64,000 nt of DNA from assembly GCA_964579575.1 (NCBI GenBank), contig CAZOGL010000004.1, positions 8,888 through 72,887 of the forward strand, in the 5' to 3' direction. Each line of letters opens with the position of its first letter. Position 1 is the stretch's first letter. Shown here in pieces: positions 1-64,000 of the stretch. The translations under genes were made by a program, and so were the position numbers. Origin of the DNA: an uncultured Eggerthellaceae bacterium. Its GTDB lineage: Bacteria > Actinomycetota > Coriobacteriia > Coriobacteriales > Eggerthellaceae. The notes under the pieces were generated by a model that worked only from the letters and a program-made list of their open reading frames with translations, did not search any database and was not told the origin of the DNA.

Positions 1-46
1 TTGAGGAACTCTCGCCTGGACTTGCGGATGTGGACCCCTCCCTTTG

Positions 47-236
47 CTACAGGAACTAACCTACAGGAACTAAGTTTGTTCGCTCGTGGCGGGTTGGGAT
101 GCTTCGAGATGCTTTGTTCTCCAAAGCGGGTCAAAATTGCCGCTAGTCGCCCTCGTGAATCGAGATGCTTTGTTCGCTGTAGTTGGCCAAAATCGTTGCT
201 TGTTGCCCTCGTGAATCGGAATTGCTGCTAGTCGAC
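47..236. repeat. Degenerate tandem repeats abutting the 3' end of the GNAT gene: 14-bp x2 at 47-74, 56-bp units at 106-161 and 162-217, partial third unit at 218-236
   Basis: Adjacent copies ctacaggaactaaC / ctacaggaactaaG. The two 56-nt units share identical ends (gagatgctttgttc ... ccctcgtgaatc) and roughly three quarters of positions. attgccgctagtcgcc (135-150) recurs as attgctgctagtcgac (221-236), which carries the GNAT stop codon on the - strand. Confidence 0.8.
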
Positions 237-692
237 GTAGTGCAGGATGTTTTCCTTGTTTAGCATGAACTCATACGAGTTGAGATCCTCTCGCGGCGTC
301 CATCCGATACTTTTCCAAAAGGCGTTGCCGCCTTCGTTGTCGTTAAACGCGACGAGCATGGCCTTGCTGATTCCCTCTTCGACAAGCGCTGCAAGACAAA
401 ATCTCACCATAGTGTGGCCGAGCCCGTGTTTGCGATATTCGGGCTCAACGCAGACGTGATAGAACGTCGCTTGCCGTCCGTCGTGTCCGCAAAGGATGCT
501 TCCGACGATCTTGTCGCCGTCAAGAGCCACCACGCTCGTCGTGGGGTTTCGCTGTAAAAAGCGCGCGACATAGGGGTAGGAGTCGTCAAGAGAGCGTACG
601 GCAAAGCCGGACATCCGCTCCCAAAGGGCGTGAACCTGCTCATAATCTTCTTTCACCATTGCGCGCAGTACGATATTGTTTTTCTTAGTCAT
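228..692 (-). CDS. GNAT family N-acetyltransferase
   Basis: 154-aa ORF with an acetyl-CoA binding core typical of GNATs (HVCVEPEYRKHGLGHTM). Confidence 0.85.
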   Translation of the reverse strand: MTKKNNIVLRAMVKEDYEQVHALWERMSGFAVRSLDDSYPYVARFLQRNPTTSVVALDGDKIVGSILCGHDGRQATFYHVCVEPEYRKHGLGHTMVRFCLAALVEEGISKAMLVAFNDNEGGNAFWKSIGWTPREDLNSYEFMLNKENILHYVD

Positions 693-864
693 GTGAGCCC
701 CTTTTTTAAATCGCGTTTTTTGTAGTACAACGTGGTCAAGGCGGGGGAGAGCTTACCGATTGAATCGCTCCCAGAATTTTGTGCTAGCCAAAGCGGCTAT
801 CTCATGGTATAAGTATACATGAGCGTGCTTAAGGGCACGCGAAATACTTTCGACGTTGTGGGAA

Positions 865-890
865 GTGGGCAGTGCCCGCTTTCTTTTGTT
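865..890 (+). terminator. Candidate intrinsic terminator/attenuator in the rimP-nusA-infB leader
   Basis: Hairpin gtgggcaGTGcccgc (6 bp, 3-nt loop) followed by tttcttttgtt, about 30 nt upstream of the rimP start. No + strand gene lies upstream for it to terminate. Confidence 0.4.
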
Positions 891-918
891 ATAGGGCTGT
901 TTTGAGAAGGGAGGACAT

Positions 919-1389
919 GTGCTGACCGCAAGCGAACAAAAGCTTTTGGATGCTCTTGAGCCCCGTTCGGTTCAGGAAGGCGTCGAGGTTATCACCGTAG
1001 AGGTCGTCGGATCAAAAAAGTCTCCCACGATTCGCGTCTACATTGACGCTGAGGGGGGCATAAGCTTCGATGAGCTTGCAAAGGCCCAAGTTTGGGTCAA
1101 CGAGATCATGGATGCTATCGATCCCTTCCCAGGCGCGTATGTGCTTGAGGTCTCTTCTCCCGGCATCGATCGTCCTTTGAGAACCCCTGCGCATTTCAAC
1201 GCATTTGCGGGGAAGACCGCAACGGTGAAAACGACGGGCAAGGTCGATGGGTCGAGCAACTTCACGGGAACCATCGTCAGGGCTGATGAGAACGTCGTCG
1301 TCCTCCGATGTGAGAACGGCGAGATTGAGATTCCTGTTGAGAAGATCAAGCGTGCCCGTTTGAAAGGCGAGATCAACTTCAAGCGCTAA
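919..1389 (+). CDS. rimP: Ribosome maturation factor RimP
   Basis: 156 aa, GTG start after GGGAGG. Conserved position directly upstream of nusA. Motif LEVSSPGIDRPL. Confidence 0.9.
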   Translation: MLTASEQKLLDALEPRSVQEGVEVITVEVVGSKKSPTIRVYIDAEGGISFDELAKAQVWVNEIMDAIDPFPGAYVLEVSSPGIDRPLRTPAHFNAFAGKTATVKTTGKVDGSSNFTGTIVRADENVVVLRCENGEIEIPVEKIKRARLKGEINFKR

Positions 1390-1492
1390 CGCGCACGGTT
1401 TGTCCTGTTAAACGCAGGAAGAGTAGTGGTAAAGAGGGAGTTTTCCCATGTGAATCCAGGCGATTTGCGTCTGGCAGAAGAAAGGAAGCGTT

Positions 1493-2716
1493 GTGGCAAG
1501 TTCCGAACTTATCGAGGCCCTCCAGGCCTTGGCCCATGAGCGTAAGATTGACGAGTTCTATCTCATCGAGCGCCTTGAGGCGTCTTTGGCTAAGAGCTAT
1601 CAGCATATCTTGGATTTGGAGTGGGACGCGCGTGTCATCATCGACCGTAACACGGGCAAGATTTATGTGTACGAGCTCGTTCCAGTAGGGGAGCCCGATG
1701 AGGAGACCGGCGAGTACTCCGAGTTCGAGGAGCGCGACGTCACGCCCGATAACGTGAGCCGTATCGCCGCCCAACAGGCAAAGAGCGTCATCAGCAGCCT
1801 CGTGCGTGAGGCAGGTCGCCAATCCATCTACCGCGAGTTCGCAGATCGCGTTGGCGACCTTGTCACGGGTACGGTCTTGCAGGGAACGCCCGAATTCACC
1901 ATCATCAAGATTCGCGACGGTGTTGAGGCTGAGCTTCCCCATTACGACCTCAAGCGTAACCCCGGCGAGCGAAACGAACGTCCCGCCAACGAGCGCTATC
2001 GTCACAATCAGCGTCTCCATGTAATTATCATCGGTGTCCGCGACCCGCTCAACGATGCGAATACGCAAGGCGGTAAGGGCAAGAACGACTTGGGCCGTCC
2101 GTCCATTGTCGTCTCGCGTACCCACCCGGATCTGATTCGCCGACTCTTTGAGATGGAGGTCCCGGAGATCTACGACGGGCTTGTCGAGATCAAGTCCATT
2201 GCTCGCGAGCCTGGCGTGCGTTCCAAGGTTGCCGTTTCCTCTCGTGAGTCGAACCTCGATCCCGTTGGCGCCTGCGTCGGACCTCGCGGTAGCCGTGTCC
2301 GCAATGTCGTCGAGGAGCTTCGCAACGAGCGTGTCGACGTGATCCAATGGAGCGACGATCCTGCGAAGTATGTTGCCAACGCCTTGTCCCCGGCGAAGGT
2401 CTCCCAGGTCATCGTTGACGAGGATAACCATTACGCCACGGTTGTCGTACCGGACGACCAACTGTCCCTCGCCATCGGTAAGGAAGGCCAAAATGCCCGC
2501 CTTGCCGCCCGCCTGACCGGTTGGCACATCGACATCAAGTCGTCCAACTTCGGTGGTGAGCCCCTTCTCATCGATGAGGTTGATGACGAGGATGGCGAGG
2601 CCGAAGAGGGTTTGGTCATTTGTGCGTATGAGAACGAGGAAGGCATCCGTTGCCGCAACCACGCCCGTCCGGGTTCAAGGTTTTGCGGCGTGCATGCTGC
2701 CCAGGATGAGAACTAG
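1493..2716 (+). CDS. nusA: Transcription termination/antitermination factor NusA
   Basis: 407 aa with N-terminal, S1 and two KH domains ([20 protein letters not shown]). GTG start after AAAGGAAG. Carries an unusual Cys/His C-terminal tail. Confidence 0.95.
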
Positions 2717-2754
2717 CGTTTAAACGGGCGAGTTAGAACGGCAGGAATTACACC

Positions 2755-3045
2755 ATGCAACAAGCGACGGAAAGGAAGAACGTACGAACCTGCATTGCAT
2801 GCGGCGAGAGCGAGCGTAAAAGCGCTTTGCATCGCATTGTGCGAAACGCAGACGGTTCGGTCTCCTTTGACCCGACTGGCAAAGCGGCCGGTCGCGGTGC
2901 CTACGTGTGTGGTGAGTCTTGCCTTGCCTCTGCTCGCAAGACCGACAAGTTGAGCCGTGCGCTTCGGTGCAAGGTAAGCGATATGGATTACGAGCAGATT
3001 GCGAACGACCTGGTGCAGGTCGTCGCGGCGAGCCCGATGGAATAG
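2755..3045 (+). CDS. ylxR: YlxR/RnpM family (DUF448) RNA-binding protein
   Basis: 96 aa. RTCIACGESERKSALHRIV motif and canonical nusA-ylxR-infB position. Confidence 0.85.
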   Translation: MQQATERKNVRTCIACGESERKSALHRIVRNADGSVSFDPTGKAAGRGAYVCGESCLASARKTDKLSRALRCKVSDMDYEQIANDLVQVVAASPME

Positions 3046-3054
3046 GAGTGGTAT

Positions 3055-5838
3055 ATGGCTGGAATGCGTGTACATGAGTTGGCCAAGGAATACGGTTTGT
3101 CCAGCAAGGAGATGCTTGACAAGCTTGCTGAGCTGAAGATTCCCGCTAAAACCCATGCAAGTATGCTTGCTGGTGCCTATGTGGATAAGATTCGTGCCGC
3201 CATGGGCCCTGCGATCTCCGAGGGAGCGGATGCTTCTGAGGTTGTTGTCGTGGATGAGGCCAAAAAGGCAGAGGAGGAACGTCAGCGCGCCGAGCAGGCT
3301 GAGCGTCGTGCTGCTGTCGAGGCGGAGCGTGCGGCTCGCGAGGCGGAGCGCGCGAAGCGCAACCAGGATGTTGCCGTTCCCGCAAAGGAGGAGAAGGCCA
3401 CAAAGCCCGCTCCCAAGAAAAGGTCAATCTTTGATAGCCTGAACGAGCAAATCGAGGCGGAGCAAGAGCGTCAACGCGTCGAGCAGGCTGAGCGTGCAGC
3501 TCGCGCAAAGGCTGAGGCGATTGCCCGTGAGGTGGCCAAGAAGCAAGCAGTCGAGGCAAGTCTTCGTGAGCGTGGCAACAAGCAACAGGCGCATGGTGCT
3601 CAAACCGAGCAGCATAAGCCCAAGCCGGTTGCGACGGCGAAGCCCGCGAAGTCGAATTTCTCGAGTTTGCTTTCCCAAATAGAGTCCGAGAAGCAGCGCA
3701 TGGATGCCGCCAAGGAGCAAAAGCGGGCTGCTAAGGGTAATCAAAACAAGCGCGATAATGCTCGTCAGGACCGCAACGGTAACACTCAGACTCAAAATCA
3801 GGGCAAGAAGGGTCGCAACAAGAGGACCCCGAACACCTATGAGCCCGACGTGCCGGAGCTTTCCTCCAAGGAGGAGAGCGGGGAAGACCGCTATGCCCAA
3901 ATGGCTGTGCAGGCCGAGAAGCTCCAACGCGACAAGGTCCTCGCCGAGGCGCGCGCGGCAGTCGCTGCGGCAAGCGCAAACGAGAACGAGGGCCGTCGTA
4001 AGAGCCGCAAGAAGAAGCGCGAGGCTGAGAAGCGTGAAAAGCTCGTTGCCCAGGCGGAGGAGCGCGGTATCGACGCGGCTTTGCTGCTTGATGACTCCGT
4101 CGTCGAGATTCCGCAAGGTGCGACGGTCGCCAAGTTTGCGGAGTTGCTCAATGTCGCTCCGAACGATGTCATCAAGAGGTTGTTCCTTCTCGGTCAGATG
4201 ATGACCCTGACCCAATCCATGAGCGATGACATGATCGAGCTCATCGCGGACGACATGGGTCGCAAGGTGCGCGTCGTTTCTCCTGAAGAGGAGTTTGCCG
4301 TTGTGTACCATGACACCGAGGACGAGTTGAAGCATCGTCCGCCGGTCGTCACCGTCATGGGTCATGTTGATCATGGCAAGACCTCCCTGCTCGACGCTAT
4401 CCGCGATACAGGTGTTGCTGAGGGTGAGGCAGGCGGCATCACTCAACATATCGGCGCTTCGGTCGTCAACATCAACGGAAACCAGATCACCTTCATCGAC
4501 ACCCCTGGCCACGAGGCGTTTACCGCGATGCGTGCTCGCGGTGCGCAGGTCACGGACGTCATTGTCCTGGTCGTAGCCGCTGACGACGGCGTCATGCCCC
4601 AGACCATTGAGGCTATCAACCACGCCAAGGCCGCCAACGTACCTATCGTTGTCGCCGTCAACAAGATCGACAAGGACGGGGCCAATCCCGATCGCGTTCG
4701 TCAAATGCTTACCGAGTACGATGTCGTGCCCGAGGAGTGGGGCGGACAAAACATGTTTGTCAATGTCTCCGCCAAGAAGAAGATTGGTATTGATGAGCTC
4801 CTTGAAACCATCATCCTCCAGGCGGAGGTCCTTGAGCTCAAGGCAAACCCCGACGCGCTTGCAAGCGGCTTTGTCATCGAGGCAAACCTTGACAAGGGAC
4901 GAGGGCCTGTCGCTACCGTCCTTGTAGACCGTGGTACGCTTCACCCCGGTGACACCGTCGTCGCCGGTACGAGTTGGGGTCGCGTCCGCGCCCTTTTGGA
5001 TCCCCGCGGAAAGAATGTCAAGCAGGCGGTGCCTGCTGACCCGGTCGAGATCCTTGGTTTGAACTCCGTTCCCACTGCGGGCGATGAGTTCCGCGTCTTC
5101 GAGGATGAGCGCGATGCCCGCAAGCTCGCGGAGGAGCGTGCGCTTCGTGCACGTCTTGCCGCCCAAGAGGCAAAGAGCCATATGAGCCTCGATGATTTGT
5201 TCAACCGTATTGAGGAAGGCAAGCAAACCGACCTCAACCTCATCGTCAAGGCTGACGTACAAGGCTCCATCGAAGCGCTTCGCGGGGCGTTCGAGAAGAT
5301 GGATCAATCCGAGGTCCGTATCAACATCGTCCACGCTGCGGTCGGCGGAATCACCGAGACCGACGTCACGCTTGCAGCAGCATCCGATGCCATCATCATC
5401 GGATTTAACGTCCGTCCCACCGGTAAGTCCAAGCAACAAGCCGAGAAGGAACGTGTCGACATCCGTATGTATCGTGTCATCTACGAGGCGATTGAGGAGA
5501 TTAACCAGGCTCGTGTCGGTCTCTTGAGCCCCGAGATCGTCGAGCAGGATACGGGCATAGCCGAGATCCGAGAGACCTTCAAGGTTCCCAAGGTCGGTAC
5601 GATTGCCGGTTGCTATGTCACCGAGGGCGAGATCTCTCGTGACGACCGTGTTCGCATCGTCCGTGAGGGTACAGTTATTTTCGAGGGCGTCATCGAGTCT
5701 TTGCGTCGATTCAAGGACGACGTTAAATCCGTTAAGCAATCCTACGAGTGTGGTATCGGCATCAAGGGTTACCAAGATATCAAGGTTGGCGACACTATCG
5801 AAGGATTCAAGAAGGTCGAGGTCGAGCGCACGGAGTAA
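3055..5838 (+). CDS. infB: Translation initiation factor IF-2
   Basis: 927 aa. Charged low-complexity N-terminus, then a GTPase domain ([24 protein letters not shown]). Confidence 0.97.
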
Positions 5839-5884
5839 TCTTGACCGCGCAAGCTGACCGGCGGCCAATTTCGTCAAACAAAAC

Positions 5885-5918
5885 GCCTGCGGTTGCCTTT
5901 GTGCGCCGCAGGCATTTT
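5885..5918 (+). terminator. Hairpin between infB and rbfA (partial terminator or processing site)
   Basis: gcctgcgg (5885-5892) pairs with ccgcaggc (5906-5913), followed by atttt. Confidence 0.3.
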
Positions 5919-5937
5919 CGATATAGAGGAGGTACCT

Positions 5938-6339
5938 ATGAAACAAGGTTCTTCTAACAGACGGGTGAACGCTCAGGCCCAAGAGGTTATCGCCTCTATC
6001 CTGCTGTTCGAGATTTCGGACCCTCGTCTTTCCCTGGTGACCATCACTGGATGTGAAGTTTCCTACGATCGCGCGGCGTGCAACGTCTTTTACTCGGCCC
6101 CGCGCGGTGAGTATGAGTCCGTCGAGACCGCCTTCAAGAAGGCAAATGGGCGCATTCGCTCGTGTATGGCACGAAAGTTGTCGTGGCGTGTGGCGCCTGA
6201 GCTGCGCTTCATCCTCGATACGTCGGTTGACGAGGCCGAGCGAATCGGACGGGCTTTGCAATTTGAGTCCGACCGCGAGCCTGTCGCGGATTTCGACGAG
6301 TCTAACTACAAGATGTACGACGATCGTGATGAGGAATAG
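5938..6339 (+). CDS. rbfA: Ribosome-binding factor A
   Basis: The ORF track starts at 5893, but the ATG at 5938 follows AGAGGAGG. Conserved position after infB. Confidence 0.9.
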   Translation: MKQGSSNRRVNAQAQEVIASILLFEISDPRLSLVTITGCEVSYDRAACNVFYSAPRGEYESVETAFKKANGRIRSCMARKLSWRVAPELRFILDTSVDEAERIGRALQFESDREPVADFDESNYKMYDDRDEE

Positions 6340-6341
6340 CC

Positions 6342-7346
6342 ATGGCGATTACTCCTCAGACAAACACAACGCTCGAGAAAATCGCGTTGGCGCTCAAAGA
6401 TGCTGACGATATCGTTATCGGGGGGCATATCTCACCTGATGGGGATTGCCTTGGCAGTCAGCTCGGTCTTGCGTGCGCATTGCGTCAACTCGGCAAGAAT
6501 GTAACTTGCACTCTTGCGTCGGAGGCCCCGCTCGATCCCGGTCTTCTCTTCTTGCCGGGTTCTGGCGAGTTGGTGTATGCGGGCTTGCCGCAACGTCGAC
6601 CAAAGACCTTTGTCGCGGTGGATGTGCCCACAAGAGATCGCCTTGGTGAGGTCCAATGGAAGCTTCACGAGAAAGCGTCGCTTACTATCACCATCGACCA
6701 CCATGCGGTGGATTCCCGTATGGCTGCCCTGTCCTACACCGACCCGGATGCGGCGAGTTGCTCCATGCTTGTCTGGGAGGTCGCGAAGCATCTCGGCGTC
6801 ACGCTTGAGGGCGATGTTGCCACTTGCACCTATACGGGACTGATGACCGACACGGGCAGCTTCCGCAACCAAAACGCCGACGCCCGGGCATTTGCGGCTG
6901 CAGCCGAGATGGTGGCGGCAGGTGCGGATGCCGGTGGTATCGCCTCGAACGTGTACCAAAGCAGGACGATAGCGTCTTTGCGTCTCGAGGCACGGGTGGT
7001 CGAACGTATGCGATTTGCGGCAAACGGCGGTTTCCTTATCTCCTACCTCACGTTGAAGGATTTTGAGGAAACGGGTGCGATGGTGGCTGACTCCGAGCAA
7101 TCGGTCTCCTTGCTTCGCTCTTTGGCGGGCGTGCGCGTCGCGTGTATGCTCAAAGAGGTTGAAGGTGCAAAGGGGGTCTTCATCAAGGGGAGCTTCCGAG
7201 CCAAAGATGATACCGATGTTCGCGAGATCGCCAGTCGCCATTCCGGCGGTGGGCATCGTGCTGCTGCCGGATTCAAGATGTTTTGCCCCATGGACCACGC
7301 CATCGAGCAACTTGTCGACGAGTTCGAAGAGCTCTTGGGCGCTTAA
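6342..7346 (+). CDS. nrnA: DHH/DHHA1 phosphoesterase, NrnA-like oligoribonuclease/pAp phosphatase
   Basis: 334 aa. DHH motifs (GHISPDGDCLGS, TIDHH) and DHHA1 GGGH. Confidence 0.85.
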   Translation: MAITPQTNTTLEKIALALKDADDIVIGGHISPDGDCLGSQLGLACALRQLGKNVTCTLASEAPLDPGLLFLPGSGELVYAGLPQRRPKTFVAVDVPTRDRLGEVQWKLHEKASLTITIDHHAVDSRMAALSYTDPDAASCSMLVWEVAKHLGVTLEGDVATCTYTGLMTDTGSFRNQNADARAFAAAAEMVAAGADAGGIASNVYQSRTIASLRLEARVVERMRFAANGGFLISYLTLKDFEETGAMVADSEQSVSLLRSLAGVRVACMLKEVEGAKGVFIKGSFRAKDDTDVREIASRHSGGGHRAAAGFKMFCPMDHAIEQLVDEFEELLGA

Positions 7347-7366
7347 GTCAAGGCAGATGATTAACC

Positions 7367-8374
7367 ATGGCAAAGAAAAGAGGAGAATCCGGCCTTTCCC
7401 TGCTTGTTGGGGTCGACAAACCGGTTGGAATGAGTTCCCATGATGTCGTGAACCAAGTCCGCAGGATTTTCGGGGAACGTCGCGTGGGCCACACGGGCAC
7501 CCTTGATCCCTTGGCGAGCGGAGCGATGTTGGTCTGTATCGGCCCCGCTACCCGTCTCGACAACTATATGGTCGGCCATGACAAGCGATACGTGGCTCGA
7601 ATCGTTTGGGGCTTTTCTACCGACACCGACGATGCTGAAGGGGAGGTCACCGCCAAAGGCGAGCTTCAAGATCGGTTGTTTGACGAGGATTTCGTGCGTC
7701 CTTTCGTTGCCTCTCTCGTAGGAGAGCACAAACAATTGCCGCCGGTGTACTCCGCGCTCAAGGTCAAAGGCAAGAAAGCTTGTGATGAGGCGCGTCGGGG
7801 CAATGTCATTACGTTGCAGCCTCGTGATATCACGATTCATGACGCGAGGCTTGTAGGCCTTGGTTCTTTGGACGATCCGTATTGGGATGTGGAACTTCAT
7901 GTGTCATCGGGCACCTATATACGCTCAATCGCGCGTGATGTCGGTATCGAGTTGGGGTGTCCAGCACACCTTGGGGTGCTTCGCCGAACGACGGTCGGTC
8001 TTCTCACCCTCGATGAATGTGTGAGCTTGGAAACTCTCGAGGACGTCGGAGTTCGCGCGGCTCTCGACCCCGTAGCCCTGCTTGGATTGCGTTTCTTGTA
8101 TGCAAGAGACGCAGATGAGGAGCATGTTTTACATGGGGGGCGTCTGTCCGCCCGTTTGCCGTTGTACGAGCGTTGTTGGTCGCGTCCCGATATGGAGCTT
8201 TGTGCCTGCACGTCCGGTGTTGTTGAGAGCCCAACTCCTCCGCATGATGGGGAACTCGTGTCTGTCATCGTCGGCACGACATTGGCCGCGCTATACGAGT
8301 TTGACGGTAAGAAGAATCGCTATCAGGCGAAGTGTGTGTTCAATGTGGGGGTGTCTCGTGGCCAAGGTCTATAA
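7367..8374 (+). CDS. truB: tRNA pseudouridine(55) synthase TruB
   Basis: 335 aa. Catalytic motif GHTGTLDPLASG. Confidence 0.93.
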   Translation: MAKKRGESGLSLLVGVDKPVGMSSHDVVNQVRRIFGERRVGHTGTLDPLASGAMLVCIGPATRLDNYMVGHDKRYVARIVWGFSTDTDDAEGEVTAKGELQDRLFDEDFVRPFVASLVGEHKQLPPVYSALKVKGKKACDEARRGNVITLQPRDITIHDARLVGLGSLDDPYWDVELHVSSGTYIRSIARDVGIELGCPAHLGVLRRTTVGLLTLDECVSLETLEDVGVRAALDPVALLGLRFLYARDADEEHVLHGGRLSARLPLYERCWSRPDMELCACTSGVVESPTPPHDGELVSVIVGTTLAALYEFDGKKNRYQAKCVFNVGVSRGQGL

Positions 8375-9281
8375 GTTCTCTTCGACGGATTTCGATCAAG
8401 GGCTGTTTGCGGGTTGCGCTTGTGCCTTTGGCGTTTTCGACGGGTTTCATGTCGGGCATCAATTCCTCGTCTCGAGCATGATTAATCGGGCACGTCGAGA
8501 CGGCGTGCGCTCTCTCATACTCACCTTTGATTGCGATCCTGACGAGTTGTTCCATCCTGAGAGTTTCCGAAAGATTATGACGGATGAGGAGCGCCTGTCG
8601 ATGCTTGCGTCCAGCGGCGTCGATCTTGTCGTCTCCCTACCTTTCGATTGGGCGTTTGCTGCGCTTTCTCCCCAAGAGTTTCTATTGCAAACATTTGGAG
8701 AATGCGCCCCCTCAAGCCTGCACGTCGGTTGTGATTTCCGTTTCGGGGTACGCGCCAGCGGGAACGTCGAGACGCTGCGCGATTGGGCGCGCTCCTCGAA
8801 TACCGATATCGTTCCCTACGAGCTACAACTTCGCGACGGGGCTCCGATTAGCGCTTCCCGCATCCGCGCTTTGCTCGCCGATTCTCGGATCAAGGAGGCA
8901 AACGAGTTATTGGGAAGGCGATATCGTGTGTCTGGCACGATCGTCTCCGGTCGCCGCCAGGGTCGTGACATGGGTTTTGCGACTGCGAACGTGAGCATCC
9001 CCGCTTTGCGGCAAACGCTCGGCGAGGGCGTGTATGCTGCCTATGGTTATTTGGAGGGAGAGCGCTACAAGGCTGCCGTTTCGATGGGGGCTTCTCCTAC
9101 CTTTGAAGAGGCGGAGTCCGTATGTGAGGCCCATCTTCTTGACTTCGATCGCGATGTGTATGGTTCTGAGTTGACACTGGAGTTTGTGGAGTTTCTCCGC
9201 CCCATGAAAAAGTTCGATTCTGTTGAAGAGCTCATAAAAGAAGTCATGGCAAACATTCAATGGTGTCGTGACAACCTGTAG
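8358..9281 (+). CDS. ribF: Bifunctional riboflavin kinase / FMN adenylyltransferase
   Basis: The track ORF starts at 8082 inside truB. Homology begins at VAKVYKF...GVFDGFHVGHQ, so I chose the GTG at 8358, which overlaps the truB stop. Confidence 0.88.
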   Translation: MAKVYKFSSTDFDQGLFAGCACAFGVFDGFHVGHQFLVSSMINRARRDGVRSLILTFDCDPDELFHPESFRKIMTDEERLSMLASSGVDLVVSLPFDWAFAALSPQEFLLQTFGECAPSSLHVGCDFRFGVRASGNVETLRDWARSSNTDIVPYELQLRDGAPISASRIRALLADSRIKEANELLGRRYRVSGTIVSGRRQGRDMGFATANVSIPALRQTLGEGVYAAYGYLEGERYKAAVSMGASPTFEEAESVCEAHLLDFDRDVYGSELTLEFVEFLRPMKKFDSVEELIKEVMANIQWCRDNL

Positions 9282-9306
9282 TACTTGTTCGGAAGGCGAG
9301 AACCCC

Positions 9307-10350
9307 ATGAATATTTGTCTTGACAACTTGCCGCGTTCGATCGAGCTTGTCCGTGCTGAGGACGGGGCGCCAGAGCTTGTCCTTCTTGACCAGCGCCTGC
9401 TTCCGCGAAAGGTCAGCTACCTTAAGACTCGGAGTTGGGAGGTGGTGGTTGACGCCATAAAAAACCTTGCGGTACGCGGAGCACCCGCCATCGGGGTCGC
9501 AGGCGCGGCGGCGATAGCGCTTTGGATTGCCTCTGAGGGGGCAAAGCCGACAGACCTTGCCGCCGTTGCCGATAAGGTAGCAAACGCGCGTCCGACCGCG
9601 GTGAACTTGAGTTGGGCCGTGAAGAAGACGTGTGAGGTGGCTACGCGTGAGTTGGAGGGCAAGGACTTGATCACGGAGAAGTCCATCGAGGCTCTCTTTG
9701 ATTACGTCAAGCTCTTGGAACAAGAAGACGAGCAGACCAACCGTGCCATTGGAGCCTATGGCGCCTCCTTGCTCAAGCGTCCTTCACGTGTGTTGACCCA
9801 TTGCAACGCGGGCAGTCTTGCCACGGTGTTTTTTGGCACCGCCCTGGGAGTCATCTATACGGCTGCTGAACAGGGAAACATTTTGCATGTCTATGCCGAT
9901 GAGACCCGTCCCGTTGGCCAAGGCGCGCGGCTTACCTCGTGGGAGCTTGCTCGTGCCGGCGTGCCCGTTACGGTTATTTGCGACAACATGGCGGCAAGTC
10001 TTATGGCACAAGGGAAGGTGGATGCCGTGTTCGTTGGCGCGGATCGCGTCGCGCGCAACGGCGATGCCGCGAACAAGATCGGTACCTATGGCGTTGCGGT
10101 TCTTGCGAACTATCACCATATCCCGTTCTATGTCTGTGCCCCCTTTTCCACGATTGACCCCGCTATCGAGGATGGGTCCCAGATACCCATAGAGCAACGA
10201 GCAGCGTGTGAGGTGATGGCTGAGCCCATCGATGGTGTCGAGGTGTGGAATCCCGCCTTTGATGTGACGCCCGCGTCCCTTATCACCGGCATCGTAACCG
10301 AGCGCGGTGTCTTTGCCCCGAAGGATTTGGAGGCTGCGCTCACTCGTTGA
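9307..10350 (+). CDS. mtnA: S-methyl-5-thioribose-1-phosphate isomerase family (eIF-2B-like) protein
   Basis: Motif GADRVARNGDAANKIGTY. ATG at 9307 after GGAAGG. The track ORF starts at 9268. Confidence 0.85.
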   Translation: MNICLDNLPRSIELVRAEDGAPELVLLDQRLLPRKVSYLKTRSWEVVVDAIKNLAVRGAPAIGVAGAAAIALWIASEGAKPTDLAAVADKVANARPTAVNLSWAVKKTCEVATRELEGKDLITEKSIEALFDYVKLLEQEDEQTNRAIGAYGASLLKRPSRVLTHCNAGSLATVFFGTALGVIYTAAEQGNILHVYADETRPVGQGARLTSWELARAGVPVTVICDNMAASLMAQGKVDAVFVGADRVARNGDAANKIGTYGVAVLANYHHIPFYVCAPFSTIDPAIEDGSQIPIEQRAACEVMAEPIDGVEVWNPAFDVTPASLITGIVTERGVFAPKDLEAALTR

Positions 10351-10396
10351 TTCCTTGTTTGGCGGTCTTGCGCGGTGGCGTTATAATCTCGAAGCT

Positions 10397-11143
10397 ATGA
10401 TTTCATTGGAAGAGGGAAAAGAAGCGTTTTCGGCAGCGTTGCCCATCGTGTTGGGCTACGTTGCCATTGGTATACCCTGCGGCATCCTTTGCGACTCTAT
10501 CGGCCTTGGGCCTTTGGAGGTTCTCTTGATGTCCTGCATCTTTTATTCCGGCGCAGGCCAGTTCATGATACCGAACCTCTACCTTGCGGGCACTCCGATT
10601 TTGTCCATCATCGCAAGCGTGAGCTTTGTGAACATGCGTCAGATGCTGTATTCCGCATCGTTTGCTCCCTATGCAAAAGACGCGAGCAAGCCTTTGGCGT
10701 TTTTGTTTGCCGCCTCGGTGACCGACGAGAGCTACGGCGTCTCTATCGAGCGTTTCCGCAAGGGCGGTTGGACGGTCGAGCGGGCGACCCTAGTCAATAT
10801 CTTCTCCTGCACCTCATGGACGTTGAGCAACGTGGTAGGAACGCTTGTCGGGAGTCTTTTGGGAATTCCTCTCACCATCGCCTCCTTCGCCATGACCTCG
10901 ATCTTCATCTGCCTGATGATCACCCAACGCCTCAGCGTCGAAAACGTGGTCGCCATGGTTGTCGCCATGCTCGGCGTCTATGTTTGCAAGCTTGTGGGTT
11001 TGACCGGCCCCGCCATCCTCGTCGGAGCCGTGCTCGGCGTCATTGCTGCTTTTGCGTTGTACAAGGCGCGCAAGGCGACAGGAAAGCTGGGGGATAGCGC
11101 CCGTGAGCATGGGGGAGAAGCGCCAGAGGGGGTGACACGCTAG
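10397..11143 (+). CDS. azlC: AzlC family branched-chain amino acid exporter subunit
   Basis: Polytopic membrane protein. Start chosen at the ATG at 10397 (MISLEEGKEAF). Followed immediately by azlD. Confidence 0.8.
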   Translation: MISLEEGKEAFSAALPIVLGYVAIGIPCGILCDSIGLGPLEVLLMSCIFYSGAGQFMIPNLYLAGTPILSIIASVSFVNMRQMLYSASFAPYAKDASKPLAFLFAASVTDESYGVSIERFRKGGWTVERATLVNIFSCTSWTLSNVVGTLVGSLLGIPLTIASFAMTSIFICLMITQRLSVENVVAMVVAMLGVYVCKLVGLTGPAILVGAVLGVIAAFALYKARKATGKLGDSAREHGGEAPEGVTR

Positions 11144-11479
11144 ATGGCTATGTCGGGAGCTGAGTTTTGGATTGTTTTCGCCTGTTGTACGGTGACCATG
11201 GTCATTTGTCGTGTCGTTCCGCTATTCGTGCTTAAAGGTCGCGAACTTCCAGAGAATGTGAGCTTGGCTTTGGGCTTTATCCCCCCAGCCGCGTTCGCGG
11301 CGCTTGTCGCCAACGACCTGCTCACGCCTGGGATGTTTGACGCGGGTCTATGGCCTGCCGCCGCTCCTCTCGTTGCGGCCCTTGTGGTCATCATTGTCGC
11401 GCGTACGACCAAGTCCCTTCTTTGGTGTGCGATTGCGGGATGTGTTGTGTACGCACTTTTGCTTGCCATCCCCCTATAG
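11144..11479 (+). CDS. azlD: AzlD family branched-chain amino acid transport protein
   Basis: 111-aa hydrophobic protein. Its ATG abuts the azlC stop. Confidence 0.8.
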   Translation: MAMSGAEFWIVFACCTVTMVICRVVPLFVLKGRELPENVSLALGFIPPAAFAALVANDLLTPGMFDAGLWPAAAPLVAALVVIIVARTTKSLLWCAIAGCVVYALLLAIPL

Positions 11480-11487
11480 CGAGGTTG

Positions 11488-12270
11488 TTATCGATTCGGC
11501 GCACGACGTATGCGGGCGAGAACTACTATGAAAGCGATGAGCATCGCGCAGTAGACCATGAGCTTTTCCGCATGCATTTCGAGTACCTCGATGCCGGAGT
11601 TAATTCCGAGACCGTCGAGGATGAGCAATACGCCAATCACCGTGATGAAAACGAGTGCGAGCATCTTCATTTCGATGTGTCTGTCGATGAAGTTCGATAT
11701 CGGATCGATGAACACCATCATCAGCAACACGGCTATCATGACCGCGAGAATCATGACGATGAGGTGGTCGGCAAGACCGACTGCCGTGATGACCGAATCG
11801 ATAGAGAACACCACGTCCATGGCCATGATGGTGGCAATGGCGCGCACCAACCCGATCTGGTGTTTCTTTTGAGGAGAGTCGTTTTGGTCAAGGGTTGACG
11901 GGTCGCTTGCCTCGTCAGGGGAGTTTACCTCGCGAAGTTCGGTAATCCCCTTGTAGATCAGATAGGCTCCACCGCAAAGCATTATGAGATCGCGAATCGA
12001 GAGTCCGAACTCAAAAGAACCGAGCGGGATGGTGAACAACTTGTTGCTCATGTGCACCAACCACGAGGCGAAGCTGAGGAAGATGATACGCGAAACCAAG
12101 GCCCCAAGCAGTCCGAGATGTCGTCCCAACGATTCCTTTTCCTTGGGGAGACGATCGCAGGTGATCGTGATAAAGACAAGATTGTCGACGCCGAGGACAA
12201 TCTCGAGGAATATCAAGGCGATCAGGCTGACCCACGCCTCGACCGAGGTAAAAATCGAAAGATCCATCAT
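11488..12270 (-). CDS. TerC family integral membrane protein (putative Mn exporter type)
   Basis: 260 aa. N-terminus LEIVLGVDNLVFITI is typical of TerC/YkoY. Preceded by a yybP-ykoY riboswitch. Confidence 0.9.
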   Translation of the reverse strand: MMDLSIFTSVEAWVSLIALIFLEIVLGVDNLVFITITCDRLPKEKESLGRHLGLLGALVSRIIFLSFASWLVHMSNKLFTIPLGSFEFGLSIRDLIMLCGGAYLIYKGITELREVNSPDEASDPSTLDQNDSPQKKHQIGLVRAIATIMAMDVVFSIDSVITAVGLADHLIVMILAVMIAVLLMMVFIDPISNFIDRHIEMKMLALVFITVIGVLLILDGLGINSGIEVLEMHAEKLMVYCAMLIAFIVVLARIRRAPNR

Positions 12271-12290
12271 CTCTCCCTAGTTTCTCTCAT

Positions 12291-12420
12291 AAAAAAACTC
12301 GTGACGCATTGCCGCACTTAGGTGGCGATGCGTCACGAGTCTCGCTGATTGTGATACGCCCAGGCGCTTTGGCCATGATGTTGAAACGTATCGCGCTATT
12401 GCGCCAACTACTCCCTCGTA
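12291..12420 (-). promoter_or_regulatory. yybP-ykoY (Mn2+) riboswitch with intrinsic-terminator expression platform
   Basis: The - strand reads ACGAGGGAGUAG...UUUCAACAU...AGCGAGACUCGU, matching my memory of the conserved GGGGAGUAG / UUGACAUA / AGCAAGACC blocks. The P1 3' strand CUCGU is also the 5' arm of the terminator cucgugacgcau...augcgucacgag + UUUUUUU (12291-12340). Confidence 0.85.
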
Positions 12421-12432
12421 ATTGCTCAGTGC

Positions 12433-12461
12433 ATACTAGCATCAAAACGAGAGGGTGACAA
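12433..12461 (-). promoter_or_regulatory. Sigma-70-type promoter for the riboswitch-TerC transcript
   Basis: On the - strand: TTGTCA, a 17-nt spacer, then TAGTAT, ending about 12 nt before the aptamer. Confidence 0.6.
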
Positions 12462-12470
12462 TGCTACAAT
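12462..12470 (+). promoter_or_regulatory. Extended -10 promoter element for the divergent hypothetical gene
   Basis: TGcTACAAT on the + strand, directly abutting the -35 of the - strand promoter. Confidence 0.4.
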
Positions 12471-12513
12471 GGGCCGAGTTAGCAAAAAATACACGAACAG
12501 GGGAGTACACGTT

Positions 12514-13314
12514 ATGGCTCACGAAAACGAAGACGCACCTCGGCACACGGCCGAGGCTGTCGACGGGAAATCCTTGATTTCTTGTGGCAACATCGTGACG
12601 CCTGACGGCTCTGCGCTTTTGCGTCCTCAAAGACTCGAGGGATTAAACCTGATTCTTGTGGCGATTGCCCTCATCATCGCGGCGATCATCGGTTACAACC
12701 TCTACTCTTTTGCTTCCAATAATTTCGTATATGCCAACGAGAGGCACCTAGAGGCGGTCAATGCCCAGATTTCACGTGGCGAGACCGTCAACCTTCCCTC
12801 TCTTGACCTTCTTGTGGGTTATGACGAGGCAGGGGCGTCCGCAAACCTCCTCTCGGCGGGCTACACTACGTTTGAGCCTGATTCCGTAGAAGGTTCAGCC
12901 TATGAAACGGTGAAAATTCCCTCGGATATGACAGCAGAGCAGGCTAAGAAGGTCTATGAGTCCGGAATCGCGAAAGCGGATGCGGCCACTGCGGCTAAAC
13001 TGCTCACCGGCATGTGGCGTTTGTCGATGGGGGATGGCGATGACGGTAAGCTCCTTACCTTGCGTTATGCCGACTTCAACTCCGGATCCGCTGCGTCTGC
13101 CATAAGCGCCGCTATGATGGCGGAAGGACTTGTCGAGGACTCGGTCACCGATAGCGGTATCGATGAGAGCGGCAACACGTACAAGGTCGGAACCGGCTCT
13201 TCCAATGGCATCGACTTCACATGGCGAGTTTCTACCTGTGAGCTCAAGGAAATCTATAACATAGATGTCTTGCCCAATTCTGCCATGTACGTCGTTGTAC
13301 GCATCTCGTACTAG
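12514..13314 (+). CDS. Hypothetical single-pass membrane protein with extracytoplasmic C-terminal domain
   Basis: The ATG at 12514 follows GGGGAG. One transmembrane helix (LNLILVAIALIIAAIIGYNLYSF). I recognise no family motif. Confidence 0.6.
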   Translation: MAHENEDAPRHTAEAVDGKSLISCGNIVTPDGSALLRPQRLEGLNLILVAIALIIAAIIGYNLYSFASNNFVYANERHLEAVNAQISRGETVNLPSLDLLVGYDEAGASANLLSAGYTTFEPDSVEGSAYETVKIPSDMTAEQAKKVYESGIAKADAATAAKLLTGMWRLSMGDGDDGKLLTLRYADFNSGSAASAISAAMMAEGLVEDSVTDSGIDESGNTYKVGTGSSNGIDFTWRVSTCELKEIYNIDVLPNSAMYVVVRISY

Positions 13315-13355
13315 CGTCCTTGCGAACAAGTAAGGGATAAGGGCTACAAAAGAAA

Positions 13356-13386
13356 GGGGGCTGCGGTTGCGGCCCTTTTATTTATC
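13356..13386. terminator. Bidirectional intrinsic terminator between convergent genes
   Basis: Hairpin gggctgc-GGTT-gcggccc. It is flanked by ttttatttat on the + strand and by ctttcttttgt as read on the - strand. Confidence 0.65.
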
Positions 13387-13450
13387 CTGAACGTTTCTGG
13401 TGCGCGGTGTTGTTGGTTTCCCCAACGCCACCAAAGTCGCTACAACCCTT

Positions 13451-14368
13451 TTATTCGTCAGCCTCGTTGCTGAACATGTGGTAACCCTCATTGGAGATGA
13501 CCATCCTCATGGCGCCTGGAAGAACCCTTGCTGAGAAGGGCGTCGTGCGGTCTACAACCTCGCCGTCGTATTCGATCGGCAACGGTGGGTCCGCCTCCAC
13601 AAAGATTTCGCGACCGCGATACAACTCGAGGTTGCCCCTTCGCGGGTTCTTGCCACCGCGGTCGAGCAATGCGTCACCTATAACGGGCAGAAGCTGGAGC
13701 GCGGTGTCCCCTTTGAGGACGGCCACGTCGAGCATGCCGTCGCGCGGCTGGTTTTCGTGGGTCACGGAAATATCGAACGGGATCTTGCTGAAGTTGACTA
13801 TGAGGACGCCTACGCCCGCGCTTTCATGAACTTCTCCATCAACGGTTAGCCTGATCTTCGAATGGGTTGGCGTGATGTTTGCGGCCGCTGCGCCGAAATA
13901 CGCAGCTGGGCCGAAAAGCTTCTTTCCGGGCTTCGCGTCACGCATGATAATGGCGTCGTATCCACAACCCGCCATGATTCCGAAACCGTAGGTGCCGTCC
14001 CCAATCTCCAACTCTCCCAGGTCAAAGTCAAGCGTCGCGCCCTCATGGGCCAACTTTGCAAGGGCGTGCGTCTCGTTGGGCAACCAAACGTTGCTCGCAA
14101 GGAGGTTGGCGGTACCGGCGGGAAATGGCAGGATTGGGATGCCGGTGTTGGCGAGTTGGTAGCTCACCGTTGCGATGGTGCCGTCTCCTCCGCTTGCCAC
14201 GACAAGGTCAAAATGCGCGGCATCAAACAAGAGCTCACGGATGTCGGTGGTTCCATCGGTGGAGCGCACGACGACCTCCTCGCCGTCTTTCGCAAGGAGT
14301 CGCACGAAATCAAAGATACCGCCAAGGCCGCCACCAGAAGCCATGTTGTTGATGATGAGCGTTTTCAT
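13451..14368 (-). CDS. Diacylglycerol/lipid kinase family protein (YegS/DagK-like)
   Basis: 305 aa. DAGK catalytic-domain motif VVASGGDGTIATV. Confidence 0.88.
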   Translation of the reverse strand: MKTLIINNMASGGGLGGIFDFVRLLAKDGEEVVVRSTDGTTDIRELLFDAAHFDLVVASGGDGTIATVSYQLANTGIPILPFPAGTANLLASNVWLPNETHALAKLAHEGATLDFDLGELEIGDGTYGFGIMAGCGYDAIIMRDAKPGKKLFGPAAYFGAAAANITPTHSKIRLTVDGEVHESAGVGVLIVNFSKIPFDISVTHENQPRDGMLDVAVLKGDTALQLLPVIGDALLDRGGKNPRRGNLELYRGREIFVEADPPLPIEYDGEVVDRTTPFSARVLPGAMRMVISNEGYHMFSNEADE

Positions 14369-14621
14369 GGTTCCAATATACCTTGTGCGATAAGAATTTC
14401 AACGACCAACAATCGTTTGAGAGCCAGTATGTGGTTCGATGTTGGAACTCTCTCGATAGATTGGTATCATCTACTGATGTGCATTTCGCGACCTTGTCGT
14501 TGTGGCGGCGAGACGTCATTTGAGTAATGGTTTCCCGCCGCCGCAAAGGGGTTGCTTCTTGCTTACCACCATGGAAAGCGTTGTGCTTTCCGCCGATACG
14601 CTATGTGAGAAGGGCTACTAA

Positions 14622-15779
14622 ATGGCGGTGACCCATATCAACAACCTTGAAGACCTTGAGGCCTTCGCAAAGCGCGCTGCGAGCTCCTCTGTGCTTGCCA
14701 TTGATACCGAGTTTATGCGCGAGAAGACCTATTTTCCGATGTTGTGTCTGCTCCAGATGGCTACAGACGACGAGGTTGTCATCGTTGACCCCTTCGCTGT
14801 CACCAACCTTCATTGTTTGAAGGACCTCATGAGGAATGAGTCTGTGGTGAAGCTGTTCCACGCCGGGACGCAAGACCTCGAGATTATCTATCGAGAGGTC
14901 GGAGCGCTGCCTTGGCCCTTGTTTGACACCCAAATCGCTGCAACCCTCATGGGGCACACGCAACAGATCGGGTATGCGAACCTTGTTCATGCCGAGTGCG
15001 GTGTGGCGCTTAAGAAGATGGATTCGTTTACCGATTGGACGAGGCGCCCCCTGACCGATTCCCAGCTCTCGTATGCCGCAGAGGATGTCATCTATCTGCC
15101 CAAGCTTTATCGGAGCATGCGCAAGACCCTCAAGGAAAAAGGTCGTCTTGGTTGGCTTGACCAGGACTTTAAAGATCTCGTTGACCCGTCTCGCTACAAG
15201 GTCAATCCCCGTGAGCGTTTTCGTAGGCTCAAGCGGGCCTCCACGCTTACGCGTCGGCAACTTTCTGGTGCGCGCGAGATGGCGGCATGGCGCGAGTCCC
15301 GTGCCATTGCGCGCGATATTCCGCGCAAGTGGGTTCTAACTGATGAGCAGATTGTCGAGGCCTGCAAGCGAGAGGCGCGAACCGTTGACGAGTTGTATAT
15401 GGTGCGTGGGATACGTGAACGCCTTCCTATCCGCGACGCGCGCATGGTTGCTGCTCTTATGGGCAAGGGATTCGACCTTCCTCCCGAGGAGTGGCCGTTG
15501 CCATCCGGCAAGAGTAAGAACGAGGCCAACGTCGATCTCGTGCTCGATCTTATGACCGCCCTTGTGCGTCTTCGTGCCCGGGAGAACAACGTAGCCCTCC
15601 ATACCTTGGCTTCCCACGACGATCTCGTTTCCATCGCCCGTGGCCACACGGAGAACGTGGAGGTGCTTCGCGGTTGGCGGCGGACCATCGTCGGCGAGGA
15701 GCTCTTAGATTTGGCGGCGGGACGTATCGAGCTGTCGATAGACGGAACGTCGCTTGTCGTCCGCCGAGTCGAAGGCTAG
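14622..15779 (+). CDS. rnd: Ribonuclease D
   Basis: 385 aa. DEDD 3'-5' exonuclease N-terminus (LAIDTEF, YAAEDV) plus an HRDC-like C-terminus. Confidence 0.88.
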   Translation: MAVTHINNLEDLEAFAKRAASSSVLAIDTEFMREKTYFPMLCLLQMATDDEVVIVDPFAVTNLHCLKDLMRNESVVKLFHAGTQDLEIIYREVGALPWPLFDTQIAATLMGHTQQIGYANLVHAECGVALKKMDSFTDWTRRPLTDSQLSYAAEDVIYLPKLYRSMRKTLKEKGRLGWLDQDFKDLVDPSRYKVNPRERFRRLKRASTLTRRQLSGAREMAAWRESRAIARDIPRKWVLTDEQIVEACKREARTVDELYMVRGIRERLPIRDARMVAALMGKGFDLPPEEWPLPSGKSKNEANVDLVLDLMTALVRLRARENNVALHTLASHDDLVSIARGHTENVEVLRGWRRTIVGEELLDLAAGRIELSIDGTSLVVRRVEG

Positions 15780-15905
15780 CTTGCGTAGGGTTTGGATTAA
15801 TCCTGTTTTTGGCCCTTTGGAGAGTCGGTGATGGTGCGACCCGCTCTATACTTCGCAAAAACCATCGAAGAGGGAGCTTTTGCCTCCCGATAGGAGAAAC
15901 ACATC

Positions 15906-16562
15906 ATGAGTTACCTAATGTTGATTGTCCTCACGCTTATCATCGGACTGATTGCCAGTGCGTGGTGCAACTCGGCATTGAAGAAGTATTCCAAGGTTCC
16001 CTCTTTCAGCGGCTTGACGGGTGAGACGGTTGCGAGACAAATGTTGGCCTTCTACGGCATCAGCAACGTCCCCGTCAAAATGGGATCGGAGGGACAGGAC
16101 TTTTTCGACCCTCGAAGCAACTCAATCACGCTCTCTCCCAGTGTGTTTAGTGGCAGGTCGGTCACTTCCTTGGCAACGGTTTGCCATGAATGCGGCCACG
16201 CTTGCCAATATGCCACCGGCTACACTCCTATGAAGGTTCGTAGCGCTATCGTTCCGGCGGTGAACCTTTGTTCCAATATCTGGATGATCATCCTGATCGT
16301 CGGTATCGCGTTGAATCTCGCAGGGTTTTACTACTTGGCAATCGCGCTCTATGCAATCTCTGTAGTCTTTGCCCTTGTCACCTTGCCGGTGGAGTTCGAT
16401 GCCTCCAATCGTGCGTTGAAGTACATGGACCAGATCGGCCTGAGCAAGGACGAGCGTGACGGCAGCGCCGCGGTTTTGCGGGCTTGTGCGTTTACCTATG
16501 TGGCCGCTGCCTTGACCTCCTTACTCCAACTTATCTATCTTATCGGGATGCGTCGCGACTAA
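15906..16562 (+). CDS. Membrane zinc metallopeptidase (Zn_peptidase_2 / YpfJ-unrelated neutral peptidase family)
   Basis: 218 aa. HECGH zinc motif flanked by transmembrane helices. AGGAG before the ATG. Confidence 0.8.
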   Translation: MSYLMLIVLTLIIGLIASAWCNSALKKYSKVPSFSGLTGETVARQMLAFYGISNVPVKMGSEGQDFFDPRSNSITLSPSVFSGRSVTSLATVCHECGHACQYATGYTPMKVRSAIVPAVNLCSNIWMIILIVGIALNLAGFYYLAIALYAISVVFALVTLPVEFDASNRALKYMDQIGLSKDERDGSAAVLRACAFTYVAAALTSLLQLIYLIGMRRD

Positions 16563-16572
16563 GCCTTTTGCC

Positions 16573-17994
16573 ATGGAAAGACCGGAAAAGGAAAAGCAGC
16601 CACCTTTGAGCGTTTCCGCAGCGATGAACCTCGCCAAGGGAGCGTTGGAAAACGTTACGGTCAGGATGGTCGGCGAAGTCTCGGAAGTGAGCAACAAACC
16701 AGGGTACAAAGCTGTCTACTTCACGGTGAAGGACGAAACTGCGTCCTTGCCATGCATGATATGGACCAACCGCTACAAGAGTTGCGGTGTTGCGCTTACG
16801 GTGGGCAACCTTGTCGAGATCAGTGGTCGCTTTACGCTCTATGCGGCCAAGGGTCGCATGAACTTCGATGTGTTCTCGATCTCCCTTGCTGGTGAGGGTG
16901 AATTGCGTATGCGTGTTGCGGCTATCGCGAGGCGCTTGGATGGGGAAGGTCTTACCTCTCCTGCACGTAAGCGTCCGATCCCCCAACTCCCGGCAACCAT
17001 AGGTGTCGTAACGAGTCCCCGCGGCGCGGCGGTGCATGACGTGCTCAGGACCTTGCGACGACGCTATCCTTTGGCGCGTGTTCTTTTGGCGGGCGTTCCT
17101 GTCGAGGGCGCGAATGCGCCTGCGGGCCTCAAGGAGGGTCTTCATGTTGTCACAGAGGCGGGGGCTGAGGTCATTCTCCTCGTGCGTGGAGGCGGTTCTT
17201 TTGAGGACCTTATGCCCTTCAACGACGAGGGCCTTGCGCGCTGTATCGCTTCCAGTCCCGTTCCCGTTGTGACGGGTATCGGACATGAGCCTGATACGAC
17301 TATCGCGGACATGGTTGCCGACCTTCGTGCGAGCACCCCGACGGCTGCTGCTGAGGCCGTAAGCCCCGGAATGAATGTCGTCAACGACCGCGTGCGTAGC
17401 CTCGGATTACGGATGCACGATGTGCTCCACCGGCGTCTCGAGAGAAGTGCGATCGTTCTTGACCGCTATGTGACCCGTCCTGTTATGGCGGATCCCCATG
17501 TGCTCCTTTCTGGTTGGATCCAAGACGTCGATGGGTATGCGGAGCGTCTTGCGCGCGCACTTCCGAATTCCCTCGAGCGCAACCAGGCAAGCTTGGAGAG
17601 TGCGTATCAGCGCCTTGTCTCTTGTGGCATGCGTTTCGGTCGCGACGAGGCCTTGCGCATCGACTCTGTCCGCGCTCGGTTGTACGCGGGTCTCACCCGC
17701 GTGGTGGAAGGCCCAAGGACGAAGGCTTTGGCCAACATTGAACGTATGGTCGCTTTGGGCGCGGGACTGACACCGCGGTTCCAAAGCGAGCTTGCCATGT
17801 CCGCTTCCCGTCTCAACGACTTGTCGCCCCTCGCTGTCCTTAGTCGTGGCTACGCCATTGCACGAGATAGCGACGGCGAGGTCGTTCGCGATGTCGACCA
17901 GGTCAACATCGGAACAGATATCACTGTTGCGGTACAAAACGGGGAACTATTGTGTAATGTACTCGAGCGCGTACGAACAAAAGAGTGCGAATAG
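16573..17994 (+). CDS. xseA: Exodeoxyribonuclease VII large subunit
   Basis: 473 aa. N-terminal OB fold (VRMVGEVSEVS) plus catalytic domain. Followed by xseB. Confidence 0.93.
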   Translation: MERPEKEKQPPLSVSAAMNLAKGALENVTVRMVGEVSEVSNKPGYKAVYFTVKDETASLPCMIWTNRYKSCGVALTVGNLVEISGRFTLYAAKGRMNFDVFSISLAGEGELRMRVAAIARRLDGEGLTSPARKRPIPQLPATIGVVTSPRGAAVHDVLRTLRRRYPLARVLLAGVPVEGANAPAGLKEGLHVVTEAGAEVILLVRGGGSFEDLMPFNDEGLARCIASSPVPVVTGIGHEPDTTIADMVADLRASTPTAAAEAVSPGMNVVNDRVRSLGLRMHDVLHRRLERSAIVLDRYVTRPVMADPHVLLSGWIQDVDGYAERLARALPNSLERNQASLESAYQRLVSCGMRFGRDEALRIDSVRARLYAGLTRVVEGPRTKALANIERMVALGAGLTPRFQSELAMSASRLNDLSPLAVLSRGYAIARDSDGEVVRDVDQVNIGTDITVAVQNGELLCNVLERVRTKECE

Positions 17995-18022
17995 TAGCGA
18001 TTTTAAGAAGACAGGAGATACG

Positions 18023-18271
18023 ATGGACGAGATGAAGCCGATAGAGGAGTTGACATTTCGCGAGGCAATGGCCGAGCTTGATAGCGTCGTGAGCGTGCTT
18101 GAAAGCAACACCTTGGGCCTTGAGGACAGCCTTGTTGCGTATGAGCGGGGCGTAGCTCTTATCAGCGCCTTGCAATCGCGTCTCGGCACAGCCCAGCAAA
18201 AGGTGGAGGTGCTCATGGGCCAGTTGCAACCTGAACAAGACGATGCGGTTCAAGACAAGACACTTTCCTAG
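18023..18271 (+). CDS. xseB: Exodeoxyribonuclease VII small subunit
   Basis: 82 aa from the ATG at 18023 after AGGAG (MDEMKPIEELTFREAMAELDSVV). The track ORF is extended upstream into xseA. Confidence 0.9.
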   Translation: MDEMKPIEELTFREAMAELDSVVSVLESNTLGLEDSLVAYERGVALISALQSRLGTAQQKVEVLMGQLQPEQDDAVQDKTLS

Positions 18272-18411
18272 CAGCGGCGTTATTTTGTGCGCAAGTGGGC
18301 GTTGACGTAAGTTTCTTTGCGTTTTCGGTTTACGAGACCCCGCTTGCCGAAACAAATCGCCTGCGTTGTGCTCGTCTCGTACAATTACTCGGTACATGTT
18401 TTTAGGAGGCG

Positions 18412-19638
18412 ATGGTGAACGTACTCGTCATAAACGCAGGTTCTTCGTCTTTGAAGTATCAGCTCATCAATGTCGAGACCCACAAGCTTATGGCTAAGGG
18501 TCTTTGCGAGCGCATCGGAGACGAGGCTGCGTCCCACAAGCACGGTATTGACGACAACGAGACGCGCATCACTATGCCCATGCGGGACCACAACGAGGCA
18601 ATCGCCGTGGTCTTGGAATCCTTGACCACCGGTGAGCACAAGGCGATCGACAGCCTTGATGAGATTGACGCAGTTGGCCATCGTGTTGTGCAAGGTGGAA
18701 ACTATTTCGAGCATTCCGTCCTTATTGACGACGATGTCATCGAAAAGATTCGTGAGCTTGCGGAACTCGCTCCTCTTCACAACCTCGCCGCTATCAACGG
18801 AATCAACGCATGCCGGGAGAACATGCCCGGTATTCCCATGGTCGCCGTCTTCGATACCTCTTTCTTTACCACGCTTCCTCCTCATGCCTATATGTACGCA
18901 CTCCCTTACGAGCTGTATGAGAAGTATGGAATCCGTAAGTATGGCGCACACGGAACGAGCCATCGCTACGTTTCCGAGCGCGCTGCGGCCGTCATGGGCG
19001 AGCCGATCGAGGATCTCAAACTCATAACGTGCCATCTTGGCAACGGTTGCTCAATCTCTGCGATTGACCACGGTGTCGCCATTGACACGTCCATGGGCAT
19101 GACTCCCCTTGACGGTCTCATGATGGGTACGCGTTGCGGATCTATCGACCCTGCGATCGTTCCGTTCCTCATGGAGCACGAAGGTCTGAGCGCGGACGAG
19201 GTTAACAACCTTATGAACAAGAAGTCCGGCCTGCTCGGAATCTCCGGCATCTCCAACGACCTGAGAAGCGTCCGTAAAGCTTCTGAGCTCGGTGATGAGC
19301 GCGCTATGTTGGCATACGAGATGTACTCCAACGCCGTTAAGAAGTATATCGGTCAATACATCGTGGTCATGGGCGGTGTTGATGCCATCATCCTTACCGC
19401 AGGCGTCGGTGAGAACTGCAAGAAGATGCGACGCATGATATTTTCCGGCCTTCAACCTCTCGGCATCATTCTCGATCAGAAGCGAAACGCCGAAGGCAAG
19501 GGCGAGCGTCTGATCTCCTCCGATAAGTCCAACGTGCATATCTTCATCATCCCCACCGACGAAGAGTACATGATAGCCCGTGACACGTTCCAGCTTGTCC
19601 ATGATAAATTTGGCCTCGGCCTCGATGTCGAATTCTAG
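18412..19638 (+). CDS. ackA: Acetate kinase
   Basis: 408 aa. N-terminus VLVINAGSSSLKYQ. The GTG at 18415 is an equally plausible start. Confidence 0.95.
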   Translation: MVNVLVINAGSSSLKYQLINVETHKLMAKGLCERIGDEAASHKHGIDDNETRITMPMRDHNEAIAVVLESLTTGEHKAIDSLDEIDAVGHRVVQGGNYFEHSVLIDDDVIEKIRELAELAPLHNLAAINGINACRENMPGIPMVAVFDTSFFTTLPPHAYMYALPYELYEKYGIRKYGAHGTSHRYVSERAAAVMGEPIEDLKLITCHLGNGCSISAIDHGVAIDTSMGMTPLDGLMMGTRCGSIDPAIVPFLMEHEGLSADEVNNLMNKKSGLLGISGISNDLRSVRKASELGDERAMLAYEMYSNAVKKYIGQYIVVMGGVDAIILTAGVGENCKKMRRMIFSGLQPLGIILDQKRNAEGKGERLISSDKSNVHIFIIPTDEEYMIARDTFQLVHDKFGLGLDVEF

Positions 19639-19709
19639 GTTGCTTGAATCCACCTTGAACCTCCGCTATTGTTAGGCCGAAAACTGAGACGTGACGCTTG
19701 AGGAGATTC

Positions 19710-20951
19710 ATGGCACAAGACCGCTTACCCTATTTGGAGATACATCCCGACATCGAGGACCAGATACGTCTCGATCGAGTCAATTGTTGGCAAAACCCTT
19801 ATGCGTTCCAAGATTGTGATGTCATCCGGCGCGAGAAGAAGCAACACGACGCCGCCACCGTTGTCCGTCCTGCCTTCGTGCGGGATATCGAGAAGATCCT
19901 CAACACGCCGGCCTATAACCGCTATGCCGACAAGACCCAGGTGTTCAGCTTTACCGAGAATGACGAGATTTGTCGACGTGGGCTCCATGTCCAACTTGTG
20001 AGCAGGGTTGCGCGCACCATAGGCCAAGCCCTCGGTCTCAACACCGACCTTATCGAGGCGATAGCGTTGGGCCATGACGTAGGACACACGCCCTTTGGAC
20101 ATGCGGGGGAGCGCTTCTTGTCCGCGCTGTACCAACAACATACGGCCGCCGAAGGTGCTGTTCGGTATTTCAACCACAATGTCCACTCTGTGCGTGTGCT
20201 TGACCAGCTATATCGTCGAAATATCAGCCTCCAAGTGCTCGACGGGGTCCTTTGCCACAACGGCGAGTTCGCTTGCCAAGTTCTTGAACGTGGGAACTTG
20301 GAATCGTTTAGTGATCTCGACGCCAAGGTGGAGTCGTGCATGGCCGACGAGCGTGTTATCTCTACCTTGCGTCCCTCCACGCTGGAGGGCTGCGTCGTGC
20401 GCGTCTCGGATATGATTGCCTATATTGGAAAGGATCGCTCCGACGCGCTTGCGCTTGGGGCCGTTGCCAACCTTGACCGATTTGACACGAACGTCATCGG
20501 TAGGACGAACTCCGAGATTATCAACAACCTGACCATCGATATCATTAACAATAGCTACCGGCGGGACCGCATCGCCATGAGCCGGGAGGTGTATGAGGAC
20601 CTCAAGGTTGCAAAGCGTCAAAACTACGAGCTCATCTACATGCGTGAGGGAATGCTCGATGAGACGAGCAATGTCGTGGAGGACATGTTTGCAAACCTCT
20701 ATGAGCGCCTTCTTGATGACGTGCTTATGGGGGATGAGTCCTCACCGCTGTTCCGCCACCATGTGAAACGCCTTTGCGAGGGCTCGTACTCACTTACGCC
20801 TGACGAGTATCTCAAGACTGATCCGAACCAGATTGTCGTCGACTACATGGCGAGCATGACCGATGACTATTTTATGGCGGTATATCGTTATCTGTTCCCA
20901 GGCGAAAACCCTGCGTTTACCACGCGCGACTATTGTTCTGATTTGTTGTAG
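19710..20951 (+). CDS. HD-domain dGTP triphosphohydrolase-like protein
   Basis: Motif LGHDVGHTPFGHAGE. The ATG at 19710 follows GAGGAG. Confidence 0.8.
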   Translation: MAQDRLPYLEIHPDIEDQIRLDRVNCWQNPYAFQDCDVIRREKKQHDAATVVRPAFVRDIEKILNTPAYNRYADKTQVFSFTENDEICRRGLHVQLVSRVARTIGQALGLNTDLIEAIALGHDVGHTPFGHAGERFLSALYQQHTAAEGAVRYFNHNVHSVRVLDQLYRRNISLQVLDGVLCHNGEFACQVLERGNLESFSDLDAKVESCMADERVISTLRPSTLEGCVVRVSDMIAYIGKDRSDALALGAVANLDRFDTNVIGRTNSEIINNLTIDIINNSYRRDRIAMSREVYEDLKVAKRQNYELIYMREGMLDETSNVVEDMFANLYERLLDDVLMGDESSPLFRHHVKRLCEGSYSLTPDEYLKTDPNQIVVDYMASMTDDYFMAVYRYLFPGENPAFTTRDYCSDLL

Positions 20952-20962
20952 GAGTTGCCGAC

Positions 20963-21445
20963 ATGATGGAAGTTTCGATTTTCAGCGACGGCAGCTCTCG
21001 TGGCAACCCAGGGCCTGGCGGCTATGGAACCATCCTGCAATGCGTTGATCCCTCTGGCAAGCTCCATGAGAAGGAACTATCCGGTGGCTATCAATACACG
21101 ACGAACAATCGCATGGAGATACTGGGAGCGATTGTGGGGCTTGAGGCCTTGAAGCGTCCATGTCAGGTAACTCTTTACTCTGACTCCCAATATCTCGTCA
21201 ACGCCATCAACAAGGATTGGATCGGTGGCTGGGCGAGAAACGGGTGGAAGAACTCGCAAAAGAAGGAAGTGAAAAACCTCGATTTGTGGAAACGCCTTTT
21301 GGAGGCGATGAGGATGCACGAGGTCACCTTTGTTTGGGTGAAGGGGCACGCAGGACATCCCGAGAATGAACGTTGCGACGCATTGGCGACTGCGGCTGCG
21401 GATGGCCCAGATAAGCTTAAAGACTTTGGGTGTCCGAAGGAGTAG
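20963..21445 (+). CDS. rnhA: Ribonuclease HI
   Basis: 160 aa. DGSSRGNPGPGGYG ... NNRMEL ... DSQY ... GHAGHPENERCDALA. Confidence 0.93.
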   Translation: MMEVSIFSDGSSRGNPGPGGYGTILQCVDPSGKLHEKELSGGYQYTTNNRMEILGAIVGLEALKRPCQVTLYSDSQYLVNAINKDWIGGWARNGWKNSQKKEVKNLDLWKRLLEAMRMHEVTFVWVKGHAGHPENERCDALATAAADGPDKLKDFGCPKE

Positions 21446-21648
21446 TCGTTGATTTAGCTGGGCTTGCTCAACGTCTCTTTTTGGATGGCCTCTATTTAAC
21501 CGCTCGCCCTCGTTTTTGTGCAAACCTTCGCGCTTACCTTGCCTGCTCGCTCGTCTGCCGTCGCGTGCGCATACGTCAATCATGCATGCTCTACCATTGA
21601 GTCATCTTGATTATCCGTAACGCACGCGTCGAGGGGAAATGAGGCACC

Positions 21649-22638
21649 ATGTCTGATTTTTTGGCATCTATGCTCGAGAAGGCAAAGGCTGACAAGAAGA
21701 CCATCGTTTTGCCGGAAGGCAACGACGAGCGAACGCTCAAGGCCGCAGAGAAGATCCTCTCCGAAGATGTTGCCAACCTTATCATTTTAGGTGACGTAGC
21801 GGCAATTGAGGGTTCCGGTTATGACCTTACAGGTGCGCGTATCGTCGATCCGCATACGTCGGAGTTGCGTGAGGGATACGCCGACAAGCTTTTTGAATTG
21901 CGTCAGGCAAAGGGCATGACTCCCGATAAGGCGCTTGCTCTCATGGACGATGAGTTGTATTTCGGAGTCATGATGGTCAAGATGGGGGAGGCCGACGGAA
22001 TGGTTTCAGGCGCCCGCCATTCTACTGGTGACGTCCTTCGACCGAGCCTCCAAATCCTCAAGACCGCTCCCGGATGCAAGCTTGTCAGCAGCTTCTTCAT
22101 CATGGTGGTGCCCGATTGCGAGTATGGTGAGAACGGCATGTTCGTTTTCAGCGATTGCGGCCTCGAGGTCCAACCCAATGCGGAGCGCTTGGCGTATGTC
22201 GCCTTGAACGCCGCGGAGGGTTTCCGCACCATGACCGGTATGGAGCCACGTATCGCCATGTTGTCCCACTCCAGCTACGGTTCGGCGAAAAATGACGACT
22301 CGACAAAGGTTGTTGAGGCGACGCGTATCGCCAAGGAGCTTGCACCCGAACTCTTGCTTGACGGCGAGCTTCAACTCGATGCCGCCATCGTCCCCGAGGT
22401 TGGTGCGTCCAAGGCCCCGACCAGTCCTGTCGCCGGCAAGGCAAACGTGCTCGTGTTTCCGGACATCGACGCTGGCAACATCGGTTATAAGCTTGTCCAA
22501 CGTCTCGCAAAGGCGGAGGCCTACGGTCCGATCACGCAAGGCATCGCCGCGCCGGTCAACGATCTGTCACGTGGTTGCAGCGCCGAGGATATCGTGGGTG
22601 TCGTCGCTATCACGTGCGTGCAGGCCCAACACAAGTAG
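21649..22638 (+). CDS. pta: Phosphate acetyltransferase (short form)
   Basis: 329 aa. End-to-end Pta-like sequence (TIVLPEG.DERTLKAA, NIGYKL.QR). Confidence 0.94.
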   Translation: MSDFLASMLEKAKADKKTIVLPEGNDERTLKAAEKILSEDVANLIILGDVAAIEGSGYDLTGARIVDPHTSELREGYADKLFELRQAKGMTPDKALALMDDELYFGVMMVKMGEADGMVSGARHSTGDVLRPSLQILKTAPGCKLVSSFFIMVVPDCEYGENGMFVFSDCGLEVQPNAERLAYVALNAAEGFRTMTGMEPRIAMLSHSSYGSAKNDDSTKVVEATRIAKELAPELLLDGELQLDAAIVPEVGASKAPTSPVAGKANVLVFPDIDAGNIGYKLVQRLAKAEAYGPITQGIAAPVNDLSRGCSAEDIVGVVAITCVQAQHK

Positions 22639-22671
22639 TTCGCTTGCGGGCAAGCTGGGCGTTCGAGGTTT

Positions 22672-22813
22672 GAGCGTTTAATAAAGTGAGCGTTTAGGAT
22701 TTTTAAGCCCTTTGGCTGGCGCACGTATGGTTGGGCTTGGGCACGTTTGTCTAACTCGCGTTTGGTTAGGCCTGAACACGCTTACCTAACTCACGCGAAA
22801 TGGCTCACGCGAG
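22672..22813. repeat. Degenerate short tandem repeats filling the pta/HAD convergent gap
   Basis: gagcgttta at 22672 and 22688. gcacgtatgg / gcacgtttgt / acacgcttac at 22721, 22741 and 22776. ctaactcgcg / ctaactcacgcg at 22751 and 22786. ctcacgcgaa (22790) and ctcacgcgag (22804), the latter containing the HAD stop codon. Confidence 0.65.
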
Positions 22814-23509
22814 CAGCTCTGTGAAATCAGCGATGCAAAGATCGACCTCTTTTTGAATGACCTCGGTGTTTTGTGCCTCGTTTGACTCATCAATGACGGC
22901 TACCGCGAAGGCCCCGGCACGTTTGATGCTGCGAACAGCGGGGAGGATGTCCTCGAATATGACGCACTCCTCAACGGGGACGCCGATTGCCTCGGCGGCC
23001 AGCTCGTAAATGAGGGTCTCGCTTTTGTGGGTGTTGTAATCATCACAAAGACGGAACGCGTCTATAAGGTCGAAAGCATCGTTGCGCTCCAGGGCTGGTT
23101 GCAAAAGATCCATTACGAGTGAGGATGCAATGGCAACAGGTATTCCTGAACCTTTGAGCTCCTTAAGAAATGCGCGGGCTCCCGGCCTGAGGAGCACCCT
23201 TGTGCAATAGCTTTTCTTGGCGATACGGTTAAATTCGTTACAACATTGATCCACCGACATTTTCAAACCGAGTTCCTCGATGAAGTATTTTGCGGTTCCC
23301 TCAAAACCGAGGCCGACGATGCTGTCGGTATAGTCGTCGGGCAGGGCAAGGTGGTATTCCTCGCAAAACCTCCGATCGATGTCGTTCCATACCCACATGG
23401 AGTCGGCAAGCGTACCGTCAAAATCGAATATCGCACCGGCAAATTCGGTGCGGGCCGCACCAAGGCGGGCAAATGCGGGAATCTCAGGCATAACGACCTT
23501 CTTTTGCAT
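22805..23509 (-). CDS. HAD-IA family hydrolase
   Basis: Only the C-terminal 234 codons of the 469-aa track ORF look real. HAD motif I AIFDFDGTLADS. The upstream part is antisense to queD. The ATG at 23491 is an alternative start. Confidence 0.8.
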   Translation of the reverse strand: MQKKVVMPEIPAFARLGAARTEFAGAIFDFDGTLADSMWVWNDIDRRFCEEYHLALPDDYTDSIVGLGFEGTAKYFIEELGLKMSVDQCCNEFNRIAKKSYCTRVLLRPGARAFLKELKGSGIPVAIASSLVMDLLQPALERNDAFDLIDAFRLCDDYNTHKSETLIYELAAEAIGVPVEECVIFEDILPAVRSIKRAGAFAVAVIDESNEAQNTEVIQKEVDLCIADFTELLA

Positions 23510-23653
23510 ATTCTGTTTGTTTGCACATGGGCGACAGTTTAGCCGAAGTTGCCGCTTTGGGGTGGCGCGAGCCCAGATATTGGGTGCGAGACGGGTCGAG
23601 CTTAAGCTATGAAAAGGGTATACTTTGCCGAGATAACAACGAGAGGACGACCC

Positions 23654-24073
23654 ATGTATGGATTGAAAACCGAGAGCAGCTTCGACGCCGCCCATTTCCT
23701 TACCGACTACCACGGAAAGTGCGAGAACCTTCACGGTCACCGTTGGCGTGTCGTTGCATATCTGCGCGCCGACGACCTTCAAAAGGAAGGCACGATGAAG
23801 GACATGGTCGTGGACTTCGGCGAGTTTAAGAAGGCGCTGCGTACATTGACCGAGGAGCTTGACCACTCCTTCATCGTCGAGGAGGGTTCCCTTATGCCTG
23901 AAACGATTGCGCAATTGGAGGCCGAGGGTTTCGAGCTCTCGATGCTTCCGTTCCGCACGACGGCTGAGAACCTTGCCCGCTATTTCGCACAACGTCTTGA
24001 CGAACAAGGTTTGCCGGTATGCCAAATCGAGGTGTACGAGACCCCCAACAACTGTGCAATCTATTACGTCTAA
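23654..24073 (+). CDS. queD: 6-carboxy-5,6,7,8-tetrahydropterin synthase
   Basis: 139 aa from the ATG at 23654 after GAGAGGA. Motif CENLHGHRW. Confidence 0.9.
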   Translation: MYGLKTESSFDAAHFLTDYHGKCENLHGHRWRVVAYLRADDLQKEGTMKDMVVDFGEFKKALRTLTEELDHSFIVEEGSLMPETIAQLEAEGFELSMLPFRTTAENLARYFAQRLDEQGLPVCQIEVYETPNNCAIYYV

Positions 24074-24083
24074 GGACACAAGC

Positions 24084-24836
24084 ATGGCAAAGACCGTAAA
24101 AACCAATCGCACTGAGAAGCTTCCTGTAGCCGAACGCTTTGTCAGCATAAACGGCGAGGGTCCCTTTGCGGGAAAGCCTGCTGCCTTTATTCGCTTCGTG
24201 GGGTGTAACCTCACATGCTCCTATTGCGACACCCGTTGGGCATGTGACTTGAAATGTCCCTGTGAGTGGCTTGACGCATGGGCGCTTGCCCAATGGGTTG
24301 CTGAGACCGGAGCCCACCACGTGACGCTTACAGGCGGTGAGCCCCTGCTCCATCCAATCTTAGGCGAGTTGCTCCGTCGCCTTGTCAACGGCAAAGGTCC
24401 GCACGATCTTCCTTATGAGCTTCCTAAGGACTTGGTGGTCGAGATTGAGACGAATGGTTCGGTATCCCTCAATCGGATTGAGGCCCTTTTAAACTTCCTG
24501 CCGAAATCCCAGTCTGAGCGCATCGTCTTTACCGTCGACTATAAGCTTCCAGGTAGCGGGATGGAGTCGAAAATGGACCGGGGCGTCTTTGCCTCGCTTG
24601 GCATGCGAGATGCAGTCAAGTTCGTCGTTTCTGACCGCAAAGATCTTGATCGTATGAGGAGCGTTGCGGCACAGCTTGATCTTTGGAATCGTACCCAGGT
24701 CTTTGTGAGCCCTGTGTTCGGGGCAATCGAGCCTGCAGAGATTGCCCAATATCTCATCGACAACAAACTCTTTGGTGCCCGTCTCCAACTTCAATTGCAC
24801 AAGATCATATGGCCTGGTGTGGAGAAGGGGGTCTGA
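24084..24836 (+). CDS. queE: 7-carboxy-7-deazaguanine synthase (radical SAM)
   Basis: MAKTVK... start at 24084. CNLTCSYC (CX3CX2C) cluster motif. Confidence 0.88.
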   Translation: MAKTVKTNRTEKLPVAERFVSINGEGPFAGKPAAFIRFVGCNLTCSYCDTRWACDLKCPCEWLDAWALAQWVAETGAHHVTLTGGEPLLHPILGELLRRLVNGKGPHDLPYELPKDLVVEIETNGSVSLNRIEALLNFLPKSQSERIVFTVDYKLPGSGMESKMDRGVFASLGMRDAVKFVVSDRKDLDRMRSVAAQLDLWNRTQVFVSPVFGAIEPAEIAQYLIDNKLFGARLQLQLHKIIWPGVEKGV

Positions 24837-24837
24837 C

Positions 24838-25533
24838 ATGGGTGAAGTACATGAGCGCGCGTTGGTGCTCGCAAGCGGTGGCGCGGACAGCACGACCTTG
24901 CTCGCCTTGGCGGTCGAGCGCTACGGAAGGGAAAACGTCATCGCGTTGTCGATCTCGTATGGCCAAAAACATGTTCGAGAGATCGAATCTGCGAAGGCGG
25001 TCGCAGCCCACTATGGCGTGCCGATTCGGTTTCTTGACCTCGGCGTTGTCTTTGCGGGGAGCGATTGCAGTCTTTTGTCCGGCTCTTCCCAAGATATTCC
25101 CCATGAGAGCTATGAGGACCAGTTGGATCGCTCGCAAGGCTCTCCTGTTTCGACCTACGTTCCTTTCCGCAACGGCTTATTTCTGTCGGCAGCAGCAAGC
25201 GTGGCCTTGTCACAGGGGTGTAGCGTCATCATGTATGGCGCACACCACGACGATGCCGCCGGCAATGCCTATCCGGATTGCTCCCAGGAGTTCGTTGAGG
25301 CCATGGCTGCGGCCATCTCGCAGGGAACGGGAGGGGAGTTGAGATTGGAAGCTCCTTTTGTGAGTTGGACAAAGGCTGATATCGTAAGGCGCGGTCTTCA
25401 AATCGGGGTCCCCTATGAGTTGACGTGGAGTTGCTATGAGGGGGGAGACAAGCCTTGCGGCGTTTGCGGCACCTGCATCGATCGCGCGCGTGCGTTTGAA
25501 CTCAACGGGGCGGTCGACCCGCTTTTGTCATAG
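24838..25533 (+). CDS. queC: 7-cyano-7-deazaguanine synthase
   Basis: Start at 24838, 1 nt after the queE stop. PP-loop LASGGADSTT. C-terminal CGVCGTC zinc motif. Confidence 0.92.
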   Translation: MGEVHERALVLASGGADSTTLLALAVERYGRENVIALSISYGQKHVREIESAKAVAAHYGVPIRFLDLGVVFAGSDCSLLSGSSQDIPHESYEDQLDRSQGSPVSTYVPFRNGLFLSAAASVALSQGCSVIMYGAHHDDAAGNAYPDCSQEFVEAMAAAISQGTGGELRLEAPFVSWTKADIVRRGLQIGVPYELTWSCYEGGDKPCGVCGTCIDRARAFELNGAVDPLLS

Positions 25534-25583
25534 ATTATGTCGCAAAACTAGGACCCCCGATTCTCCCGTAACCTGATACTTCT

Positions 25584-25612
25584 TTGTAGGCATTCGTTTT
25601 GTGCGATAAAAT
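25584..25612 (+). promoter_or_regulatory. Candidate promoter for queF
   Basis: TTGTAG, a 17-nt spacer, then TAAAAT, about 30 nt upstream of the queF ATG. Confidence 0.3.
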
Positions 25613-25642
25613 GCTTGTTTTGAATAGAGAGAAGGAGTTGTT

Positions 25643-26134
25643 ATGGGTGATACACGACAAAAAGAGGGGCTTGAGCTTCTGGGATCAAAGACGACGATCT
25701 ATCCAAGTGATTATGACCCCGGCGTCCTTGAGACGTTTGTGAACAAACACCCTGACCACGATTACTTCGTGAAGTTCAATTGCCCCGAGTTCACGAGTTT
25801 GTGCCCTATCACTGGCCAGCCGGATTTCGCGACGATTTACATCTCGTACGTCCCCGATATCCGCATGGTCGAGAGCAAAAGCCTCAAGCTGTACCTGTTC
25901 AGCTTCCGTAACCACGGAGATTTCCATGAGGATTGCGTCAACAAGATCATGTACGACCTCATCGACGCCATGGATCCCAAGTACATCGAGGTTTGGGGCA
26001 AGTTCACACCTCGAGGCGGTATCAGCATCGATCCCTATTGCAACTACGGTCGACCTGGCACGAAATGGGAAGAGGTGGCATGGGCCCGTTTGAGCTCCCA
26101 TGACCTGTATCCCGAGAAGATCGACAACAGGTAA
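25643..26134 (+). CDS. queF: NADPH-dependent 7-cyano-7-deazaguanine reductase (unimodular type)
   Basis: 163 aa. [16 protein letters not shown] active-site region. Confidence 0.93.
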
Positions 26135-26140
26135 GCGAAT

Positions 26141-26593
26141 ATGGCTACCTCAGACCTTGAGGCGCGTATCGATCGTGCCTACCAACTCCATCATTCGCAC
26201 TACAGTTGTGCCCAAGCGGTAGCTTGCGCGATGTGCGATCTTGTCGATCTTGACTATGAGGTCGCTTTTGACACCCTCGACGGTTTCGGCGGAGGCATGG
26301 GCGGCTACGACCAGACCTGCGGCGCCGTGTCGGGCGGCGTGATGATCTTAGGCTTTGGGCGCAGCGACGGTTCGGCTGCCTGCACGTCGAAGCGCGAATC
26401 ATATCGAATTTGCCACGAGCTTTGTGCGCGGATCATGGAGCATTACGAGTTTGACACGGTTTCTTGCGCGGAGATGCGACCCCATGACCAACCGCCCGAG
26501 GTCGTGTTTGCGACATGTGACGGCTATATCGCTCGTGTCATCGAGGTTACCTACCAACTCCTTGAGGAGAACGGGTTGCTTGCGAGTAAGTGA
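26141..26593 (+). CDS. C_GCAxxG_C_C family protein
   Basis: 150 aa. YSCAQAV and CGAVSGG motifs define the family. Starts 6 nt after the queF stop. Confidence 0.8.
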   Translation: MATSDLEARIDRAYQLHHSHYSCAQAVACAMCDLVDLDYEVAFDTLDGFGGGMGGYDQTCGAVSGGVMILGFGRSDGSAACTSKRESYRICHELCARIMEHYEFDTVSCAEMRPHDQPPEVVFATCDGYIARVIEVTYQLLEENGLLASK

Positions 26594-26630
26594 GCATTGG
26601 CGCCCTGTTGAATGTCGAAAGGAGTATCGG

Positions 26631-27461
26631 ATGAACGAACGAGAACTGCGTGTACGTCTTATCGCCCTCATAACCTACCTGATGAACGAACGGCCCGACA
26701 CCATGGACAACGAGCAGGTGTCCCTTGAGACGCTTGGCGAGATGGTGATCCCATCGCTTTGGACGATGTTTCGTTCCTTGGTGAACCTGCGTGAGCCGAA
26801 AGCGGGACATCCGCGTTTCTATGAGACCCAAGACGAGGTCTTGAGCTATTTCATAAACAAGGACCACATTGCGACTATCGAGGATGCGACGCTTTCGCCT
26901 GACAACGATCGTATTGGCCTTTGGCGTGGGGATATCACCCGTTTGAAGGTCGATGCCATCGTTAACGCCGCGTCCAAGGAGCTCCAAGGTTGTTGGGTTC
27001 CGGGGCACAATTGCATAGACAATGCTATCCACACCTTTGCTGGTGTCCAACTCCGCGAGGAATGCGCGCACATCATTGAGGCGCAGGGCCACGAGGAGCC
27101 CGTTGGCAAAGCTCGGACTACGTCTGCCTATAACCTGCCTTGCACCCATATCATTCACACGGTTGGACCTATCGCGAACGGCAAGCCCACAGACCGCGAC
27201 CGCACAGATCTTGCGTCGTGCTATTCGAGTTGCCTTGAGGCTGCCCGAAGCGTTCACGCCAAGACGCTTGCCTTTTGCCCTATCAGCACGGGGGTGTTCG
27301 GATTTTCCCAAGAAGAGGCTGCTGACATCGCATATCGGACAGTTGCAGATTGGCTAGGTGCCCATCCCACCACGGATATCACCGTCATCTTCAACACCTT
27401 TGATGCCGATTGCGACACCGCATACCGTTTGGTATTGAACCTTCCGGAAGGCGAGGAGTAG
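26631..27461 (+). CDS. Macro-domain protein (protein-ADP-ribose hydrolase-like, with N-terminal helical extension)
   Basis: ATG at 26631 after AAAGGAG. Macro-domain signatures DAIVNAA and ISTGVFGF. Confidence 0.8.
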   Translation: MNERELRVRLIALITYLMNERPDTMDNEQVSLETLGEMVIPSLWTMFRSLVNLREPKAGHPRFYETQDEVLSYFINKDHIATIEDATLSPDNDRIGLWRGDITRLKVDAIVNAASKELQGCWVPGHNCIDNAIHTFAGVQLREECAHIIEAQGHEEPVGKARTTSAYNLPCTHIIHTVGPIANGKPTDRDRTDLASCYSSCLEAARSVHAKTLAFCPISTGVFGFSQEEAADIAYRTVADWLGAHPTTDITVIFNTFDADCDTAYRLVLNLPEGEE

Positions 27462-27463
27462 GG

Positions 27464-29338
27464 ATGCCTGCAGACGGGACAGGGCAAAGGGGAACCATGC
27501 CGGGGATGGGGTATCGCAACGAGGCTAAACCCCAAGAGATCCCCGACGTGCCTTTTAAGACGGTTGCAAGGAAATTTATCGAGTACTACAAGCCCTTCAC
27601 GTTGCTGTTCTTGGCTGACCTAGTCGCTGCTACCATCCTCGCCGTGGTGGACCTTGCCTTCCCCCAGATACTCAATTTCTTCGTGCGCGACTTCTTTGTG
27701 AACGCGACTGATGCAATCTTGGATGTCTTGCCTTGGGTGGCTGTCGCCATGATTGTTCTCTACCTCGTGCGTAGCGGGTGTCAATGGTTCGTCGCCTGTT
27801 GGGGCCATATCATGGGAGCCCGCATGGAGGCGCGTATGCGTATGGACCTCTTCAAGCAATATCAGAGGCTGTCGTTTAGCTACTACGATCGCAACAACAC
27901 CGGCGAGATGATGTCCAAGCTTGTGACCGACCTCTTCGACATCTCGGAGGTTGCCCACCATGGCCCCGAGAACCTGTTCATAGCGTTTTTTAAGATCATA
28001 GGATCGTTTGTCCTTCTCATGATGGTGAACGTCCCGCTGACTCTTGTCATGTTGGTCGTCACAGCCGTCATGATGGTGTATTCCTGCGTCGCAAACTATC
28101 GCAAGCGCACCATCTTCAGGCAAAACCGCATACGTATGGCAGGTATGAACGCCCGCCTCCAAGATTCCCTCGGAGGAATCCGCATCGTCAAGAGCTTTGG
28201 AAACGAGGACATCGAGATTGACCGCTTCGGCGACACGAACGAGCAGTTCATCGAGACAAAGGAGCGCTCCTATCGCTTTATGGGGCAATTCCAATTGGCG
28301 AGCAGCCTGTTCCGCGGTGCGCTTTACACGACGACGGTCGTAGGGGGTGGGTATTTCGTCGCGACCGGCGGAATGGCCCCTGCGGACCTCATTCTCTACG
28401 CGCTCTACATCGGTATCTTTATCGCCCCTCTCGAAATGCTCATCAACTTCACCGAGACGTTCCAAAAGGGATATGCGGGCTTTCGTCGCTTCGTTGAGAC
28501 CCTCGCGGAGGAGCCGGGAGTTGAAAATGCCCAAGACGCTGTCGATCTCATCTCCGTAATCGATAGGAACGACGAGGGTCCTGGCAATGAGCAAGACGAC
28601 AACGTGGTTGCCCCAGGAGTTGAGTTGCGTGACGTTCACTTTGCCTATGCGGACGGACCGGAAGTGCTCCACGGCATAGACCTTGACATTCCGGCGGGCA
28701 AGACGGTTGCCTTGGTCGGGCCAAGTGGCGGCGGCAAGACCACGACATGCAGCTTGTTGCCCCGCTTCTACGATGTGACCTGCGGCAGTGTCTCCATTGC
28801 GGGTATTGACGTGCGCCATGTCACGCTTGAAAGCCTACGCTGTGTCGTGGGTATCGTTCAACAGGATGTGTATTTGTTCGAGGGGACTATCCGCGACAAC
28901 ATTTTGTATGGGCAGCCAAACGCCACCGAAGAGGAGATGGTCTGGGCGGCAAAACAGGCAAATATCCACGACTTCGTGATGAGTCTTGATGCGGGATATG
29001 ACACCTTCGTAGGAGAGCGCGGAGCACGCCTCTCTGGCGGACAGAAGCAACGCGTTGCAATCGCGCGCGTCTTCCTCCGCAACCCGCGCGTGCTCATCCT
29101 CGACGAGGCGACCTCGGCCCTTGATAACGAGAGTGAGGGTCACGTGCAGGAGGCGCTTGATGCTCTTGCCGTCGGACGAACGACGTTGGTCATTGCCCAT
29201 CGTCTCAGCACTATCAGAAACGCTGACTATATCGCCGTCATCGACGAGGGTCGCGTCGTGGAGCGTGGGACCCACGAAGAACTCATGGCGCTCGGTGGCA
29301 TCTACGAGCGTTACTACTCGATGCAGTTCCGGTCCTAA
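27464..29338 (+). CDS. ABC transporter, fused permease/ATP-binding protein (exporter type)
   Basis: ATG at 27464 after GAGGAG. Six-helix transmembrane domain, then Walker A GPSGGGKTT, signature LSGGQKQR and Walker B ILILDEATS. Confidence 0.92.
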   Translation: MPADGTGQRGTMPGMGYRNEAKPQEIPDVPFKTVARKFIEYYKPFTLLFLADLVAATILAVVDLAFPQILNFFVRDFFVNATDAILDVLPWVAVAMIVLYLVRSGCQWFVACWGHIMGARMEARMRMDLFKQYQRLSFSYYDRNNTGEMMSKLVTDLFDISEVAHHGPENLFIAFFKIIGSFVLLMMVNVPLTLVMLVVTAVMMVYSCVANYRKRTIFRQNRIRMAGMNARLQDSLGGIRIVKSFGNEDIEIDRFGDTNEQFIETKERSYRFMGQFQLASSLFRGALYTTTVVGGGYFVATGGMAPADLILYALYIGIFIAPLEMLINFTETFQKGYAGFRRFVETLAEEPGVENAQDAVDLISVIDRNDEGPGNEQDDNVVAPGVELRDVHFAYADGPEVLHGIDLDIPAGKTVALVGPSGGGKTTTCSLLPRFYDVTCGSVSIAGIDVRHVTLESLRCVVGIVQQDVYLFEGTIRDNILYGQPNATEEEMVWAAKQANIHDFVMSLDAGYDTFVGERGARLSGGQKQRVAIARVFLRNPRVLILDEATSALDNESEGHVQEALDALAVGRTTLVIAHRLSTIRNADYIAVIDEGRVVERGTHEELMALGGIYERYYSMQFRS

Positions 29339-29408
29339 AGTTTTGGTCCTAAAACTTTGGCCCTCAATTTGGTCTTAAAGCTTTGGTCCTAAGATTCCGG
29401 TTCTTTAG
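29327..29408. repeat. Six tandem, diverging copies of a 13-15-nt unit that begins with the last codons and stop of the ABC gene
   Basis: ttccggtcctaaag / ttttggtcctaaaa / ctttggccctcaa / tttggtcttaaag / ctttggtcctaag / attccggttctttag. The true stop TAA is at 29336-29338, inside unit 1. Confidence 0.85.
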
Positions 29409-29580
29409 ACGTCACCCCTTAAGGACGACAGCCTAAAGCTTGAGTCCTTTGGACGAATGCGTCTCGATTACCTTTGAAACGGCCGCACTTCGAACACGGG
29501 CGCAAGTGGGAGCGTGCGGCTGCGTTATACTGCGTGTGTACAAAACGACGTTAAGGCGAAGTACCGTAAGGAGGTGGCCC

Positions 29581-31434
29581 GTGGCTGGTGGTCGAATCAG
29601 CGATGAAGACATTCAGAAAGTCCGCGAAGCTACCGACATTGTTGCGCTTGTAGGGGAGCGTGTCCCCGTCAAACAGCGTGGACGTGACTTTTGGTGCTGT
29701 TGCCCCCTCCATAACGAGAAGTCCCCGTCTTTCAAAATGGACCCAGTCACACAACTTTGGCATTGCTTTGGCTGCCATGAGGGCGGTGACGTGTTCGGCT
29801 ACGTCATGAAGACGGAGGATCTTACGTTTCCCGAGGCGGTACGACGTTTGGCAGAGCGTGCCCATATCGAGATCGCTGAGACCCAGGCCAGAGGGAAAAG
29901 CGTCAATTCGAGTCGTAAGGCCCGCTTGAAAGACGTCTGCAAGGAGACTGCCGAGTACTACCACACCCAACTTATGCGTAGCCGCGACGACGGTGCCGCC
30001 AAGGCGCGTGCCTATCTTGCGGGTCGCAACCTCGGTGGATCGGTCCCAAAGACGTGGAACCTCGGATATGCGCCCGGTCGTGGCTCCTTGGTGCGCCATC
30101 TTATCGCTAAGGGGTTCAAACCTGATGAGCTCATCGAGGCAAACGTTGCCTTGACGGGGCGTGATGGGAAGTTGCGTGATCGGTTCTACGAACGCGTGAT
30201 GTTTCCGATCAACGATATCCAGGGAGATTGCATCGCCTTCGGCGGTCGCATTATGGGCGATGGCCAACCGAAATACCTCAACAGCCAAGAAACCCCTATC
30301 TTTCACAAGTCTGAGGTGTTGTTTGGCCTCGACCATGCAAAGGGCGCCATGACCTCTACTGGTATCGCTGTCGTGGTTGAGGGCTATACCGACGTCATCG
30401 CCTGTCATGAGGCGGGCATGTGCAATGTGGTCGCAACTCTTGGCACCGCGTTGACGCGCCAACATATCCGCGTCCTCTCGCGCCATGCGAAAAACGCCAT
30501 CGTGTATCTTTTTGACGGAGACAGCGCAGGCCAGCGTGCAGCAGATCGCGCCCTTGGGTTCATCGATTCCAGCATGACGCCGGAGGGGGCTCGCAATCCG
30601 ATAGAGTTGCGCGCCGTCACCCTGCCCGATGATCTCGACCCCGCAGATTTCATCGCCAAGCGTGGTGTCGAGGAGCTCCAGAAAATCATCTCGTCGTCGA
30701 AGCAGCTGTTGCAATACGGCATCGACAGGCGTATCGCTGCCCACGACCTATCGACCCCTGAGGGGCGCGGTGCGGCAATGCATGACGCCCTCGCCATCCT
30801 TGCCCCGATCAAGGACTCGGTACTTGCCCAACAATACGCCATGGAGATCGCAAGCCTTACTCGTATGCGTGAGGGGGACGTGCTCGAGGCGCTTGGGCGT
30901 CTTAAGGCTCCCCAACACTTCCATGAGGAGACTTCGGAGCCGACGGAAGGTAGTGGTCGCCGCGTCCAAGCGCAAAGGACGAGCGAAGCTAGCCTGTCCG
31001 CGTCTGAGCGAAATAGACGCGCCGTCGAGCGCAACCTGCTTGCGCTTTGCGTGCGAAACCCCGAGGTTGCGATCGAGCATGCGAACTCCCTGGCCGGAAC
31101 GCAATGGCATGATGCGATGAACGCCCAGATCGCGTCGTCGCTCTTGGATGCTCTTGATGACAACCCCCAAGCGAAGCCGGCAAGCCTTGTCGCGTTTTGT
31201 GTCTCACGCGTTCCCGCGGCGGGGTCGGTTTTGACCGAGCCGCAATTTGACGAGGGGATAGATCCGTCTAGGATGGCAAAGTTTCTTTGCGAGGAGATCG
31301 CTATCGGGGACATGGAGGATTCCATCGCGAGTTTGCGCGCCCAGATGGCGGGAAGCGATGACGGTCTGTTCGAGGTTGTCTCTGCGATGCAAAAAGATCT
31401 TGAGGTACGGCGGGCGAACCACCGCCCGCTCTAG
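29581..31434 (+). CDS. dnaG: DNA primase
   Basis: GTG at 29581, 6 nt after AAGGAGG. Zinc finger CCCPLHNEKSPSF...CFGC. TOPRIM motif VVEGYTDV. Confidence 0.93.
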   Translation: MAGGRISDEDIQKVREATDIVALVGERVPVKQRGRDFWCCCPLHNEKSPSFKMDPVTQLWHCFGCHEGGDVFGYVMKTEDLTFPEAVRRLAERAHIEIAETQARGKSVNSSRKARLKDVCKETAEYYHTQLMRSRDDGAAKARAYLAGRNLGGSVPKTWNLGYAPGRGSLVRHLIAKGFKPDELIEANVALTGRDGKLRDRFYERVMFPINDIQGDCIAFGGRIMGDGQPKYLNSQETPIFHKSEVLFGLDHAKGAMTSTGIAVVVEGYTDVIACHEAGMCNVVATLGTALTRQHIRVLSRHAKNAIVYLFDGDSAGQRAADRALGFIDSSMTPEGARNPIELRAVTLPDDLDPADFIAKRGVEELQKIISSSKQLLQYGIDRRIAAHDLSTPEGRGAAMHDALAILAPIKDSVLAQQYAMEIASLTRMREGDVLEALGRLKAPQHFHEETSEPTEGSGRRVQAQRTSEASLSASERNRRAVERNLLALCVRNPEVAIEHANSLAGTQWHDAMNAQIASSLLDALDDNPQAKPASLVAFCVSRVPAAGSVLTEPQFDEGIDPSRMAKFLCEEIAIGDMEDSIASLRAQMAGSDDGLFEVVSAMQKDLEVRRANHRPL

Positions 31435-31493
31435 AGATTAGGTAGTTGACGTTGCCGTATCGGCACGAATGTGTACGTAAAAGGAGAACTAAC

Positions 31494-32021
31494 ATGTTGA
31501 AGGTTGTTATCGCCCCGGATTCGATTCTGAACACCGTGTGCGATCCGTGTACGGTGGGGGACCCCACGTTGAAGGGTCTCGCAGAGCAGATGGCTGAGAC
31601 GATGTATGAATCCAACGGATGCGGTCTTGCGGGACCCCAGGTCGGTGTCACGAAGCGCATCGTCGTCATCGATTGCGACGATTCCGAGGTTCGAAATCCT
31701 ATAACCTTGGTCAACCCCGTGCTTGTTGAGACAAAGGGCAACAAGGTGTGCGGGGAGGAAGGATGCCTTTCGTTGCCCGGCATCACGGTCGAGATTTCCC
31801 GTCCTGAATGGGCTCGTGTGACCTATTTTGACCTTGAGGGGAACGCTTGTGAGATCTCCGGCGACGGGCTTTTGGGACGTTGCCTCCAACATGAGCTTGA
31901 CCACCTTGACGGCAAGACCATGCTCGAAAGCTGTAATCCCCTCAACCGCCTTAAAGCGTTGCGCGACTATGAGACCGCGCTTGCTTCGGGCGCCCGCCCC
32001 GGTGAGACTTCTGTCAGATAG
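31494..32021 (+). CDS. def: Peptide deformylase
   Basis: ATG at 31494 after AAGGAG. Motifs GLAGPQVG, EGCLSLPG, HELDHL. Confidence 0.94.
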   Translation: MLKVVIAPDSILNTVCDPCTVGDPTLKGLAEQMAETMYESNGCGLAGPQVGVTKRIVVIDCDDSEVRNPITLVNPVLVETKGNKVCGEEGCLSLPGITVEISRPEWARVTYFDLEGNACEISGDGLLGRCLQHELDHLDGKTMLESCNPLNRLKALRDYETALASGARPGETSVR

Positions 32022-32054
32022 ATTTTGTGACTGCGTTAGAAACGGAGATTTGGC

Positions 32055-33014
32055 ATGCGCATTGTGTTCATGGGTACGCCTGCCTATGCGGCTACCATTC
32101 TGGAAGAGATCTCATATCAACATGACGTAGCCTGCGTCTATACGCGACCTGATGCGGTTCGCGGACGTGGCAAGGCCAAGGTCCCCTCAGAGGTCAAGCA
32201 GACGGCGACTCGTTTGGGACTCGAGGTGAGGACTCCCTCTACGTTGCGCGATGAGGCGGTAGTGGAGGAGTTGCGCTCTTGGGATGCCGATGCCTTCGTC
32301 GTTGCGGCGTATGGCGCCATTTTGACTTCGGAAGTGCTTTCCATACCACGCCTGGTGTGCCTTAACGCCCACGCTTCCATCCTTCCTCGCTGGCGAGGTG
32401 CCGCACCTATCGAGCGCGCGATCCTTGCTGGTGACGATAAGGTAGGCGTCTGCATCATGCGTATGGAGGAAGGACTCGACACGGGAGATTGGTGTGTATG
32501 CCGTACGACCGAGATTGCTGACAAGACGGCAGGGGAGTTGACTGCCGAGCTTGCGGATCTTGGAGCCCGAGCGATGCTGACCGCCCTCAGTATTGTGGAA
32601 TCTGGGGCCGCTCGTTGGGAGGTCCAAGGCGAGGAGGGTGTTACCTACGCCAAAAAGATCGAAAAGCATGAGCTTGATATTGCCCCATCCGATGACGTCA
32701 TGACGGCTTGGCGGAAGGTGCAAGCCTCAGGCGTTGCCCATCCCAGTCGCATCTCAGTAGGAGGAAAGTCCTTGACGATTCTTTCTGCTCGCCCCGTAGA
32801 TGACGCCCATCCAGCCGTCTCAGCTTTGGGCTCGCTTGACTTGGAAAGCGGAAGCGTCCGTCTCGCTGCAAAATGCCTCGTAATCGGGTTAAAAGATGGC
32901 GCGCTTGAGCTTGTACGGGTCAAACCTGATGGGAAGCGGGAGATGGAGGGCGTTGCCTTTGCGAGTGGCCTCCAAGGTCTAAAGCTTGGTGGCGTCACGT
33001 GGGAGCAGTTGTAA
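32055..33014 (+). CDS. fmt: Methionyl-tRNA formyltransferase
   Basis: 319 aa. Conserved def-fmt pairing. Motif HASILPRWRGAAPI. Confidence 0.94.
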   Translation: MRIVFMGTPAYAATILEEISYQHDVACVYTRPDAVRGRGKAKVPSEVKQTATRLGLEVRTPSTLRDEAVVEELRSWDADAFVVAAYGAILTSEVLSIPRLVCLNAHASILPRWRGAAPIERAILAGDDKVGVCIMRMEEGLDTGDWCVCRTTEIADKTAGELTAELADLGARAMLTALSIVESGAARWEVQGEEGVTYAKKIEKHELDIAPSDDVMTAWRKVQASGVAHPSRISVGGKSLTILSARPVDDAHPAVSALGSLDLESGSVRLAAKCLVIGLKDGALELVRVKPDGKREMEGVAFASGLQGLKLGGVTWEQL

Positions 33015-34429
33015 TGTCTGGAACTTGGAAAGAGCGCGAACGCGAAATGTGCCATGCCAGCCGTGCGCGCCTTATCGCATACGATGTGGTCTCTGAGGTT
33101 CGTCGTCGTCGTGCCTTTGCGCACAACGTGCTCGATGCGCGACTCGCTTATGAGAAGGGATTGCCCCCGGAGGAGCGCGCGTTTGCCATCACCCTCGTAC
33201 TTGGCGTGACGCAGACAGCGGGGACGCTTGATGAGGTCATCACCTCCGTGCTCAACGATTCGCGCGACGTGCAACCTGATGTGTGGGACGCCTTGCGTAT
33301 CAGCACCTACGAGATCTTGTTTCTCGATAAGGACCCGTATGCCGCGGTCGACCAGGGCGTGGAGCTTGTTCGCTCCTTCAATCCCCGGGCGAAAAACCTT
33401 GCGAACGCCGTCCTTCGCCGCGTATCACGCGTCAGCAAGGATTTTCCTTTCGGTGATCCCGATGCCGACCTTTCCGCGTTTGCGCGTAGCGTCGGTTTCC
33501 CACTTTGGCTTGCCGAGTTGTTGGTGTCTCGCCTTGGAAAGGAGAAAGCCCAGGAGTTCATGAGGGCCTCAAACGAGCCGGCCCCGGTGTTCATGGCGGT
33601 CAACCTAGCAAAAGCGGGAGATCGCGAGGTATTCGAGACGTTACGGGACGCAAATGCTGAGCCTGAGACGTACTCGTTCGAGGACCAGGTCGTTCCCGGT
33701 TGCTTTCTCATTAAAAACAGCCACGCGCTCTCTGACGGTCGCGTCAAGCACCTGTTCCAAACGGGTAAGGTCCTTGTGTCCGATGCCGCGTCGCAATACA
33801 TCGCAGCCATGGCCGCGCAAACCGCATACGGCAGCCGGTGTCGCGAGGAAGACGACGAGGTCAAATTCCTCGAAATCGGTGCTGGGCGCGCAACCAAGAC
33901 CATCCTGCTCCAAAGCCAATCGAAACGCATCAAGGGCCGCTATCTCTCTATGACCTGCATCGACAATCAGGATTTCAAGGTCAATCTACTTCGCAAGCGT
34001 CTTGTCGAGTACGGCTTGCCGAAGGCGCGTGCCAAGGTTGCCGATGGCACAAAGCTTCTTGACTCCTTCGAGGCTTGTTCCTACGACGCGGTCTTTCTCG
34101 ATGCCCCTTGCACCGGTATCGGCACGCTCCGTCGCCACCCTGAAATTCGTTGGCGTGTGGATAAGGACGCGATTCTTGAGTCGGCCAGGTTACAATCAGC
34201 CCTGTTGTCCAATGCGGCAGAGATGGTGAAGCCTGGTGGCGTTTTGGTGTATGCGACATGCACGGTGACCTACGAGGAGAACGTCGGCGTCGTCAAGACC
34301 TTCCTTGAGACCGACCTCGGGAGCAAGTTCCGCGTCGCGCCTATCAACGGCAAGGCTGCGTTTGTTTCTGAGCTCTCCCATGGGAAAAGCGATGCCCATT
34401 TTGCGGTCCGCATGGTCCGTCTGTCCTGA
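33014..34429 (+). CDS. rsmB: 16S rRNA (cytosine967-C5)-methyltransferase
   Basis: The ATG overlaps the fmt stop (TAATG). NusB-like N-terminus plus a SAM methyltransferase domain (DAPCTGIGTLRRHPE, YATCT). Confidence 0.9.
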   Translation: MSGTWKEREREMCHASRARLIAYDVVSEVRRRRAFAHNVLDARLAYEKGLPPEERAFAITLVLGVTQTAGTLDEVITSVLNDSRDVQPDVWDALRISTYEILFLDKDPYAAVDQGVELVRSFNPRAKNLANAVLRRVSRVSKDFPFGDPDADLSAFARSVGFPLWLAELLVSRLGKEKAQEFMRASNEPAPVFMAVNLAKAGDREVFETLRDANAEPETYSFEDQVVPGCFLIKNSHALSDGRVKHLFQTGKVLVSDAASQYIAAMAAQTAYGSRCREEDDEVKFLEIGAGRATKTILLQSQSKRIKGRYLSMTCIDNQDFKVNLLRKRLVEYGLPKARAKVADGTKLLDSFEACSYDAVFLDAPCTGIGTLRRHPEIRWRVDKDAILESARLQSALLSNAAEMVKPGGVLVYATCTVTYEENVGVVKTFLETDLGSKFRVAPINGKAAFVSELSHGKSDAHFAVRMVRLS

Positions 34430-34467
34430 GGACTCGAAGATAAGCCCGGCGACGCAAAGCGCCGGAT

Positions 34468-34525
34468 GGTTGCTAACAGGTTGATGGCGGGTTGACGGCA
34501 GGCTTGATGGCGGATTGACGATGGA
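34468..34525. repeat. Five tandem copies of an 11-12-nt unit downstream of rsmB
   Basis: ggttgctaacag / gttgatggcgg / gttgacggcagg / cttgatggcgg / attgacgatgga. Confidence 0.75.
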
Positions 34526-34540
34526 GGGGTCGCAGTTCGT

Positions 34541-34650
34541 CTTAGAGGCGCTCGACCTGTTCGTCTCGCTCTGCCCTTAGGGGAGCGCGACCTGTTCGAC
34601 CCCTAGGCCTACGGGCGCTCGACTTGCTCTGCCCTTAGAGGCGCTCGATC
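34541..34650. repeat. Four diverged tandem copies (26-35 nt) of the 3' end plus stop codon of the - strand gene 34635-35467
   Basis: cttagaggcgctcgacct (34541), cccttaggggagcgcgacct (34574), ccctaggcctacgggcgctcgactt (34601) and cccttagaggcgctcgatct (34632). The last contains the real stop, tta at 34635-34637. Confidence 0.8.
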
Positions 34651-35467
34651 TTGACGCGGGCCTCATTGACAACCGGAAGCTTGTTGCCGTTGTCAATGAC
34701 GAACTGGTAGGCCCTGCGTGCCCCTTCGATATCTCCCTGGCCTTCAAGGATTCCCCCAAGCGCGTCGTAATCAAGTACGCGGATGCGCTGGGGGGTGGAG
34801 GAGGCAACAACCACGCCCTCGAACAGGCTCCTCAGTTTGTCGGTATCTCCGTTTGCCAACGAATTCAACAAGGAGATCTCGAAATTCAGGAAAGCAATCT
34901 TGTCTTTTACCTCGTCAGATTCGTTGCCAGCCAAAAGCTCTTGGGCTTCACGGGCAAGGGTGAGGGCGTCATTTGCCCCATGGAGACGCAAGGTCAAAGG
35001 CTCGATATTGATAAGGATTCCGGCGCGAGCGGCGTTAGGCGTCCCCTCCGGGATGTGCTCAAGCATCATCTGCTCCATCATTTGAGCGTCTTCGGTAGCA
35101 CCAGTATCGACACAGGCAAGGGCGAAGGGGGCCAAAAACCATGCGCCCAACTCCGTGGTACCCCTTGCGTAGCATTCCCCATAAATCGCGGCTGCCGCTT
35201 GCTTGCCTTGCGCGCGGAAAGCCTCGGGGTCGCATTTCTCGTTGTATTGCGCCAAAGCCTCCTCGGCTTCACGCTCGGCGCGATTCGAGAAGTATCTGCC
35301 CGTTATAAATAAAAGCAACAGCATGCAGACAAGGAAGGTGATGCCGCCGTAGATGCCCGACATCAAATTGATGCCGAACGCAAGCCAAAGCACTCCGATG
35401 ATGACAATGGGCACGCCAAAAGATATCGCATAGCACATCGCACGATAGTTTTTGAAATAGGCAAGCA
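34635..35467 (-). CDS. Hypothetical membrane protein (two N-terminal transmembrane helices plus helical-repeat-like cytoplasmic domain)
   Basis: Start chosen at the ATG at 35467, 5 nt after GGAGG. The track ORF extends to 35504. I recognise no family motif. Confidence 0.55.
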
Positions 35468-35639
35468 TGGGTACCTCCATGGGATACGGGTGTTTCGTGT
35501 CCATACTACCATCAAAGGATGAAACCTCAGGTTCTCCAAAAAATAATTGCCTTTGCGCCGCTTGGTCCTTCTTTTGTCAAATGTGGACTTCCTCGCCTTT
35601 GCGCGCTTGCAATACGTCTATAATTCAAAACGTCCTTTA

Positions 35640-35750
35640 AATGCGGTACAGAGAGACCGACAAGGCATACGCGCGATGAGCGCCCAAAGAAAAAAGGGCG
35701 CGCAACACGAAGCCTTTGTAGTCGCGGAGGCTTATTTATTATCTCCGCGA
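35640..35750 (+). promoter_or_regulatory. Candidate PyrR-binding leader / transcription attenuator of the pyr operon
   Basis: Hairpin aUGC-GGUACAGAGAGACC-...-GCAU (35641-35669) resembles the PyrR loop consensus ARUCCAGAGAGGYU, quoted from memory. Downstream hairpin aagccu...aggcuu + AUUUAUUAU (35710-35740) overlaps an alternative hairpin cgcggag...cuccgcg (35723-35749). A TATAAT box lies at 35619-35624. Confidence 0.5.
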
Positions 35751-35811
35751 AGACAACAGCGCAATTTGCGCTTCGGCCCGCTGTACGCACTCGACTCGCA
35801 GGAGGGTGTGT

Positions 35812-36414
35812 ATGACCGAAGACCAGAAGGTCAGATCCGTTTGTATGCAAGCGGATGACATAGAGCGCGCTATTACGCGCATGGCCCACCAGATCCTTGA
35901 GGCCAACAAGGGTGCTGAGAATCTTGCACTCGTTGGAATCGTCACCCGCGGAGATGTTTTGGCAAAGCGCCTTGCTGCCCGCATTGAGGGAATCGAGGGC
36001 ATTCCTGTTCCTCTCGGGCGGCTTGATATCAGTTTTTACCGCGATGACGTCGCCACGTATTTCTCACCGGAAGTGCACTCCACCCACATCCCCTTCAACC
36101 TTGACGGCATGAAGGTCGTCCTCGTGGACGACGTGTTGTACACCGGTCGAACGATTCGTGCAGCGCTTGACGCGTTGATGGACATCGGTCGTCCCTCCTG
36201 CGTCCAACTCGCTGTGCTTATCGACCGTGGCCACCGTGAGCTACCTATCCGCGCTGACTACGTCGGGAAGAACGTCCCGTCTTCGACCGCGGAGAATATC
36301 CGCTTGTTGCTTGAGGAAACGGACGGCAAAAGCGAGGTCGAGATCCTCGAGGTGACTCCTGGCCAACATGTAGGCGCCGCTCCCTTGCCGAAATCGACCA
36401 AGGAAGGGGAGTGA
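35812..36414 (+). CDS. pyrR: Bifunctional pyrimidine operon regulator / uracil phosphoribosyltransferase PyrR
   Basis: ATG at 35812, 5 nt after GGAGGG. PRTase motif [13 protein letters not shown]. Confidence 0.92.
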
Positions 36415-37364
36415 GACCCGTGGCCTTCAATCACCGCCACCTCATCGATATCAACGAGTATTCGGCTGAGGACATCACCACGATTCTTGACACCGCCACG
36501 CGCTTTCGCGAGGTGAACGAGCGACGGATTAAGAAGGTCCCGGCTCTCCAAGGGTTCACGGTCGTCAATATGTTCAACGAGCCCTCCACGCGCACGCGCA
36601 GCTCTTTTGAGATGGCGGAGAAACGCCTGTCGTGCGACACGCTCAACTTCGGCGGTTCCGCAACGTCCTCCGTCAAGGGAGAGAGCCTCGTGGACACGGT
36701 CAAGACGCTTTGCTCCTACAAGGTCGACCTGTTCGTTGTGCGCGATAAACATGCAGGCGCTCCCTACAAGGTCGCCCAGGCCAGCGGCAAGCCGGTCATT
36801 TGCGCTGGTGACGGGAAACACCAACACCCAACGCAGGCTCTCCTCGATCTGTATTCCATACGAGACCATTTTGGACGCCTTGAAGGACTCAATGTCGGTA
36901 TCGTGGGTGATATCGCCCACAGTCGCGTATGCGGCAGCCTTATTCCAGCTCTTAAAACCATGGGAGCTCGTGTCGCGATCATTGCACCTAACACGCTTTT
37001 GCCGGCGCGTCCTGACGTTCTTGGCGCCGACTTTGTGACTAACAACCTTGATGAGGTCCTGCCCGAGCTCGATGTCGTCTACATGTTGCGCATCCAACGC
37101 GAACGCCTTGAGGGGGCGCCGTTCCCCAGCCTTCGCGAGTACAGCCAACTCTTCGGTCTCAACGAGCAACGTGACAAGCTCATGAAACCCGAGGCGATCA
37201 TTTGCCACCCAGGGCCTATCAATCGCGGTGTGGAGCTTGACAGCTTCATGGCCGACAACCCTGCGCGCTCGGTCATCCTCGACCAGGTCTACGCAGGGAT
37301 CTTAGTACGTATGGCAGCACTTTACCTGCTGTTAGGAGGGAGCGATTATGGCGTTGATGCTTAA
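36411..37364 (+). CDS. pyrB: Aspartate carbamoyltransferase catalytic subunit
   Basis: The GTG overlaps the pyrR stop (GTGA). Motifs EPSTRTR and HPTQ. Confidence 0.94.
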
Positions 37365-38640
37365 AGGTGCGCGGTTCATCGACCCGCAGGTAGGACTTGA
37401 CGAAGTTTGCGACATGCTCATTCGTGATGGTCTCATTGTCGAGATTGGCCACGACCTTGATATGCCGAAGGGGGTTGAGCGAGACCTCGGCGGCAAGATC
37501 GTCGTACCGGGCCTGGTGGATTGCCATGTACATTTCCGCGACCCCGGTCTTGAGTACAAGGAGGACATCGTTACCGGATCGCGCGCGGCAGCACACGGCG
37601 GATTTACCGGAGTATGCACCATGCCGAACACAGATCCTGTCACCGATACCGGCGCCGTTGTCGAGTACGTACGCTCCAAGGCGGAGCGTGACGGCAAATG
37701 TCGCGTCTATCCGAGCGGCGCGTGCACCCAAGGGCTGAAAGGCGAGACCCTGTCTGAGATGGGCGACATGGTTGAGCATGGTGCCGTCGCATTCACCGAT
37801 GACGGGCGTGGCGTCCAAGATAGCGGCATGATGAGGCGCGTTATGGATTATGCGGTCCAATTTGGCAAGGTCGTCATGAGTCATTGCCAGGACGAGAGCC
37901 TTGTCGGCCCCGGCCAGATTAATGAGGGCGCACGTTCAACGAGCCTCGGTCTTGCGGGTTGGCCCGCCGAAGGCGAGGAGATCCAGATTCAGCGAGATAT
38001 TGCCCTTTCCCGTCTTACGGGGTGTCCTTTGCATATCCAACACATTACGACGAAGCGAGGTCTCGACCTTGTGCGTCGAGCGAAGGAAGAGGGCTTGTCG
38101 GTGACTTGCGAGGCCACACCCCACCACCTGTTCCTCAACGAGAACGACATTGAGGCCACCTACGATACCAACCTCAAGGTCAATCCACCCCTGCGCACGC
38201 CTGAGGACAACATGGTCCTCATTGCGGGTGTCGTGGACGGCACGATCGATTGCATCGCCACTGACCATGCTCCGCATGCCGACTATGAGAAGGATCGCGA
38301 GTTCGAGCTTGCTCCTTTCGGGATGACCGGCATCGAGACTGCTCTCGGAGCCGTCATCACCGGTCTTGTCAAACCCGGGCTTATCAATTGGAACCGCATG
38401 GTTGAGCTGATGGCCATAAACCCACGCAAGATTCTTGGCATCGATCCGGTCAAGCTTGCGCCGGGGTACGTCGCCGATCTTACCGTGATCGACCCCGATT
38501 TCGAGTGGACGGTCGTTAAGGAAGAATTCGAGTCGAAGTCGAACAATTGCGGCTTCCTCGGTAAGAAGTTTGTCGGTCGAGCGACTGATGTCTATGTTGG
38601 AGGTTACGCAACAATGGAGGAGGGAGTCATCGTTGAGTAA
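37348..38640 (+). CDS. pyrC: Dihydroorotase
   Basis: 430 aa. DCHVHFRDPG metal-binding motif. AGGAGGG before the ATG. Confidence 0.94.
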   Translation: MALMLKGARFIDPQVGLDEVCDMLIRDGLIVEIGHDLDMPKGVERDLGGKIVVPGLVDCHVHFRDPGLEYKEDIVTGSRAAAHGGFTGVCTMPNTDPVTDTGAVVEYVRSKAERDGKCRVYPSGACTQGLKGETLSEMGDMVEHGAVAFTDDGRGVQDSGMMRRVMDYAVQFGKVVMSHCQDESLVGPGQINEGARSTSLGLAGWPAEGEEIQIQRDIALSRLTGCPLHIQHITTKRGLDLVRRAKEEGLSVTCEATPHHLFLNENDIEATYDTNLKVNPPLRTPEDNMVLIAGVVDGTIDCIATDHAPHADYEKDREFELAPFGMTGIETALGAVITGLVKPGLINWNRMVELMAINPRKILGIDPVKLAPGYVADLTVIDPDFEWTVVKEEFESKSNNCGFLGKKFVGRATDVYVGGYATMEEGVIVE

Positions 38641-39979
38641 GCTAAGTGAGAAATTGCTTCAAGGCACGAGCAAGCCGGTCGCTAAGCCTGCCATGCTCGT
38701 TTTGGAGGATGGAGCCTCGTTTACGGGAACGGCATGCGGCGCCGAAGGTGAGACCTTTGGCGAGATTTGCTTCAATACCGCCCTGGAGGGGTATTTGGAG
38801 GTCATAACCGATCCGTCTTATGCGGGTCAGATCATCACCATGACCTATCCTCAGATTGGTAACTACGGTGTTTCCCGGGAGGATGTGCAACGCGACAAGC
38901 TCGCTCTTCGCGGTCTGGTAGTTCGCGACATGTGCACGACGCCGAGCAACTTCCGGTGTGATCTCTCCTTGCCGGAATTCCTTCTCGAGAACAATGTCGT
39001 AGCCATCGAGGGCGTCGATACCCGCGCGCTTGTCCGCCACGTGCGCGACAACGGAGCACAGCGAGCGGTGCTCTCCACCCTCGATACCGATTACGAGAGC
39101 CTGTTGGCCAAGGTTCGCGCAAGTAAGTCCATCGTCGGCCAAAACCTTATCCCGAGCGTCTCGTGTGACGCTCCCCATGCGCATCCGCTCTCCGCAAAGT
39201 TTTCCGGCTTTCTAGAGCCTTGCATGGAGTCGAAGTACAAGGTCGTCGCATACGATTGCGGCGCAAAGCGTGCCATTCTCGACAACCTCGTCCGCGTCGG
39301 TGCCGAGTTGACGGTGGTCCCTTGGGACACGCCCGCCGAAGAGGTCTTAGCGATGAACCCGGACGGCGTCTTCCTGTCAAACGGACCTGGCGACCCCGAT
39401 GCCGTCGAGGGCACCTATTCCCAGGTCGAGAAGTTGCTTGGCAAGGTTCCGATATTTGGCATCTGCCTTGGCCACCAGATGATTTGCAAGGCCTCAGGTG
39501 CCGAGATTGAGAAGTTGAAGTTCGGGCATCGCGGTGGAAACCAACCGGTCATGAACCTGCGAACCGGCCGCGTGGAGATCTCGGTACAAAACCACGGCTT
39601 CGGACTGGTTTTCCCGAGCCTCGGTGAACTTATTGGGGAGGAGAGCGGTGGTATCACCGAACACCCTGCGGATGGAGACCTGCGATTCTGGGTCGAGAAG
39701 CGTGTCGCTCCCGTGGTGAAAAACAAGCGTTTCGGACGCATCCAGCTCACCCATGTCAACTTGAACGACGGAACCCCTGAGGGCATCGCCTTGCTCGACA
39801 TACCGGCGTTTAGCGTGCAATACCATCCCGAGGCGGCTCCTGGTTCGACCGACTCCCACTATCTGTTCACTGCGTTTGCCCGCCTTATGGACGGACGCGA
39901 CGACTATCTCGATATCGATATCGCCTCTGACCGCTTGGCTGGATGGGCGTTCGGTTCCGAGAACGAGGAGGTTGAGTAA
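38633..39979 (+). CDS. carA: Carbamoyl-phosphate synthase small (glutaminase) subunit
   Basis: Homology starts near AMLVLEDG. I chose the TTG at 38633, 7 nt after GGAGGAGGGA, but the start is uncertain. GATase motif GICLGHQ. Confidence 0.88.
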
Positions 39980-39981
39980 CC

Positions 39982-42900
39982 ATGCCAAAACGTGAAGATA
40001 TCAAGTCCATTCTCGTTATCGGTTCAGGTCCCATCGTCATCGGCCAAGCTTGCGAGTTTGACTATTCTGGTGCCCAAGCGTGCAAGGTACTTAAATCTGA
40101 CGGCTATCGTGTCATCCTTGTCAACAGCAACCCTGCCACAATCATGACCGACCCTGGCCTTGCGGACCGTACCTACGTCGAGCCCATCACCGCAGGCTTC
40201 ATCAAGAGTGTCATCGAGAAGGAGCGCCCTGACGCGTTGCTTCCCACTCTCGGCGGACAGACCGGCCTCAATGCCGCTGTCGAGCTTGCCAAGGAAGGCG
40301 TCCTTGACGAGTACGGCGTCGAGATGATCGGTTGCGACCTTGCCGCCATCGAACGCGGAGAGGATCGCAAGAAGTTTAACGAGGCTATGGCTGAGATTGG
40401 CGTGGAGGTTGCACGTAGCGGCTATGCCTATTCGTTGGATGACGCCATTCGCATCACCGACGAGCTTGGTTTCCCGGTCGTCCTTCGCCCAAGCTTCACC
40501 CTTGGAGGTGCGGGCGGCGGTATCGCGCACAATCCTGAGGAGCTCGAATCCATCGTCCTCAACGGCCTTGATTTGTCCCCGGTAAGCGAGGTGCTCGTCG
40601 AGGAGTCCATCGAGGGTTGGAAAGAGTACGAGATGGAGGTCATGCGTGACCGTGCTGGCAATGGCATAATCATCTGCTCTATCGAGAACCTCGACCCCAT
40701 GGGAGTACATACGGGTGACTCCATCACGGTAGCTCCGGCCCAGACGCTCTCGGACGTGGAATACCAGCGTATGCGCGTCGCAAGTCTTGCAATCCTCGAG
40801 AAAATCGGCGTTGAGACCGGCGGCTCGAATGTCCAATTCGCCGTCAACCCGGAAACGGGTCGCATGATCGTCATCGAGATGAATCCGCGCGTATCCCGCT
40901 CCTCTGCTCTCGCTTCCAAGGCGACGGGCTTCCCGATTGCGAAGTTTGCTGCGAAGCTTGCGGTTGGTTATACCTTAGACGAGGTTGTCAACGACATCAC
41001 GAAGGCAACACCTGCGGCGTTTGAGCCTTCGATCGACTATTGCGTCGTCAAGGTACCCCGCTTCGCGTTCGAAAAGTTCAAGGGCACCGACGACACGCTG
41101 ACGACCCGCATGAAGGCGGTCGGTGAGATCATGGCGATTGGCCGTACGTTCGAGGAGTCGCTCGGTAAGGCGATGCGCTCCTTGGAAAACGGTCGCTACG
41201 GTTTGGGGTGCGACGGCAAGGTCCTCCCCGGGACCGACGATCCCGAACAACTTCGCGCCAACGTCATCCGTCCCACTGCTGAGCGCATCTTCTACCTTGC
41301 TGAGGCGTTCCGCCAGGGTTGGACAGTGGAGGAGGCCTACACGGCAACCAAGATCGACCGCTTCTTCCTCAGCCGTATCCGCGACATGATCGTCATTCAG
41401 GAGAACCTGCGTGGCACGAAGCTTGAGGACATGGACTATGATGCCATGCTCCTTTGCAAGCGCTACGGCATGTCCGACGTCCAGATTGGCGAGTTGACCA
41501 ACTCCAACGAGCTCATGGTTCGTGCGGTCCGCAAGGTTCTTGGCGTCAAGCCCGCCTTCAAGACCGTCGATACGTGCGCTGCCGAGTTCCCAAGCTCCAC
41601 GGCATACCATTACAAGACCTACGATACCTGCGAGAGCGAGATTGCTCCCAAGACGCGCAAGCGCGCCATGATCTTAGGCGCTGGCCCGAACCGTATCGGC
41701 CAGGGCATCGAGTTCGACTATTGTTGCGTCCATGCCTCCTACGCACTTGCTGACGCCGGTTTTGAAACCATCATGGTTAATTGCAACCCTGAGACGGTAT
41801 CCACTGACTATGACACCTCTGACAAGCTCTATTTCGAGCCGTTGACGTTTGAGGACGTCATGGACATCGTCGACGTGGAACAACCCGATGGCGTCGTGGT
41901 CACGTTAGGAGGGCAGACTCCTCTCAAGCTTGCCAACGCTCTCAAGGAGGCTGGCGTCCATGTCATGGGAACCTCGCCTGAGGCAATCGATCTCGCTGAG
42001 GACCGCGACCATTTCGCAGCCATCCTCGATGAGCTCAAGATCACCTATCCTGCCGCCGGCATGGCCTCCACCTTTGACGAGGCTAAAAACGTTGCTCGCC
42101 AGATCGGCTTCCCGCTCCTCGTCCGTCCGAGCTACGTTTTGGGCGGCCGCGGCATGGCGATCGTCTACACCGACGACCAACTCCACAAGTACATGGCGGA
42201 GGCGACCAAGATCTCTCCTGACCATCCCGTGTATCTTGATCGCTTCCTCGAGTCTGCAGTCGAGCTTGACCTCGATTGCATCTGTGACGGCGAGGAGGTT
42301 TACATCGGTGGCGTCCTTGAGCACATCGAGATGGCCGGCATCCACTCCGGCGACTCAAGCTGTTGTATCCCGCCTTTCGCGATGTCCAAGACAAACCAAG
42401 ACGTACTTCGCGACATCGCTTGCAAACTTGCGTTGCGTCTCGGCGTCGTCGGTCTCTTGAACATCCAGTTTGCGTTCAAGGACCAAACCGCCTATGTCAT
42501 CGAGGCCAATCCCCGCGCAAGCCGTACCGTTCCGTTTGTCTCCAAGGCCACAGGTGTGCCTTTGGCCAAGGTCGCAGCGCGTGTCATGGCGGGCGAGAAG
42601 CTTCGTGACCTCGGTCTGCCCGATGACGATCGCAAGTTCAACCACTTCAGCGTCAAGGAAGCCGTATTGCCTTTCGGTCGATTCCCGGGTTCAGACACAA
42701 TCTTAGGTCCCGAGATGAAATCAACGGGCGAGGTCATGGGTATCGCCACCAACTTCCCCTCAGCATTTGCGAAGGGCCAACTTGCCGTCGATTCCAGCCT
42801 TCCCAAGGGCGGAACGGCCTTCATCTCGGTTTGCGACCGAGACAAGCGCTCGTTTGTGCCCATAGCACGCGATATCCAACGTCTTGGATTCAAAGTGGTT

Positions 42901-43212
42901 GCCACTGCTGGAACCGCTCAGACGCTGCTTGCGAACGCTATCGAGTGCGAGACCGTCGGCAAGGTTCACGAGGGCGAGGGCGGCATTCTTGACCGTATCG
43001 CCTCAGGTGAGGTGACGTTGATTATCAACACGCCCTTTGGCGAGAACACGCGCAGCGACGGATATCGCATCCGCGCCGCTGCCGTGCGCCATAACGTGAC
43101 GAACATGACGACGCTTGCCGGAGCCACGGCACTCGTCGCAGGCATGGAGGTTGCACGCCAACGTGCGCTCCAAGTCATCGCGTTGCAGGATTTGCCCCAA
43201 TGGGACATCTAA
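39982..43212 (+). CDS. carB: Carbamoyl-phosphate synthase large subunit
   Basis: 1076 aa. Duplicated ATP-grasp halves plus an MGS-like C-terminus. Confidence 0.97.
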
Positions 43213-43363
43213 TCTTTTGATTGGAAACGATGCGCGCGGGCGCGAATTGGCGCACACTGACGCAAGTCGACGATTGGGTGATTTGATGGTCCGTGCGCAA
43301 AAGGTCGTCCGCGCGTATGCTTAGTCGCGTGAGTGCTCAGGTATTCACGCGTTGGGAGGAAAT

Positions 43364-44170
43364 GTGGCAAAGGTAACAGCAAAAGTAACAGCAAAAGTAA
43401 TAGAAGAGTCTGCCGAGCTTCTTCGCAATGAGAACCTTGGCCCTCGTTTGTATTTGATGACATTGAAGGCGCCTGGAATTTCCAGCACGGTCTTGCCTGG
43501 TCAATTCGTCCATATGAAGATTCCGGGCATGGACGACCATCCGCTCAGAAGGCCGTTTTCGGTCTATGCTGCAGATGACACGCTGGGGACCATTGATATC
43601 TTGTACCAGGTGGTCGGTTACGGAACCGATGTCATGACCGGCTTGCCTTTGGGCGCCACTTTGTCCTTAGTTGGGCCCGTCGGACATGGTTGGGTCGTGC
43701 CTGCTAGTGCAAAGAAGGTGCTTTTGGTAGGAGGGGGCGTCGGCGCGGCTCCGCTGTATATGCTTTGTGAGCATTGCGTAGCATCCGGCATAGAGACGAC
43801 GGTGGTCCTTGGAGCCGCTACCCACGGCATGCTGGTATGTCGCAAGCGTTATAGCGATCTACTCGGGAAAAATCCTCGATGTGCCACGGATGACGGAACC
43901 TACGGACATGCTGGCTTTTGTACGGGTCTCGTCGAGATGGCCTTGGATGAGGGCGGATATGATTGGGTTGCGACCTGCGGACCGACCCCTCTCATGAGGA
44001 TCGTCGCGGGCATGGCGGCCGACCATGGCGTCGCCTGCTCAGTGTCAATGGAGAAGAAGATGGCCTGCGGCATCGGTGCGTGTCTTGGCTGCATCGTCGA
44101 CACAACGGACGGCAACAAGCGTGCCTGCGTCGACGGTCCTGTGTTCCCTGCAGAGAAGGTGGTTTGGTGA
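43364..44170 (+). CDS. pyrK: Dihydroorotate dehydrogenase (class 1B) electron-transfer subunit
   Basis: FAD/NAD-binding fold (RRPFS, LVGGGVGAAP) and a C-terminal 2Fe-2S motif CGIGACLGC. The start is uncertain: GTG at 43364 or TTG at 43352 after GGGAGGA. Confidence 0.88.
   Translation: MAKVTAKVTAKVIEESAELLRNENLGPRLYLMTLKAPGISSTVLPGQFVHMKIPGMDDHPLRRPFSVYAADDTLGTIDILYQVVGYGTDVMTGLPLGATLSLVGPVGHGWVVPASAKKVLLVGGGVGAAPLYMLCEHCVASGIETTVVLGAATHGMLVCRKRYSDLLGKNPRCATDDGTYGHAGFCTGLVEMALDEGGYDWVATCGPTPLMRIVAGMAADHGVACSVSMEKKMACGIGACLGCIVDTTDGNKRACVDGPVFPAEKVVW
43367..43402 (+). repeat. In-frame 12-nt x3 tandem repeat at the pyrK 5' end
   Basis: gcaaaggtaaca / gcaaaagtaaca / gcaaaagtaata, encoding AKVT-AKVT-AKVI. 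Confidence 0.9.
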
Positions 44171-45084
44171 TGGCAGTCAATATGGCCGTCAACCTTGGTG
44201 GGTTGGCAATGAAAAACCCTGTCACCACCGGATCGGGCACGTTCGGCTCCGGCATGCAATTTGCCGATTTCCTCGACGTGTCAGAACTTGGAGCCGTAAC
44301 AACAAAGGGTGTCTCAAGCGTTCCTTGGGCCGGAGGCCCCATGCCCCGACTTGCTGAGACCCCCAGCGGCATGCTGAACGCCATCGGTCTTCAAAATCCT
44401 GGTGTCGACGTGTTTTTGGCAAAGGATCTTCCTTGGCTTGAGGAGCAAGGGGCTACCGTTATCGTCAACGTTTGCGGCCACAGCATCCCCGAATACGTTG
44501 AGTGCTTGGAGAAGCTTGGAGCATCAGATGTTCCTGATGCGTTCGAGATCAACTTGTCCTGCCCCAATGTCGATGCTGGCGGCATGGCGATCGGCACCGA
44601 TCCCGCGATGGTTGAGCAAGCGGTCAAGGCATGCCGTGCGATGACGGACAAGCCGCTCATCATCAAGCTGACGCCAAACGTTACCGATATCACCTCCATC
44701 GCCAAAGCTGCCGAGGTGGCAGGCGCTAACGCCGTCTCTCTTATCAACACCCTGCTCGGCATGGCGGTGGACATCCACAGCCGTCGCCCTCTGTTGGCTC
44801 GCGTCACCGGTGGCCTTTCCGGCCCCGCTATCAAGCCGGTCGCCCTCGCTAAGGTGTGGCAGACGAGCAAGGCTGTCTCCATCCCGATTCTTGGCATGGG
44901 TGGAATCTCTACTGGCGAGGATGCGGTGGAGTTCATGCTCGCAGGGGCCACAGCTGTTTCTGTCGGCACCGCGAATTTCGTTAACCCCCGCGCCACCATC
45001 GACGTTATCAACGGCATCCGTGACTATTGCGAGTCGCAAGGAGTTGAGGACGTCAACGAGTTGATTGGAGCATTGGAATGCTAG
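44170..45084 (+). CDS. pyrD: Dihydroorotate dehydrogenase class 1B catalytic subunit
   Basis: The ATG overlaps the pyrK stop (TGATG). The first 12 nt are duplicated (MAVN-MAVN), so the ATG at 44182 is an alternative start. Motifs NPVTTGSGTFG and GGISTGEDA. Confidence 0.93.
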   Translation: MAVNMAVNLGGLAMKNPVTTGSGTFGSGMQFADFLDVSELGAVTTKGVSSVPWAGGPMPRLAETPSGMLNAIGLQNPGVDVFLAKDLPWLEEQGATVIVNVCGHSIPEYVECLEKLGASDVPDAFEINLSCPNVDAGGMAIGTDPAMVEQAVKACRAMTDKPLIIKLTPNVTDITSIAKAAEVAGANAVSLINTLLGMAVDIHSRRPLLARVTGGLSGPAIKPVALAKVWQTSKAVSIPILGMGGISTGEDAVEFMLAGATAVSVGTANFVNPRATIDVINGIRDYCESQGVEDVNELIGALEC

Positions 45085-45809
45085 ATTTCCATGATGTGCC
45101 CGCAATCGAGCGCGTTATAGTCGCACTTGATTGCTCGGAGGAGGAGGCCTTGAGGATTGCTGCTTCCCTTGAGGGCAAGGCAAAATGGATGAAGGTGGGT
45201 ATGACCTTGTATTATGCCGCCGGACCCCGTATTGTCGAGGCCCTCAAGCAACGCGGGTTCAACGTCTTCCTCGATCTGAAGTTTTACGACATCCCTCACC
45301 AAGTCGAGGGAGCGGCCGCAGCTGCCGTCATGAGCGGCTCCGACATGATCACCATGCATGCGAGCGGTGGTGTCGCCATGATGGAGGCAGCGCAGAGAGG
45401 CGTGGAAAAGGCGGCGGCGCAACTTTGCCGCGAGGCGCCTATCACGCTTGGTATCACGGTGCTTACCAGCATGAACGACGAGTCGCTTAATGAAATTGGT
45501 GTGGAGCGAAATACGGTCGATCAGGTCAGGATGCTTGCGGGACTGACGGCGAAGGCGGGGATTTCCGGTGTCGTTTGCTCTCCCCAGGAAGTTCCCATGC
45601 TGCGTGAGGTCCTAGGGCCGGATGCCTATATCGTCACTCCTGGTGTTCGCCCTGCGGGAGCAGCCCTAGGTGACCAAAGTCGCGTGACCACCCCGAGACA
45701 GGCGTTCGAGAACGGCTCGTCTCACATTGTCGTTGGACGACCCATAACTGCCGCCCCTGACGCGCTTGCCGCATTCGAGGCAATCGCTGCTGAGTTGGCA
45801 GGGATGTAA
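45078..45809 (+). CDS. pyrF: Orotidine 5'-phosphate decarboxylase
   Basis: 243 aa. FLDLKFYDIP motif. Overlaps the pyrD stop. Confidence 0.93.
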   Translation: MLDFHDVPAIERVIVALDCSEEEALRIAASLEGKAKWMKVGMTLYYAAGPRIVEALKQRGFNVFLDLKFYDIPHQVEGAAAAAVMSGSDMITMHASGGVAMMEAAQRGVEKAAAQLCREAPITLGITVLTSMNDESLNEIGVERNTVDQVRMLAGLTAKAGISGVVCSPQEVPMLREVLGPDAYIVTPGVRPAGAALGDQSRVTTPRQAFENGSSHIVVGRPITAAPDALAAFEAIAAELAGM

Positions 45810-45959
45810 GCGCGATTTGTTGGGATTCACGAAAAAACCTCGCGCTTGAGCATGGATTTTTTTATGGAGACCCCCAAAAAAACGTATAGTGTTTTCGTGA
45901 ACAACTTTGGGTAAACCCAAGGTTTTAGAGTGTTTAAACAAACAGAGGAGAAGAGAACC

Positions 45960-46268
45960 ATGACCATTCCTACTCTTACCAAAGAAGAGCGTGCTGCCGC
46001 CCTTGAGAAGGCAAAGATGGCTCGCGCTAAGCGCGCTGAGATCCGTGAACAACTCCGTACTGGCAAGCTGAGCGTTGCCCAGGTTATCGACATGCGCGAG
46101 GATCCCATCGTCGGCCGCATGAAGGTTTCTGCCCTCATCGAGACCCTTCCTGGATATGGCAAGGCCAAGTCCGAGAAGGTCATGCGTGAGCTTAAGATCG
46201 CCGAGTCCCGCCGTCTGCGCGGCCTAGGCGAGCGTCAACGTGCTGATCTCATCGAGCGTTTGGGTTAA
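45960..46268 (+). CDS. mihF: Actinobacterial integration host factor mIHF
   Basis: ATG at 45960 after GAGGAG. Conserved pyrF-mihF-gmk-rpoZ order. C-terminal LRGLGERQRADLIE. Confidence 0.85.
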   Translation: MTIPTLTKEERAAALEKAKMARAKRAEIREQLRTGKLSVAQVIDMREDPIVGRMKVSALIETLPGYGKAKSEKVMRELKIAESRRLRGLGERQRADLIERLG

Positions 46269-46272
46269 TACG

Positions 46273-46839
46273 TTGAGAACCGGCAATTTGTTTGTCATAT
46301 CTGGCCCATCGGGTGCCGGCAAGGGCACCTTGGTGGGTCGTCTTTTGCAGGAGGTGCCTGACTGTTGGGTCAGCGTTTCCGCAACCACGCGACAACCGCG
46401 CGAGGGCGAGGTCGACGGGGTCAACTACCTTTTCAAGACACGCGATGAGTTCATGGAACTTGTAGCCCAAGACGGTTTTTTGGAGTGGGCCGAATATTCG
46501 GGCAATTGCTACGGTACGCCTGTGGCGCCCGTGCTTGAACACATGGAAAAGGGAGAGCAGGTCATTCTCGAAATCGAGGTGCAGGGCGCGTTCCAAATCC
46601 GCGAGAAGTTGCCCCAAGCCCACCTTGTCTTTATCGAGCCACCGTCATTCGAGGTCCTTGAGCAGCGCCTTCGCGGGAGAGGGGACAACGTTGACGAAAG
46701 TGTGATTCTTACCCGTTTGGAGACAGCAAGGGTGGAGCTTTCCAAGAAAATGGAGTATGATAAGCGGCTGGTAAATGACCAGCTTGAGGTTGCTCTCAAA
46801 GAGCTGGTAGATTACGTGAATGAAAACGCCGAACAATAG
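46273..46839 (+). CDS. gmk: Guanylate kinase
   Basis: P-loop ISGPSGAGKGT. The TTG start at 46273, just after the mihF stop, is an inference. Confidence 0.9.
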   Translation: MRTGNLFVISGPSGAGKGTLVGRLLQEVPDCWVSVSATTRQPREGEVDGVNYLFKTRDEFMELVAQDGFLEWAEYSGNCYGTPVAPVLEHMEKGEQVILEIEVQGAFQIREKLPQAHLVFIEPPSFEVLEQRLRGRGDNVDESVILTRLETARVELSKKMEYDKRLVNDQLEVALKELVDYVNENAEQ

Positions 46840-46855
46840 ACGAGGATAGAGCCGA

Positions 46856-47116
46856 ATGAGCATTATCGAACCAAAAATTGACAAGTTGCTTGACAAGACT
46901 GACAACGATCGTTTCCTGCTTTGCGCCCTTGCTTCCAAGCGTGCCTATGACATCAACGAGATGATGCACGGCCAACGTGAGCGTGCACTTCAACTTGAGT
47001 CTGCCGCTGAGATCGCTCGTGTTGCTGACAAGAAGCCCTTGTCTTTGGCTTTTGCTGAGATTGCTTCTGGCGACGTCTCCTACGATTCTGAATCCATCGA
47101 CATCAAGAACCATTAG
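46856..47116 (+). CDS. rpoZ: DNA-directed RNA polymerase subunit omega
   Basis: 86 aa. N-terminal DKLLDKTDNDRFLLCALASKRA is typical of omega. Confidence 0.9.
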   Translation: MSIIEPKIDKLLDKTDNDRFLLCALASKRAYDINEMMHGQRERALQLESAAEIARVADKKPLSLAFAEIASGDVSYDSESIDIKNH

Positions 47117-47125
47117 GATATTCTG

Positions 47126-47165
47126 AGCGACCGTCGTGAATGCGGCGGTCGCTTTGTATTCTTCA
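47126..47165 (+). terminator. Intrinsic terminator after rpoZ
   Basis: agcgaccg...cggtcgct stem followed by ttgtattcttc. Confidence 0.6.
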
Positions 47166-47235
47166 TCAAAGGAAAGGTGACTGTATTCCGCGTCGCCTTT
47201 TCTTTTCTCTGGACGTAAAAACTTGGGAGTACGAA

Positions 47236-48483
47236 ATGCCAACACCAGAAGTTGAATTCCAAAGCATCATATTGGTGCACTACCACGAGATTGGTCTCAA
47301 AGGCCACAACCGTGCGACGTTTGAGATGCGTCTTCTCAAAAACCTTGAGTCGCTTCTGAAGGATTACCCCCTTGTAACGATCCATCGTATCTCTGGACGT
47401 CTTTGCATCTTCCTCAAGGAAGGAACAGGATACGAGACGGTGGTCGAGGTATCTGAAATTGTTGCCCGAGTGCCTGGTGTGGCGCGCGTGTCGTGCGGGT
47501 TTAAGTGTGAGAGGGACATCGAGCAGATGGGTCATGCTGCAATCTTGGCGCTTAGGCAATCCGAGCCTTTTGAGACCTTCAAGGTCGCTGCCCGCCGAAA
47601 CCACACCGATTTCCCCATCAACTCGATGGAGATGAATCAACTGGTCGGGTCCATACTTTGTGAGAACTTTCCCGAGAAGAGCGTACGCATGAAGAACCCC
47701 GACGTCACGGTCGGTTGTGAGGTGGTGCAAAACGCCTCCTACGTGTACGCTCGAAGCATTCGCGCAATCGGAGGCTTGCCGGTCGGTAGCAGCGGGCGTG
47801 TCATGTGCCTTTTGTCCAGCGGGATTGATTCTCCTGTCGCGATGTGGCGCATGGCTCGACGCGGGGCGATCTGTCTTGGCGTGCACTTCTCCGGTCGTCC
47901 TCAAACCTCTGACGCAAGCGAGTATCTCGTTGACGAGATTGCGGAAGTGCTCGAGAAGACGGGGTGCGTAGCACGTGTGTATGTCGTGCCCTTCGGAGAC
48001 TACCAACGCGAAATCAGCTTGATTGTTCCGCCGCAGCTTCGTGTCATTATGTATCGCCGCCTCATGTTCAAGGTGGCCGAACAACTCGCCAAACAAGAGG
48101 GAGCTGGTGCGTTGGTAACAGGCGAGAGCCTCGGACAGGTTGCTTCGCAGACCTTGGAAAACCTCCGAGCAACCGATGAGAGCGTCGAGATGCCGATTTT
48201 CCGTCCTCTCATCGGGACAGACAAGATCGAAATCATCGACATGGCCCAACAACTCGGAACCTTCGAGATCTCCTCCCAAGACGCACCTGATTGCTGCACG
48301 CTGTTCATGCCGCGCTCTCCTGAGACGCACGCGAAACTCGACGAGGTGCACGAGGCTGAGTCTTTGCTTCCCCTCGACCAATGGATCCCCGAGATCGTTG
48401 CTTCCGCAGAGGCCCATGACTACGTATGCCCGTCGTACAAGAAGAGGAAACCTCGCAAAAAGGGGACAGATTCCGAACAATAA
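47236..48483 (+). CDS. thiI: tRNA 4-thiouridine synthase ThiI (no rhodanese domain)
   Basis: ATG at 47236 after GGGAG. THUMP region plus PP-loop LLSSGIDSPVA. Confidence 0.9.
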   Translation: MPTPEVEFQSIILVHYHEIGLKGHNRATFEMRLLKNLESLLKDYPLVTIHRISGRLCIFLKEGTGYETVVEVSEIVARVPGVARVSCGFKCERDIEQMGHAAILALRQSEPFETFKVAARRNHTDFPINSMEMNQLVGSILCENFPEKSVRMKNPDVTVGCEVVQNASYVYARSIRAIGGLPVGSSGRVMCLLSSGIDSPVAMWRMARRGAICLGVHFSGRPQTSDASEYLVDEIAEVLEKTGCVARVYVVPFGDYQREISLIVPPQLRVIMYRRLMFKVAEQLAKQEGAGALVTGESLGQVASQTLENLRATDESVEMPIFRPLIGTDKIEIIDMAQQLGTFEISSQDAPDCCTLFMPRSPETHAKLDEVHEAESLLPLDQWIPEIVASAEAHDYVCPSYKKRKPRKKGTDSEQ

Positions 48484-48500
48484 TCGGATGCAATCTTGAC

Positions 48501-48540
48501 AAATCCCGTACCTGGCGTTGCTCGGTACGGGATTTTTTTG
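48501..48540 (+). terminator. Intrinsic terminator after thiI
   Basis: Stem aaatcccgtacc ... ggtacgggattt followed by a T7 tract. Confidence 0.85.
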
Positions 48541-48657
48541 TGGCAAAACCGCGAGCGATAAAGGCTATGGGGCGGGATGGAGGAGAACAAATGAAGGAGC
48601 GGGATCAGGATATCGCCAAGCTATCCTGCTTTGCCAGGGAAGCAAGGAGGCAATTCG

Positions 48658-49308
48658 ATGTTCAAAGACGGCAAGTACGAGGAAGTCCCGTTCGGATTGG
48701 ACGAAGAGGAACGTCGTGAGGTTACAAAACCCCTGATGGTCGGTTTGGTAATCGTGTTGATAGCGCTGCTCGTGGGTACGGTTTTCGCCTTGAATACGTG
48801 CCGATCTACACCCAGCTACAGCATCACTACCGAAAACGAGAATACGTCAAGCAACGTCGACGAGCCGGTCACGAACCTCATCTACGTCCATGTCGTAGGT
48901 TGCGTAAACAATCCCGGGGTATACGCGGTGCCTTTTGGTTCGCATGTCGTCGACGTCATTGAGCGTGCCGGAGATTTCACCGAGGAGGCGGACACGACAT
49001 CGTTAAACCTTGCGAGAGAGGTTGTCGACGGGGAGCAAATACGTGTCGCTTCCACGTTAGAAGCCTCTTCCTCTGATGCAACGACAACCTCTTCGTCTCT
49101 GGGAATCAACGCCGAAGGCAAGGTGAATATCAACTACGCGACGACCGATGAGCTCCAGACCGTCAGCGGGATAGGGGAGGTGACTGCAAAGAAAATCGTA
49201 GAGGATCGCGAGAAGAACGGTCCGTTTACCTCTGTTGATGACCTGACGCGTGTCTCAGGTATAGGGGAGAAGACCCTAGAGAAGATGAGAAACTCCCTTA
49301 CCGTCTGA
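48658..49308 (+). CDS. comEA: ComEA family DNA-binding competence protein
   Basis: ATG at 48658 after AAGGAGG. N-terminal transmembrane helix, SLBB-like region, and C-terminal tandem helix-hairpin-helix (SGIGEVTAKKI, SGIGEKTLEKM). Confidence 0.88.
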   Translation: MFKDGKYEEVPFGLDEEERREVTKPLMVGLVIVLIALLVGTVFALNTCRSTPSYSITTENENTSSNVDEPVTNLIYVHVVGCVNNPGVYAVPFGSHVVDVIERAGDFTEEADTTSLNLAREVVDGEQIRVASTLEASSSDATTTSSSLGINAEGKVNINYATTDELQTVSGIGEVTAKKIVEDREKNGPFTSVDDLTRVSGIGEKTLEKMRNSLTV

Positions 49309-49316
49309 CTCTTCCT

Positions 49317-51740
49317 ATGAGGCGTCTATATTCATCAGGAGGAGAATGGACGAGGAGCCGTTTTTTTCAACGCGGAGAGCTCTTCATACGTAGCTGTCTC
49401 GCACATGGGGAGCATACAACAACAGATTCGCACATACGTCCCTCCATCCCTCCGGTTCTTCTTTGCTCGCTTGTCGCTTGGGGGGCATGTGCGGCGCTCT
49501 ATACCTTGTTTCGTGACGTGTTAACTGACCTTGTTGTTGTGTTTTTCGTCCTAGGCGTTGTGAGTGGTGTTACCTCTCTTGTTTTGGGGATAAAGACGGG
49601 AAGATTGTTGGTTATGTCGATCCTCCTCGGCCTCGCCATAGGAACCTGCTCAGCTGCAAGTGGAGCATATATCCAACGATGCTTGATGGATACCGTCAAC
49701 GATGGGTCGATTGAAGTCAAGGTGCTTGAGCTACTCGACGATGCGCGCGAATCATCCTTTTCACGTTCCACAACCGCGTATGCCTATGATGGGACGGGAA
49801 ATCGATACAAGGTTCGCGTGTATCTCGACGCGGAGGAGTCGGTTTTGCGCTATGGCCAGGTTCTCAGCATCACCGGGACCATTGCACCGATTTCTGAGCA
49901 AAGCGCGCAATCCTCTTGGACAAATGGAATCATTGGCACCGTCTCTCCTAAAACAATCGTCCCTGGGTCGAGATCGGATCTTTACGGTGGGGTGGTCTCT
50001 GTCAGAAATGCCGCCATCGACGCGATTTATGGCTTAGATGGGTCGGATGAGGCACGTGCGGTTCTTTGCGCCCTGATATGCGGCTACCGTGTTGATCTTT
50101 ACGACAGCGATGCCTACACCGATTTCAAAATCGCCGGTCTTGCACATCTTATAGCGGTGTCGGGATCGCATTTGTCGCTTGTCACAATGCTGGCAGGTTC
50201 GATACTCTCTGCCTTTCGTATCTCAAAAGGTCGAAAGACCCTGTTGCAGGTCATTCTCGTTTTTGGGTACCTCGTATTCGCGGGGATGCCGATATCGGCG
50301 ATTCGCGCGGCCCTCATGGCTAGTGCGTCCCTTATCGCATTCACGGTGCGACGGAGGGGCTCATCGCTTAACGCCCTTGGGGTGTGTTTGCTCGCGTTTA
50401 TAGCCTTCGAGCCCCAATCCGCGGTGTCGACCTCTCTCGCACTTTCCGCCTCCTCGGTACTTGGCATCCTCGTCTTTACGCAGCTATTCTTGGGGTGGAC
50501 CTCCGATGTGAAGATTCCAGCGATGAGGAAGGTTGGGGAGTCGGTCGCAACCACTATGGCCGCAAGCGTCCTATCTGCTTCTTTGTCGGCATGCCTATTC
50601 AACCAACTCCCCATCGTCTCCCCACTTGCCAACCTTGTTGCCGCGCCATTGTTTACGGCGGTATGCATGCTTGGTGTCTTGGCGTCCGTCCTAGCGGTGA
50701 TAGCGCCTCCGATAGGTACGCTGTTGTTGGGTATGGCTCTCGCGATGTGCGAGGTGATGTGCGCAACGATTCACCTCATATCGTCGTTGCCCTTCGCAAG
50801 CATCCCTTTCGTGGGCAATGTCCCCGTTTCGATCGTCATCACTGCGGTTGCGGCAACTCTTTTATGGAGCTGGTGGCCTCGACTGACCGTTTTAGCCACC
50901 AGCATACTGGTAGCAGTTCTTGTCGCTGTATCAGTCGTGTGCCACTCTGTCGGTTCAGCGCAGGCGGGTCTCCAACTTGTCGCGCTCGACGTCGGACAAG
51001 GTGATGCCATCCTTGTGCGGGATGGAGATAGCGCGATTCTTATCGATACGGGCAAGGAGGACCAAAAGCTTTTGGCAGCCTTGGCGAGGGCGGGCATCGT
51101 CCACCTTGACGCGGTGATTTTGACCCATGCTGACGCTGACCACGTCCAGTCCATGAGTGCCCTCATGGGTATGGTGCAGGTGGATTGCGTGATCATCCAC
51201 CGCGACGCTTTGAGCTGTTCTTGCTCAAATTGCGCAGATATGGTTACGAATGCGAAAAAGCTTGTAGGCGACGATTCCGTAAAGGGCGTGTCCGTTGGCG
51301 ATTCGATATCGTGCGGGCGTATCAACCTTTCCGTCATATGGCCGTATCGGTATGAGGATGAGGGGGGCAATTGCGATAGCTTGTGCCTCCTTGCCGACTT
51401 CGACGCCGATGACGACGGTTCCCGCGATGCGCGGGCCCTGTTGTGTGGGGACGCGGAGGATGCCCAGCTCGATGAGATGTATGAGCGCGGGTTGTTGTCG
51501 TCGGTCGATATCTACAAGGTGGGCCACCATGGTTCGAGAAAGGCGATTGATGACGAAACCGCTCGCAAGCTTTCGCCAAAGATTTCTCTCGTCAGCGTCG
51601 GTGCATACAACTCCTACGGACATCCTGCCTCCTCTACCTTGGAGTCATTGCGGCTTGCAGGCTCAAAGGTGTATCGCACCGACGAGTCGGGGGATATCGT
51701 GTGCACCATAGGGATACGCTCCGTTTCTGTCTCTCCTTGA
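49317..51740 (+). CDS. comEC: DNA internalization competence protein ComEC/Rec2
   Basis: 807 aa. Polytopic competence domain plus a C-terminal metallo-beta-lactamase domain (LTHADADH). The start is uncertain because I see no clear RBS. Confidence 0.88.
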   Translation: MRRLYSSGGEWTRSRFFQRGELFIRSCLAHGEHTTTDSHIRPSIPPVLLCSLVAWGACAALYTLFRDVLTDLVVVFFVLGVVSGVTSLVLGIKTGRLLVMSILLGLAIGTCSAASGAYIQRCLMDTVNDGSIEVKVLELLDDARESSFSRSTTAYAYDGTGNRYKVRVYLDAEESVLRYGQVLSITGTIAPISEQSAQSSWTNGIIGTVSPKTIVPGSRSDLYGGVVSVRNAAIDAIYGLDGSDEARAVLCALICGYRVDLYDSDAYTDFKIAGLAHLIAVSGSHLSLVTMLAGSILSAFRISKGRKTLLQVILVFGYLVFAGMPISAIRAALMASASLIAFTVRRRGSSLNALGVCLLAFIAFEPQSAVSTSLALSASSVLGILVFTQLFLGWTSDVKIPAMRKVGESVATTMAASVLSASLSACLFNQLPIVSPLANLVAAPLFTAVCMLGVLASVLAVIAPPIGTLLLGMALAMCEVMCATIHLISSLPFASIPFVGNVPVSIVITAVAATLLWSWWPRLTVLATSILVAVLVAVSVVCHSVGSAQAGLQLVALDVGQGDAILVRDGDSAILIDTGKEDQKLLAALARAGIVHLDAVILTHADADHVQSMSALMGMVQVDCVIIHRDALSCSCSNCADMVTNAKKLVGDDSVKGVSVGDSISCGRINLSVIWPYRYEDEGGNCDSLCLLADFDADDDGSRDARALLCGDAEDAQLDEMYERGLLSSVDIYKVGHHGSRKAIDDETARKLSPKISLVSVGAYNSYGHPASSTLESLRLAGSKVYRTDESGDIVCTIGIRSVSVSP

Positions 51741-51777
51741 GCCGGGGGAAGGCTCCGTTTTTGTCTCTCCCCGAGCT
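51717..51777. repeat. Near-exact tandem duplication of the last 24-27 nt of comEC
   Basis: cgctccgtttctgtctctccTTGAgcc (51717-51743) against ggctccgtttttgtctctccCCGAgct (51751-51777), about 22 of 27 identical. The stop TGA becomes CGA in the copy. Confidence 0.85.
51739..51762 (+). terminator. Weak candidate terminator after comEC
   Basis: gagcc-GGGGGAA-ggctc, then cgttttt. The hairpin is formed between the stop-codon region and the start of the duplicated copy. Confidence 0.35.
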
Positions 51778-51873
51778 TGAGAAGACTTTGGACAGAGTTG
51801 CTATAATGCGAAGACGGTGAGCTTGTTGCTTTCCCGCATGCGTTTCTTGAGAGATTTTGAGAGAGGGGGGTCT

Positions 51874-52857
51874 ATGGCGACTTCAAAACCGCTTCTTCCT
51901 GCATATCTGACCGTGGGAGAGGACCAATTGAAACGAAACGCCGTTCTCGCCCGCCTTCGATCTCGGCTCGATAAAGAGGGGGCCCTTGCGTTTAACTACG
52001 ACAAGTTCGACGGGGAGACCGCAACGGGTACGGAGATCGTGCTTGCGGCAAACACCATACCCTTTGCAAGCGATATGCGCCTTGTGGAGGTAGCCCATGC
52101 CGACAAGTTGCGCAAAGCGGACAGCGAGGAGCTTGTTTCCTACCTGCAAAACCCCAGCTCCTCGACCGTTGTCATCCTCGATGCCGATAAGCTCGCCAAG
52201 AATACCCGCTTGTACAAGGCGGTCGTCGCTCTTGGTAAGTCGGCTGTCATCGAATGCGCACAAAAAAAGGAAGCCGAACTGGTCGGAATGGTCCGCGAGC
52301 TCGGCCAAGGATATGGCGTACCCTTTAGCGAGGGTGCCGCTCGGAAACTTATCGAGCTGATAGGCACGAACACGGTCGCGCTTGACGCAGAGGTCAAAAA
52401 GATTTCTTTGGCGCACCAAGGCTCAAAGGCGATCTCGGTCCGCGAGGTCGATTCTCTTGTCGTTCGCAAATCCGAGGCAAAGCCTTGGGAGTTTGTCGAT
52501 GCTTTTGCCGCACGCGATCTCAAAAGGTGTCTGATCTTGCTTGACACTATGAAATCGGTCTCAACGTTTGTATTGTTGCCGTCCTGCGCTAATCGTCTCC
52601 GTGAGCTCATATGCGTCCAATCCCTCACCAAAAGGGGAGCCTCCACCGATATCCCCAAAGAAATCGGAACACTTCGTAAGCGTTCTGTCCAAGCCTGGCA
52701 GATAAAAAATCATGCCACGTGGGCAAGAAATTGGAAGCCAGAAGAATTGCGGGGGGCATTGAAGCTCGCGCGGGAGTGTGAGCGCGCAATCAAGACTGGC
52801 TCCAACGACCGGGAGACGTTCAAAGACTGGCTTATGGCGGTCGTGCCCAAGCGCTGA
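51874..52857 (+). CDS. holA: DNA polymerase III delta subunit
   Basis: ATG at 51874 after GAGGGGGG. Conserved comEC-holA / rpsT(-) arrangement. About 327 aa. Confidence 0.85.
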   Translation: MATSKPLLPAYLTVGEDQLKRNAVLARLRSRLDKEGALAFNYDKFDGETATGTEIVLAANTIPFASDMRLVEVAHADKLRKADSEELVSYLQNPSSSTVVILDADKLAKNTRLYKAVVALGKSAVIECAQKKEAELVGMVRELGQGYGVPFSEGAARKLIELIGTNTVALDAEVKKISLAHQGSKAISVREVDSLVVRKSEAKPWEFVDAFAARDLKRCLILLDTMKSVSTFVLLPSCANRLRELICVQSLTKRGASTDIPKEIGTLRKRSVQAWQIKNHATWARNWKPEELRGALKLARECERAIKTGSNDRETFKDWLMAVVPKR

Positions 52858-52909
52858 CAACTCACCGCCGAAACGCTGGCAACCCCATAAACAATCCCTT
52901 AAAAGTAGC

Positions 52910-53008
52910 GGGCGCGGCAACGTAATAGTTGGGCCTTGTAGCGTAATCGGGTGCGACAACTTACGTTGGGTGTGACAATGTAGTAGTTGGGCCACGCAAC
53001 GTAACGCC
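52910..53008. repeat. Five tandem diverged 18-21-nt units downstream of holA
   Basis: gggcgcggcaacgtaatagtt / gggccttgtagcgtaatc / gggtgcgacaacttacgtt / gggtgtgacaatgtagtagtt / gggccacgcaacgtaacgcc. Related to the gene end aagcgcTGAcaac (52849-52861) and to aaacgctggcaac (52871-52883). Confidence 0.8.
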
Positions 53009-53030
53009 TCTTGACAATGCCTTTCTCATA

Positions 53031-53061
53031 TTAAAAATAGGGCCCTCCGAAGAGGGCCCTA
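53031..53061 (-). terminator. Intrinsic terminator of rpsT; the hairpin could also serve holA
   Basis: Perfect 10-bp stem tagggccctc-CGAA-gagggcccta. On the - strand it is followed by TTTTTAA. Confidence 0.8.
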
Positions 53062-53107
53062 TGATCAACAGTTCGTACAAGTTCTCGTACGGAGTTCGTT
53101 GAGCGAA

Positions 53108-53611
53108 TTACTCAGCTTCCTCCGAGGTCTCCTCGGCGGTCTCAGCCTTAGCAGCCTCAGCAGCAGCCTTGGCCTTGCGAGCGGCAGCCTTGGCAACAGC
53201 CTTTTCATGAGCTTTGCGACGGGCGTCCTTCTCAGCGTTGGCGACCTTGTAGGCCTCCTGCTTTGCAGCGAACTTCGCAGCCTTCTTGTTGCCCGTGGTG
53301 GCAGGCTGCTTGGCCTCAGGCTTGGTGTAGGCGGCGATGTCCTCGGCGGTAACGATGGTGTTGGCGAGAGCCATGACACCGGACTTGCGGTTAGCGGCTT
53401 GGTTCTTGTGGATGATGCCCTTGGAAGCAGCCTTGTCGAGCAGACGGCAAGCCTTGACGGCACATGCGTAAGCCTCGGCACCGTTGCCAGCGGCCACTGC
53501 CTCGCGGACGCGACGAACGGCGGTCTTCAGCTCGGCCTTGTAGGCACGATTGCGCTGACGGGACTTCTCTGCGGTGATGATACGCTTCTTCTGGCTCTTG
53601 ATATTTGCCAT
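53108..53611 (-). CDS. rpsT: 30S ribosomal protein S20 with long Ala/Lys-rich C-terminal extension
   Basis: [11 protein letters not shown] start at 53611, 6 nt after GGAGG. 167 aa, against about 87 aa for typical S20. Confidence 0.9.
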
Positions 53612-54033
53612 GATAATCCTCCAATACTTGGACGTGTGGTACATTCACGCTTCAAGCAACGGGGGAGTGGAGATGCGGCTTCGTTACTGCTGGTTAACCG
53701 ATTGCAGCATGCAAGCCCGCTTAGGGACATGCGCCTTTAGGCGGCATTCTTGCTGTGCCTATTGAAGCGGTCGGGATTTCCCAGCTTCTGGACCAATCGG
53801 TCACTCAGCAATAACGAACCCTTGTTGCGGCCACGTCCGCAGGTTGGCAAAGCCAATGTCGTTGCTGAACACGCGTCTAAACAGATTACCAAACCTTGAT
53901 GGGTATGTCACGAGGAAATTTGCGCTCGATCCAAAAAGTTTGGCCCGTCGAGTGAGGCGGCAGAGGGTCTTTACGGGGGAGTATACGCTATAATAGTTCG
54001 GCTAAAGACAATACCTATTCTTTGAGAGCGACG

Positions 54034-55845
54034 ATGATCAAGACAGCATCCCACATCCGTAATTTCAGCATCATTGCCCATATCGATCACGGCAAGTCCA
54101 CTCTTTCTGACCGCATCCTCGAGATGACGGGGACCGTGGCAAGTCGTGATATGAAGGAACAGCTGCTTGACAGCATGGACATCGAACGTGAGCGCGGCAT
54201 TACCATCAAAAGTCAAGCGGTTCGCGTCGAATACGAGGCGGACGACGGCGAGACCTACCAGCTCAACCTCATCGACACCCCGGGCCATGTGGACTTCACC
54301 TATGAGGTGAGTCGTAGCCTCGCGGCTTGTGAGGGGGCGGTTTGCGTCGTCGATGCGACCCAAGGTGTCGAGGCCCAAACCGTAGCAAACGCGATGCTCG
54401 CCATGAACAACAACCTCGAGATCATTCCCCTGATCAACAAGATCGACCTCCCAAGCGCCGAGCCTGAGCGAGTTCGTGCAGAAATCGAGGACGGCCTTGC
54501 TATCCCCGCCGATGACGCGGTGCTCGCAAGCGGCAAGACGGGGGCTGGCGTACACGACCTTCTCGAATCCGTCGTCTACAACATCCCCGCTCCTCAAGGA
54601 GACCCCGATGCTCCCCTCAAGGCGCTCATCTTCGACTCTTATTTCGATGCCTATCGCGGCGTGGTCGCGCTTATTCGCGTCGTTGACGGAAGTGTCAAGA
54701 AGGGCGACAAGATCCGCATGATGGCCACCGGCACCGAGACCCTCGTCGAGGAGGTGGGCGCCCGTCGTCCGGCCGAGGTCGCGATGCCCTCGCTAACATT
54801 CGGAGAGGTCGGATACCTCGTCACGGGTCTCAAGGACGTATCGCGATGCAAGACCGGCGATACCATCACATTGGCCGTAGACGGTGCGACCGAGGCACTT
54901 CCCGGGTATCGCGAAGCCAAACCCATGGTCTACACGGGTTTGTTCCCCATTGAATCCGACCAATACGAACCGCTCAAGGAAGCGCTCGAGAAGCTCGTCC
55001 TGAACGATCCCGCCCTTGTGTGGGAACCTGAGACCTCCATCGCGCTCGGTTTCGGATTCCGCGTCGGATTTCTTGGCCTTCTTCACATGGAGGTCGTCAA
55101 GGAGCGCCTCGAACGTGAGTTCAACCTCGACCTCCTTGCAACGGCACCAAGCGTTGAATATCACGTCTACATGCGCCGCGACTCGGATGAGTACCTCACC
55201 ATTCGCAGTCCTCAGGAGATGCCCGACGCGGGTACCTATGACCATATCGAGGAGCCGTTCCTCAAGGCAAAGATACTTGTCCCGCCCGAGTATGTGGGTG
55301 CGGTCATGGAGCTCACCTCCCAACGTCGTGGCCAGTTCATCAACATGAACTACATCTCCGCGACAACGGTTGAGCAGATTTGGGAGATACCCCTCTCCGA
55401 GCTAATCATGGACTACTTCGACAAACTCAAATCCAACACGAAGGGCTATGCGAGCCTTGATTACGAGTTCTCCTGCTACAAACCGGGCGATCTCCAAAAA
55501 CTCGACATCCTTTTGTCGGGAAAGCCCATCGACGCGCTCTCCTTCATCGTCCACAAGGACAAGGCCTATGAGCGCGGGCGCGTGCTTTGCGAGAAGCTCA
55601 AGGAGATCATCCCTCGCCAGATGTTCGAAGTTCCGATCCAAGCAGCCGTCGGAGGTCGTGTCCTTTCTCGTCAAACGGTCAAGGCGAAGCGCAAGGACGT
55701 TCTCGCGAAATGCTATGGCGGCGACATCTCCCGTAAGCGCAAGTTGCTAGAGAAGCAAAAGGCTGGCAAGAAGCGTATGAAGGCCATTGGAAACGTCGAG
55801 GTTCCCCAAGAGGCGTTTATGGCGATTTTGAAGGTCGATGATTAG
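54034..55845 (+). CDS. lepA: Elongation factor 4 (LepA)
   Basis: [29 protein letters not shown], and the LepA-specific C-terminal domain. The TTG at 54022 is an alternative start. Confidence 0.96.
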
Positions 55846-56048
55846 TGGCAAAGGACGATTACAACTGGCTCGACGATCCGTTTGACCCGGAAAAGCAAGC
55901 CCAAGACGAAGAGGAGTTGACCCGTGCGAAAAACAACGGGCTTCTTATCCTGACTCTCGTCATCATTGCTGCTATTGTCGTCGGCGTCCTCGTTTTTTTC
56001 TTTGGCAGCATATTACTCGACCTGAGCGTCAACGGCTTTGCTCGATAG
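55845..56048 (+). CDS. Hypothetical small membrane protein (67 aa)
   Basis: The GTG overlaps the lepA stop (TAGTG). Acidic N-terminus followed by one transmembrane helix (LLILTLVIIAAIVVGVLVFFFGSILL). Confidence 0.4.
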   Translation: MAKDDYNWLDDPFDPEKQAQDEEELTRAKNNGLLILTLVIIAAIVVGVLVFFFGSILLDLSVNGFAR

Positions 56049-56055
56049 GGTCGCC

Positions 56056-57093
56056 ATGTCTCGTTTCGACCTATTTCCGTTCTTTGAGAACCATCGGGTG
56101 ATCCTTGCTCCCATGGCGGGTGTAACCGACGAGGCGATGCGTGCGCTTTGTCTCGAGGCGGGAGCGGACCTCACTTATACGGAGATGGTCTCGGCAAAAG
56201 CGCTCTCGTTTGCCAACGAGAAGACCCGCCATCTGCTCACCATGGCGCCTGGAGAGAAAATCGTCGCAGTCCAAATGTTCGGTCACGAACCTGAGGTCAT
56301 GGCGAAAGAGGCGGCCTGGATTGCCGAATCCATGGGGGAGCGGCTCGCTTACCTCGACATCAATATGGGGTGTCCCGCTCGCAAGATTGCAGGGAAGGGG
56401 GACGGATCAGCTCTCATGCGCGAACCTGCGCTTGCGGCTCGTATCGTCAGTTCGGTAGTAGCAGCTGTCGATGTTCCGGTGACGTGCAAGTTTCGTCGTG
56501 GGTTCTCCGAGGGTGACGAGACCGCCCCCGAATTTGCCCGCGTCCTCGAACAAGCGGGCGCGTCCGCCCTTGCTGTCCACGGTCGGTATGCCCAACAGAT
56601 GTATCGCGGTTGTGCCGATTGGGGCGCCATAAGGCGCGTCAAAGAAGCCGTCTCAATACCGGTGATAGGAAACGGGGACGTGCGCAGCGGATCCGATGCT
56701 GTTAACCTCATGAGGGAGACTGGGTGTGATGCCGTTATGATCGGCCGTGCGGCGCAGGGCAACCCTTGGGTGTTCTCCGAGGTGAAATCAGCTCTTGCAG
56801 GCTCTACTACGCAGGCCAAACCCACGTTCGAGGAGCGAATCGCCATGGCGCGCCGTCACGCGTCGTTGTTAGAGAAACGCGAAGGTCGCAACATCGTGCG
56901 CATGCGAAAACATGCGGCTTGGTACATGAGCGGTTTGCCAGGAGCCAGTATGGCGCGCGGCAAGTTCAACCGATGCGTGACCCTCGATGATTTCAACGCG
57001 GTCTTCGATGAGGTCCTTACCTATGCTATAACGTTCTATGACCAACACCCCGAACTTCTTAGAGGCAGAATCGAGGGAGCATCCAATGCGTAA
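56056..57093 (+). CDS. dus: tRNA-dihydrouridine synthase (DusB-like)
   Basis: Start at the ATG at 56056. Motifs LAPMAGVTD and DINMGCP. Confidence 0.9.
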   Translation: MSRFDLFPFFENHRVILAPMAGVTDEAMRALCLEAGADLTYTEMVSAKALSFANEKTRHLLTMAPGEKIVAVQMFGHEPEVMAKEAAWIAESMGERLAYLDINMGCPARKIAGKGDGSALMREPALAARIVSSVVAAVDVPVTCKFRRGFSEGDETAPEFARVLEQAGASALAVHGRYAQQMYRGCADWGAIRRVKEAVSIPVIGNGDVRSGSDAVNLMRETGCDAVMIGRAAQGNPWVFSEVKSALAGSTTQAKPTFEERIAMARRHASLLEKREGRNIVRMRKHAAWYMSGLPGASMARGKFNRCVTLDDFNAVFDEVLTYAITFYDQHPELLRGRIEGASNA

Positions 57094-57292
57094 GAAAAAC
57101 CTGATCAGTCCCGTCCTTTTTGCTGGCGCTGCCGCATTCGCATGCGCAGCGATTGCGTGCGCCCGTGGTGCCATCATCGTAGCCTCTCGCCAATACGGCA
57201 AGTCAGGTTATACGACCATCCCCTCCATTGACGCCTCCGAGGCGCAAAAGAAAATCTCAGGCGGCGCAGGAGGAGCCAACCATGCCTCATGA
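57086..57292 (+). CDS. Hypothetical small protein with signal/lipoprotein-like N-terminus (68 aa)
   Basis: ATG at 57086 after GAGGGAG. It overlaps the dus stop, and hemW overlaps its own end. N-terminus MRKKNLISPVLFAGAAAFACAAIAC. Confidence 0.35.
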   Translation: MRKKNLISPVLFAGAAAFACAAIACARGAIIVASRQYGKSGYTTIPSIDASEAQKKISGGAGGANHAS

Positions 57293-58517
57293 TCCCTACA
57301 AGGCTCTCTACCTCCACATTCCCTTTTGTGTCAAGAAGTGCGACTACTGCGATTTCACCTCATTTAGCATTCCGCGCGACCACAAGGAGATCGACGAGTA
57401 TATCGAGCAGCTTGTCATACAAATTCGCCGAAAGGCCAAAGAAGGGGAGTTGGCCCATCTCGAGACCGTCTATATCGGCGGCGGAACACCGAGCTATATC
57501 GGGCAAAGTCGCCTGAGCAGCCTTCTGTATGCCCTGAGTCTTAGCATGCGCCTTGAGCCTGATGTCGAATGTACCATGGAGGCAAATCCGGAAAGCATCA
57601 CTCCCGAGCTTATTCGTGACGTGTACGCCCTTGGAGTAAACCGCCTTTCCATCGGTGTCCAAAGTTTCGACGATGAGGTCCTCAAGATTTTGGGGCGGGC
57701 CCATGACTCCTCGAAGGCAGACGAGGCGATACGGTATGCCCTTGAGCGGTTTGACAACGTGAGTATTGATCTTATGTGCGGAGTTCCTAGTCAGACGCTG
57801 GAGTCCTTTGAGCACTCCGTTCGTCACGCCATAGAGTCGGGTGTTGCCCATGTGAGCATCTACCCTTTAACCATTGAGAAGAGAACGCCGTTTGCCAAGG
57901 CGGTTCGTCGCGGTAAATTGCCTTATCCGGACGACGATGTTCAAGCATCCTGCATGGAGCGGGCTGCGCAGCTTCTTGATGAGGCGGGTTTTCATCGTTA
58001 TGAGGTCGCAAGCTATGCCAAGCCAGGGTTTGAGTGTCGTCACAATATCTCATATTGGACGGGAAAGCCCTATCTCGGCCTTGGCACCGGCGCTACAACC
58101 ATGACCCAAAACGCCGAGCGACGCATGCGAGAGAAGGACGGCTATATCGCCGATGACCTCGACGCCGCCCAGATGTGCGCGGAAGACCTCATGCTTGGCA
58201 TGCGCATGAGCAAAGGGGTGTCCGTCGGGATGGTGAGGGAGAGCTCTGAGCTCTTGCCCGATGCTCCCTCCGTCTTCATGAAGTTGTGTAGATTGGGTCT
58301 TGTGTCGCTTATTTCCCCAGAGCATGGTATTATCGCCCAAGCGAAGAGCGATACCCTCGGTGCCATGGATGCAGACATGGTCGATGCGAATGGTAATCCA
58401 GTCGATGTGGCTATTTGTGCTGACAACGCTTCCGACGACGATCGCTTTGCACCTACCCAGCTTGGCTGGCTTTGCGGCAATGAGCTTTATGGCCGTATTT
58501 TCGAGCTTGCCCCGTAA
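57282..58517 (+). CDS. hemW: Radical SAM heme chaperone HemW / coproporphyrinogen III oxidase-like protein
   Basis: ATG at 57282 after AGGAGGAG. CVKKCDYCDF cluster motif. Conserved neighbourhood with lepA. Confidence 0.88.
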   Translation: MPHDPYKALYLHIPFCVKKCDYCDFTSFSIPRDHKEIDEYIEQLVIQIRRKAKEGELAHLETVYIGGGTPSYIGQSRLSSLLYALSLSMRLEPDVECTMEANPESITPELIRDVYALGVNRLSIGVQSFDDEVLKILGRAHDSSKADEAIRYALERFDNVSIDLMCGVPSQTLESFEHSVRHAIESGVAHVSIYPLTIEKRTPFAKAVRRGKLPYPDDDVQASCMERAAQLLDEAGFHRYEVASYAKPGFECRHNISYWTGKPYLGLGTGATTMTQNAERRMREKDGYIADDLDAAQMCAEDLMLGMRMSKGVSVGMVRESSELLPDAPSVFMKLCRLGLVSLISPEHGIIAQAKSDTLGAMDADMVDANGNPVDVAICADNASDDDRFAPTQLGWLCGNELYGRIFELAP

Positions 58518-58561
58518 TACACGAAGCTTGCTTGACCTATACCTCGAGAAAAGGAGAACAG

Positions 58562-59353
58562 TTGGATTCATCCGACTATCACGAACGTACTGATACGTTC
58601 ATTCGTCCGATACAGGAGAGAAATCTCGATTACGACCTGTACGACGCCCACTGCCATCTTGGATTCACCCAACAACCGGAAGCGCTTGCTGATGCGGCTG
58701 AACTCCAAGGAATTGGCGCGTTTTGTTGCACCGTTACCCCTGCAGAATATCTTGGGTTGCAGGTCCGTCTTCAATCCCATCCTAACGTCGATTTGGGTCT
58801 AGGCCTGCATCCTTGGTGGGTCGGTGAAGACGAGACGTCACTCGACCAATTCTTGGAGTTGTTGCCGGCAACTCGTTTCGTAGGGGAGATCGGGCTCGAT
58901 TTCAGCCCACGCTTTGAGACCACAGATGATATGCAGATCGAGGCAATTACCCGTATTCTGAATGCTTGTGCCGAGCAGGGAGACAAGATCATCAGCATCC
59001 ATTGCGTCCAGGCATACGACGAGCTTTTGGGTATATTGGACTCAACGGGAGTTTGCGATTCTTGCCAAGTGATCATCCATTGGTTCAGCGGCACGAGCGA
59101 CCAACTCATGTATGCCTATCGGATCGGCTGTTGCTTCTCCGTCGGACCCCGTATGCTCTCCACCAAGCGCGGGCGCGCCTATGTGAGGCAAATCCCCCGT
59201 GAGCGTATCTTCCTTGAAACTGATGCCCCCTTGGTTGACGCCAAGGTAGAAAACTTCCTTCCGGTTCCCTTTGATTTTGAGGAATGGCGAGAGCTGCTCG
59301 AAGAGGCGAACCGCCTTCTTGAGGCCGAGCCGACAAGCGAGCAGAAAAGCTAG
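58562..59353 (+). CDS. TatD family metal-dependent hydrolase
   Basis: DAHCHL N-terminal motif. The TTG at 58562, 5 nt after AAGGAG, is an inferred start. The track ORF starts at 58532. Confidence 0.78.
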   Translation: MDSSDYHERTDTFIRPIQERNLDYDLYDAHCHLGFTQQPEALADAAELQGIGAFCCTVTPAEYLGLQVRLQSHPNVDLGLGLHPWWVGEDETSLDQFLELLPATRFVGEIGLDFSPRFETTDDMQIEAITRILNACAEQGDKIISIHCVQAYDELLGILDSTGVCDSCQVIIHWFSGTSDQLMYAYRIGCCFSVGPRMLSTKRGRAYVRQIPRERIFLETDAPLVDAKVENFLPVPFDFEEWRELLEEANRLLEAEPTSEQKS

Positions 59354-59377
59354 CCGACAAACGAGACGTTTACGCAA
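59329..59377. repeat. 24-nt tandem duplication of the tatD-family gene 3' end
   Basis: gccgacaagcgagcagaaaagcTA (59329-59352; ends in the first two bases of the TAG stop) followed by gccgacaaacgagacgtttacgca (59353-59376), about 15 of 24 identical with the first 13 nearly perfect. Confidence 0.7.
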
Positions 59378-59478
59378 TAAAACCGGTCGTTGATCGCTTG
59401 TAGCGCGACCGTTGTCTTGATCGCTTCACTATAATGGGTCACAAGCAAAGTCAAAGGCTCGTTGCAAAGGAACTTGAG

Positions 59479-60408
59479 ATGACGATTTACCAAGACGTTA
59501 CCGAGATTATTGGCAATACCCCTCTTGTCGAGTTGGGAAACTTCGAGAAGAACCACGGTTTAAACGCAAGAATCGTAGGCAAGTTTGAGCGAGTGAACCC
59601 TACCGGCTCAATCAAGGACCGCACCGCCCTCGCTATGCTCGATGATGCGGAGAGTCGGGGATTGCTCGACCATGACACGGTCATCATTGAGCCCACAAGC
59701 GGAAACACCGGCGTCGGCCTCGCTGCCATCGCTGCCGCTCGTGGGTATCGTCTCATCATCACGATGCCTGAGACCATGAGCATCGAGCGACGCAATCTTA
59801 TGGCCGCCTATGGTGCCGAGCTTGTTCTCACCGATGGCGCAAAGGGTATGGCGGGTGCGATAGCCAAGGCCGAGGAACTGTGCTCAACTTTCGAGAAGGC
59901 TTTTATACCCGGCCAATTCGAAAATCCTTCCAATCCTGCGATTCATGAGCGCACCACCGGACCCGAAATCTGGGAGCAGACCGACGGCAAGGTCGACATG
60001 GTCATCGCTGGTGTCGGTACGGGTGGGACCATCACCGGAATCAGCCGGTTTCTCAAGGCTCAAAACCCCGCTATCAAGGTCATAGCAGTCGAGCCCGCTG
60101 GGTCTCCCGTGTTATCCGGAGGAGCGGCTGGCAAACACGACCTTCAAGGCATCGGTGCCGGGTTTGTGCCGAAAGCTCTCGACACGGATTCCTACGATGA
60201 GGTTATCACCATCGAGGACGAGCAGGCGTACGCCGCCGGCCGCGAGCTTGCCGCCCACGAAGGCTTGCTTGTCGGGATCACTTCGGGCGCCGCCGTAGCT
60301 GCTGCCGAGATACTTGCAAAGCGACCGGAAAACGAAGGTAAGCTTATCGTTTGCATCTTGCCTGACACCGGCGAGCGTTACCTTTCAACCGCCATGTTCG
60401 ATTTCTAA
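59479..60408 (+). CDS. cysK: Cysteine synthase A (O-acetylserine sulfhydrylase)
   Basis: [17 protein letters not shown] start. PLP lysine motif NPTGSIKDR. Motif GTGGTITG. Confidence 0.94.
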
Positions 60409-60453
60409 AGAATTTTTTTGTAAGGGAATTTTCGGATTCTAAGGGAATTTCGC
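60400..60453. repeat. Three tandem diverged 14-20-nt units starting with the cysK stop codon
   Basis: gatttcTAAagaattttttt / gtaagggaattttc / ggattctaagggaatttcgc. Confidence 0.7.
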
Positions 60454-60632
60454 GAATATCTGCAGGGATACCGGCTCGACGTATGCCCGAGAGGACGTTG
60501 ATCCAGGACTGTTGGTCACTCGTGCACCCTCGCCTAAACGAAAAAGTCTGCTTCGTTCGAAAAATCAAGACCGCTTCATCCAAACAACCAAACCGTCCTT
60601 TCACGAACTTTCTGTGTGACTTTCGATAAGGA

Positions 60633-60659
60633 TTAGCACTCTTCGCTTGAGGCTGCTAA
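60633..60659 (+). promoter_or_regulatory. CIRCE operator (HrcA binding site)
   Basis: TTAGCACTC-N9-GGCTGCTAA against the consensus TTAGCACTC-N9-GAGTGCTAA. Left arm perfect, two mismatches in the right arm. About 30 nt upstream of hrcA. Confidence 0.8.
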
Positions 60660-60687
60660 ACTATCGGTGCTAAACAAAAGGAGTGAA

Positions 60688-61719
60688 TTGGTTTTGCTTT
60701 CGGATCGTCGTCAAAGAGTCCTGCGCGCACTTATCGAGGAATACGTAGCCAACGCGATGCCTGTCGGGTCGCGTACGCTGACCGAGCGCTACCAACTCGG
60801 TGTGAGTCCGGCGACCGTTCGCAACGAGCTTTCCGCCCTCGAAGAGGCGGGTCTTATCTCCCAACCGCACACGTCTGCGGGACGAATCCCCACCGACCAT
60901 GGCTATCGCGCATTCGTCGATTCTCTAGTCGAACAGGGCCTTGTTTCCGAAGAGGGCGATTACCGCAGTGTGACCGAGGAGTTGCGCTCTCACGCCTCTG
61001 AGCTTGACTCGCTTCTCGAGCGGACCACCCAAGTTCTTACCCGCATGACCGATTGCCTCTCCGTTGTCATGGCACCCACGGTACGCGATCTCTCCATCAA
61101 ACAGATCACCTTGGTCACTATGGATTCATATCGCGTCCTGCTCGTGCTCATCACAGAGGAGGGCAACGTTCTCAATCGCCAGATGGAATTTAGCGAACCT
61201 GTCAACGTTGAAGACATTGCCGCGGTGCAGCGCTTTCTCAACGAGGTTCTCTCAGGCAAGAGCCTCACGGAGCTTGAATCGGGCCTTGAGATCAGTATTC
61301 GGGAGTCCTATCACAACATCTATGTTCGTGCGGTCCTTCACGAGATCGTTGATTGTTTGAAGGCGTCGGTGCACGATTCCGGTGCGCCTCATTCCTACCG
61401 CCTGGGCTTAAGCTCGCTTATGACCCAACCTGAGTTCGCCTCGTCACGATCTCTGGTTCCCATCATGCAGGTGCTCGAGGACGACACAGTTTTGCTCCAA
61501 TTGGTCGACCAACCACAAGATGAGGGCCAAACGGGGCCCAAGGTCACTATTGGGACCGAGAACCCTGATTTCGGTCTTCCCGGTGTCTCCGTGGTCGCAA
61601 GCAAATACGGGCGCGGCTCAAGCGCAGGAGTTGTCGCCGTCATCGGTCCGACACGTATGGACTATTCAAAGGTAATTAACGCAGTCCGGGCTGTTTCGTC
61701 CGCCCTGCATGAGGAATAA
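60688..61719 (+). CDS. hrcA: Heat-inducible transcription repressor HrcA
   Basis: LSDRRQRVLRALIEEY...GSRTL...SPATVRNE. The start is uncertain: TTG at 60688 after AAAGGAG, GTG at 60667 in the track. Confidence 0.92.
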   Translation: MVLLSDRRQRVLRALIEEYVANAMPVGSRTLTERYQLGVSPATVRNELSALEEAGLISQPHTSAGRIPTDHGYRAFVDSLVEQGLVSEEGDYRSVTEELRSHASELDSLLERTTQVLTRMTDCLSVVMAPTVRDLSIKQITLVTMDSYRVLLVLITEEGNVLNRQMEFSEPVNVEDIAAVQRFLNEVLSGKSLTELESGLEISIRESYHNIYVRAVLHEIVDCLKASVHDSGAPHSYRLGLSSLMTQPEFASSRSLVPIMQVLEDDTVLLQLVDQPQDEGQTGPKVTIGTENPDFGLPGVSVVASKYGRGSSAGVVAVIGPTRMDYSKVINAVRAVSSALHEE

Positions 61720-61767
61720 CACCGCGCTCATCTCGCGGAGATAGAGGAAGAAGGGTAACGAACTAGC

Positions 61768-62892
61768 ATGGCTAAGGACCTGTATGAGGTTATCGGCGTA
61801 TCGCGTGATGCGACCGAGGAAGAGATCAAGAAGGCGTTTCGCAAGAAGGCAAGACAGCTCCATCCTGACGTCAACAAAGCCCCTGACGCTGAGAATCAGT
61901 TCAAAGAGCTGAACGAGGCCTACGACGTTCTCTCTGACAGGAACAAACGCGCACAATACGATCGCTTCGGCACCATTCCTGGTGCTGCCGGTGGCGCGGG
62001 CGGCCCTGGCTATGTTGACATGGAGGACATCTTCGGCGGAATGGGGGATATCTTCAGCAGCTTCTTCGGAGGCGGCGCTGGTGGGGGCGGGCGTCGTCCC
62101 CGTCGTGAGGGTCGCGACATGGGCATCGGATTGCGCGTCACGCTCGAGGAGGTCGCAACTGGCACGAAGAAAGAAATCGTCTACGATCGCCTCGCGCCCT
62201 GCGATACGTGTCACGGTACCGGCCTCGGTGAAGGTGGTCGCCAGGTCACCTGCACTGAGTGCAACGGCAAAGGCCGCGTCGTCACCGTTCAGCAAACCAT
62301 CCTTGGCAACATGCAGTCCGCTCAAACCTGTTCACGATGCAACGGCACCGGACAGATGATCGAGAATCCCTGCCCCGATTGCGAAGGTCAGGGACGTGCG
62401 CCCGATCGCCAACGTCTGAGCGTGGACGTACCTGCAGGAATCCACGACCAACAACAGGTACGCATTCCCCGCTATGGCGAGGCCGGTCTCAACGGCGCTG
62501 AACCGGGCGACTTGCTCGTAACCATCCGCATTTTGCCCCATGACGTCTTCCAACGCGATGGAGACAATCTGCACATGGAGGCAAAGATCTCCATGATCCA
62601 AGCCGCCCTCGGTGCGCAGATCGAGGTTGACGGCATCCTTCCTGACGAGAAGGTCGCGGTGCGCATCCCCGACGGATGCCAAAACGACCAGGTCATTCGC
62701 GTTCGTAACTACGGTATGCCGAAGGCCCGTTCCGACGTTCGTGGCGATCTGTATGTCCATATTACGGTCATCATCCCGAAAAAACTCACCGACCATCAAC
62801 GCGAACTGCTCGAACAACTTGCCGATGATATGGGCGAGGAGGTCGCCGGTGAGCGTTCCACGTGGGAAAAGCTCAAGGATGCCTTCAAATAA
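61768..62892 (+). CDS. dnaJ: Molecular chaperone DnaJ
   Basis: J domain with HPD, G/F-rich linker, four CxxCxGxG zinc motifs. Confidence 0.96.
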
Positions 62893-62991
62893 GCAGTTAC
62901 ACGAACTTTAAGCTTTAGTTCCTTGCGAGCATGCATGTATGTATGTCGGTTTTGTAAGGTTGTCGATCCCATAAGCAAATGAGGTTGTTCT

Positions 62992-63780
62992 TTGTCGCTT
63001 CAGCATTTCTACCTTGATGAACAGGTCATTGCAAAGGAGGCCGATACCTCCTTCCGCCTTTGCCTTGGTAACGACGATTTGAAACACGTCCGCGTCCTGC
63101 GCATGGGACCGGGCGAGCATATTGCTGTCGTAGACGGTGAGAAGGACTATTTCGAGCTTGAAATTGATCGATTTGATGACGAGGGCTTGTATGTCCATAT
63201 CGCACGCCATCTCAAAGCCCCTCAAAAGCGACCCCGGGTCATCCTTCTCCAAGGGCTCGCAAAGGGCGACAAGATGGATGAGGTCATCCGCCACGCCACC
63301 GAGCTTGGCGTATCTGAGTTCATTCCTTTGGAGTGCGCTCGAAGCGTGATGAGGCTTGATGCGAAAAAGGCCCCGAAGAAACTGGAGCGTTGGAGAGCTA
63401 TCGCGAAGAGTGCCGCTATGCAATCTGGCCAGCCCTTCATACCTGAGGTCAGAGAGCCGTTAAAGCCAAAAGCCGCCGCTGCGGCCCTTGCCGATTGCAC
63501 GGCCGTATGCGTCTGTTGGGAGGAAGCTCCCTCCACAAAAAAGCTTGGAGACGCAATCCGTGCGGGCCTTATAGCCCATGGCCAAGCAAGGGATGAGGCA
63601 ATCGTCGCCCTCATCGTCGGCCCAGAAGGCGGCCTCACCGATACGGAGGTCCAAACGTTTTTGGAAACCTCGGAATGCGCGGCGCTCGTGTCCCTGGGAT
63701 CTAGCATCCTTCGCACTGAGACAGCCGGTATCGTTGCGCCCGCCTTGGCACTCTACGAACTCGGGTGTCTCGGTGGCTAA
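62992..63780 (+). CDS. rsmE: 16S rRNA (uracil1498-N3)-methyltransferase
   Basis: 262 aa, TTG start. C-terminal SPOUT motif GPEGGLT ... LGSSILRTETA. Confidence 0.85.
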   Translation: MSLQHFYLDEQVIAKEADTSFRLCLGNDDLKHVRVLRMGPGEHIAVVDGEKDYFELEIDRFDDEGLYVHIARHLKAPQKRPRVILLQGLAKGDKMDEVIRHATELGVSEFIPLECARSVMRLDAKKAPKKLERWRAIAKSAAMQSGQPFIPEVREPLKPKAAAAALADCTAVCVCWEEAPSTKKLGDAIRAGLIAHGQARDEAIVALIVGPEGGLTDTEVQTFLETSECAALVSLGSSILRTETAGIVAPALALYELGCLGG

Positions 63781-63781
63781 G

Positions 63782-64000
63782 ATGTTGTTCTCGGTCGTCA
63801 ACCTAGGGTGCAAGGTCAACAGGGTAGAAAGCGATAGCGTAGCCGCAACGCTGTTGGGACTTGGATGGAGCGAGGCGCCTCTCGAGGCATCGGACCTTGT
63901 TGTAATCAACACCTGTACGGTGACCGGCGAGGCGGAAAAAAAGACGCGCAAGACGGTACGCCACGCAATACGCATGAACGCGATAGCACCTATCGTCGTA
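63782..64000 (+). CDS. mtaB: Radical SAM methylthiotransferase, MiaB/MtaB family (5' partial, runs off the window)
   Basis: N-terminal UPF0004 domain: NLGCKVNRVESD ... VVINTCTVTGEAEKK. Its position after rsmE matches the dnaJ-rsmE-mtaB order seen in Gram-positives. Confidence 0.75.
   Translation, partial: MLFSVVNLGCKVNRVESDSVAATLLGLGWSEAPLEASDLVVINTCTVTGEAEKKTRKTVRHAIRMNAIAPIVV

Follow-up and report, generated by a model that had tools for sequence, protein, structure and literature searches.

Integrative elements leave direct repeats of gene 3' ends (attL/attR at the ends of tRNA, tmRNA, and protein genes), and these att copies have a fixed length and enclose a kb-scale island with an integrase. 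The duplications that we found in the window, i.e., the whole 64,000-nt stretch analysed here (uncultured Eggerthellaceae bacterium, assembly GCA_964579575.1, contig CAZOGL010000004.1, positions 8,888-72,887 of the forward strand), likewise place a copy of a gene's 3' end downstream of the intact gene, but their copies are immediately adjacent, of many lengths, and multi-copy. An att duplication by an integrative element was rejected, as the copies are contiguous with no element or other DNA between them. The host is a gut actinobacterium of the family Eggerthellaceae.

Microhomology-mediated tandem duplication (MTD) has been reported to be universal in bacteria and the main origin of their tandem repeats (bioRxiv 10.64898/2026.02.28.708716; PMC8639346). 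The arrays in the window resemble the products of MTD and slipped-strand duplication in that they are head-to-tail, locus-specific copies and are reversible with copy-number variants among strains, and in that a twofold duplication can grow into a multi-copy array. Short homology was seen at two founders (2 nt for a 9-nt event and 20 nt for a 74-nt event), but not at a perfect 14-nt duplication. The MTD papers (PMC8639346; bioRxiv 10.64898/2026.02.28.708716) are silent on stop codons and intergenic placement, whereas in the window the stop frequently falls within the unit, so that gene tails supply the 3' non-coding DNA, and the pattern seems to be enriched in one genus. Unlike MTD founders, most arrays here are old and decayed, and their founding microhomology is illegible.

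Bacterial VNTRs and minisatellites, including the mycobacterial MIRUs, also have intergenic units of tens of nucleotides that vary in copy number among strains (PMC3635867; PMC12548453), and MIRUs also adjoin the start and stop codons of neighbouring genes. MIRUs, however, form a single family, dispersed and apparently mobile, with insertion at start codons (PMC12548453), whereas here the unit differs from locus to locus, stems from the sequence around it, and lacks dispersed copies; a MIRU-type mobile minisatellite was rejected because the units are unrelated between loci. Mitochondrial gaps left by tandem duplication-random loss (PMC5370444) are similar in that spacers of a compact genome are decayed copies of flanking gene sequence, but they are organellar, have tRNA- or gene-scale units, and affect gene order, while the arrays here are bacterial, have 9-74 nt units, and are anchored at the stops of protein genes. 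The kind of event is known, and the stop-anchored, genus-enriched pattern appears to be undescribed: as the sequence-only reading of this DNA had supposed, we found no prior systematic account in the literature searched.

Tandem arrays at gene ends

Much of the DNA 3' of genes in the window is made up of decaying head-to-tail copies of a short local sequence, often including the last bases of the gene and its stop codon. The suggested relaxed run of Tandem Repeats Finder (TRF) recovered 11 degenerate intergenic arrays with a score of at least 50, compared with 0.79+-0.83 when these regions were dinucleotide-shuffled 100 times, and six with a score of at least 75, compared with 0.04 in the shuffles; the arrays are thus head-to-tail copies of locus-specific units beyond chance. 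Seven of the 11 arrays scoring at least 50 touch a stop codon, where uniform neutral placement would give 2.6-3.4 (P 0.004-0.02), and the stop-touching share of intergenic arrays in other genomes is only 12-20%. Aligning gene tails to their own downstream DNA, another suggested check, gave higher scores overall than the permuted control (Mann-Whitney p 8e-5 to 3e-3). About 8-10 of the 34 genes with at least 40 nt downstream stood out individually, so that the sequence-only reading went too far in stating that genes followed by more than about 40 nt of non-coding DNA usually carry such copies. By measures that are crude in their gene caller and limited to 20-kb loci and a single 64-kb window, 24% of gene tails in the window had Z>2 compared with 7% of 650 control tails from other genomes, and array density at a score of at least 75 was 1.0 per kb of intergenic DNA compared with 0.23-0.34. 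These crude data suggest that tandem arrays are more visible in this Eggerthellaceae genus, and above all in the species of the window, than in its relatives.

Of 13 loci picked out by eye in the sequence-only reading, eight are solid, two (holA and rpsT) are weak, and three had tail copies indistinguishable from chance (ackA, queC, and hemW; Z -0.8, -0.2, and 1.0, respectively), so that three to five of the loci fail. Its view that the units are locus-specific agrees with a blastn-short search of all arrays against the window and 8.5 kb upstream, which returned no dispersed copies and only two 13-nt chance matches (E about 0.03). In agreement with the sequence-only reading, REP/BIME/MITE elements were rejected as there is no dispersed family, and CRISPR because the units abut without spacers, the copies are 51-94% identical, and every locus differs.

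A perfect 13/14-nt tandem duplication at 47-73 (+ strand; CTACAGGAACTAA twice, 100% identity, spacing 14), absent from the earlier list, includes the TAA stop (57-59) of a MarR-like gene, is the youngest stop-spanning event, has no flanking microhomology, and was found in five independent assemblies. The MarR-like gene lies on the + strand, extends past the left window edge, and was identified via conspecific loci. On the - strand, the GNAT array (104-242) has a 56-nt unit in two full copies plus a partial third that is the GNAT tail itself (stop 228-230), with 135-157, 191-213, and 220-242 in register; the full units are 79% identical and the tail copy 83% (TRF score 146-170), and the spacer measures 118 nt in the sister species vs 168 nt in the window. 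Also on the - strand, the array downstream of the HAD hydrolase gene (22711-22810) comprises a 35-nt unit twice plus shorter tail copies (...CTCGCGTGA) beside the stop at 22805-22807, and the array of a hypothetical TPR-like gene (34541-34656) has four copies of a 23-35-nt unit (CTTAGAGGCGCTCGACCTGTTCG; 74-87% identity, SW Z = 5.2), the last of which (34634-34656) is the real tail and stop of the gene. In the sister species, the latter array is longer by one diverged copy, and the third species shows no clear copy.

The remaining stop-anchored arrays lie on the + strand. After the ABC exporter gene (29331-29410), there are about six copies of the 14-nt unit GGTCCTAAAGTTTT, the first of which holds the last 5 nt of the gene and its TAA stop (29336-29338); the conspecific locus L081 is identical, and the sister species has no array and a single GGTCCTAAGGACG. 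At comEC (51711-51776), a 34-nt tail duplication includes the TGA stop at 51738-51740 (81-84% identity; SW Z = 8.9), and its second copy is missing in the sister species. A 12-nt unit occurs three times across the stop (59351-59353) of the tatD-like gene (59328-59365; 79-93% identity), where the window has a 24-nt insertion relative to L001. The cysK array (60394-60453) has about three copies of a 12-19-nt unit (ATTTCTAAGGGA) beginning at the cysK tail and its TAA stop (60406-60408); the sister array is longer, several of its copies carry TGA like the sister's own stop, and distally the two arrays are homologous. A second array downstream of cysK (60544-60595, +; 23 nt x2.3, TRF score 64) touches no stop.

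In the spacer between rsmB and the hypothetical(-) gene, a 23-nt unit occurs twice (34468-34520, no strand assigned; 90-94% identity) and is polymorphic in copy number. The sequence-only reading was right that a solid array lies here, but not that its unit comes from the rsmB tail: it lies 40 nt past the rsmB stop, beyond a terminator hairpin (34445-34466) and inside the presumed 3' UTR of the hypothetical(-) gene. The weak holA array (52858-53021, +) consists of very degenerate ~19-nt units (GACAAC/GGCAACGTAATAGTTGGGCC) between the holA stop and a shared terminator hairpin; the stretch 52904-53004 has a TRF score of 68 with 51% matches, one 37-nt pair is 76% identical, and the sister site has a different array (12 nt x7). 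The weak rpsT array (53063-53107, -) comprises short repeats (AGTTCGT...) between the stop (53108-53110) and the terminator hairpin (53037-53062), in a spacer with a 21-nt insertion in the window only, compared with the sister species.

Copy number among strains and relatives

The arrays of the window recur in metagenome assemblies that were made independently, by different pipelines and from different samples (seven samples, five of them covering 47-241; ENA ERZ27279219, -229, -230, -231, -232 and Logan SRR11880815). These conspecific assemblies are 98.3-98.8% identical to the window (1.2-1.7% SNPs) and therefore are not the same sequence. Copy number varies among strains of the species: pairwise alignments of conspecific sequences, about 105 kb in total, contained six indels of at least 9 nt (9, 23, 44, 52, 56, and 74 nt), each of them a change in tandem-unit copy number. 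The 23-nt indel, the sole one in 21 kb, lies in the rsmB/hypothetical spacer (two copies in the window vs one in L081), and the single L081 copy is chimeric, its left part from copy 1 and its right from copy 2. The 74, 56, 52, and 44-nt unit changes segregate among L102-L105, and the 56, 52, and 44-nt indels are units of existing arrays. Microhomology was readable for only two recent events, older arrays being too decayed: the 9-nt indel is a perfect duplication in L099 with 2-nt microhomology, and the 74-nt unit is flanked by a 20-nt direct repeat in the single-copy allele.

Orthologous spacers, which the sequence-only reading had proposed to compare, also differ among relatives in copy number and length. 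The ABC-dnaG spacer is 61 nt long in the third species, 143 nt in the sister species, and 242 nt in the window; in the same order, the rsmB-hypothetical spacer, from gene calls, measures 74, 125, and 205 nt, and the holA-rpsT spacer 156, 155, and 250 nt. With the third species as outgroup, the spacers grew in the lineage of the window, and the arrays are lineage-specific and growing. In comparisons between species, divergent 5' spacers keep their length and show 83-89% identity, and 3' spacers show 45-50%. The sister species has a third-position identity of 0.73, so that array copies with 70-90% identity would fit an origin around or after the split, which makes this a plausible age for the arrays. 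In the compared region, the sister species has arrays at three loci (HAD, holA, and cysK), all of which bear arrays in the window as well, and such recurrence at the same tails reflects either inheritance with turnover or hot spots. The sister HAD array (19 nt x3.4) is its own, and its copies retain the ancestral TGA and GAGCTG where the sister gene tail now has TAA and GAATTG; they are fossils of the former tail and its TGA stop.

Origin and meaning of the arrays

The arrays are real, locus-specific, variable in copy number within the species, associated with grown spacers, and about neutral in their rate of evolution. Relative to the local third-codon-position rate, SNP density within them is 0.82x (12 SNPs where 14.6 were expected; not significant, and with only 12 events compatible with weak selection), whereas other intergenic DNA is at 0.63x and 5' regions are at 0.26x (p 8e-12). 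We consider it likely that they stem from short-homology-mediated tandem duplication and contraction, kept where neutral, and that no new functional element is involved. Mechanistically, we infer that local tandem duplications with units of 9-74 nt would originate when replication slips or short direct repeats undergo unequal exchange, would next expand, contract, and decay via point mutation, and would survive only in harmless places. A duplication reaching from inside a gene to or past its stop would leave the first copy and the protein intact, while the second copy would add to the non-coding DNA 3' of the gene. Where a genome is compact, the stop-codon boundary and the stretch up to the terminator would be the main unconstrained places, which is why gene tails may be copied repeatedly. 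We likewise infer that neutrality underlies the stop anchoring, which at seven of 11 arrays exceeds the simplest neutral model; constraint on the remaining intergenic DNA could be the cause. The proposal of the sequence-only reading that duplications survive under relaxed selection is supported by the copy-number variation, the lineage-specific growth, and the near-neutral SNPs, but its added clause about termination sites is neither needed nor shown; immediately beyond the window, a divergent 5' spacer bears arrays as well.

We regard it as unlikely that the duplications arise, and not merely survive, at stops through template switching induced by terminator hairpins or by transcription or translation complexes that stall where genes end, and equally unlikely that in this genus such gene-end switching, perhaps together with flap processing or repeat-suppressing repair that is impaired in the lineage, makes the anchoring mutational and not a matter of survivorship alone. 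Stop anchoring at about 2.3x the uniform expectation and above that of other genomes would suit a termination-linked hot spot, as would the position of the rpsT and hypothetical(-) arrays between stop and terminator hairpin, the comEC duplication junction (a small hairpin followed by a T run), and the recurrence of arrays at the same gene tails in two species. Yet the segregating copy changes also include one of 44 nt in a divergent 5' spacer, two (56 and 52 nt) at least 32 nt past a stop, and one of 74 nt close to a promoter; in-frame units occur at gene 5' ends; the window has no more terminator-like sites than expected by chance (23 vs 19); and selective filtering by itself predicts much stop anchoring.

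A selected role in the 3' UTR, as convergent-gene spacers or insulators, multi-frame backup stops, Rho-loading (C-rich, unstructured) tracts, or protein-binding sites, is improbable. Units of 14, 19, 23, 34, and 35 nt do put stop triplets in all three frames, the minus strand of 34468-34525 is C-rich, G-poor, unstructured (z +1.8), and rut-like, with a similar array at holA in the sister species, and SNPs pooled over intergenic DNA are less dense than those at third positions. The arrays themselves, however, do not differ in SNP density from the local synonymous-like rate, have either no counterpart or a very different one in the sister species, differ in copy number among conspecific strains, share no motif across loci, and contain copies that have drifted to 51-90% identity. 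RNA folding z-scores of -0.9 to +1.8 across eight arrays indicated no excess fold, and an Rfam search of the arrays gave no gathering-score match; a structured 3' UTR RNA or known ncRNA was rejected on these grounds, and the 3' UTR function once offered for the copies found no support. That the arrays are artefacts of assembly or sequence generation, another earlier suggestion, or chance resemblances is very improbable, and this account stands only for ackA, queC, and hemW, which are no better than permuted controls; the 51% matches of the holA array also fit it. The excess of arrays over shuffles speaks against chance, and an assembly or generative artefact is ruled out for the strong loci by their presence in independent assemblies (ENA and Logan) that differ by SNPs.

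The arrays reveal no new molecular machine, but document, in concrete and datable form, the growth of non-coding DNA in a bacterium with a compact genome: as tails are copied across the stop, 3' spacers lengthen two- to four-fold from one close species to another, and the copies are fossils of ancestral C-terminal codons and stop codons. If duplication were indeed linked to gene ends, stop-codon regions would be birthplaces of 3' UTR DNA and C-terminal extensions. The genus is a possible natural system for tandem-duplication rates and their restraints, its arrays are usable as strain-typing (VNTR) markers, and they warn annotators and evaluators of sequence models that locally self-copying intergenic DNA can be genuine.

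Proteins are lengthened now and then as well, by eight codons each at the tatD C-terminus and the pyrK N-terminus. Under tandem duplication kept where neutral, an occasional loss of the first stop would add a few residues, and an in-frame unit at an N-terminus would be tolerated. The first copy of the tatD-like array is without its stop, which leaves the ORF eight codons longer than that of the sister species. The in-frame 12-nt repeats noticed earlier at the 5' ends of pyrK and pyrD are real: pyrK carries three copies (43367-43402, +; AKVT-AKVT-AKVI), two units more than the single AKVI of the third species, and the pyrD repeat lies at 44170-44192.

Tandem arrays and own-tail copies

The window (56% GC) holds 61 genes called by a self-trained codon model, ten of them confirmed by Pfam, and its housekeeping genes follow a Firmicute-like order (nusA-infB, the pyr operon, comEC-holA-rpsT-lepA-hemW, and hrcA-dnaJ). 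Relaxed Tandem Repeats Finder (TRF) analysis at score 30 returned mostly noise, with 57 "arrays" placed within coding DNA, and the cut-off was therefore set at a score of ≥50. At this level the window contained 11 intergenic arrays, and 6 at ≥75, compared with 0.79 ± 0.83 and 0.04, respectively, in dinucleotide shuffles of the same spacers. Arrays scoring ≥75 had a density of 1.0 per kb of intergenic DNA in the window, whereas the sister species reached 0.45, other Eggerthellaceae 0.23 and unrelated bacteria 0.34, all three values resting on crude gene calls for those loci. The feature is thus real and beyond chance, and its units are confined to their own loci, with no dispersed copies.

The sequence-only reading had proposed that the DNA following a gene usually begins with diverged tandem copies of that gene's own 3′ end. 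For each gene we aligned the final 30 nt with its own downstream DNA, using the downstream DNA of other genes as a control; taken over all genes, the test was positive (Mann-Whitney p 8e-5 to 3e-3). A minority, about 8 of the 34 genes with ≥40 nt downstream, accounted for the signal, so that the existence of such copies stands while "usually" is an overstatement; by the same own-tail statistic, 24% of tails in the window had Z > 2, compared with 7% among 650 tails taken from 74 other loci. The copies proposed for ackA, queC, and hemW did not stand out in this test, and a perfect 14-nt duplication spanning the TAA of a MarR-like gene (47-73) had not been set apart. By a strict ungapped "adjacent copy" statistic, the coding 95th percentile was exceeded at just 11% of stops, the same rate as at intergenic positions at large, which indicates that the statistic has little sensitivity for units that are short, degenerate, and present in several copies. 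The in-frame units at the starts of pyrK and pyrD are real, as is the array assigned to rsmB; the latter lies 40 nt beyond the stop and past a hairpin (34445-34466), and thus presumably belongs to the 3′ UTR of the convergent gene. This hairpin and another at 53037-53062 are G+C-rich, lie in convergent spacers, and adjoin the stop of one gene at 45-170 nt from that of the other; they probably act as bidirectional terminators, and the position of the second is kept in all three species compared below.

Array turnover between and within species

Protein searches and contig look-ups provided three tiers of relatives: independent assemblies of the same species (L081, L099, L100, L102-L105, and L107; 98.3-98.8% nucleotide identity), a sister species (L001, L082, L083, L109, and L110; about 88%), and a third species (L084 and L101; amino acid identity of 77% for fmt and 76% for holA). 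A genome scan with HemW assigned the window to Eggerthellaceae (Coriobacteriia), with Eggerthellaceae GCA_963643505.1 as the nearest species representative (90% identity, the rest ≤64%), and a JGI metagenome scan with holA as query found no match closer than 55% identity. The arrays recur in the independent assemblies, which derive from different samples and pipelines. Hundreds of SNPs separate these assemblies from the window, and the arrays themselves are nearly free of differences; their recurrence refutes the suggestion that they are an artefact.

Between species, the arrays are largely a matter of lineage. The six 14-nt units at the tail of the ABC exporter gene are identical in the conspecific L081, and the sister species has a single copy, and the ABC-dnaG spacer measures 242, 143, and 61 nt in the window, sister, and third species, respectively. 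The corresponding lengths are 205, 125, and 74 nt for the convergent spacer between rsmB and a hypothetical gene, and 250, 155, and 156 nt for the holA/rpsT spacer. Also specific to the lineage of the window are a 34-nt copy at comEC, 21 nt 3′ of rpsT, and 24 nt at the end of tatD that add 8 codons to its ORF. At cysK, holA, and HAD, arrays occur in the window and sister species alike, with units or copy numbers that differ. In the sister HAD array the copies keep TGA and GAGCTG, where the gene tail itself now reads TAA and GAATTG, so the copies are fossils of the ancestral tail. Overall, comparable regions contain 9 intergenic arrays in the window, 4 in the sister species, and 1 in the third. 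Spacers 3′ of genes are just 45-50% identical between species, versus 83-89% in divergent, 5′-only spacers, whose lengths are also conserved (307 vs 306 nt and 389 vs 406 nt).

Within the species, pairwise alignments totalling about 105 kb and about 1,640 SNPs showed that each indel of ≥9 nt is a tandem unit gained or lost. For the 23-nt indel, L081 carries a chimeric single copy, which points to deletion between copies; the 9-nt indel is a perfect duplication that lies at the end of a small ORF and shows 2-nt microhomology; for the 74-nt indel, a 20-nt direct repeat flanks the unit in the single-copy allele; the 56- and 52-nt indels are units of a roughly 55-nt array 3′ of uvrD; and the 44-nt indel, located in a divergent spacer, is a perfect unit. 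The duplication process is ongoing, and the indels bear the signature expected if tandem units are duplicated and lost through short homology. According to published work, microhomology-mediated tandem duplication (MTD) is universal in microbes, and tandem repeats arise mainly from it (PMC8639346; bioRxiv 10.64898/2026.02.28.708716).

In relatives, more arrays with polymorphic copy number occupy the 8.5 kb left of the window (L102 1-8500, L103, L105, and L109), including a 74-nt-unit array 3′ of bacA, 44-nt units in the divergent bacA/uvrD spacer (2.8 vs 1.8 copies), and the ~55-nt-unit array 3′ of uvrD (spacer of 265 vs 373 nt). The sister species has a 28-nt × 2.9 array (90% identity) that begins at the bacA stop. 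Conspecific divergence is mosaic: relative to L099, third-position differences number 0/328 in holA (51874-52857) and 44/334 (13%) in the Dus-like gene (56098-57093), a pattern suggesting that strains of this species often exchange DNA by homologous recombination.

Origin of the arrays and their position at stop codons

The arrays are probably best explained by frequent short tandem duplication that survives where selection is relaxed, the best-supported of the proposed explanations, and mechanistically they would be VNTR-like tandem repeats made by MTD or slippage. A function in the 3′ UTR is unsupported. A low SNP density in arrays in the pooled comparison (1.3% vs 3.7%) could be taken for constraint; the deficit reflects the mosaic divergence and disappears with local rates, since array SNPs numbered 12 against 14.6 expected from the local third-position rate (0.82×, not significant). 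On the same scale, density was 0.26× in 5′ regions (p 8e-12) and 0.63× in other intergenic DNA. None of eight arrays folded better than its own shuffles, and the arrays had no match in Rfam. Some arrays (34468-34525 on the minus strand, and L001 6068-6163) are, on the mRNA strand, rich in C, poor in G, and predicted to lack structure (z +1.8), a composition that Rho-loading sites would be expected to have.

Error-prone or DGR-like copying was considered as a source of copies that share 75% identity although their array is species-specific, and rejected: third-position identity between the window and the sister species is only 0.73, so copies 70-90% identical are compatible with duplication at about the time the two species separated or later, and the arrays are without hypervariability within the species. 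Transposon target-site duplications were ruled out by unit lengths ranging from 9 to 74 nt. REP, MITE, and CRISPR, dismissed in the sequence-only reading, as well as MIRU, att-site duplications, and structured RNAs, were each tested, and their defining features were absent. The nearest analogy in outcome is mitochondrial intergenic gaps built from adjacent gene ends (PMC5370444). Consistent with the earlier impression of novelty, full-text literature searches returned no account of bacterial gene tails being systematically duplicated across the stop codon, and the MTD preprint (bioRxiv 10.64898/2026.02.28.708716) mentions neither stop codons nor intergenic DNA. The arrays represent no new system, and inform on the evolution of 3′ non-coding DNA and protein termini in one lineage.

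Seven of the 11 arrays touch a stop, versus 2.6-3.4 expected under uniform neutral placement (P 0.004-0.02), a modest excess. A duplication that starts within a gene and runs up to its stop codon or past it would leave the protein unaltered, whereas one lying entirely within the gene would alter it. Constraint on much of the remaining intergenic DNA (0.26-0.63×) shrinks the neutral target and could explain the excess at stops. The same excess might instead reflect a true bias of duplication toward terminator-proximal sites, which we regard as improbable. Arrays also occur away from 3′ ends: the divergent spacer between bacA and uvrD, immediately beyond the window, holds one, and pyrK and pyrD have their in-frame units at the start.

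Other features of the window

The low-complexity linker of the ABC exporter (28563-28583, plus strand; L082 6563-6628) is Asp/Lys/Asn-rich and differs by 15 aa between the window and the sister species, with no obvious tandem duplication. Ribosomal protein S20 (53108-53644, minus strand) has an Ala/Lys/Glu-rich C-terminal extension of ~80 aa (final 13 residues not shown), with the Pfam S20 domain spanning only residues 13-94 of 178; TRF found 9-, 12-, and 21-nt periodicities in the 3′ part of the gene, and the extension is kept in the sister and third species. HemW (57282-58517, plus strand) carries a ~41-aa insertion near its C-terminus (residues ~345-385), common to the three species of the genus and absent from other Eggerthellaceae (411 vs about 370 aa). 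Two small plus-strand ORFs of 67 and 68 aa occupy the lepA/Dus-like gap (55845-56048) and the Dus-like/hemW gap (57086-57292), respectively; both are cleanly missing in the sister species (gaps of ~205 nt), and the start of each resembles the ribosome-binding site and start of its downstream gene. The first encodes a clear hydrophobic segment and is found in the third species, and the second is polymorphic, with an in-frame duplication of 9 nt in L099.
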